This document shows positions 1 through 38,689 of a stretch of 38,689 nt of DNA, one piece after another (the first letter of the stretch is position 1; every line of letters starts with the position of its first letter). The stretch is from Catajapyx aquilonaris. Its lineage: Eukaryota. A model generated the notes under the pieces. That model was not told where the DNA came from. It searched no databases and was given only the letters and a program-made list of their open reading frames with translations. Location of the stretch: assembly GCA_000934665.2 (NCBI GenBank), contig JYFJ02003697.1, positions 1 through 38,689 on the forward strand. Direction: 5' to 3'. The position numbers and the translations under genes are program-made.

Positions 1-1
1 C

Positions 2-874
2 TCAGGGGGCAGCATCAAGACAGAGTGGGGCCAGTGCAAGGAGGAGGAGGAGGTCACGGTGGAGGAGGAAGGCCCGCAAGGAATTATTGGCGGTTGGGTG
101 AGGATGCCCACTGAGATTTTCAGATAATTTGTGGTGATTCAAAATTACGTGCATGATTTGAAGTCACATAATTTCCCTTTGATAATAATGGTAGTTAAGG
201 ATGGAGAGTCACATGAACACATCACAGTTTTGTTGAAATGGCTGGTTAAAGCCATTTAATCAGAAATGTAGCGGTGATGACATCTCTGAACAGCAGTAAC
301 AATATATTTTAACCCCCAAAAAATTGGTCTCATTGCTTATTGAAGTCATCAATGCATCATCGCTGATCAAATCGCTCACATGGTAAATTCGAGTTAAATC
401 TGATATTAATTAAATATTGTTAGTTACGCAGTAACATGATTCCCCCGTGTCATGGCAGAGTCAAGACTTGGAAGCCAGAAACATCAGTGAAATTGCTGCT
501 CTCTTGAGTGGTTCAGACACTGAAGATGCCAGTTTGGTGAATGCAGGTATGATAATGATGCTTATTCATTTATTACTGAAGGCCTTGGACCGAAGCAGGT
601 TGGCATAGTGGATAAGGCGCCCGACTGCTAATCGGGAGGTCCTGGGTTCGAATCCCGGGGCCGGCAACTCTGACCGTGGTTTTCTGGGGTTTCCCACGCC
701 CCTTCCAGGAAAATTCCAGAGTTGCTTCCGTAATTAATAGGCCACAGCAGCTTCCTTCCATCCCTATCCTATCCCAAAGAGCACAGTAAAATGAAAAGCA
801 AAGAGTTCCAGGCAAAACAAACTTCCCGCCTAAAGAGCCGATGGCTGATAACGGGGTATGAATTATTATTATAA

Positions 875-934
<60 letters not shown>

Positions 935-3900
935 ACTAAATATGGAACCTCGAGGATATTTACTGTATTTTATACAAGGTATTAAAGTTCGTCACAAACA
1001 AAACTTCCAACTTTCTGCATTCTTAACATGAAAAAGTTTCTGGAACTGCATTGCCTTGTGGCCTCTACTTTTATTTATTCTCTAAATTATTTGAAGTAGT
1101 ACAGTACTCTGCCATTGCATTTTCACAGGTAGAGAAGCAGCCTCCACATCTGGAAATCCTCAAGAATCTTGCGGACTCTCCACACTTGATGGAGGAATCT
1201 TGGAGCAAGAAGAAGAACGTGGAAGCAGAGAAAGTACTTCAGTACGTGTAATATTATTTTTGTTTCAAATGTGTAATATCAAGTAGGGTGGGGAATCTGT
1301 TGGATGGCAGTCGATATTGGGGTGGTCAGCCTCAGTTGTTAAACATGTTTTAATTGCTAGTGTTAACAAATAACATTTGTGGACATGTTCCTGGATGCCT
1401 GCAAGTCACAGATTGAAGATTTCTCGGATCTAGGCGTTCCCCATCATATTCTCAGGATGTACCTCTGAGCTGCAATATTATTTTGTGTCATAGGTGGCTG
1501 CTTCTGAAGTCTCAGACAATCTTACACCAGGTGAGGGTGATGGCCTTCCATCCGCATCAGCTGACCCATCAATTGCACAAGCATGCAGTCCAAGGGGGAG
1601 GATGAGGCCGAGGAAGAAACTAGTTCTTGTAAGTAACATTCTGGCCTTTTCTAATCCACTTGTAATGAGCACATTTTCTGGCAACACTGGGAATCTTGCA
1701 TGGTTATTTAAATATTGAAATAATTACTCTGTTAAACAGTATTATCTCAGTAATTTGCAATTACGTCACAGAAACATTGACAGGTAGTAATGGAAAATTT
1801 TCACACATTTCCCAAAATACAGGTACTTAAAGATAGCTTTTGCATGCATGCGCCAGACAAAATTTAGGCGGTTTTTGGTTATGTCCAACACTTGATCACT
1901 TGATCAACACTATGATCTGGTTAAGTCAATTTAGGCCCCTAGTCTGATGACCCTGGGTAAGCTATCCCGGGGGCAATCACCATGGCAGCATATGTAAAAG
2001 GATAGCAGTAAACAACCAGTTACCCCAGGGGGCAAGCTACCCCGGGTCACCAGACTATATACCTTAGTCCTGAAGGTTCATAATGAGAAATGAAGCCATG
2101 CATTTCTGTCTTCACTAGGGTTACCCAGGTGTCCGGTTTTGAACTGGACATTCAGGTATTTGAGCGATTTGTCCGGGAGAATATTTGAGGAAATACAATT
2201 ATTCAACGAATATGCAAATTTATCACTTGGCTTTCGATATGCTTATAGTGCACACTACTGCATACTGATTAATGAAACTATCCATAAAATGCGAAATTAG
2301 CTCACCGGAAAATTATGCAGGACCAAATAAGAATCAGTAATTATCTTCTGCCATCTCCTCATTGCCAAATATGCCTGGAATGTTATTTACATACAATTAT
2401 CAATCTGTTAAGAAGTTAAGCAGTGAAGAATTAATGAGTGTAATTACACATTCTTGACTAGTGATTTCACATATTTCAGGATCCTGTGCACAAGGACACG
2501 GATGACAGTGGTCAGTCCCTGGCTGATTCCAGTGATTCTGGGGATGAGTATATGCCTCCAAGTTGCTCAAAAGGAAACGGTCGTGCTGCCTTGAAGAGGA
2601 AGAGAAAGAAGAGAAAAGGAAGGGTAGGTGTTGCTAAATGACTGACCATTTCTGATCCTCTTCACTTCATGGAAATGGTAGGACTCAATGAATCTTCCTA
2701 CATTACTTTGGGAGGATTCAATCGTTCTATCGACTAATGTTTGCCATTGCACTAAAAGCCGCTATTAAAAAGTAAGCTTGGTATGGGAAAGAAATTGATG
2801 AGCATTTTTCATAATGCAATGGGAACACATATTTTGTTGGTTCATGTGATGAAAAATTTAGCTTTGATGATTGCAGATTATTCAGAGGGAATTTCGGAAT
2901 GCTAATAAGTTTGACAGTATTATCACGTGGCAAGCCTTTTCGTCCTAAATATTTTTGTCCAACGGGCAAGGATATTTACTAGATCATGCGGACATATTGC
3001 ACTAGATAAGTTACGTTGTCGGGCAGGGCAGGCATTTGGGATGAATCCTAAGTAGAAATGGGGAGGCTTGGTGGCCAAGATGGTAACGTCTCGGGTTGTT
3101 GTGCAGAAAGTCCCAGGTTTTAACCCTACCCAGGAGTTCAATTTGGCCTGCATCAGGAGGGTCTCTGGTGGGTGCCATGGAGTCATATAGCAACCTAACC
3201 TCCAGGGAGACTGCACTTGACCCCTTTACCGACACTGCACTTGCACCTGTGTCTCCTCCCCAATTATTCCTATCCCTACCTCATGTCCTTTCATCCCTGC
3301 ATGGTGACTGAAGAAAATACCGAAAATTGGAAAGAAAAATTGTGGTGTGCCACCCACCTATGAGGGCCTATGGCCGTATCATGGGGTATTACAAATTAAA
3401 AATAAAAATAAAAATAAACAAAATACTATGGAGTAGTCTGATATCTAATCATCTAACCACCACCTGCAATCAGAGTGCTAATCCCACCAAACTATTTTGG
3501 TCGTGGGACAGCCAAAATCATATTGGATAAATGAAGCTGTGAATGTCATGTTGGGTTTCATGTAATTGTATTTAGATAAAAACAGTTGTTTTGAATGCAA
3601 ATTGTATTAGTAGTAATGTCGAATTTAAAAAAAAGGAATACTGGGAAATGCAAGCAGCTGAAAAAAATACTTCAATGAGAACCTCTGGAGACTATCATAA
3701 GGATGGTGCAACTTCAGATGTGGGCATGACAAGGAAGAAGACACCAAGGAAGAGGACAGCAAACAAGACGAAGCCAAGATCGGTCCAGACTCGAGAGGAG
3801 CAGAGGTTGACCGGTCATGCGAAACTTTCACCTGTTGACAGGCCATACCCATGCAGTGATTGTGATATGAGGTGTACTACACAGAGAGGGTTACGAGAAC

Positions 3901-4259
3901 ATTACAGGCATATCCATCTTGGTATGAGGCCTCACTCATGTGACATGTGTGACAAGACATTTACTAGGCCGAGTAATGTGGAAATCCACAGGAGGACTCA
4001 CACTGGAGAAAGGCCATACCAGTGCAAATTGTGCGAAAAGAGTTTTTCTTCAAGTTCTAATTACCAACAGCATGTTAGGATTCACAAAGGATTGCTACTA
4101 TTTCCTTGCACCATTTGCGGCAAAAGATTCCCTGTTTCTAGAAACTTATCTCGCCACATGTTAATTCATGCGGGAGAGAAGCCTTTTAAATGCAATGTTT
4201 GTGGCAAACAGTTCAACGACAAAAGCAACATGTGGAGACATGCAAAACTAAAGCATTAG
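2..4259 (+). CDS. C2H2 zinc-finger protein, copy 1 (5' partial; 5 fingers)
   Basis: Exons <1-97, 459-546, 1129-1241, 1494-1628, 2480-2623, 3636-4259 have GT-AG boundaries and compatible phases (0,1,0,0,0). The last exon has five C-x2-C-x12-H-x3/4-H fingers with TGERP/AGEKP-type linkers. Confidence 0.9.
589..933 (+). mobile_element. tRNA-derived SINE with (ATT)n tail
   Basis: A box TGGCATAGTGG at 601-611, B box GGTTCGAATCCC at 645-656, anticodon-like arm at 620-636. The body resembles the central domain of insect SINEs (...GGTTTCCC...CCAGG...AGGCCAC...CTTCCTTCC). (ATT)n at 862-933. Absent from the paralogous introns. Confidence 0.85.
862..933 (+). repeat. (ATT)n microsatellite (SINE tail)
   Basis: Read directly. 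Confidence 0.95.
1940..2057. mobile_element. MITE with TAGTCTG...CAGACTA termini
   Basis: ~23-bp imperfect TIRs (TAGTCTGATGACCCTGGGTA / TACCCCGGGTCACCAGACTA). Absent at the paralogous site near 8795. Confidence 0.7.
2116..2185 (+). mobile_element. One end of an old hAT-like (Blackjack-type TAGGGTT[A/G]CC) element, shared by copies 1, 2 and 4
   Basis: The terminus TAGGGTTGCCAGGTGTC(C/T)GG also occurs near 8847 and 22443. I did not identify the other end. Confidence 0.4.
3060..3424 (+). mobile_element. Degenerate tRNA-derived SINE with A-rich tail
   Basis: A box TGGCCAAGATGG at 3072-3083, degenerate B box at 3116-3126, A-rich tail at 3392-3424. The 3' part is also present in copy 2 (~10149-10241). 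The site is empty in copies 4 and 5. Confidence 0.7.
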
Positions 4260-4374
4260 GCAAGTTATTCAACTGTATATGATAAGAAAGGATATGTTTA
4301 TTTTTCTTTACCAAGGTCACCTCACACTTCAGTGGAATGCTTGTATGCTTCTTAGCATACTGGGTCATCAGCTA

Positions 4375-4868
4375 AAATATCCACAGCAGTAAAATAATAC
4401 AGTATGCGCCTTTTTGAAGAATCTTTATTTATTGTGGCGAAACGCGATGTTAATCAGGGAAAACTTGAAATTGGTGCCCTGCGTAAAGATTTGGCCTTTA
4501 CAATGATACCATGCTGGACATGATTGCATTGAAATTGTGGACATACCTTCACAGAAATGTGTCCTATATACACATGATTTCGTCTGCCATGTTAATAAAA
4601 TGAACGTTTCGGAGCCGCCACTTTCCGCAAACTTCAACTTGCTGTAAAGGTCACTTCTAGGCCTAAAATGGAAAAAATGACAGATTAGGCCTGATCATGT
4701 CCAATTTTTTAGTGCAATTTCTGTGTCGATTGAACGATTTTTGCAGCCGTACGGACAGAGAAATGTAGCCATGTCGAATCCCCATCAGCTGCCTATGCAT
4801 ATGCAAGTTTGTTTAGGTCATCGCCAAGGGCTCCCATTGTTACCGTAAATTTTTGGTACTGCGCTGCC
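4375..4868 (-). mobile_element. Non-autonomous DNA element related to 19345-19665 and 30981-31340 (opposite orientation)
   Basis: Reverse-complement similarity (GTGGCGAAACGC, TTTGGCCTTTACAATGAT, CATGATTGCATT..AATTGTGGAC). Absent at the paralogous 3' sites of copies 4 and 5. Confidence 0.65.
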
Positions 4869-5241
4869 TTGAATCACTAAATTTTGGAGCTGCAGTCAGT
4901 TCCTTGATAATAATTCAAAGCTGTTCAGATGGTCACGACTATCTTTTGGTTTGCTAAAATGGTAGGAAGCCACCACATCCCACTGATCTCATACTGTCAA
5001 AAGTGACCAAATTTGCAACCCATCCTTTTACAAACAGACAAACTTTCTAAAATATACAATTATGTACCCCAACCTTTACCAGAACCCCCATAACAGTAAT
5101 TATGATCCTGTCTTTACATGCAGAAGCAAGTGTCATTACATGCGCATAAAAATGTTATCAATGATGCAAAAAGGTGTGAAAGTTTTTACAATGAAAGCTT
5201 GGATCAAATCTGCCTGTATATTTTTAGATCCTCCTCAGCTG

Positions 5242-5383
5242 GGGCCAGTTTCACGAGCAGGTTATAATTTATTTTAGAACCTCGGTTATAACAGGAGTTG
5301 CCATTGTTGACGACAACTAAAAGTAATGATTTTCCAAGAATTAACTCAGATTTATAACATAACCTGCTCGGTGACACTGGCCC
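5242..5383. mobile_element. MITE with GGGCCAGTTTCA TIRs (PIF/Harbinger-like); orthologs near 28093-28234 and 36628-36770, partial copies near 11488 and 17341
   Basis: Inverted termini GGGCCAGTTTCAC.AGCAGGTTAT / ATAACCTGCTCGGTGACACTGGCCC. It recurs in each unit, so it is ancestral. Confidence 0.7.
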
Positions 5384-5937
5384 TAGCCTTTTTCCGCTAT
5401 TGATGGATGCGTCTATAAGTGGGTAATTACTCCTCTTTTTTGGTGTTTGGAATTGTGAAAGATGGCAGGAGATAGTGGAGGCGATTTAATGGTATTTGGA
5501 ATGATTATGATCATGATTGGAAATGAAAATTCCACCAATTGTCTCAAAAACTGGCGAAGACTGAAAATTCATAGTACTGTACCTAGACTATGTAGAAGAA
5601 GCCTTGCGCAGACAACTTTGTAATTTCTGTAACATTCTGTAAAGTGACATGAAATAACATCACATGTGTTGTAAATGTGTCTCTCGTGTCCATGTCGTCC
5701 AGGCTACTGAACACGATTGTATTGGCAACAAGGGAAAGGTGGTAGCCTTCTTCAGGAACAGGAAAAAGGTCTCTGCCGTCTTCAAGGTGTGGATGGCCTC
5801 CATATCATTCGTTGAAATTGGTTTTGGATTGAACAGCCAGCTTAATTTATTTTTTTTTAAAGGCTGACAACTACTAAAGCTTGTCTCCATTGCCCAACTT
5901 CATATTGTGAAGATGTCAAAGAAAAGAAAAGAACTAA

Positions 5938-6073
5938 GGGCCAGTTTCACCAAGCCCGGTTTTGATATAAAACCCGGTTCTTTAGGAAAATCCCTGCAAA
6001 TAAAATAGGGATTTTCCCAAAGAACCGGGTTAAAAAAAAAAAAAATCAAAACCGGGCTTGGTGAAACCGTCCC
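5938..6073. mobile_element. PIF/Harbinger-like (Tourist-type) MITE
   Basis: Long fold-back TIRs GGGCCAGTTTCACCAAGCCCGGTTTTGAT and a TAA target duplication (5935-5937, 6074-6076). The site is empty in the other units. Confidence 0.88.
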
Positions 6074-6122
6074 TAAGACACACATGAATGTATTGATTTT
6101 TGTAAATCGAATCAAGCCTTCA

Positions 6123-6225
6123 TCTAAGCGCTATCTGCGATATTAGTTCTTTGCAGTCGCTTACCGGCTGACCCAACAGCTACGCTATTTTCTCCCAATC
6201 CAAGATGGCGCCTTCGTCTCGCTGA
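6123..6225 (+). promoter_or_regulatory. Conserved promoter/5'UTR block with YY1/Pho-type motif CAAGATGGCG (6201-6210), copy 2
   Basis: A ~100-bp non-coding block is highly conserved in all five visible 5' ends. It matches the YY1 consensus and marks the start of a GC/CpG-rich segment. Confidence 0.6.
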
Positions 6226-6391
6226 AATTGAGCGTCTTTTTGAGAGAATTTCCTCTTTTTTGGGTCGGGTTGTGTCCGGGTTGAGGGTAGGACCGGGTCG
6301 GATCGAAGCAGAGGGTCTGTCTTCCTTGCCCAGAGGACTTGGGAAAGAAACCATGGCTCCTGCGTACCGACAGTCGAGGAAGAAGGAGAAG

Positions 6392-9300
6392 ATGCCCCCC
6401 ACCGAGGAGGAGGAGGAGAGGAAGAAGAAGTGTCCCCTCCACCTGGAGGCCCGCCTGGAAGGGATCGTGTCCCGACTGGTCTCCCTGGAGGAGGACATGG
6501 CTGCCCTGAAGGAGTGGGCCAGGGGCTGCGGAAGGTGTGGGGCTGGACGGGGTGAGTATTTGGGGGCATTAAACACCTCTTCTCTACGTGAGATGTAAAT
6601 GAGGCTCTTCAGTTGCAGACGACAATCCTGGCGACTTACCTTCTGAAGCCATCGCTTCAGGCGGTGCTGGAGACTCAGTTCCTGTGGGCAGCATCAAGAC
6701 TGAGTGGGACCAGTGCAAGGAGGAGGAGGAGGTCACAGTGGAGGAGGAAGGTCCGCAAGGATTTCACGGTTGGGTGAGGATGCCTACTGAAATTGCTTAT
6801 TGGAGAGGTCAGGAGGTCAAGTGAAATGGCAGGATCAAAAATGGAAGGGGTGGGAAACGAGATGCTGCAAATGGGGTGATATTTCTGGAACTAATTGTGT
6901 CCTTTGTAACTACAGATTATTATAATATTTGTAGTGATTCAAAATCACTTGCATCACTTGAAGTCACAGTCTTGCACTTTGATAATAACAGTAGTTATGG
7001 ATGAAGAGTCACATCAACACATCACAGTTTTGTTGAAATGACTGGTTAAAGCCATGTTTACATGTGAGCGATTAGATCAGTGATGTTGCAGCGATGACAT
7101 CTCTGAGGAAAAGTAACAATATATTTTCATCCCATTGGTCTCATTGCTCAGTGAAGTCATCGCTGATCAAATCGCTCACATGTAAACACAGCTTAAATCT
7201 GACGTTAAATATTGATAGTTACGCAGTAACATGTTTCCCCCTTGTCATGGCAGAGTCAAGACTTGGAAGCCAGCGAAGCCAAAATATCCAGAAACATCCG
7301 TGAAATTGCTGCTCTCTTGAGTGGTTCAGACACTGAAGATGCCAGTTTCGTAAATACAGGTATGGATATGATGCTTATTCATTGATTACTGAAGGCCTTG
7401 GTTGCAGACTGTGCAGAATTAAAATCTCGGAAGTAGAAGTGGGTCAATGGGCAGCAGAAATCTCCATCAGAATATAGGTTCTACTGGTTATATGTCGCAG
7501 TATTAGTACTGTACAACCAACAGGGATAGTGTGCATCACATTGGAGCTGTCGATCCATCTAGCAGGGGGGCAGGCACGTGAAGGTCTCCCAATGTCAAGA
7601 TTAATACTATCAATCTCCCCTCAGCCTGAGAGATGATTTTTAATTACTTCAAGGCAGAAGTAGACATGTCTAGTGTAACGCCATGAATACCTTCCTGCCT
7701 TCCGTGCATCGGTCAACCCTGCTCCTTCTCTTCCACTTACCGTGTTTGTGACTGCGACAAGATGTCCATATGATACATGATGAGAATGCAATTGGCAAAC
7801 TTACATGTCCCTTACAATTTTCTCCACTACAGTGGGGTCATATCAACCTGACTGATTTATTTTGGCACAGTCAGCCCTATGGCGAAATACTTCTGCACCT
7901 TGTGACGCACTTGAAATGCCTTGGATAAAATAGTGTAATTATCCTAGAGGTTCCATATTTAGATTAATTGAATGGTAGGATCTGCCCTTTTCGGCGGGCA
8001 CCTTTCCACCACCGTTGATGTCGTTTTATGAGAATGAGATGCCTCTCACCAAATCAAGCAGCCACGATTTCAAGGTGGCCAAATTATTCTGAATTTGGCC
8101 AAGTATTAGAACAAGAGTAAACAATACTTCCAACTCTCTGCATTCTTCACGTCAAAGGTTCTGGAACTGCATTGCTTTGTGGCCTCTACTTTTATTTATT
8201 CTTTAAATTTCTTGAAGTTGTACAATACTGTGTCATTGCATTTTCACAGGTGGAGAAGCAGCCTCCACATCTGGAAATTCTCAAGAATCTCGCGGACTCT
8301 CCACACTTGATGGAGGAAACTTGGAGCAAGAAGGAGACCTTGGAAGCACAGACAGTACTATAGTATCTGAAAACCCTACAGCAGGTGAGGGTGATAGCCT
8401 TTCATCCGCGTTAGCTGACCCATCAATTGCACAAGCAAGCGGTTCAAGCAGAAGGAAGAGGAAGTGGAAGAAACTAGTTCTTGTAAGTAACATTCAGGCA
8501 GAAAAGGGGAGCATTTTCTTATCCACTTGTAATGACCACAATTTTTGGCAACACTGGGAATCTTGCATTCTCCTTTAAATATTGAAATAAGTACTCTGTT
8601 AAAAAGTATTATATCGGTAATTTGCAATAGTGTGACATAAATATTGACAGGTAGTAATAGAAAATTTTTACACATTTCCCAAGATTCTTAAACGTAACTT
8701 TTGCATACAAGCAACACACCAAATTTTGTCGGTCTTTAGTTACTTCCAACACTTGAGCAGCATTTTTAATGCTCTATGATCTGGTGAAGTCAATTTAGTC
8801 CTGCAGATTCATAATGAGACATGAAGGCAGGAATTTTTGTCTTAACTAGGGCTTGCCAGGTGTCCGGTATTTGAGGGATTTGTCCGAGAAGATATTTTTG
8901 AGGAAATACAATGGTTCAATGAATATGCAAAGTTATCGCTTGACTTTCCTTATGCTTACAGTGCACACTACTGGATACTGATAAATGAAACTATCCGTAA
9001 AATGCGAAATTAGCTCACAGAAAATTATGCAGGTCCAAATAAAAATCAGTAATTATCTTCTGCCATCTCCTCATTGCCAAACATGCCTGGAATGTTATTT
9101 AGGTTCAATTATCAATCTGTTAAGAACTTAAGCAGTGAAGAATTATTAATGAGTGTAATTAGGCATTCTTGACCACTGATTTCCTGTATTTCAGGTTCCT
9201 TTGCACAAGGACGCCGAGGACAGTGATCAGTCCCTGGCTGATTTGAATGATTCTGGGGATGAGTATATTCATCCACGTCGCTCAAAAGACAATGGTCGTG

Positions 9301-11108
9301 CTGCCTTGCAGGGAAAGAGAGAGAAAGGTGCTCCCTTGAGGAGGAAGCGAACAGGAAAGGTATGTCTTGCTAAATGACTGACCAATTCAGACCCTCGTCA
9401 CTTCAGGGCAATGGTAGGACTCAAGGAATCTTCCTACATTACTTTGGGAGGATTCAATTGTTATACCTACTAATATTTGCAATTACACTAAAAGCAAATA
9501 TTTAAAAGGGTATTGGGGGGAAAAACTGATGACCATTGGTGATCATGCAATGGGAACACTTCATATTTTGTTGGTCCATGTAATGAAACCCCCTAGCTTG
9601 CCAAAATACACTGTACTCCCTATTATACGTGCTAATGAATGAACGAGTGTTCCCGGACATTCAAAAAAGACGGATAATGCGAAAACGGTCCTAGATGCAC
9701 TAAAAACGAGCTATTCACTGGTTTTTAATGTACTACTATACTATATCGCTCAAAAACATAGAGACGATTTTGCATTTGATTCAATTGCAGGCTGCACGTG
9801 AGTCAAATGCAAAATCGTCTCTAAGTTCTTGAGCGATATAGTACATCGTGTATGCTTTTTTAACCCCATATCCGCCCGGGCTGGTTTCCAAAGACATAAG
9901 ATGCCAAATTTTAAAAGACGAATATACGTATCAATACTGGCTTGGAAAGGGAGAGCAAAATTTTACCAGGGCACTCACCAAATGTACCAGAATCATATAA
10001 ATTCAACACATATTGGCTGAATCAGGGATGGAAAAAGAACCGCTTCTTTGGGCGGTAAGCGGTTCTTTTTCTATCCCTGCACATGGAAAAAAGAAGCGCT
10101 TCTTGGAAGGAAGCGGTACTTTTTCCATCTCTGGGCTGAATCAATTTCTGAAAGAAAAATGGTGGTGTTCCAACCCCCTGTGAGGGCCCATGGTCCTATC
10201 ACAGGGTATTAAGAAATAATACAAATAAAAAATAAATAAAATACTAAGGCATAGTGTGATATCTCATCATCTAACCACCACCAGCACGCAGAGTGCTAAT
10301 CCCACAGCACCACCAAACTACATATTTTGGTCATGGCACAGCTAAAATCATATGGGATAAATAAAGCTGTGAATGTCGTATCGGGTTCCATGTAATTGTT
10401 TTTATTTGATTAGATAAAAATGACTCACAGTCAGTTGTTTTGAATGCATATTTTATTTGTAGTAATGGTAAATTTTCTTTAAAGGAAAATTCCGAAATCC
10501 AATCAGCTGGAACAGAAACTTCAATGAGAATCTCCGGAGACTTTCATAAGGATGGTGCAACTTCAGATGTGGGCATGGCAAGGAATCTGACACCAAGGAA
10601 GAAGACAGCTAACAAGAAAAAGCCAGGATCAGTCCAGACTCGAGAGAAGCGGAGGTTGACTAGTAATGAAAAACTTTCATCTGATGACAAGCCGTACCCA
10701 TGCAGTGATTGTGATAAGACGTATATTACAAAGAAGGGGTTACGAGGACATTACAGTAATATCCATCTTGGTGTGAGGCCTCATTCATGTGACGTGTGTA
10801 ACAAGACATACACTACGAAGAGACTCATGGAAATTCACAGGAGGACTCACACTGGAGAAAAGCCATACCAGTGCAAAGTCTGCAAAAGTAGCTTTTTTAC
10901 ACATTCTGGATACAGCAGGCATGTTTGGCGTCACAAAGGACTGAAACCATTTGTATGCACCATTTGTGGCAGTAGATTTGCGTTTACACATAACTACCAA
11001 AGACATATGTTGGTTCATTCAGGGGAAAAGCCATTTAAATGTGACTTTTGTGGGACACAGTTCACCCAAAAAGGAAGCATGCGGAAGCATATGAAATTAA
11101 TGCATTAG
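6392..11108 (+). CDS. C2H2 zinc-finger protein, copy 2 (5 fingers, ~482 aa)
   Basis: Exons 6392-6551 (in-frame upstream ATG at 6353 also possible), 6613-6773, 7254-7359, 8250-8482 (fused exons 4+5), 9195-9359, 10485-11108. The frame is open through all junctions. Confidence 0.9.
7050..7193. mobile_element. Ancestral Harbinger-like MITE in intron 2 (remnants in all six copies)
   Basis: TIRs AGC..TGTTTACATGTGAGCG / CGCTCACATGTAAACACAGCT flanked by TAA on both sides. Homologs near 250-394, 14304-14467, 19179-19341, 30329-30503 and from 38504. Confidence 0.7.
9741..9841. mobile_element. Hairpin MITE with TA flanks
   Basis: ~43-bp inverted arms CTATATCGCTCAA.AAC.TAGAGACGATTTTGCATTTGA with TA on each side. 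Confidence 0.75.
10023..10133. mobile_element. hAT-type MITE
   Basis: TIRs CAGGGATGGAAAAAG / CTTTTTCCATCTCTG and an exact 8-bp target duplication GGCTGAAT (10015-10022, 10134-10141). Confidence 0.88.
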
Positions 11109-11535
11109 GCAAGGATAAGGCCATTTACCCTTACCTCGGTCACCTCATACTTTTGTGGAAATGCTAAGAAGCATATCTGGACACATGCTTCAAGGCAGAT
11201 TCACAAATCGCTAAATTTTGGAGTTCCTTGAAAATTCAATATACGTTACGACTATCTTTTGGTTTGCTAAAATGATAGGAAGCCACCACATCCCAATGAT
11301 TTCATACTGTTTAAGACTGAAATGTGTCCAGACATTGGTCATATAATTATGATCCTGTCTTTACATGCACAAACGAGTTTTATTATCTGTGCATAAAAGT
11401 GTTATCGATGCAAAAATGTGCGCATGTTTTTTACAATGACAGCTTGGAACAAATCTGCTGGTATATTTTTAGATCCTCCTCTGCTAGGGCCAGTTTCACA
11501 GAGGAGGTTAAACTTTATTTTAGAACCTAGGTTAT

Positions 11536-11802
11536 AATAATAATAATGGATACCCCGTGATAGGCCCCTTGGGTCTCTTAGGGGATCATCTTTTGAATAT
11601 CCGATTTTAATCATTTGCCTTTGCTGTGATGGATTTTGATAGTGGGAGGAAACGGGAGAACCCCGAGAAAACCCACGCGAACACGGAGAGAACCCATCGA
11701 ATCTCTATCCACATAAGTATCCCCCATCCGACCCGGGGATCGAACTCGGGACCTTAGAGGTGGAAGGCTGCGGCGCTAACCGCTCGGCCACCGTGTCGCC
11801 GC
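11536..11802 (-). mobile_element. Full-length tRNA-derived SINE with a V-domain-like core
   Basis: On the minus strand: A box TGGCCGAGCGG, B box GAGTTCGATCCC, core TTCTCTCCGTGTTCGCGTGGGTTTTCTCGGGGTTCTCCCGTTTCCTCCCAC, (ATT)n tail. 12-bp TSD AACCTAGGTTAT (11524-11535, 11803-11814). Confidence 0.92.
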
Positions 11803-12469
11803 AACCTAGGTTATGGCAACCATTGTTCCCTTTCCCTGCATGGTGGTAATCCACTCCCCTACGGACCCTTAATGGGTTTTAACAGGGTAATTTTTTTTAA
11901 AAAAATTGTGGGTAACTACTCCTCCTTTTTATGTTTGGAATTGTGACACAGATAGCAGGAGATTGTGGAGATTATTAATGGCATTTTGAATGATGACGAT
12001 CATGATTGGAGACAACCACACAACTTTGTCGCCTGAGTTGTTACCTCCTTGGCCTCTCTGGTGCAATAGGGATTGAGTGGAATATTGAGTGGAATAAAAA
12101 ATTACACAAATTGTTTTCAGAAAGGCAATTTCATGTGCATTAAATTGGTAATTGTTTGAGTAATACCTGCGGTACAGCTTAAATCTATTGGTGAAGGTCT
12201 TACATGCGCCTGCCTTGTTCCAGTACCTTCATTCCGCCACGGAGGTCTTACTACCCTTTTTTTTTTCACTCGAGGGAATGTTTTTGCTCTTACCAGTACC
12301 AGTGCTGGCATTGGTACTGCTAATAAGGTAGCAGTGAGATGAAAATAATTGCACCCATTGTCTGTAAATGGACTGAAAATTCATAGCACTGTACCTGGCC
12401 CGTGTAGACGAAGCCTGGCCCAGACAATATTTTGCAATTTCTGTATTTCTGAAATAAAAGAACATTCCA

Positions 12470-12571
12470 CTAAGCGCTATCTGCGATATTAGTTCTTTAC
12501 AGTCGCTCACCGGCTGACCCCACAGCTACGCTATTTTCTCCCAATCCAAGATGGCGCCTTCGTCTCGCTGA
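12470..12571 (+). promoter_or_regulatory. Conserved promoter block, copy 3 (CAAGATGGCG 12547-12556)
   Basis: Near-identical to 6123-6225. Confidence 0.6.
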
Positions 12572-12733
12572 AATTGAGCGTCTTTTTCAGAGAATTTCTA
12601 GTTTTTGGGTCGGGTTGTGTCCGGGTTGAGGGTAGGACCAGGTCGGATCGAGGCAGAGGGTCTGTCCTTCGTGCCCAGAGGACTAGAGGAACATTCCTTG
12701 CCCCAAGTGGACCACCAGTCGAGGAAGAAGGAG

Positions 12734-15700
12734 ATGCCCCCCACCGAGGAGACCCCTCCCCTCCTGGAGGCCCGCCTGGAAGGGATCGTGTCCCGACTGG
12801 TCTCCCTGGAGGAGGACATGGCTGCCCTGAAGGAGTGGGCCAGGGGCTGCAGGAGATGTGGGGCTGGACGGGGTGAGTATTTGGGGGCATTAAACACCTC
12901 TACGTGACATGTAAATGGGGCTCTTCAGTAGTTGCAGACGACAATCCAGGCGACCCACCTTCTGAAGCCATCGCTTCAGGCAGTGCTGGAGACTCAGTTC
13001 CTGTGGGCAGCATCAAGACTGAGTGGGTCCAGTGCAAGGAGGAGGAGGAGGAGGTCGCTGTGGAGGATGAAGGCCCACAAGGAATTGATGGTTGGGTGAG
13101 GATGCCTACTGAAATTGCTTATTGGTGAGGTCAGGAGGTCAAATGAATTGGCAGGGTCAAAAATGGAAGGGGTGGGAAATGGGGGTAATTGGACGACGTG
13201 GGAGGGATGGATGGGAGTAGTGAAAAGCGCCCACCCGGACAATATTATAACTCTGCCCCAGATGACCTGGCCACGAAGTTGGGTGGGAGGATTTGGGGGT
13301 CGATGGCATGATGTGTGAATACAAGGCATGGCTTGTCTACGCAAGTGCAAGGTCATTATAATTATTGCCCCTTCTTTTAAACCAGCCAGGTGTCGAGTTT
13401 TAACATCTCAATGCAAAAATGTAGGGAACAGAGGGGGAGTGGGAAAGCTGCCCCCTTCTCATTATGTCTTTATCAGCATGAAACAATATTTACAGTTGCT
13501 TAAATTAGTGCAGCTAGCCAATATTTTAATGCAGCTGATTTCCAGTCTCGCCGGCAACTTGTAATTGCTGTATGTCGCTCATGGAGTATATGAAGCACAT
13601 TATAATCCCCACAAGCTACATGAAACGCCTCATCATGCATTGTTGCAGTGGTCTACATCATTGCGAATGGGGAAGAGGGGTGCATTGGCCAAGTCCCACA
13701 ACCAGAAACCAGTTGGAAGTGATCCATTGCAATAATAAATGATGAGGGTTATATTAACCGGTAGTGATTGTTGATGGGTGTTTATAATTAGTTGCTGGGG
13801 GTAAACGAGCAACGTCATTTCCTACCCTACCACCCTCATCTAACTACATCAGTGCACAAAGACCTAGTCAGTGTAAACTGCTCGTCAACAGTGTCCCGCA
13901 TTTGTTGCCCATTCCGAAACCTTTATTCTTGCATGGCACTGGCATCGTCATTCTGACATGTTGTCTGGGTCCAAGTCTTGTGATGAACCTACTGAAACAT
14001 GTGCACCAATTCCGCAAAAAATGCAAAATAGATTTATGCAAATAAAGGCGACATATAATCAAGCGATCCGGAATATATTATCCAGAAAAGGCCTCCCAAG
14101 GCCATGCAAGCTTCCTAGAATTTTATTACAGCACGACACATGGGTCGAATTAAGAAGAGGGGGCCTATGACCTTGCACTTCTTCAGATAAGCTCATGGTC
14201 TTGATAAGCTATAACAGCTATACCTTTTTCCACTTTGATAATATAATGGTAGTTAGGGATGAAGAGTCGAACACATCACAGTTTTCTTGAAATTTCTGTT
14301 TAAAGCCACATTTACAGGTGAGCGATTTGATCAGTGATGTTGCAGGGATGACATCTCTTAGCAAAAGTAACAATACATTTTCACCCCAAACAACAATTGG
14401 TGTCATTGTTCAGCGATGTTATCGCTGCAATGTACTTGATCAGATCACTCGAATGTAAACGGGGCTTAATGCTGGTATTAAATATTGTTGGTTAGAGAGT
14501 AACATGTTTCCCCCTTGTCATGGCAGAGTCAAGACTTGGAAGCCAACGAAGCCGAAATATCCGGAAACAGAAATGTCAGCATACTTGCTGCTCTCTTGAG
14601 TGGTTCAGGCACAGATGATGCCTGTTTGGCAAATACAGGTATGATATATTACTGATGGCCCCATCCATCTAGCAAGGGGGCAGGCATATGAAGATCTCCA
14701 TTAAGCCTGATCTGATACTTTTTTATTCCTTCATGACAAGTCTAATGTGATGCCATGAAAACCTAGGGCCACTAAAAGTTCTAAAGCTACAGGTCCATAA
14801 CAATTGCATTGTTATTGCAGGGAAAGATGAGTCCTCTCTTGACGACTGTTCAAAAGAGGAAAAAACTATCATAGACGAAGGAGAGAAGGAATTGGAGGAA
14901 AGCGATCTGGTCCAAGGTCATTTTTAGACATGAGTCCATGTTAGCATGCAGCTTGTGACGCATATTAAATACCTTGTATAAAATACGGTAGTTATCCTAG
15001 AAGTTCCATATTTAGTTTAATTGTATGCCAGGACCCATGCTTTTTAGAGGGCACATTTCCAGCACCCTGGGTGTCGTTTTATGAGCATGAGATGACTCTC
15101 AGCAATTCGAGCAGCCGCGATTTCAAGGTGGCCAAATTATTCTGAATTTGGCCAAGTATTAGAACAAGAGTAGATAAAACTTCCAACTTTCTGCATTCTT
15201 TAAGTGAATGTTTCTGGAACCCCATTGGTTTGTGCCCTCTACTTTTATTTATTCTTTAAATTATTTGAAGAATTTCTGTACTATGCCATTGCATTTTCAC
15301 AGGTAGAGAAGCAGCCTCCACATCTGGATTTCCTCAAGAATCTCGCGGACTCGCCACACTTGATGGAGGAAACTCGGTGCACGACGAAGAACTCGGAAGC
15401 AGAGAAAGTACTGGAGTATGTGAAATATTATATTTGTTTCAAATGGATAATATCAAGTAGGGCAAGGAATCTGTTGGATGGCAGTGGATATAGCAATAGC
15501 CACATGCAGATTTTAATCATGGTCATTTCATTAAATGTTAGTGTTAACAAATAACATGTGATGGCATGTGAACATGTTTCTGGAGGCCTGGAAGCCATAG
15601 ATTGAAGATTTCTCAGATCTAGGCCCTCCCCATCACATTCTCAGGATGCACCTCTGAGCTGCAATGTTATTCTGTGTCATAGGTCTCTGCTTCTGAAGTC

Positions 15701-17296
15701 CCAGACCACCCTAAACCAGAGGAGGGTGAGATCCTTCCACCCCCATCAGCTGACCCATCAAGTGCACAAGCAAGCGGTCCAAGCCGGAGGATGAGGACGA
15801 GGAAGAAACAAGTTCTCGTAAGTAACATTCTGCCAGAAAAGGGGAGCATATTCTTATCCACTTGTAACGACCACATTTTTTTGGCAACGATGGGAATCTT
15901 GCATTCTTCTTCAAATATTAAAATAAGTACTCTGTTATACAGTATTATCTCAGTAATTTGAAATTACGTCACAGAAATATTGACAGGTAGCAATTCCAAA
16001 TTTGTGCACTTTTCTCAAGATACGTAAACATAGCTTTTGCATACAAGCGACATGCAATATTTTGTCGGTTTTTAGTTATTTCCAACACTTGAGCATCATT
16101 TTTAATGCTGTCTGATCTGGTGAAGTCCATTTAGTCCTGAAGATTCATAATGAGCCAGGAAGGCAGGGATTTCTGTCAGTGGCGTAGCCTGCCGCAGATA
16201 TCAAGGGGTGCGTATGAGGCGCTCGAACATGAGGAAGTGGTGCTTCATGTATGTCGGGTAGCACCGGCTCCTGGGAAATTTGTCTGGCCGAAGAAGAGCC
16301 AGGATAGTTTGTTAATCATTGTTGACAGAATTGTTGACAACAATGAATAACAAACTAACTGGTCTCTTCTCCTGCCAGATTAATTTTCCGCGAGCCGGTG
16401 CAACCCGGGTTTAGTCATTTCTGCATTACATGCTATCGCACCCTGTAATTCCCTTGTTAGTACTGTAGTATCTCATCATCTAACCACCAGCATGCACCTG
16501 CAGCACCACCAAACTATTTTGGTCATGGCACAGCCGATATCATATGGCATGAATAAAGAGCTGTGTATGTCACATTGTGTTTCATGTAATTTTTTATTTG
16601 ATTAGATCAAAATGACTCAGTTGTTTTGAATGCATATTTTATTTGTAGTAATGTTGATTTCTTTTTAAAAAGGAAAACTCCGAAATGCAAGCAGCTGAAA
16701 AAAATACTTCAAAGAGAACATCGGGAGACTTTCATAAGGATGGTGCAACTTCAGATCCGGGCTTGACAAGGAATCCGACACCAAGGAAGAGGACAGCAAA
16801 CAAGAAGAAGCCAGATTCAGTCCAGACTCAAGAGAAGCAGACGTTGACTGGTCATGCGAAACATGCATCGGATGATAGGCCATACCCATGCAGTGATTGT
16901 GATAAGACTTATACGACAAGGAATGGGTTACATTTGCATTACAAGGATGTCCATCTTGGTGTTAAGCCTTACTCATGTGACTTGTGTAACAAGAAATTTG
17001 CTGGGAAAACTCACATGGATATTCACAGGAGGAGTCACACGGGAGAAAAACCATTCCATTGCGAAGTGTGCGGAAAGAGTTTTTTATCTAGTTCTAATTA
17101 CCAACAGCACGTTTGGCTACACAAAGGATTGAAACCATTCGGATGCACCATTTGTGGCAAAAGTTTCGCTTTTTCGGGACACTTTCAGAGGCACATGTTG
17201 GTGCACTCAGGCGAGAAGCCTTTTAAATGCGATTTGTGTGGACAACAGTTCAACCGAAAAGAACACATGCAAAAACATGTGGAACTAAAGCATTAG
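12734..17296 (+). CDS. C2H2 zinc-finger protein, copy 3 (5 fingers, ~429-461 aa)
   Basis: Exons 12734-12872, 12929-13095, 14527-14638, [candidate extra exon 14821-14916], 15303-15415, 15683-15817, 16673-17296. No exon 6 homolog is present; the frame is preserved because exon 6 is phase 0-0. Confidence 0.87.
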
Positions 17297-17914
17297 GCAA
17301 GGGGTTCAGCTGTACCAACTTTTTCGATCCTCCTCGGCTGGGGTCAGTTTCACCAAGCAGGTATTGATTTACTAGCAGGATACCCGGCGTTAGTGAGCAG
17401 TTATGGTATGTGAGAATGCAATGAATACGTGGAGGTCCAAACGTTACAAAGTTTAAAAAACAAACAAATGCAAAGCAAACTATGATAACTACATGGCACA
17501 GTACATATACCACATTATACCAGACCTTATAGACGTTATAGCATTATACCATAATACTCATTATACAACACCTTATACCATTATAAGGCTTTGTGGAGAA
17601 TCTGTCACAAAACACGAAAGATGAAACAATGCTGTGCAGCAAGTGGCAAGGAGTTTCAAATTGGAGAAAGTGCAGGCAAACTTCTAACGATGTGTGTAGC
17701 ACTGAAACACAAACAAAGCTCTGAATATTATGAACAATGCAATGGAAAAATAGCAATCGAACACGAACCAAATTGTGAGCACTGTTACCAATAATGTAAA
17801 CTAAATAGTAGCAATGGAACACTGACTAAATGATGACGGTCATGATTGGAGACAACTGCAGAACTTTGTTGTCAGAGTTGTTACCTCCTTGGCCTCTGTG
17901 GTACAATAGGGATT

Positions 17915-18036
17915 GGGTGGAATTTTCAGCCCATTGCTAGTTGCTCCTAACATAGCAGCACCAGAGTGTTGGCATTGCCCGCATTGGTACTGCTAAGCTA
18001 GCAGTAATAACTAGCAGTGGGATGAAAATTCCACCC
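17915..18036. mobile_element. MITE with GGGTGGAATTTTCA TIRs and 3-bp ATT TSD; orthologs at 29116-29228 and 37167-37283
   Basis: Inverted termini GGGTGGAATTTTCA.CCCA.TGCT / AGCAGTGGGATGAAAATTCCACCC with ATT on both sides. Confidence 0.78.
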
Positions 18037-18472
18037 ATTGCCTCTCAATTAAGGGGAGACTGAACATTGAAAGTGCGGTACCGAGACAGGGTAGAAGAAG
18101 CCTGGCGCAGACAATTTTGTAATATCTGTAAAACTACGTCAAGTGCCATGAAATAAAATCACATGACTTGTGTTGTGAATGTGTCTCTGGTCTCCAGGTC
18201 ATCCAGGCTACAGAACATGATTGTATTGGCAACAAGGGAAAAGTGGGAGCCTTCTTAAGTACCAGGAAAATGATCTCGGCCATATCTTCAAGGTGCGGAT
18301 GTCGCCCATATCACTCACTCGTTGAAATAGGTTTTGGAATAATCAGCCAGCCTAAATTTTTAAAGGCTGACTACTAGTCTCCATTGCCAACCTTCATATT
18401 GTGAAGACTTCAAAGAAAAAATAATTAAAACTGACTTGAATTGCCTTTTTGCAAAGTGAATCAAACATTCCA

Positions 18473-18574
18473 CTAAGGGCTATCTGCCATATTAGTTCTT
18501 CACAGTCGCTTACCGGCTTACCCCACAGCTACGCTAATTTCTCCCAATCCAAGATGGCGCCTTTGTCACGCTGA
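18473..18574 (+). promoter_or_regulatory. Conserved promoter block, copy 4 (CAAGATGGCG 18550-18559)
   Basis: Homologous to 6123-6225. Confidence 0.6.
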
Positions 18575-18751
18575 AATTGAGCGTCTTTTTGAGAGAATTT
18601 TCCTGTTTTTTGGGTCGGGTTGGGTCCGGGTTGAGGGTACAGTCGGGTCGGATCGAAGCAGAGGGTCTGCCCTTCTTGCCCAGAGGACTAGAGGAACAAT
18701 CCTTGCCCCCTTCCCCAAGAGTGGACCCCCAGCCAGTCGAGGAAGGAGAAG

Positions 18752-21277
18752 ATGTCGTCCCCCACCGCCGAGGAGAGGAACCCTCCTCCCCTCCTGGAGG
18801 CCCGCCTGGAAGGGATCGTGTCCCGACTGGTCTCCCTGGAGGAGGACATGGCTGCCCTGAGGGAGTGGGCCAGGGGCTGCGGAGGGTGTGGGGCTGGACG
18901 GGGTGGGTTGCTAGGGGGGACCACCCTTAGAATGATGTAAACACTCTCTGGGATGTGCTTCTTTCTCCTCTTCAGCTGCAGGACAAGGCCATCCAGGCCA
19001 CCCTCCTCCTGAAGGCCTCTCTCCTTCAGGCGGGGCTGGTGGAGACTCGGTCGCTGTGATGGGCAGCATCAAGACAGAGTGGGGCCAGTGCAAGGAGGAG
19101 GAGGAGGTCACGGTGGAGGAGGAAGGCCCGCAAGGAATTATTGGCGGTTGGGTGAGGATGCCTGCTGGAATTGCATAGAGCCACGTTTATATGTGAACGA
19201 TTTGATCAGCGATGTTGCAGCTACAACAGAAATGAGCAAAAGTAACAATGGAGGTAACAATATATTTACACCCCAAACAATTGGTCTCATTCCTCAGCGT
19301 TGTCATCACTGATCAAATCACTCATTCATGTAAACATGGTTTAAGGTGACACAATAAAGTGGGCTCTACGCACAGTCGATCCAACTCCGACTCTCACCGA
19401 CTCGGAGGCATCGGACACCCTTTCCAGACAGACATCTGCTGTTCAATGTCCGACGTCCAATGTTTGATCTTCGAAAAGTCCATTAGTGTAATATGGCAGC
19501 AGAAATCGCGTGAAAACCGGACACATTTTTGTGGACGTACGTCCACAATTGTAATGCAATCATGTGAAGGTGCCCTAGTTCATGGTTTTGCAGATAAACG
19601 CCGCGTTTCGCTACAAAGAAGTAAAGTCCCTCCAAAATGTGCCTAGCGTATTCTTCCTACTGCATATTAATTATTGTTAGTTGGACAGTAACATGTTTCC
19701 CCCTTGTCATGGCAGAGTCAAGACTTGGAAGCCAACGAAGCCATAATATCCAGAAACATCAGTGAAATTGCTGCTCTCTTGAGTGGTTCAGATATAGAAG
19801 ATGGCAGTTGGGCAAATGCAGGTATGATATAGAGTAAAACTTCTGTAAGTTGAATCTCCATGGGACTGGAACAAAACTTCGAGATGTAGAAGATTTGAGG
19901 TTGAGAATTTTGGAATTTTTAAAGCACATAACGCAATAAGGAAGCCTACCTTTATATCCAGCTACGAAAGGTGTTCAAAACTTAAAAATAACTGTCACTA
20001 TCACACTTACAATGTTCCTCTTTGTTTTGTTGTAAAAGAAATCTCTGTGATGGACATTTGCCTACTCTTACATTCAAGGATTCAATTGACACAATCGAGT
20101 CAAGCACTTCTTTCGGTACGTCTGTTAGACAGAGATCAGAAAATTGAGCCTTTCTGTACATGCGAACTACTCTCTACCCTTCGGCTGGGAAATGAGAACA
20201 CCGTATACTCGCCAACATGAACTTCGACTTAGGGAGACTGAAAATGCATTGATATCCCATCGTAAGGTATATTACCCACAATTATAATTATAATAATAAT
20301 AATATCCCATCGTAAGGCCCTGCCAGCACTTCGAGTTATAGAAATTCGAGTTAGGGAAGTTTATTTCCTATTATTTTACATTGTGACCAACCAAGCTCAT
20401 CATTTTCTTCGACTTATAGAGAACTTCGACTTAGGGAAGTTTGACTTATAGAAGTTTTACTGTATTACTGAAGGTTTTGGTTGTAGACTGTGCAGAACTT
20501 AAATCTCAGAAGTATAAGTGGGGCAGTGGGTGGCAGAAATCTCCATCAGTATATTGGTCTAATGTTGCTGCATGGTTGAACTTTACAACCAACACGTGTA
20601 AGGTCTACCCATATAAAAATTAATACTATCAACCTCCACTCAGCCTGATCTGATGCTCTTTTATTCCTTCAAGACGGAAGCAGACGAGTCTAGTGTGATG
20701 CCATGAAAACCCAGGGCCACTTGTATGTGTTGTACAGTATGGAGAATATTGTAGGAAGCTACATTTTTTTCTTCTATTAGAACAAGAGTAAATAGAACTT
20801 CCAACTTCCTGCATTCTTTACATGAAAGTCTCTAGAACTGAATTGCTTTGTGGCCTCTACTTTTATTTATTCTTGAAATGAGGCGTAATAAAAATTATTA
20901 AGGGGGAGACTGAGTGGCGCCGCGGTAATGGGCGCGCCCACGGATGTTAAGGTCCCGGGTTCGATCCCAGCCCGGGGACACCCCCTTCATCTCGTGCAGA
21001 GTTTAGGGCCATCTCTGACTTCGTCTCGGGTGGTATTTCCTATAGACTAAACCACCCAGGGGAGCTCACAAAATGACCACATATGTCATTGCACTGCACT
21101 TGCACATCCCCTCCTGTCATCCTCCCTATCGCTCGCGGTACCCGGGCGTTACGGCAAAAGGACCAACTGTATCAAGCTTGTACAAATTTAAGCATAAATA
21201 AAGGTACTGTGCCAATGCCCTAGGGCGGTGCACTAAAACCCAATTATTATATTATATATTATTATAATAAAAATAAA

Positions 21278-21313
<36 letters not shown>

Positions 21314-22260
21314 TATTATTATTATTATTATTATTGTTATTATTATTATTAATTATTATTCTTGAAATTATTTGAAGATGTACAGTACTATGCCATTTCA
21401 TTTTCACAGGTAGAGAAGCAGCCTCCACATCTGGATTTCCTCAAGAATCTTCCGGACTCTCCACACTTGATGGAGGAAACTCTGAGCAGGAAGAAGAACT
21501 CGGAAGCAGAGAAAATACTTTAGTACGTTTGCGAAATATTATTTTTGTTTCAAATGGATAATGGCAAGTATGGTGGGGAATCTGTTGGATGGCAATCGAT
21601 ATTGCGGTGGCCAGCTCCAGCATTTAATCATGTTCATTTCCTTAATGTAATTGTTAACAAATAACGTGTGATGTCATGTGAGCATGTTCCTGGAGGCCTG
21701 CAAGCCATAGATTGAAGATTTCTCATATCTAGGCCCTCCCCATCACATTCTCAGGATGCACCTATGAGCTGCAATATTTATTATTCTACGTCGTAGGTAG
21801 CTGCTTCTGAAGACGCAAACAACTCTAAACCACGTGAGGGTGACAGCCTTCCACCCCCGTCAGCTGACCCATCAATTGCACAAGCTAGCAGTCCTAGGAG
21901 GAGGATGAGGAGGAAACAAGTTCTTGTAAGTAACATTCTGGCAGGAAACGGGAGCATGTTCTTATCCACTTGTAATGAGCACATTTTCTGGCAACATATG
22001 CAGTAACATTCATCTCGTGCAGAGTTGGGTCGTATCTGGCTTCGTTTCGGGTGGTATTTCCAACAGACTAAGCCACCCGGGGGAGTTCACTAAAAATGGC
22101 CACATAAAGACATTGCATTGCACCTTGCACATCCCCTCCTGTCATCCTGCCCGTGGGCCCGGGCGTTACATATAAAGCCTCCAATGTGCACGACATAATA
22201 AATAAAGGTCCGTGCTATATACCTCTGATGAGGTCAGCACCAACCCGGATATTATTATTA

Positions 22261-22320
<60 letters not shown>

Positions 22321-25300
22321 CAGTACTGTCTCAGTAATTTGCAATAATGTCACAAAATTATTGACATGTAGCAATGCCAAATGTGTCCATTGAGTCCTGC
22401 ATATTCATAATGACCCAGGAAGCCAGGAATCTCTGTCTTCACTAGGGTTGCCAGGTGTCTGGTTTTGATTGAGACAGTCCGATATTTGAGCTATTTTTCC
22501 GGGAGAATATTTGATGAAATACACTTTTTCATTGAATGTACAAAGTCTTCTCCTTTCCATATGCTAATAATGCACACTACTGCATATAGTCCGGGCCCTA
22601 AGCGCAAAAATCAGGCCTAACCTTGCACTTTGTGAGAAAAAGGTGCCACTTGGCACATGTGTTCCTTAGGCGTATAGGAGCAATGTCAGAGTTGCAGGCA
22701 ACTGATCGGCCCCTTAGGTCACGAGTTATGCGGTGTTGCCAACCTGATCAGGGAACTAAGCGTTTTAACTCTGCACTTTGTGATAGGAAGGTGCCACTTG
22801 GCAGACATGTTCCCTAGGTCTGTAGGAGTCGTTTGAGAGATGGCGGCACTTGATCGGCTCCTTAGGTCACGAGTTATGCCGGGCGCGGCTCGTCGGATGG
22901 AGTGTTGACGACAGCGCGTTGCACGAGCGCTATAATAATGTGTTACAATTATGGAACAGATGATCGCACAAACATGCCAGAGATATCGTTGGAAAGGGGA
23001 ACGTACAGGGAATAATTTTACGCTCTACACAATTTGTCGAGTCAGCTGCGCAGGACGTATTATTTCGATGTGTATGAAGTGCGACGCGAAACATTCAAAT
23101 TGGGCGGTCATTTTCATGGCTCCCTTGACCTGAAGGTGGCATGTTGACCTCATAATATCGTTGTACATACAATCCTTCACATTCTAAGAGAAAACCAAAC
23201 AAAATCGGAGGAGTAGTTTTGCTTTTATAGCCAATTCCACGGCGAGTGTCACTTATGCATTTATGTAGCGCCGAAAATAACATGACGCCGACATAGGATC
23301 TCTGAGGACTTTTAGTATGTTGTTCAGCACACTTAACAGAACATTTCCTGCAATTTTCAGATTTACATTATTTTTTACCGGGTTCGGGCACTTATCTGAC
23401 TAAAATACCTGGGCTAAATAGGTTTATACCCGTCAAAAAGGATGAAAATACCATTGAATGGAATCCACATATACACTAGTTTCCAGAAAATTACGCAAGT
23501 GACACATTTTCGCTATATTCCGGGTGCTTTATTGTAGATAGGTGTCACCTCATTACTTCGTAATATTAAGGTAGAGTGGATCTGTATCATTCTATGCCAT
23601 TTTAATGAGGTTTATCCGAGATTTACGAGGTTTCCATGTTTTGAGCCTGACTAGGTTGGCAACACCGCATAACTCCTGACCTAAGGAGCCGATCAAGTTG
23701 CTGCCATCTCTCAAACGACTCCTACAGACCTAGGGAACATGTCTGCCAAGTGGCACCTTCCTATCACAAAGTGCAGAGTTAAAACGCTTAGTTCCCTGAT
23801 CAGGTTGGCAACACCGCATAACTCGTGACCTAAGGGGCCGATCAGTTGCCTGCAACTCTGGAATTGCTCCTATAGACCTAAGGAACACATATGCCAAGTG
23901 GCACCTTTTTCTCACAAAGTGCAAGGTTAAGGCGCTTAGGACCTGGACTAATACTTATTAATGAAATTATCCACAAAAATGACAAAATTAGCTCACAAGA
24001 AAATTATGCAGGACCAAAATAAAGCCAGTAATTATCATCTGCCGTCTCCTTCTTGCTAAATATGCCTGGAATGTTATTTACATACATTTATCAATTTGTT
24101 AAGAAGTTATGCAGTGAAGAATTGAGGAAAAACGGCTAATCCCAACTGGAGTTCATTTGGAAATGAAGGGCATTTTGTGTTGCAAGAGAATAGGATTTTC
24201 CATTGCCGACCAATTTTACGAGGAGAATATGTGACCATTGGCATCTCCCAATTCATTTGGGACCTCAGCACACGAAAGGTAGATGGCAGGAGAGTACAAA
24301 AGCACTACAATCTCAAAAGTGGATGTTGGTTGGGATAATTATGCCGTTCTTCCTCTGAGCACCTCAATTAATGAGTGTAATTAGGCATTATTGACCACAA
24401 CTGATTTCACATATTTCAGGCTTCTGGGCACATGGACACTGATGACATTGATCAGTCCTTGGCTGATTTGAGTGATTCGGCGGATGAGTATGTTCCTCCA
24501 AGTCGCTCGAAAGAGGATGGTCATGCTGCCTTGAAGAGGAAGAAGAAGCGAAAAGGAAAGGTAGGTATTTCTAAATGACTGAACTTTTCTGACCCTGCTA
24601 ATATTTGCCATTGCACTAAAGCAGCTATTAAAAAGAAACTGGTCAGGGGGGAAAAAATTTATGAGCATTTTTGAAATGCAATGGGAACACATATTTTGTT
24701 GGTTGGTGTAATGAAAAATTTGCCTTGCTGATTGCAGATTATTCAGAGGGAATTTGAGGATGATAATAAGTTTGACAGAATTATCACTCGGCAAGCCTTT
24801 TCGTCCTGAATAATTTTGTCCGACACACAATGATATTTACTAGAGCATGCTAAGAGACTTCCATACGGACTGGTTGCACAAGTTAATTTTGCAGTGTTTG
24901 CGAGTGCTGCAGTCAGCATATAAATTATGCAAATTGAGAATTGGGCAAAAGAACTGCATTACTACATGGACCATGAAGAGGTTTTGCAACGTAATGCTTT
25001 TGTGGCAGTGAACATTGAAATTCAAGGTGGTAAGCTGGTTTTATAAAACAAGGAGAAATACGCCAGTAATCAATTTATTTATTACAGCCATATGGCGTGA
25101 TGTCACATCCTACTTTCTTTTCGAATTGACCCCTGCGGACTGGCAAATGCAAGGCAAATGCAGTGGTTTGAAACTGGTTGAATGGGTTTTTAGCTTTGTT
25201 GCACTGTGTTGCACTGAAAAAGGCGCTCTGATGCTACACCGGCAGGGTACTGAAGACACTAACTGTATAGTAGTACACTACTTTGTACTGTACCCTACCA

Positions 25301-26771
25301 GTGTAGCATGAAAGCGCCTTTTCCAGTGCAACCTGCAAAGCTAAAAACCCGTCAACCAGGTTCAACCCAATGCATTTGCCTTGCATTTGCCAGTCCGCAC
25401 CACTCAGTATGAACACAAAGTAGGATGTGATGTCACGCCGTACGGCCGTAATAAATAAATTGATTAACTGCCGTATGTCTCCTTGTTTTATGAAACCAGC
25501 TCGGGTTGTCGCCACCTACGAGTTTTCCCCGCCCCCTAGCTTGACCCGTGACTGAAACGCCCTGTATAGATACTGCTCGCACCACCTGGGAGTAATGGGG
25601 CACCTGGATCAGGGTGTGACAAGCTGCACAAACCAGGCTAATTTACATCATATTAATGATAACTATTAATAAAAAATTACCCAGCATTGATTGATTGATT
25701 GATTTTTTTTTTTTTTTTTGTGCAAGAGCCACACAGGCTATACTATGATAAACATAATTATGTTACATTGTCAGGCATGGCAGGCATTTGGAATGAATAC
25801 TAAGTAGTATCTAATCATCTGACCACCAGCACGCAGAGTGCTAAACGCTAATCCCACACCACCACCGAACTATTTTGATCATGGCACAGCTTAAATCATA
25901 ATAGGATTTAAGCTGTGCCATGATCAAAATATGTTATGTGATAAATAAAGCTGTGAATGTCGCGTTGGGTTTCGTGTAATTGTTTTTATTTGATTAGATT
26001 TAAAAAAGTCAGTTGTTTTTGAATGTGTATTTTATTTGTAAGTAATGGTGAATTTTTTAAAAGGAAAACAACGAAATGCAAGCAGTGGAAAAAAATACTT
26101 CAATGGGAACTGCTGGAGACTCTCATAAGGATGGTGCAACTTCAGATCTGGGCATGACAAGGAACCTGACGCCAAGGAAGATGACAGCAAACAAGAAGAA
26201 GCCAGGATCAGTCCAGACTCGAGAGAAGCAGAGGTTGACCGGTCATGCGAAACTTGCATCTGATGATAGACCTTACCCATGCAGTGATTGTGATAAGAGG
26301 TATACTACAAAGTGGGGGTTACAAATGCATTGCAAGGATGTCCATCTTGGTGTTAAGCCTTACTCATGTGACATCTGTGATAGGAAATTTGCTAGGAAGT
26401 CTGGCATGGTTGATCACAGGAGGAGTCACACAGGAGAAAGGCCATTCCAGTGTGAATGGTGCGAAAAATGTTTTTCTTCAAGTTCTAACTACAACGATCA
26501 TGTTCGGGTTCACAAAGGATTGAAACCATTCCATTGCACCATTTGTGGCAAAAGATTTGGTCAGTCAGGAAACTTACACCGGCACATGTTAATGCACTCA
26601 GGTGAGAAGCCTTTTCAATGTAGCACTTGTGGGAAAAAATTTGGTCGGTCAGGAAACTTACATCAGCACATGTTAATTCACTCAGGTGAGAAGCCTTTTG
26701 AATGCAATTTGTGTGGCAAACAGTTCAACCAAAAAGAACACATGCGGAGACATGCGGAACGAAAGCATTAG
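18752..26771 (+). CDS. C2H2 zinc-finger protein, copy 4 (6 fingers, ~507 aa)
   Basis: Exons 18752-18902, 18976-19151, 19716-19821, 21410-21522, 21797-21925, 24420-24560, 26064-26771. All boundaries are GT-AG; the total is 1524 nt with an open frame. Confidence 0.9.
19345..19665 (+). mobile_element. TTAA-targeting non-autonomous DNA element (Kolobok-like GG...CC termini), copy 4 intron 2
   Basis: Begins TTAA-GGTGACACAATA. The ortholog in copy 5 ends TACTGCGTCGCC-TTAA. Absent from copies 1-3. Confidence 0.6.
19832..20462. mobile_element. Tc1/mariner-pogo (Tigger-like) non-autonomous element, copy 4 intron 3
   Basis: TIRs (C/G)AGTAAAACTTCT.TAAGT and a TA target duplication. The empty site GATATATTACTGA is in copy 3 (~14643). 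Confidence 0.88.
20902..21359 (+). mobile_element. tRNA-derived SINE with compound (AAT)n/(ATT)n tail
   Basis: A box-like TGGCGCCGCGG, B box GGTTCGATCCC, microsatellite tail at ~21243-21359. Same family as 22009, 28798 and 36868. Absent in copy 5 intron 3. Confidence 0.88.
22009..22320 (+). mobile_element. 5'-truncated SINE (same family as 20902) with (ATT)n tail at 22249-22320
   Basis: Aligns from TTCATCTCGTGCAGAG onward to the SINE at 20902. Confidence 0.85.
22587..23950. mobile_element. 1.36-kb non-autonomous DNA transposon with ~290-bp TIRs (Academ-like TAG...CTA ends)
   Basis: TIRs 22587-22879 and 23667-23950 are nearly identical, with a 3-bp ATA TSD (22584-22586, 23951-23953). The empty site TGCATACTGATTAATG is in copy 1. 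The superfamily call is inferred from termini and TSD length. Confidence 0.88.
24124..24365. mobile_element. Small TIR element with AATT TSD (Sola-like GAG...CTC ends)
   Basis: GAGGAAAAACGGC / GCCGTTCTTCCTC inverted match and AATT on both sides. The empty site GAAGAATTAATGAG is in copy 1. Confidence 0.68.
25034..25564. mobile_element. Fold-back Tc1/mariner-type MITE (left end truncated), copy 4 intron 6
   Basis: The whole element is an imperfect palindrome. The right end reads TGAAACGCCCTG-TA. Orthologous to 34205-34785. Confidence 0.85.
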
Positions 26772-27119
26772 GCGTGGCATTCAACTGCATATGATAAGAA
26801 AGGATATGTAAATTTTTCTCTACCAAGGTCACCTCACACTTTAGTGGAAATGCTTGTGTGCTTCTTAACATACCTTGTGATTAGCTTAAAGGCAGATTCA
26901 CTAATGACTGAATTTTGGAGCTGCAGGACTAATTTAGTGCCCGGAATATTCAAAGCTGTTCGTGTAGTTGTGACTATCTTTTGGTTTGCTCAAATGAAAG
27001 TAAGCCACCACATCCCATTGATCCCATACTGTTCAAGAGTGAAATGTGTCCAGACATTGGTCATTATGTCCTGTCTTTACATGCAGAAACAAGTGTTTTA
27101 CCTGTGCATGAAAGTGTTA

Positions 27120-27280
27120 AGGTGCATTTACATGTGAGCGATATGAAGAGTGAAGCAGATCGAAATCTTCGGTGAGGCTGAGTAACCCAAGTAATCAATA
27201 TTGTGTGAGGCGAACATCAATTGTTAATTTCAGCCTTGGCGAAGATTTCGCTCATCAAATCGTTCACATGTAATGCACCT
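27120..27280. mobile_element. Harbinger-like MITE with TTA TSD; ortholog at 36378-36543
   Basis: TIRs AGGTGCATTTACATGTGAGCGAT / ATCGTTCACATGTAATGCACCT. The empty site AAGTGTTATCGATG is in copy 2. Confidence 0.82.
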
Positions 27281-27307
27281 TTATCGATGCAAAACTATGC
27301 GAAGGTA

Positions 27308-28032
27308 CAGTAAAACTTCTGTAAGTCGAACTTCCCTAAGTCGAAGTTCCCTATAAGTCGAAGAAAATGATGAGCTTGGTTGGTCACAATGTAAAATAAT
27401 AGGAAATAAACTTCCCTGACTCGAATTTCTATAAGTCGAAGTTCTCCATAACTCGAAGTGCTGGCAGGGCTTTACGATGGGATATCAATGCACTTTCAGT
27501 CTCCCTAAGTCGAAGTTCACGTTGAAAGTCCGGAAAATTGTCTAATTTCCCAGACGAAGGGTCGAGAGGAGGCCACATGTACAGAAAGGCTCAATTTCCT
27601 GATCTCCGTCTACCATATGTAAGCAAAGAAGTGTTTGAATCGATTGGGAAAGTTGAATCCTTGAATTTAAGAGTAGCCAAATGTCCATAACTGAGATTAT
27701 TTTTTTTACAACAAAACAATGAGAAACATTGTAAGACTGACAATATTATTTAAGTTTTGAACACCTTTCGTCTCTGGATATAAAGGTAGGCTCCCTTACA
27801 GCGTTGTGCTTAAAAAAAAGCCAAACTTCTCTAACTCGAATCTTCTATAACTTGAAGTTTTTTTCCGGTCCCATGGAGATTCGACTTAGGGCCGGTTTCA
27901 CCGAGCTCAGTATATGATAAAACCAGGGTTCTTTATCAAAATCCCTATCTATTTGTATGGGTTTTTCCTAAAGAAACCTGGTTTTATCATATACCAAGCT
28001 CGGTGAAACCGGCCCTTATAGAAGTTTTACTG
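27308..28032. mobile_element. Tigger-like element (same family as 19832, opposite orientation) carrying a nested MITE
   Basis: TIR CAGTAAAACTTCTGTAAGTCGAA with TA flanks. Absent in the 3' region of copy 5. Confidence 0.88.
27889..28015. mobile_element. Harbinger-like MITE nested in the TIR of the Tigger-like element
   Basis: TIRs GGGCCGGTTTCACCGAGCT and TTA TSD (27886-27888, 28016-28018). Related to 5938-6073. Confidence 0.9.
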
Positions 28033-28382
28033 TATTTACAATGAAAGCTAGGAACAAATCTGCTGGTATATTTTTAGATCCTCTTCTGCTAGGGCCAGTT
28101 TCACAGAGCAGGTTATAATTAATTTTAGAACCTCGGTTATAACAAGAGTTGCCATAGTTGATGGCGACGAAAGGTAATGATTTTCCGAGAAGAAACTCGG
28201 ATTTATAATATAACCTTCTCAATGAAACTGGCCCTAGCCTTTTTCGGCTACTGACGGGTACGTCAATAAGTGGGCAATAATTCCTCCTCTTTGTGTTTGG
28301 AATTGTGAAGGATAGGAGTAGATTGTGGAGGCAATTTATTGGGATTCTGAATGATTACAATCATGATTGGAGACAAGTTGTT

Positions 28383-28755
28383 TACGGAAGCCCCGTTGGC
28401 TACTTGCCACTTCCTCCTCCTACCGACTTATCTCAGAAGTATCGTTGCCAGACCCTAACGTCGAACTTATGGTACCACGCTCCAAAATTCTAGTACATGG
28501 TACGGGGCCGAGACCCGAAATTATGGTATTTATACCATAATTTCGGGTAGCGTCCCAAGTACCATAATGAGACCCCATAATTTTTCTCAAGTCGCAGGGA
28601 CTTTTCCCCCCATTATTCAACGTAAACTATGGCAGTGAGTCAAAGAAGATGGTATTGCCCTTGTGGACTGGATTGCCAATGCTGTGCCAAGGGTAGTTGA
28701 TATTATTTAGATCTATGGTAGGAGGAAGTGGGAAGTAGCCGATGGGGCTTCCATG
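28383..28755. mobile_element. Unclassified TIR element
   Basis: ~40-bp TIRs GGAAGCCCC.T.GGCTACTT.CCACTTCCTCCT flanked by GTTGTT on both sides. Absent from the paralogous spacers. Confidence 0.75.
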
Positions 28756-28797
28756 GTTGTTACCTCCTTGGCCTCTGTAGTACATTTAGATTGGGAA

Positions 28798-29105
28798 GGG
28801 AGGCGAAGTGGCGCTGTGGTAACGTATGCGCCCACGGATGTTAAGGTCTCGGGTTTGATCCCAGCCCGGGGACTCCCCCTCCTTCTCGTGCAGAGTTTTA
28901 GCCCATCTCAGACTGCGTCTCGGGTGGATTTTCCAGGAGACTAAACCACCCAGGGGAGTTCACAAAATGACCTAAGCAACTACTGCCTGCACCTAGCACG
29001 TCCCCTCCTGTCACCTTCCCTATCACTCGCGGTACCGGAGCGTTACGACAAAAAGGACCAACTTGTATATACTAGTTGTACTAATAATTATGATATTACT
29101 ATTAC
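28798..29105 (+). mobile_element. SINE (same family as 20902)
   Basis: Head GGGAGGCGAAGTGGCGCTGTGG...GGTTTGATCCC; the body aligns to the SINE at 20902. Confidence 0.85.
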
Positions 29106-29641
29106 AATAGAGAGTGGGTGGAATTTGCGTCCCACTGCTATAGTTACTGCTTACTTGGCACTATCAGTGTTGGCATTGGTACTGCTAATAAGCAAGCAGT
29201 AACTAACAGTGGGATGAAAATTCCACCCATTGCCTCTCAATTAGCGGGAGACTGAAAATTCAAGGTGCTCTACCTAGACAGGGTAGAATTAGCCTGGCGC
29301 AGATTATTTTGTAATTTTTGTAAAATTATGTTAAGTGACATGAAATAAAATCATTGTAAATTATGTGTGTCTCTGCTCTCCACGTCTTCCAGGCTACTGA
29401 ACATAATTGTTTAGGAAACAAGGGAAAAGTGGGATCTCTGCCATCTTCAAGGTGTGGATGGCCTCTATATCACTCGTTGAAATGGGTTTTGGAATAATCA
29501 TCCAGACTAATATTTTTTTTAAAGGCTGACAACTAGTGAAGCATGTCTCCATTGCTCAACTTCATATTGTGAAGAAGTCAAAGAAGAAACAACAATAAGA
29601 CAGACTTGAGTTGTTTTTTGGAAAGTAAATCAAGCTTTCCA

Positions 29642-29743
29642 CTAAGCGCTGTCTGCGATATTAGTTCTTTACAGTCGCTTACCGGCTGACCCCACAGCTA
29701 CGCTATTTTCTCCCAATCCAATATGGCGCCTTCGTCTCGATGA
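29642..29743 (+). promoter_or_regulatory. Conserved promoter block, copy 5 (motif variant CAATATGGCG 29719-29728)
   Basis: Homologous to 6123-6225, with one substitution in the YY1-type motif. Confidence 0.55.
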
Positions 29744-30506
29744 AATTGAGCGTCTTTTTCAGAGAATTTTCTGTTTTTGGGACGTGTAGTGTCCGGGTTG
29801 AGGGTATAGCCGGGTCGGATCGAAGCAGAGGGTCTGCCCTTCGTGCCCAGAGGACTAGAGGAACAATCCTTGCCCCCCCAAGCGGACCACCAGTCGAGGA
29901 AGGACATGCCCCCCACCGCCGAGGAGAGGAACCCTCCTCCCCTCCTGGAGGCCCGCCTGGAAGGGATCGTGTCCCGACTGGTCTCCCTGGAGGAGGACAT
30001 GGCTGCCCTGAGGGAGTGGGCCAGGGGCTGCGGAGGGTGTGGGGCTGGACGGGGTGGGTTGCTAGGGGGGACCACCCTTAGAATGATGTAAACACTCTCT
30101 GGGATGTGCTTCTTTCTCCTCTTCAGCTGCAGGCCAAGGCCATCCAGGCCACCCTCCTCCTGAAGGCCTCTCTCCTTCAGGCGGGGCTGGTGGAGACTCG
30201 GTCGCTGCTGTGGGGAGCATCAAGACAGAGTGGGGCCAGTGCAAGGAGGAGGAGGAGGTCACGGTGGAGGAGGAAGGCCCGCAAGGAATTATTGGCGGTT
30301 GGGTGAGGATGCCTGGTGAAATTGTTTAGAGCCACGTTTATATGGGAACGATTTGTTCAGCAATGTTGCTGCTACAACAGAAATGAGCAAAAGTAACAAT
30401 AGAGCTAACAATATATTTTGACCCCAAACAATTGGTCTCATTCCTCAGCGTTGTCATCGCTGCAACATCGCTGATCAAATCACTCACGCATGTATACACC
30501 GCTTAA

Positions 30507-30976
30507 CCCTTAACTACGTAGGTGGAGCCTGAGAAGCTCCAAGCACTATTTAAATGCATATAACTTTTTCATGGAATTTTATTTTCCCCTGTTCTTCCGT
30601 GACTTTGTCAGAAAAACCTTCCTAAGCATGAAAAGGAAAGAAAAAATTTTTAGTCCCTATTCTTTGGTTTAAAAAAATTCGTAACGAGGAACAGGTCCCT
30701 CCTGGAACCGCTCAGGCTCTATATCTCAGGTGAAACCTGAGCGGCTCAAACACGTGATGTAACCTTTTAATTAAAAAAATTTCCCAGTCAGAATATGCTG
30801 ACTCAGCGTGTGATTTTTACGTTTTCGGAAGCCTAATGATCTGAACTGCACTTTCTGTATGTGAAAAGTCCAATATAACAATTTAGTTGATAAGCAGAAA
30901 TTTAAATATACCGTTGGAGCCTCTCAGGCTCCACCTACGTAGTTAAAGGTGTTTCACCCACCTACGTAGTTAAGGG
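30507..30976. mobile_element. piggyBac-like non-autonomous element
   Basis: TTAA-CCCTTAACTACGTAGGTGG ... CCACCTACGTAGTTAAGGG-CTAA, with the right end duplicated (30931-30949 and 30958-30976). Absent from copy 4. Confidence 0.8.
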
Positions 30977-30980
30977 CTAA

Positions 30981-31340
30981 TGTGGCGCAATAAAGTGGGC
31001 TCTACGCACAGTCGATCCAACTCTGACTCTCTCCCACTCGAAGGCATCGGACACCCTTTCCAGACATACGTCTGCGGTTCAATGTCTGACGTCCTATGTT
31101 TGATGTTCGAAAAGTCAATTTGTATATCATGGCAGCAGAAATCGCATGAAAATCTGACACATTTTTGTGGACGTACGTCCACAATTGTAATGCAATCATG
31201 TGGAGTATGGGATCATTGTAAAGGCCAAACCTTTGCGCAGGTGCCCTATTTCGTGGTTTTGCAGATTAAGGCTGCGTTTCGCCACAAAAAAATAAAGTCC
31301 CTCAAAAATGCGCCTACCGTATTCTTGCTACTGCGTCGCC
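30981..31340 (+). mobile_element. Kolobok-like TTAA element, ortholog of 19345-19665
   Basis: Colinear with the copy 4 element; ends GTCGCC-TTAA. Confidence 0.65.
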
Positions 31341-31517
31341 TTAAGGCTGATATTAATTATTGTTATTTGGAGAGTAAGATGTTTCCCCCTTGTCATGGCA
31401 GAGTCAAGACTTGGAAGCCAACGAAGCCATAATATCCAGAAACATCAGTGAAATTGCTGCTCTCTTGAGTGGTGCTGACATAGAAGATGCCAATTTGGCA
31501 AATGCAGGTATGATATA

Positions 31518-32239
31518 GAGTTAAACTTCTATAAGTTGAATCTCCATGGGACTGGAACAAAACTTCCAGTTATAGAAGATTTGAGTTAGAGATGTTTGGA
31601 ATTTTTAAAGCACATAACTCTATAAGGAAGCCTACGTTTATGTCCAGTGACAAAAGGTGTTCAAAACTTTAAACTAACTGACTGTCACTATCACATTTAC
31701 AATGTTCCTCTTTGTTTTGTTGTAAAAGAAATCTCTGTGATGGACATTTGCCTACTCTTACATTCAAGGATTCAATTGTCTCAACAGAGTCAAACACTTC
31801 TTTCGGTACGTCTGTTAGACAGAGATCAGAAAATTGAGCCTTTCTGTACATGTGGCCTACTCTCTACCCTTCGGCTGGGAAATGAGACAATTTTTCGTAC
31901 TCGCCAACATGAAATTTGGACTTAGTGAGACTGAAAATGCATTGATATCCCATAGGAAGGCCCCGCCTGCACTTCGAGTTATAGAAATTCGAGTTAGGGA
32001 AGTTTATTTCCTATTCTTTTACTTTGTGACCAACCAAGCTCATCATTTTCTTCGACTTATAGGGTATGTTTTTGGTCCCTCTCCAGGAAGCTGGGGAAGG
32101 GTCGCTGAGGAGAGGTGGAAGCCGGCCGCCTGCTTCGACCTCTCCTCAGTGCCCCTTCCCCAGCTTCCTGGAGAGGGACCAAAAACACACCCATAGAGAA
32201 CTTCAACTTAGGGAAGTTCGACCTATAGAAGTTTTACTG
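31518..32239. mobile_element. Tigger-like element, ortholog of 19832-20462, with nested hairpin MITE
   Basis: Same insertion site as in copy 4 (10 nt into intron 3), same TIRs and TA flanks. Confidence 0.88.
32062..32192. mobile_element. Near-perfect hairpin MITE (Tourist/Harbinger-like GGGT.TGTTT ends)
   Basis: ~64-bp arms with few mismatches and a 3-bp ATA TSD. The empty site GACTTATAGAGAAC is in copy 4. Confidence 0.9.
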
Positions 32240-33472
32240 TATTACTGAAGGCTTTGGTTGTAGACTGTGCAGAATTTAAATCTCAGAAGTAGAAATGGGG
32301 CAATGGGCAGCAGAAATCTCCATCAGAATATTGGTCTAATGTTGCATCATGGTTGAACTTTACAACCAACAGGTATTGCGTGTGTCACATTGGAGCTGTC
32401 CATCCATCTAGCACGTGTAAGGTCTACCCATATCAAAAGTAATACTATCCATCTCCATTCAGTCTGATCTGATGCTCCTTTATTCCTTCAAGACGGAAGC
32501 AGAGGAGTCTAGTGTGACGCCATGAAAACCCAGGGCCACTTGTATGTGTTGAAGATGGAGAATAATTGTAGCCAACTTAATTTTTTTCTTGTATTAGGAC
32601 GAGTGTGAATAAACCTTCAAACTTTCTGCATTCTTTACGTGAAAGTCTCTGGAACTGAATTGCTTTGTGGCCTCTACTTTTATTTATGCTTGAAATGGGG
32701 CGTAATGAAAATTATTATTATTATTATTTATTATCATTATTCTTGAAATTATTTGAAGATGTACAGTACTATGCCATTGCATTTTCACAGGTTGAGAAGC
32801 AGCCTCCACATCTGGATTTCCTCAAGAATCTTCCAGACTCTCCACACTTGATGGAGGAAACTCTGAGCAGGAAGAAGAACTCGGAAGCAGAGATAATACT
32901 TTAGTACGTTTGCGAAATATTATTTTTGTTTCAAATGGATAATGGCAAGTATGGTGAGAAATCTGTTGGATGGCAATCGATATTGCGGTGGTCAGCTGCA
33001 GCATTTAATCATGTTCATTTCATTAAATGTTAGTGTTAACAAATAACATGTGATGTCATGCGAACATGTTCCTGGAGGCCTGCACGCCATAGATTGAAGA
33101 TTTCTCAGATCTACGCCCTCCCCGTCACATTCTTATGATTCACCTCTGAGCTGCAATATTATTCTATGTCGTAGGTCTCTGCTTCTGAAGACTCAGACAA
33201 CCCTAAACCATGTGAGGGTGACAGACTTCCACCCCCATCAGCTGACCCATCTATTGCACAAGCAAGCGGTCCAAGCAGGAGGATGAGGACGAGGAAGAAA
33301 CAAGTGCTGGTAAGTAACATTCTGGCAGAGGGGAGCGTCCACTTGTAATGAGCACATTTTCTGGCAACACTGGGAATATTGCTTGCTTCTTGAAATATTG
33401 AAATATGTAGTCTGTTATACAGTACTGTCATGGGGAGGCGGAGTCGTAAGCACCCACTATATCTCAAGCGTC

Positions 33473-33948
33473 TCTCAAGCGTTTTCGAGATACAGGGGTC
33501 AAAAGGTCAAGGATGGACAACTTTATGAAGGCCCTGGGGAAGCTATCATTAGTGCTATCGGCGAGATTTTTGGGATCTAGAGGTTTCTTGGGATGGGGAA
33601 TACAGTGGCATAACCGAAAATCATGAATTATGCACATGAAGGGTACTTCTCAGGGAAGGGGGTGGGAGGTGGGGGAACAAAAATCACTATAAACAAAGTA
33701 TTTTCTACTCCTTAAATGACTATAAACAAAGTATTTTTGTCCCCCCACCTCCCACCCCCTTCCCTGAGAAGTACCCTTCATGTGCATAATTCATGATTTT
33801 TGGTTATGCCACTGTATTCTCCATCCCAAGAAACCTCTAGATCCCAAAAATCTCGCCGATAGCACTAATGATAGCTTCCCCAGGGCCTTCATAGAGTTGT
33901 CCATTCTTGACCTTTTGACCCCTAGCTGTATCTCGAAAACGCTTGAGA
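33473..33948. repeat. Large inverted repeat (~212-bp arms, 48-bp spacer) of transposon-like sequence
   Basis: 33473-33684 is the reverse complement of 33733-33948 with few differences. The centre contains ACTATAAACAAAGTATTTT twice. Confidence 0.92.
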
Positions 33949-34204
33949 TCGAGGATTTCTCCAGAAGGGTGTTGTTCTTCTGGCTGATAAGGAACCCGGA
34001 AAAAAAATATTTGACCTTGAACTTCGAGGGACACTTCGAGAGGTTCCCTTGTAAGAGTAGGACTAGTGAAGAAGTCATACATAATTATTGGACCCTCACA
34101 CACCGTGTCCAAATTGTATGGACATTTACTTACAAGGAAATTTACTGGAAGCTGTTTTTTTTCTTCCCTTAGACTGTTTCACCCTAAGCAGATGCCCTAT
34201 TATA

Positions 34205-34785
34205 CACGGTGTTTCAGAGTCACGGGTCAAGCGCGCGTGAGGGGGTGGGGAAAAATCTTAGGTGGCGACTACCCGAGCTGGTTTTATAAAACAAGGAGAA
34301 ATCCGGCAGTTAATCTATTTATTTATTACGGCCGTAAGGCGTGACATCACATCCTACTGAGTGGTGCGGACTGGCAAATGCAGTGGTTTGAACCTGGTTG
34401 AATGGGTGTTTAGCTTTGCATCGTGCACTGAAAAAGGCGGTCTGATGCTACACCGGCAGGATACTGAACACACTACTGTATAGTAGTACACTACTTTGTA
34501 CAGTACCCTACCGGTGTACCATGGAAGCGCCTTTTTCAGTGCAACCCGCAAAGCTAAAAACCCGTCAACCAGGTTCAACCCAATGCATTTGCCTTGCATT
34601 TGCCAGTCCGCAGGGGTCAATTCGAACAGAAAGTAGGATGTGACATCACGCCATATGGCCGATTGCCGATGCCGATTGATTATTACCGTATTTCTCATTG
34701 TTTTATGAAACCAGCTCGGGTAGTCGCCACCTACGATTTTTCCCCGCCCTCTCCCGCGTGCTTGACCCGTGACTGAAACGCCCTG
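34205..34785. mobile_element. Fold-back Tc1/mariner-type MITE, copy 5
   Basis: TA-CACGGTGTTTCAG ... CTGAAACGCCCTG-TA; palindromic along its whole length. Confidence 0.88.
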
Positions 34786-35231
34786 TATAGATACTGCTCG
34801 CACCACATGGGAGCAATGGAGCACCTGGATAAGGGTGTGACAAGCTGCACAAACCAGGCTAATTTGCATCATATTAATGATAACTATTAATAAAAAATTA
34901 CACAGCATTGATTGATTTTTTTTATTTTTTTTGGTGCAAGAGCCACACAGGCTATACTATGATAAACATATGCCACATTGTCAGGCATGGCAGGCATTTG
35001 GTATGAATACTAATTAGTATCTAATCATCTGACCACCAGCATGCAGAGTGCTAATCCCACACCACCACCGAACTATTTTGATCATGGCACAGCTTAATCA
35101 TATGGGATAAATGAAGCTGTGAATGTCGCGTTGGGTTTCGTGTAATTGTTTTTATTTGATTAGATTTAAAAAAGTCAGATGTTTTTGAATGCGTATTTTA
35201 TTTGTAAGTAATGGTGAATTTTTTTTGAAAG

Positions 35232-36023
35232 GAAAACTACGAAATGGAAGCAGTGGAAAAAAATACTTCAATGAGAACTGCTGGAGACTTTCCTAAGGAT
35301 GGCGCAACTTCAGATGTGGGCACGACAAGGAATCTGACACCTAGGAAGATGACGGCAAACAAGAAGAAGCCAGGATCAGTCCAGACTCATGAGAAGCAGA
35401 GGTTGACCGGTCATGCGAAACTTGCATCTGATGATAGACCTTACCCATGCAGTGATTGTGATAAGACGTATACTACAAAGACTGGGTTACTTTTGCATTA
35501 CAAGAATGTCCACCTTGGTATTAAGCCTTACTCATGTGACTTGTGTAACAAGAAATTTGCTGCGAAGACTCACATGGTTGATCACAGGAGGAATCACACA
35601 GGAGAAAGGCCATTCCAGTGCGAATGGTGCGAAAAATGTTTTCCTTCAAGGTCTCATTACCACCACCATGTTCGGGTTCACAAAGGATTGAAACCATTTC
35701 ACTGCACCATTTGTGGCAAAAGATTTGGTCGGTCAGGAAACTTACACTGTCACATGTTAATTCACTCAGGTGAGAAGCCTTTTGAATGTAGCACTTGTGG
35801 GAAAAGATTTGTTCAGTCAGGAAACTTACACAAGCACATGTTAATTCACTCAGATGGGAAGCCTTTTGAATGTACCACTTGTGGCAAAAGATTTGGTCAG
35901 GCAGGACACTTACACCGCCACATGTTAATTCACTCAGGTGAGAAGCTTTTCGAATGCAACTTGTGTGGCAAACAGTTCACCCGAAAAGCCGGCATGCGGA
36001 CACATGTGCAACTAATGCATTAG
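35232..36023 (+). CDS. Intact 7-finger C2H2 terminal exon of copy 5
   Basis: Open frame with seven canonical fingers and an internal ATG at 35244. Confidence 0.75.
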   Translation, partial: ENYEMEAVEKNTSMRTAGDFPKDGATSDVGTTRNLTPRKMTANKKKPGSVQTHEKQRLTGHAKLASDDRPYPCSDCDKTYTTKTGLLLHYKNVHLGIKPYSCDLCNKKFAAKTHMVDHRRNHTGERPFQCEWCEKCFPSRSHYHHHVRVHKGLKPFHCTICGKRFGRSGNLHCHMLIHSGEKPFECSTCGKRFVQSGNLHKHMLIHSDGKPFECTTCGKRFGQAGHLHRHMLIHSGEKLFECNLCGKQFTRKAGMRTHVQLMH

Positions 36024-36867
36024 GCATGGCATTCAACTGCATATGATAAGAAAGGATATGTGTATTTTTCTCTACCAAGGTCACCTCACACTTTAGTGGA
36101 AATGCTTGTGTGCTTCTTAACATACCTTGTGATTAGCTTAAAGGCAGATTCACTAATGACTGAATTTTGGAGCTGCAGGACTAATTTAGTGCCCGGAATA
36201 TTCAAAGCTGTTCATGTAGTTATGACTATCTTTTGGTTTGCTCAAATGAAAGTAAGCCCCCACATCCCATTGATCTCATTCTGTTCAAGAGAGAAATGTG
36301 TCCAGACATTGGTCATATAATTATGTCCTGTCTTTACATGCAGAAACAAGTGTTATTACCTGTGCATGAAAGTGTTAAGGTGCATTTACAAGTGAGCGAT
36401 TTGAAGGGTGAAGCAGATCGAAACCTTCATTGGCGCTGAGTAACCCAAGTAATCAATATTGTTTGAGGCGAACATCAATTGTTAATTTCAGCCTTGGCGA
36501 AGATTTTGCTTGTCAAATCGCTCGCATGTAAACGCACCAACCTTTATTGATGCAAAACTATGCGAAGGATTTTACAATGAAAGCTTGGAACAAATCTGCA
36601 GGTATATTTTTAGATCCTCTTCTGCTAGGGCCAGTTTCACGGAGCAGGTTATAATTTATTTTAGCACCTTGGTTATAACAAGAGTTGCCATAGTTGATGG
36701 CAACGAAAGGTAATGATTTTCCGAGAAGAAACTCGGATTTATAATATAACCTTCCCAATGAAACTGGCCCTAGCCTTTTTCGGCTACTGACGGGTATGTC
36801 TATAAGTGGGCAATAATTCCTCCTCTTTGTGTTTGGAATTGTGAAGGATATGAGTAGATTGTGGAGG

Positions 36868-37158
36868 CCCGGGTTTGATCCCAGCCTGGGGACACGCCCT
36901 TCATCTCGTGCAGAGTTTTAGGCCATCTCAGACTGCGTCTCGGGTGGATTTTCCAGGAGACTGAACCACCCGGGGGAGTTCACAAAATGACCTAAGCAAC
37001 TGTACTGCACTGCCCCTTGTACCAGTACATCTTCTCCTATCACCTTCCCTCTCGCGCGCGGTACCTGGGCATTTACGCCAAAAAGGACCAACTTGCACTA
37101 AAAGGTACTGTGCCAGATGCCCATTGGGCGGAGCACTAAACCCGATATTATTATTATT
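36868..37158 (+). mobile_element. 5'-deleted SINE, ortholog of 28798-29105
   Basis: Same family and same 3' flank (the MITE beginning GGGTGGAATT). Short (ATT)n tail. Confidence 0.83.
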
Positions 37159-37603
37159 GGAGATTTGGGTGGAATTTTCATCCCAGTTCTATATTTATTG
37201 CTGACTTTGGCAGTACCAGTGTTGGCATTGGTACTGCTAATAAGCTAGCAGTAATAACTAGCAGTGGGATGATAATTCCACCTATTGCCTCTAATTCATA
37301 GTAGTACTGTACGTCTGTACCTAGACCGGGTAGAGGAAGCCTGGCGCAGACTATTTTGTAATATCTGCAAAATCCTGTGAATAAGTGCCATGAAATAAAA
37401 TCACATGTGTTGTAAATGTGTTGATGGCCTCCATATCATTCGTTGAAATCGGATTTGGAATAATCAGCCAGCCTAATTTTTTTTAAAGGCCTGCAACTAG
37501 TGAAGGATGTCGCCATTGCTCAACTTCATATTGTGAAGACGTCAAAGAAAAGAATAATTAAAAGGGACTTGAATTGTTTATTGTAAATCGAATCAAACAA
37601 TCC

Positions 37604-37706
37604 ACTAAGCGCTATCTGCGATATTAGTTCTTTACAGTCGCTTACCGGCTGACCCCACAGCTACGCTATTTTCTCCCAATCCAAGATGGCGCTTTCGTCT
37701 CGCTGA
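37604..37706 (+). promoter_or_regulatory. Conserved promoter block, copy 6 (CAAGATGGCG 37682-37691)
   Basis: Homologous to 6123-6225. Confidence 0.6.
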
Positions 37707-37870
37707 AATTGAGCGTCTTTTTGAGAGAATTTCCTCATTTTGGGTCGGGTTGTGTCCGGGTTGAGGGTAGAACCGGGTCGGATCGAAGCAGAGGGTCTGT
37801 CTTCCTTGCCCAGAGGACTAGAGGAACGAGCCCTGCTCCCCAAGGGGACCCCCAGTCGAGGAAGAAGGAG

Positions 37871-38226
37871 ATGTCCCCCACCGAGGAGAACCCTCCCCTC
37901 CTGGAGGCCCGCCTGGAAGGGATCGTGTCCCGACTGGTCTCCCTGGAGGAGGACATGGCTGCCCTGAAGGAGTGGGCCAGGGGCTGCAGGAGGTGTGGGG
38001 CTGGACGGGGTGAGTATTTGGGGCCATTAAACACCTCTACTTGACATGTAAATGAGGCTCTTCAGTTGCAGACGACAATCCAGGCGACTTACCTTCTGAA
38101 GCCATTGCTCCAGGAAATGCTGGAGACTCAGTTCCTGTGGGCAGCATCAAGATTGAGTGGGACCAGTGCAAGGAGGAGGAGGAGGTCGCTGTGGAGGATG
38201 AAGGCCCGCAAGGAATTGGCGTTTGG
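37871..38226 (+). CDS. ZNF paralog copy 6, exons 1-2 (3' partial)
   Basis: Exons 37871-38009 and 38066-38226 are homologous to copies 2 and 3 and in frame. Intron 2 runs off the window. Confidence 0.82.
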
Positions 38227-38689
38227 GTGAGGATGCCTACTGGAATTGCTGCGGTCAGGAGGTCAAATGAAATGGCAGGGTCAAAAATGAAACGGGGGTG
38301 AAACGTGATGCTGCAAATGGGGTCATATTTCTGAAACTAATTGTGTCCTTTGTAACTATGTGTACACAGTTTATAAGAAAATTTGTGGTGATTCAAATTG
38401 ACATGCATCATCTGAAATCACAGGTTTTCCCTTTGATAAGAATGGTAGTTAGGGATGAAGAGTCACATGAACACATCTCAGTTATGTTGAAATGGCTGGT
38501 TAAAGCCACGTTTACATTCGAGAGTGATTTGATCAGTGATGAGATCACTGAGCAAAAGTAACAACAGAAGTAACAATATATTTTCCCCCCAAACAATGGG
38601 GAACTAGCCTTGGTCTGGGATTTGGGATTTTTGTTCATAACTAGCTAGCCCATGCCCGTAAACATACATTCCATCACTCTGTTGCATCA

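What the first reader, a model, noticed from the sequence alone, without database searches (positions are those of the whole stretch)
1..38689. Candidate lineage-specific effector + diversifying zinc-finger array system (KRAB/ZAD/FiNZ analog)
Seen: six tandem paralogs pair an almost invariant, separately encoded N-terminal module with a single terminal exon of fingers. Finger number (5,5,5,6,7) and contact residues vary strongly, and the array sits in a TE-saturated locus. Established: KRAB-ZNF clusters in tetrapods and FiNZ-ZNF clusters in cyprinid fish have this architecture and are implicated in TE recognition and silencing; insect ZAD-ZNFs expand in a similar way. Inference: this may be an independent, possibly undescribed family using a different effector. 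No function can be shown from sequence alone.
Basis: partly seen in the sequence, partly recalled or inferred. Interest (0 to 1): 0.82.

Follow-up and report, generated by a model that had tools for sequence, protein, structure and literature searches.

The report
Zinc-finger array with homogenised coiled-coil head
A row of six related DNA-binding zinc-finger genes in an unidentified animal shares a short helical front end with no known relative, probably a handle for the proteins to bundle together, and its near-identity between copies is best explained by DNA copying among them rather than by a conserved silencing job.

Summary
The array is real: six tandem units (two cut by the window ends), five finger exons with 5,5,5,6,7 C2H2 fingers and five copies of a 46-53 aa first exon. 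The genes have 6-7 coding exons, not two; the 7-finger copy has a premature stop. Base-contacting codons evolve fast (omega 2.9; p 5e-7 against 1, but 0.054 if they get their own synonymous rate). The head has no convincing homolog and is no KRAB, ZAD or DUF3669 by Pfam. It is a heptad helix with an RhxxhE trimer-type motif, ending in CxxC. Its 'invariance' is weak evidence for a conserved effector: synonymous sites are frozen too (0.14 times the finger-exon rate, p 2e-4), intron 1 is homogenised within subtypes and 5' ends are mosaic, which points to gene conversion. Best reading: a lineage-restricted zinc-finger subfamily with a self-association head, working like DUF3669/ZAD/SCAN rather than KRAB. 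TE targeting and repression are untested; 37% of the window is inserted DNA. No genome, RNA or oligomer model was available. Unchecked scan notes report similar coiled-coil-headed clusters on at least seven other pieces of this genome.

The parts
1..4259 (+). Unit 1, 5'-truncated gene: E2 to 97, E3 459-546, E4a 1129-1241, E4b 1494-1628, E5 2480-2623, E6 3636-4259 (5 fingers)
   Evidence: GT-AG model, open frame
6392..11108 (+). Unit 2 (482 aa): E1 6392-6551 (second in-frame ATG at 6353), E2 6613-6773, E3 7254-7359, fused E4 8250-8482, E5 9195-9359, E6 10485-11108 (5 fingers)
12734..17296 (+). Unit 3 (428 aa): E1 12734-12872, E2 12932-13095, E3 14527-14638, E4a 15303-15415, E4b 15683-15817, no E5, E6 16673-17296 (5 fingers)
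18752..26771 (+). Unit 4 (507 aa): E1 18752-18902, E2 18976-19151, E3 19716-19821, E4a 21410-21522, E4b 21797-21925, E5 24420-24560, E6 26064-26771 (6 fingers)
   Evidence: 84-bp finger duplication
29906..36023 (+). Unit 5: E1 29906-30053, E2 30127-30302, E3 31402-31507, E4a 32791-32903 with premature TGA at 32793-32795, E4b 33175-33309, no E5, E6 35232-36023 (7 fingers); probable pseudogene or dependent on exon skipping
   Evidence: 84-bp x3 finger repeat
37871..38226 (+). Unit 6, 3'-truncated: E1 37871-38009, E2 38066-38226
12764..12872 (+). Head module core (36 codons; example from unit 3; copies start at 6443, 18794, 29945, 37901): heptad helix with RhxxhE-type motif, ending W-x-x-x-C-x-x-C
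12470..12590 (+). Conserved promoter/leader block around a CCAAGATGGCG (YY1/Pho-like, recalled) motif at 12546; copies at 6200, 18549, 29718 (one mismatch), 37681
   Evidence: 109-117 of 120 identical between pairs
18759..18982 (+). 224-nt exact match to unit 5 (29910-30133) over exon 1 and all of intron 1: candidate conversion tract
7..108 (+). 102-nt exact match of unit 1 exon 2 to unit 4 (19061-19162): candidate conversion tract or crossover mosaic
22587..23950 (.). Largest insertion with long terminal inverted repeats (231-nt arms, 97%), one of 32 unit-specific insertions
589..935 (+). SINE-like insertion: tRNA-like head (595-666) and ATT tail

Best explanation
A lineage-restricted, tandemly duplicating family of C2H2 transcription factors. 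Each protein has a 36-residue N-terminal parallel coiled coil that lets copies self-associate, more likely as trimers than dimers, then a low-complexity linker with a SUMO-type IKTE site and basic clusters, then 5-7 fingers. The fingers' base-contacting residues diverge fast, so paralogs read different DNA. Gene conversion among the GC-rich 5' cassettes (promoter, exon 1, intron 1, exon 2) keeps the heads near-identical. The heads would therefore stay cross-compatible, and paralogs could form mixed oligomers that combine DNA specificities or bridge sites. Shown: layout, heptad pattern, fast contact residues, DNA-level homogenisation. Inferred: splicing, oligomerisation and its state, conversion as the cause, mixed oligomers, any target.
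For: Heptad a/d positions hydrophobic 9 of 9; 30 of 20,000 residue shuffles reach that. AlphaFold2 gives one helix, residues 8-43, pLDDT 95-98 in the core. Best PDB sequence matches are GCN4 leucine-zipper constructs, weakly (E 0.024). RLVSLE fits RhxxhE in 5 of 5 copies, a motif enriched in homotrimers (10.64898/2026.03.09.710472, passages) and present in DUF3669, which makes zinc-finger homo- and heterotrimers (10.1101/2025.03.01.640934, parts 1-2 of 4). Contact omega 2.9 against 0.56 for the finger framework (p 4e-16); 0 of 200 random sets of 20 other non-structural finger codons reach 2.9. Head synonymous rate is 0.14 of the finger-exon rate (p 1.8e-4), GC3 0.81 against 0.43. Intron 1: U4-U5 73/73, U2-U3 54/56, U2-U6 53/56. 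In all 10 pairs among U2-U6 the longest exact run lies in exon 1, reached by at most 8 of 2000 permutations. U1 exon 2 matches U4 at 91/91 while the finger-exon tree pairs U1 with U2; U6 has a U4/U5-like upstream region but a U2/U3-type intron 1. Coding-exon length differences are all multiples of 3; leader lengths are not.
Against: No oligomer model or experiment. RhxxhE arises in 822 of 20,000 shuffles, and many proteins with it form dimers. Positive selection drops to p 0.054 when contact codons get their own synonymous rate; pairwise counting gave only dN/dS 1.17. Only 4-5 sequences. The leader just upstream of the core is only 84-90% identical, so the tract is patchy; selection on synonymous sites or assembly polishing could mimic conversion. 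The run permutation test alone cannot separate conversion from purifying selection. No transcript evidence.
Confidence: 0.55

Rival explanations
1. KRAB/FiNZ-like system: the head docks a shared co-repressor, and the fingers chase transposons.
For: Separate N-terminal exon, single finger exon, tandem cluster, finger gain, a broken copy and fast contact residues. The head is short and acidic, as FiNZ is described. Wells et al. report a ZNF-retroelement correlation across animals. Heptad pattern and CxxC are kept in 5 of 5 copies, and the core is 95-98% identical across two subtypes whose intron 1 aligns at only 55%.
Against: Head invariance extends to synonymous sites; its omega is not distinguishable from 1 (p 0.47). 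A continuous heptad stripe suits helix-helix packing. Dipteran ZAD-ZNFs have such clusters without apparent TE targeting, and ZF271-like expansion did not correlate with repeat content in Hemiptera (PMC6444547, passages). No binding, expression or repression data.
Confidence: 0.22
2. The head is a zinc-clasped dimer: two helices pair and their CxxC motifs share one zinc ion (as in the Rad50 hook; comparison recalled).
For: CxxC is invariant in 5 of 5 copies while residues between the cysteines vary; it caps the helix end. Four cysteines from two chains fit one zinc.
Against: The RhxxhE motif leans to a trimer; no model with zinc was obtained; the invariance may be DNA-driven.
Confidence: 0.12
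3. The head is a captured piece of a retrotransposon ORF1 coiled coil, a second DUF3669-type co-option.
For: DUF3669 came from L1 ORF1p and carries RhxxhE motifs; the head is a separate exon with very different GC3.
Against: No DUF3669 or TE hit in Pfam, no relative among 1.84 billion representatives; the head has 4-5 heptads, DUF3669 ten.
Confidence: 0.08
4. The head's sameness is of no functional weight: passive conversion of a promoter cassette, or assembly/polishing that overwrote paralog differences.
For: Synonymous and intronic homogenisation; omega of the head not distinguishable from 1.
Against: The few differences in the core follow subtypes; the heptad pattern is non-random; frame is kept in all coding exons; indels fall before, not in, the helix.
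Confidence: 0.1

Closest known systems
DUF3669-KRAB zinc-finger proteins (ZNF746, ZNF777 group; 10.1101/2025.03.01.640934, parts 1-2 of 4 read)
   Same: N-terminal heptad coiled coil with RhxxhE motif on clustered C2H2 proteins; homo- and heterotrimers proposed here, shown there.
   Different: No DUF3669 or KRAB Pfam hit; 4-5 heptads against ten; ends in CxxC; DKZFPs are few, old and conserved in amniotes, this family is duplicating with fast contact residues.
FiNZ-ZNF genes of cyprinids (Wells et al. 2023, PMC10547256, passages read)
   Same: Short acidic N-terminal module without known homolog on its own exon; tandem expansion; contact residues with omega above 1.
   Different: FiNZ is 28 aa in a two-exon layout with about 700 zebrafish genes and knock-down evidence of TE derepression; here 6-7 exons, six copies seen, no function shown. 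No direct sequence comparison with FiNZ was possible.
KRAB zinc-finger genes of tetrapods
   Same: Clustered paralogs, N-terminal module encoded apart from one finger exon, finger gain, pseudogenes.
   Different: No KRAB hit; head is a heptad coiled coil; long multi-exon linker; repression untested.
ZAD-, SCAN- and BTB-headed C2H2 proteins (PMC8084297, passages read)
   Same: N-terminal self-association domain plus finger cluster, tandem duplication.
   Different: ZAD has two cysteine pairs, a globular N-terminal part and an antiparallel dimer; this head has one CxxC at the C-terminal end of a plain helix; no zf-AD, SCAN or BTB hit.
ZF271-like/APEZ expansions of Hemiptera (PMC6444547, passages read)
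   Same: Lineage-specific tandem clusters of 4-8 C2H2 genes with differing exon structure and pseudogenes in an insect.
   Different: Those proteins carry no domain besides the fingers.

Membership tests
C2H2 tandem zinc-finger transcription factors | Tandem C-x2-C-x12-H-x3/4-H fingers with TGEKP-type linkers in one open frame | tested here: met
KRAB-ZNF | KRAB domain at the N-terminus | tested here: not met
   0 Pfam families for the exon 1, 2, 3, 4a, 4b, 5 and spacer peptides scanned (one to three copies of each)
KRAB-ZNF | Repression through KAP1/TRIM28 and TE binding | not testable with these tools
   no binding, expression or reporter data
ZAD-ZNF | zf-AD domain with two cysteine pairs | tested here: not met
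   no Pfam hit; one CxxC in the core; single-helix model
DUF3669-ZNF | DUF3669 sequence homology | tested here: not met
   no Pfam hit for three exon-1 peptides (filters drop matches weaker than about E 0.1)
DUF3669-ZNF | Heptad repeat with RhxxhE motif | tested here: met
   5 of 5 copies; motif by chance in 822 of 20,000 shuffles
DUF3669-ZNF | Trimer formation | not tested
FiNZ-ZNF | 28-aa FiNZ sequence | tested here: inconclusive
   no direct comparison made; homolog searches returned no fish protein for the head, and I do not know whether the Pfam copy holds a FiNZ model
FiNZ-ZNF | Two-exon layout (module exon, finger exon) | tested here: not met
   6-7 coding exons
FiNZ/KRAB-type arms-race ZNFs | Positive selection on base-contacting residues | tested here: inconclusive
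   omega 2.9, p 5e-7 with shared synonymous rate; omega 2.6, p 0.054 with its own

The most novel reading that the evidence does not exclude
This animal has independently built a large zinc-finger system on an unnamed coiled-coil/CxxC head. Gene conversion keeps heads identical within each cluster and lets them drift between clusters, so each cluster forms its own set of mixed trimers with fast-evolving DNA specificity, and these recognise and silence transposons.
Probability: 0.15. Interest if true: 0.8.

Novelty: new variant of a known kind. Interest (0 to 1): 0.45.

Why it matters
Wells et al. note dozens of uncharacterised ZNF families across animals. A 36-residue head is easy to synthesise and test, so it offers a direct way to ask whether invertebrate expansions rest on oligomerisation or on co-repressor docking. 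The general caution also matters: in tandem clusters a near-invariant first exon can come from gene conversion and should not be read as a conserved effector until synonymous sites are checked.

Tried and rejected
No whole genome is held, so copy number, genome-wide linkage and TE background could not be measured. Head homologs: Pfam none; word search of proteins of 94-2000 aa gave 2 hits among 8000 scored candidates, P0001 and P0002, secreted-looking proteins without fingers, one named Bdellovibrionales; HMMER over 1.84 billion representatives gave 1 hit, a 2792-aa repetitive coiled coil; ESM Atlas gave only scores under 0.9. All rejected as heptad look-alikes. Proteins under 94 aa were covered only. 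Spacer plus finger 1: 2 hits among 1854 candidates, both through the finger. Fingers 1-3: 354 of 396 candidates passed; the 120 listed were generic ZNFs at 48% identity or less, with no lineage signal; none of the 125 fetched proteins beyond P0001-P0003 matches the head profile. No oligomer model was obtained. RNA structure as the cause of synonymous invariance: rejected, z 0.4-1.5 in 3 of 3 cores folded. A CpG island as the cause: exon 1 CpG o/e is 0.36, below the window's 0.55. Alternative and antisense frames over exon 1 (3 scanned) and 13 other long ORFs, mostly in insertions: no Pfam hit at cut-off, one weak E 0.069. Rfam: one tRNA-like head above cut-off; miRNA hits are below cut-off and sit on hairpin repeats. 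No fold search was run, since a single helix is uninformative. Literature searches (listings only) found no description of this head; the library lacks most subscription papers, and I opened no supplements, including Wells et al.'s ZNF tables.
Full report
1. What is there. Six-frame scanning finds five clusters of C2H2 fingers on the + strand with 5, 5, 5, 6 and 7 fingers. Self-BLAST shows six collinear units. I built GT-AG models for all six. U2-U5 lie wholly in the window; U1 begins in exon 2 and U6 ends after exon 2. The genes have six or seven coding exons. Three give open proteins of 482, 428 and 507 aa. U5 has a TGA at 32793-32795. U3 and U5 lack exon 5, and U2 has exons 4a and 4b fused. 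Length differences among homologous coding exons are all multiples of three, while the leaders measure 192, 188, 203, 188 and 190 nt (exon 1 is in frame by construction). The organism is unidentified. The sequence is animal-like; earlier scan notes call it an arthropod, which I could not check (one search gave no lineage signal).

2. The head. Exon 1 encodes 46-53 aa with a 36-residue core. Three exon-1 peptides and samples of exons 2-5 hit no Pfam family, so KRAB, ZAD, SCAN, BTB and DUF3669 are not detected. Large searches gave only heptad look-alikes: 2 hits among 8000 scored candidates, 1 among 1.84 billion representatives, Atlas scores under 0.9. AlphaFold2 gives one helix, residues 8-43. 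The a/d positions are hydrophobic at 9 of 9, reached by 30 of 20,000 shuffles. The best PDB sequence matches are GCN4 zipper constructs, weakly. All five copies carry RLVSLE, which fits the RhxxhE motif, and end in CxxC. The motif is enriched in homotrimers but also occurs in dimers (passages of 10.64898/2026.03.09.710472), and arises in 4% of shuffles. DUF3669, a trimeric coiled coil from L1 ORF1p, carries it and lets its zinc-finger proteins form homo- and heterotrimers (10.1101/2025.03.01.640934, parts 1-2 of 4). An earlier scan note pointed me to that paper. The oligomer could not be modelled, so its state is inference.

3. Why the head is invariant. But the core is frozen at synonymous sites too: pS 0.034 against 0.20-0.30 in the finger exon. 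In a codon model on U2-U5 its synonymous rate is 0.14 of the finger exon's (p 1.8e-4); its omega, 0.51, cannot be told from 1 (p 0.47); GC3 is 0.81 against 0.43. Intron 1 is identical in U4 and U5 (73/73) and 53-54/56 among U2, U3 and U6, while units align at 83-91% overall. In all ten pairs among U2-U6 the longest exact run lies in exon 1 (68-224 nt; at most 8 of 2000 permutations); of the five pairs with U1, two are significant, both in exon 2, and three are not. The 5' ends are mosaic: U1 exon 2 matches U4 at 91/91 though the finger-exon tree joins U1 with U2 (12 log units over the next topology); U6 is U4/U5-like upstream and U2/U3-like in intron 1. RNA structure and a CpG island do not explain it. 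Gene conversion, probably GC-biased (from general knowledge), fits best. This does not exclude selection: the core stays 95-98% identical across subtypes whose intron 1 aligns at 55%, and selection may keep it similar enough to go on converting. Against a clean tract, the leader is only 84-90% identical, and a polishing artefact is not excluded.

4. The fingers. On fingers 1-4 plus the last finger of U1-U5 (the extra fingers of U4 and U5 left out), omega is 2.9 for the 20 contact codons, 1.4 for other helix codons, 0.56 for the framework and 0.44 for the spacer. Contact differs from framework at p 4e-16, and 0 of 200 random codon sets reach 2.9. Against omega 1, p is 5e-7 with a shared synonymous rate but 0.054 with a separate one; pairwise counting gives 1.17. 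So specificity diversifies for certain; positive selection is likely but not secure with five sequences that recombine. The extra fingers of U4 and U5 are 84-bp tandem duplications.

5. Transposons. Unit-specific insertions of 60 bp or more number 32 and cover 14,309 bp, 37% (DNA shared only by U4 and U5 counted as inserted). Several have long inverted repeats or a tRNA-like head. Thirteen long non-finger ORFs gave no Pfam hit at cut-off. Without the genome there is no background, and insertions in a locus say nothing about targets. Wells et al. report that dipteran ZAD-ZNFs do not appear to target TEs; Panfilio et al. found no link between repeat content and ZF271-like expansion in Hemiptera.

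6. How it probably works. Each gene makes a nuclear DNA-binding protein whose head bundles with other heads. Because conversion keeps heads alike, paralogs could mix, giving multivalent, combinatorial binding while fingers diverge. Any repression may instead come from the linker: an IKTE/IKIE site followed by acidic residues in exon 2 (SUMO-type, recalled) and an IxxLL-like helix in exon 3 (alignments); both are guesses. Confidence 0.55. The KRAB-like reading gets 0.22.

7. Novelty. The layout is a known kind (KRAB, FiNZ, ZAD, SCAN, DUF3669). The head has no name or homolog in the searches above, and four literature searches showed no description. Unchecked scan notes describe coiled-coil-headed ZNF clusters on at least seven other pieces of this genome, one ending in a similar W..CxxC, and two cases of region-limited conversion. 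Look-ups by sequence found no look-alike of this head, so those heads are either distinct or too diverged for the word index; I could not compare them. Verdict: new variant of a known kind, interest 0.45.

Noticed in passing
window 6206-6226, 12552-12572, 18555-18575, 29724-29744, 37687-37707: The ATG inside the YY1-like motif opens a six-codon upstream ORF whose TGA is kept in 5 of 5 copies; it may damp translation or be a by-product of the motif.
   Followed up: no
window 8250-8482: Unit 2 has lost the intron between exons 4a and 4b by an in-frame deletion 15 nt longer than the intron (233 against 248 nt), so an imprecise genomic intron loss.
   Followed up: partly
units 3 and 5, between exon 4b and exon 6: Exon 5 (acidic stretch plus basic cluster, phase 0-0) is missing in U3 and U5, although the finger tree pairs U5 with U4, which has it: two losses or a recombinant.
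   Followed up: no
window 32793-32795: Premature TGA in the 7-finger copy while its finger exon is intact; skipping exons 3 and 4a together (219 nt) would keep the frame.
   Followed up: partly
P0001 residues 101-123 and P0002: Two bacterial-type proteins match the head core closely over a short stretch (87% and 83% over half of the query; E 7e-4 and 4e-3 in 5.8 billion). They lack the motif's Arg, the Trp and CxxC; read as heptad convergence, but the identity is oddly high.
   Followed up: partly
exon 4a, units 1, 3, 4, 5: pS is also very low here (0.05 against pN 0.11): possibly a second homogenised or splice-constrained block.
   Followed up: no
window 19822-20463, 27306-28031, 31508-32240: One insertion family with a 15-bp internal repeat occurs three times, twice right at the exon 3 donor of U4 and U5.
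   Followed up: no
window 20880-21355, 21997-22315, 28785-29102, 36869-37164: Four copies of one SINE-like family (75-86% alike) in different introns and spacers.
   Followed up: no
window 33494-33923 and 22618-23929: Young foldback-type insertions with 97% complementary arms of 191 and 231 nt; the first draws many sub-threshold miRNA hits.
   Followed up: no
intron 1 of units 2, 3, 6 (for example 6607-6618): Two in-frame acceptor AGs 6 nt apart (three in unit 3) could give small splice variants.
   Followed up: no

What the first reader, a model, noticed from the sequence alone, without database searches (positions are those of the whole stretch)
6443..6551. Unrecognised N-terminal module: three-heptad helix ending in CxxC
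Seen: LEARLEGIVSRLVSLEEDMAAL[K/R]EWARGC[GR][RG]CGAGR occurs in all five visible first exons. Hydrophobic residues fall at 1,5,8,12,15,19,22 (4-3 spacing) and are followed by one invariant CxxC. It is not a ZAD, which needs two CxxC pairs, and I see no KRAB, SCAN or BTB signature. Inference: a short coiled coil whose CxxC pairs from two subunits could share one zinc (as in the Rad50 hook), or an oligomerisation helix like those of COMP/thrombospondin. An identical module would let paralogs hetero-oligomerise and combine DNA specificities.
Basis: partly seen in the sequence, partly recalled or inferred. Interest (0 to 1): 0.75.

Follow-up and report, generated by a model that had tools for sequence, protein, structure and literature searches.

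The report
Orphan helix-CxxC head on zinc-finger genes
Five neighbouring zinc-finger genes all begin with the same short helical segment ending in two cysteines; it matches no known protein family and probably lets the proteins stick to each other or to a shared partner, though this is untested.

Summary
A 36-codon module (LEARLEGIVSRLVSLEEDMAAL[K/R]EWARGC[G/R][R/G]CGAGR) occurs in 5 of 5 first coding exons of a tandem C2H2 zinc-finger array, always with an in-frame ATG, a phase-1 GT donor and an open, phase-matched exon 2. It is 6443-6550; base 6551 starts a split codon.

AlphaFold2 (monomer) gives one confident helix. Strong hydrophobics fill 7 of 8 a/d heptad positions (0.43% of shuffles). 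Residues 11-16 (RLVSLE) match the R-h-x-x-h-E trimerisation motif in the right register.

No relative was found: Pfam, PDB sequences, Foldseek, 1.84 billion representatives, the 5.8-billion-protein index, ESM Atlas and metagenome contigs gave nothing credible.

It is not a ZAD, Rad50 hook, DUF3669, KRAB, SCAN or BTB. My best reading is a lineage-specific self-association helix with a possible metal-binding CxxCG cap. Oligomer state and zinc binding are untested, because the complex predictor was unavailable.

One caveat: outside three codons the 108 bases are identical in all copies, with no synonymous changes where exon 2 shows 26-35%. Gene conversion or nucleotide-level constraint therefore contributes, and protein-level selection cannot be shown from these five copies. 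No RNA evidence was available.

The parts
6443..6550 (+). Helix-CxxC module, gene 1 (36 codons; xx = GR)
   Evidence: AF2 helix
12764..12871 (+). Helix-CxxC module, gene 2 (xx = RR)
18794..18901 (+). Helix-CxxC module, gene 3 (K23R; xx = GG)
29945..30052 (+). Helix-CxxC module, gene 4 (K23R; xx = GG; identical in DNA to gene 3)
37901..38008 (+). Helix-CxxC module, gene 5 (xx = RR); the gene is cut by the window end
6353..6551 (+). Gene 1 first coding exon: ATG at 6353 (second in-frame ATG at 6392), ends in phase 1 before GTGAGT. Equivalent exons: 12734-12872, 18752-18902, 29906-30053, 37871-38009
   Evidence: In-frame ATG in 5 of 5 copies; ATG-to-module spacers of 30, 30, 39, 42 and 51 (or 90) bases
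6552..6618 (+). Intron 1 of gene 1 (67 bases; 62-79 in the five genes)
   Evidence: Donor GTGAGT in 3 of 5 and GTGGGT in 2 of 5; acceptor ...TGCAG in 5 of 5
6619..6773 (+). Exon 2, acidic, with conserved core GSIK[T/I]EWxQCKEEEEV. Paralogues: 12938-13095, 18982-19151, 30133-30302, 38072-38226
   Evidence: lengths 155, 158, 170, 170, 155, all leaving phase 0 before GTGAGG, with an in-frame stop within 25 codons after the donor in 5 of 5. No Pfam hit
7254..7359 (+). Exon 3 of gene 1 (phase 0 in, phase 1 out). Paralogues start at 459, 14527, 19716 and 31402
   Evidence: lengths 88, 106, 112, 106, 106, with a GTATG donor in 5 of 5 genes examined (g0-g4)
8250..8482 (+). Fused exons 4+5 of gene 1 (intron 4 absent), ending in a basic tract (RRKRKWKK) before GTAAGT
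10485..11108 (+). Last exon of gene 1 with five C2H2 fingers. Paralogous last exons end at 4259, 17296, 26771 and 36023
6125..6290 (+). Conserved upstream block (probable shared promoter and 5' leader), 89-98% identical among the five units

Best explanation
The module is the translated N-terminal domain of a young, tandemly duplicated family of C2H2 zinc-finger genes. It is an amphipathic helix of about four heptads (L1 to A26/C29), followed by a Gly-rich CxxCG cap. Most likely it is a parallel coiled-coil-type self-association handle. The in-register R-h-x-x-h-E motif and the absence of a polar a-position residue make a trimer at least as likely as a dimer. Because the helix is identical in all paralogues, it would not discriminate between them, so mixed oligomers carrying different finger arrays could form. 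The cysteines (heptad positions d and g) may bind a metal between chains or with a partner once the helix frays.

Shown here: the sequence, its reading frame and splice logic, the predicted helix, the heptad pattern, and the lack of detectable relatives. Inferred only: self-association, stoichiometry, metal binding and mixing of paralogues.
For: - Frame and splicing: 5 of 5 copies have an in-frame ATG, a phase-1 donor and an open exon 2. One alternative + frame has no Met in gene 1.
- Phases run consistently through six exons, and exon-length differences are multiples of 3.
- AF2 monomer: helix over residues 29-63 of the 66-residue gene 1 exon. Mean pLDDT is 94 and 97 for the two ten-residue blocks 31-50 and 83 for 51-60.
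- Heptad pattern: 7 of 8 a/d positions are strongly hydrophobic, p about 0.004 by shuffling.
- RLVSLE at module residues 11-16 fits R(g)h(a)xxh(d)E(e) (motif definition from PMC3653964 and PMC5940361 passages).
- The g-to-e' pairs R11/E16 and D18/K23 are charge-complementary, as a parallel in-register assembly needs (read from the register table).
- The only PDB sequence matches are GCN4-type coiled coils, though none is significant (best E 0.26).
- Precedents for oligomerising heads on zinc-finger proteins: ZAD dimers (PMC7913770 passages) and DUF3669 trimers that also hetero-oligomerise (bioRxiv 10.1101/2025.03.01.640934 passages).
Against:
- The helix is short (about four heptads) and has a Gly at position 7.
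- The Eisenberg hydrophobic moment is not above shuffles.
- High pLDDT for a lone helix, from an alignment of five near-identical rows, says nothing about assembly.
- Outside codons 23, 30 and 31 there is not one base difference among the five copies. That is 0 synonymous differences over about 27 synonymous sites, while exon 2 shows pS 0.26-0.35 between the two subfamilies (P about 3e-4 or less). The conservation therefore cannot be credited to selection on the protein.
- No relative outside this window was found.
- In an ideal dimer or trimer the d and g cysteines of different chains are too far apart for one tetrahedral site.
Confidence: 0.45

Rival explanations
1. The helix is a docking surface for a shared cofactor (an effector domain in the sense of KRAB or FiNZ) and not a self-association handle. 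The CxxC would complete a zinc site with cysteines of the partner, as in a zinc clasp.
For: Short, family-invariant N-terminal exons on expanding zinc-finger families are typically effector domains, for example FiNZ: 28 residues, one exon, no similarity to known domains (PMC10547256 passages). A lone CxxC needs two more ligands from somewhere. No second conserved Cys/His pair is seen in exons 1-5: only one further invariant Cys, in exon 2 (alignment). Intermolecular zinc sites such as CD4/CD8-Lck exist (PMC9569753 passage). The neighbouring acidic exon 2 is also conserved and could be the true effector part.
Against: The clean a/d heptad pattern, the complementary g/e charges and the in-register trimerisation motif are features of homotypic coiled coils. 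No partner is known or predictable here.
Confidence: 0.25
2. The invariance mainly reflects concerted evolution (short-tract, GC-biased gene conversion at the 5' ends of the units) or a constraint on the DNA or RNA itself. The peptide would be just a tolerated helical leader without a specific role.
For: There are 0 synonymous differences in 33 codons against pS 0.26-0.35 in exon 2. Genes 3 and 4 are 100% identical over the module plus intron 1 (79 of 79) and 97.6% over exon 2, within flanks of 83-93%, which marks a conversion tract at this spot. GC3 is 0.81-0.87 in exon 1 against 0.32-0.44 in exons 3-6. The upstream block is also 89-98% identical.
Against: Conversion would homogenise the xx codons too, yet 4 of their 6 bases vary while the 87 bases before and 15 after them are invariant, apart from one base in codon 23. 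Between subfamilies the sequence changes abruptly at both module borders: 15 of 30 and 12 of 30 bases identical just outside, and intron 1 is about 55% identical. A tract would have to coincide with the module repeatedly. The RNA fold is no more stable than shuffles (z +0.85). The reading frame, ATG and donor phase are kept in all five copies despite indels upstream.
Confidence: 0.2
3. Exon 1 is not translated in this frame: it is a 5' leader, or the genes start downstream.
For: No RNA run was available to check. A short upstream ATG (6205-6225, 6 codons plus stop) precedes the main ATG if transcription starts further upstream.
Against: An in-frame ATG with a purine at -3 is present in 5 of 5 copies. 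ATG-to-module spacers differ by multiples of 3. The phase-1 donor joins an exon 2 that is open only in the matching frame and closes soon after its donor in 5 of 5. Downstream exons 2-5 contain no conserved alternative start that I noticed.
Confidence: 0.05

Closest known systems
DUF3669 head of a KRAB zinc-finger subset (L1 ORF1p-derived trimeric coiled coil; bioRxiv 10.1101/2025.03.01.640934, passages read; PMC6923878, search listing only)
   Same: An N-terminal coiled-coil-type helix on zinc-finger transcription factors. It carries an RhxxhE motif. Paralogues with near-identical heads could hetero-oligomerise.
   Different: No Pfam match. About 4 heptads against 10. One RhxxhE against two. 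It has a CxxC cap that DUF3669 is not described as having. No evidence of transposon origin. Different animal lineage.
ZAD (zinc-finger-associated domain) of arthropod C2H2 proteins (PMC7913770, passages read)
   Same: An N-terminal, cysteine-containing head on fast-expanding tandem zinc-finger genes, with a long amphipathic helix used for self-association.
   Different: ZAD has four invariant cysteines binding zinc within each monomer, and a fold of loop, beta-hairpin, short helix and long C-terminal helix. Here there is one CxxC, one helix, the cysteines come after the helix, and there is no Pfam hit.
Rad50 zinc hook (PMC9569753, passages read)
   Same: A single CxxC per chain next to coiled-coil helix, so a full Cys4 site would need more than one chain.
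   Different: The hook's CxxC sits in a hairpin at the apex between two antiparallel helices of one chain. Here there is no helix after the CxxC, and the helix pattern fits a parallel assembly.
FiNZ domain of cyprinid zinc-finger genes (PMC10547256, passages read)
   Same: A short, single-exon, family-invariant N-terminal sequence with no similarity to known domains, on a lineage-specific tandem expansion.
   Different: FiNZ is acidic and has no heptad/CxxC design. Here the acidic part is a separate second exon.
Designed three-stranded coiled coils with a cysteine layer that bind metals, e.g. a Ni(Cys)3 trimer (PMC10299331, abstract seen in the listing)
   Same: A Cys at a core (d) position of a putative parallel trimer would give a three-thiolate site on the axis.
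   Different: Those are synthetic peptides. Here a second Cys at g and a Gly-rich context suggest a knuckle and not a continuous helix. Nothing has been measured.

Membership tests
ZAD (Pfam zf-AD) | Four invariant cysteines (two pairs) coordinating one zinc per monomer | tested here: not met
   Only one CxxC is conserved in 5 of 5 copies. An extra Cys/His (CPLH) occurs only in gene 1. Feature taken from PMC7913770 passages.
ZAD (Pfam zf-AD) | Match to the Pfam model | tested here: not met
   0 families at E up to 10 for the three exon-1 queries and at E up to 1 for gene 3 exon 1.
ZAD (Pfam zf-AD) | Fold: N-terminal loop, beta-hairpin, short helix, long C-terminal helix | tested here: not met
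   The AF2 model has helices 18-26 (low confidence) and 29-63 only, with no strands.
Rad50 zinc hook | CxxC in a hairpin between two antiparallel helices of the same chain | tested here: not met
   After the CxxC come GAGR and a Gly/Pro-rich exon 2. The AF2 helix ends at residue 63 with pLDDT 54.
Rad50 zinc hook | Zinc bound by two CxxC pairs from two chains | not testable with these tools
Rough geometry argues against it for an unfrayed helix.
DUF3669 | Match to the Pfam model | tested here: not met
   No Pfam family at E up to 10. That Pfam-A holds a DUF3669 model is recalled, not checked.
DUF3669 | About ten consecutive heptads with two RhxxhE motifs, forming a trimer | tested here: not met
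   About four heptads and one RhxxhE. Trimer state not testable. Feature taken from the preprint passages.
Parallel coiled coil (generic) | Hydrophobic a/d heptad pattern over at least 3-4 heptads in a helix | tested here: met
   7 of 8 a/d positions are strongly hydrophobic, reached by 0.43% of shuffles. Helix pLDDT 94-97.
Parallel coiled coil (generic) | Self-association in solution | not testable with these tools
   Complex prediction unavailable. Needs SEC-MALS, AUC or a multimer model.
R-hxxhE trimerisation motif | Arg(g)-h(a)-x-x-h(d)-Glu(e), with h(a) in I/L/V/M and h(d) in L/I/V | tested here: met
   R11-L12-V13-S14-L15-E16 in the register set by the other core residues. Definition from PMC3653964. 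The same paper notes that the motif also occurs in some dimers.
KRAB / SCAN / BTB | Match to the Pfam models anywhere in exons 1-5 | tested here: not met
   0 families for exon 1, exon 2, exon 3 and exon 4+5 peptides. Only C2H2 families hit, in the last exons.
COMP/thrombospondin-type coiled coil with a cysteine ring | Secreted protein with interchain disulfides (feature recalled) | tested here: not met
   By reading: the N-terminus (MPPTEE...PPL) has no hydrophobic signal segment, and the protein carries basic tracts and C2H2 fingers. No signal-peptide program was run.

The most novel reading that the evidence does not exclude
The module is a previously undescribed zinc-finger-associated oligomerisation domain: a short parallel coiled coil (probably a trimer) whose C-terminal CxxCG knuckles jointly clasp a metal ion between chains. 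Because it is identical across paralogues, it would assemble mixed oligomers that combine different finger arrays. A further twist is that its 108 bases are also constrained as nucleic acid.
Probability: 0.2. Interest if true: 0.7.

Novelty: new variant of a known kind. Interest (0 to 1): 0.45.

Why it matters
Expanding zinc-finger families usually owe their biology to a small shared head, such as KRAB, SCAN, ZAD, FiNZ or DUF3669. An orphan head built as a coiled coil with a cysteine cap would be another independent solution to the same problem. It would also be one of few candidates for intermolecular metal binding in transcription factors. If paralogues mix through it, DNA-binding specificity in this family would be combinatorial. 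The complete lack of silent-site variation is also a compact case for studying how gene conversion and selection interact in tandem arrays.

Tried and rejected
- **RNA evidence:** The look-up of sequencing runs on 6100-11200 listed no RNA holder, so read laying could not be used.
- **Own genome:** none is held, so no genome-wide census of the module was possible.
- **Pfam:** no family for exons 1-5.
- **PDB sequences:** 16 rows, all with E of 0.26 or more, all coiled-coil constructs; treated as not significant.
- **Foldseek vs PDB:** 0 matches at E up to 10.
- **The search for homologous proteins, exon 1:** 'longer' gave 72 candidates, none scoring. 'near' gave no candidate.
- **Profile search of 1.84 billion representatives:** 1 hit at E 8e-4, in a repetitive 2792-residue protein over 22 positions. 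Rejected as spurious after a Pfam look.
- **ESM Atlas:** best score 0.86, below the 0.9 lead level.
- **Metagenome contigs:** 4 loci. The 3 that I translated share only the seed LREWARGC and no helix; L002 was not translated. Rejected as chance.
- **Last-exon search:** only generic zinc-finger proteins at 29-42% identity, with no close family member and no taxon signal.
- **RNA secondary structure of the module:** z +0.85, rejected.
- **Second zinc-ligand pair within the chain:** only one more invariant Cys (exon 2). The His residues after the CxxC occur in genes 3 and 4 only. Rejected.
- **Earlier notes of this scan:** searches by sequence and by relatives found nothing.

Full report
**What is there**

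The window holds a head-to-tail array of C2H2 zinc-finger genes on the + strand. Five 5' ends are visible (genes 1-5), plus the 3' part of a sixth gene at the left edge (g0).

A 25-base probe from the finding matches five places exactly. None of 100 shuffles gave any match.

Translation gives the same 36 residues each time, at 6443-6550, 12764-12871, 18794-18901, 29945-30052 and 37901-38008. 33 of 36 residues are invariant. Residue 23 is K or R, and the two x of CxxC read GR, RR, GG, GG, RR.

GT follows at 6552.

**Is it a translated exon?**

- Each copy has an in-frame ATG 10-30 codons upstream. The spacer differs in length and sequence (30, 30, 39, 42 and 51 or 90 bases), always by multiples of three.
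- One of the other + frames is open but has no Met in gene 1.
- The exon ends in phase 1 at GTGAGT (3 of 5) or GTGGGT (2 of 5).
- After an intron of 62-79 bases and a ...TGCAG acceptor, exon 2 is open in the matching frame. It is 155, 158, 170, 170 and 155 bases long and leaves phase 0 at GTGAGG. An in-frame stop follows within 25 codons after that donor in 5 of 5 copies.
- Further exons keep the phase logic in g0-g4. Exon 3 enters in phase 0 and leaves in phase 1. Exon 4 needs one carried base. Exon 5 ends in phase 0 at GTAAGT. The finger exon starts in phase 0.
- Whole units, introns included, are homologous at about 70-90%.
- No RNA run could be listed, so the model rests on sequence logic alone.

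**What the peptide looks like**

- AlphaFold2 (monomer, five-row alignment) gives a helix over residues 29-63 of the 66-residue gene 1 exon. Mean pLDDT per ten-residue block is 94 (residues 31-40), 97 (41-50), 83 (51-60) and 54 for the tail. The overall mean is 73.9.
- With L1 as heptad position d, the a/d positions read L, L, I, L, L, M, L, A, C. 7 of the first 8 are strong hydrophobics, reached by 0.43% of 200,000 shuffles allowed their best register.
- The Eisenberg moment is not above shuffles. I report this as a result against the reading.
- Residues 11-16, RLVSLE, fit Arg(g)-h(a)-x-x-h(d)-Glu(e). This motif favours parallel three-stranded topology in short coiled coils, although it also occurs in some dimers (PMC3653964 and PMC5940361, passages).
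- The g/e' pairs R11/E16 and D18/K23 are charge-complementary.
- The cysteines fall on d and g, in a Gly-rich context (G28, G30 in some copies, G33, G35). The C-x-x-C-G form recalls metal-binding knuckles; that resemblance is recalled, not tested.
- A rough C-alpha model with recalled Crick parameters puts cysteines of different chains 9.1-9.8 A apart in a dimer and 9.9-10.7 A in a trimer, apart from the d layer (6.1 and 7.6 A). One tetrahedral site allows about 8 A. A shared Cys4 zinc would therefore need the helix to fray before the CxxC.

**Relatives**

I found none.

- Pfam: no family for exons 1-5 at E up to 10 or up to 1; only C2H2 families, in the last exons.
- PDB sequences: 16 rows, all coiled-coil constructs, best E 0.26.
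- Foldseek vs PDB: 0 matches.
- Word-indexed protein search: nothing among longer or similar-length proteins.
- Profile search of 1.84 billion representatives: one hit at E 8e-4, in a repetitive 2792-residue protein, which I reject.
- ESM Atlas: best score 0.86.
- Metagenome contigs: seed-only chance matches in the 3 of 4 loci that I translated.
- Finger-exon search: only generic zinc-finger proteins at 29-42% identity.

Earlier notes of this scan are AI notes that I did not test. They say the genome is probably an arthropod, and that other pieces carry zinc-finger clusters with unrecognised helical heads, one ending in a kept Cys-x-x-Cys.

**The conservation is odd**

The copies fall into two subfamilies, A (genes 1, 2, 5) and B (genes 3, 4). 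Between A and B:

| Region | Similarity between A and B |
|---|---|
| Intron 1 | about 55% identical |
| 5' leader plus N-terminal spacer | 73-86% identical |
| Exon 2 | pS 0.26-0.35, pN 0.15-0.19 |
| Module | differs only at bases 68, 88, 90, 91, 93 (codons 23, 30, 31) |

- Over the other 33 codons (about 27 synonymous sites) there are no differences among all five copies. The probability is about 3e-4 or less at exon 2's rate, and Fisher tests give 0.003 to 0.0006.
- Just outside the module, ungapped identity between subfamilies is 15 of 30 and 12 of 30 bases.
- Genes 3 and 4 are identical over the module plus intron 1 (79 of 79), but only 89-93% identical upstream. This marks a conversion tract at this spot.
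- GC3 falls from 0.81-0.87 in exon 1 to 0.32-0.44 in exons 3-6.
- The RNA fold is unremarkable, z +0.85.
- Against pure homogenisation, 4 of the 6 bases of the xx codons vary inside otherwise frozen sequence.

I conclude that site-specific constraint is present. Gene conversion or a nucleic-acid-level constraint also contributes, and five copies cannot separate the two.

**Mechanism**

My best reading (0.45) is a family-specific self-association helix with a possible metal-binding cap. A trimer is at least as likely as a dimer. The module is identical across paralogues, so it would permit mixed assemblies.

Rivals:
- a cofactor-docking helix, perhaps with a zinc clasp (0.25);
- a largely conversion- or DNA-driven invariance of a tolerated leader (0.2);
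- an untranslated exon (0.05).

**Comparison with known families**

- ZAD is excluded: it needs four cysteines per monomer and a different fold, and Pfam gives no hit.
- The Rad50 hook is excluded on architecture.
- DUF3669 is the closest in working principle: a coiled-coil head on zinc-finger factors, RhxxhE motifs, and homo- and hetero-oligomers. It is much longer, has no CxxC, and Pfam gives no hit.
- FiNZ is the closest in gene design.

**Verdict**

The feature is real and orphan. It is a new variant of the known theme of shared N-terminal heads on expanding zinc-finger families. Its function is untested.

Noticed in passing
window 6125-6290 and the equivalent blocks upstream of 12764, 18794, 29945 and 37901: A ~165-base upstream block is 89-98% identical in all five units, more conserved than the leader that follows it. 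It holds a short ATG-led frame (6205-6225, six codons plus stop) inside CCAAGATGGCGCC. It is probably a shared promoter/leader cassette.
   Followed up: partly
window 6693-6704 (exon 2 of gene 1) and paralogues: The most conserved part of exon 2 reads GSIK[T/I]EWxQCKEEEEV. IKTE fits the hydrophobic-K-x-E sumoylation consensus (recalled) and is followed by an acidic run. It may be the effector part of the N-terminal region.
   Followed up: no
window 8250-8482, compared with 15303-15415 + 15683-15817, 21410-21522 + 21797-21925, 1129-1241 + 1494-1628: Gene 1 lacks the ~250-275-base intron between exons 4 and 5 that the other copies have. The frame stays open across the join, so this is a near-precise intron loss in one young paralogue.
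   Followed up: partly
window 32791-32903 (exon 4 of gene 4), TGA at 32793-32795: Gene 4 has an in-frame TGA as the second codon of exon 4, where the other copies have AGA or GGA. It may be a young pseudogene, or it may use an AG 12 bases downstream, which would keep the frame.
   Followed up: no
window 18794-19151 versus 29945-30302: Genes 3 and 4 are 98-100% identical from the module through exon 2, but 83-93% identical in the flanks. This is a local gene-conversion tract.
   Followed up: partly
exon 1 versus exons 3-6 of genes 1-4: There is a steep third-position GC gradient: 0.81-0.87 in exon 1, 0.54-0.62 in exon 2 and 0.32-0.44 in exons 3-6.
   Followed up: no
window 11430-11540, 28035-28332, 36571-36868: A repeated element downstream of several genes is 88-96% identical. 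It overlaps minus-strand frames that share the stretch NLLCETGPSR.GSKNIPADLF. It is possibly a transposon fragment.
   Followed up: no
last exons 10485-11108, 26064-26771, 35232-36023: Finger number differs among paralogues: 5, 6 and 7 matched C2H2 stretches in genes 1, 3 and 4. The array is being remodelled while the head stays fixed.
   Followed up: no
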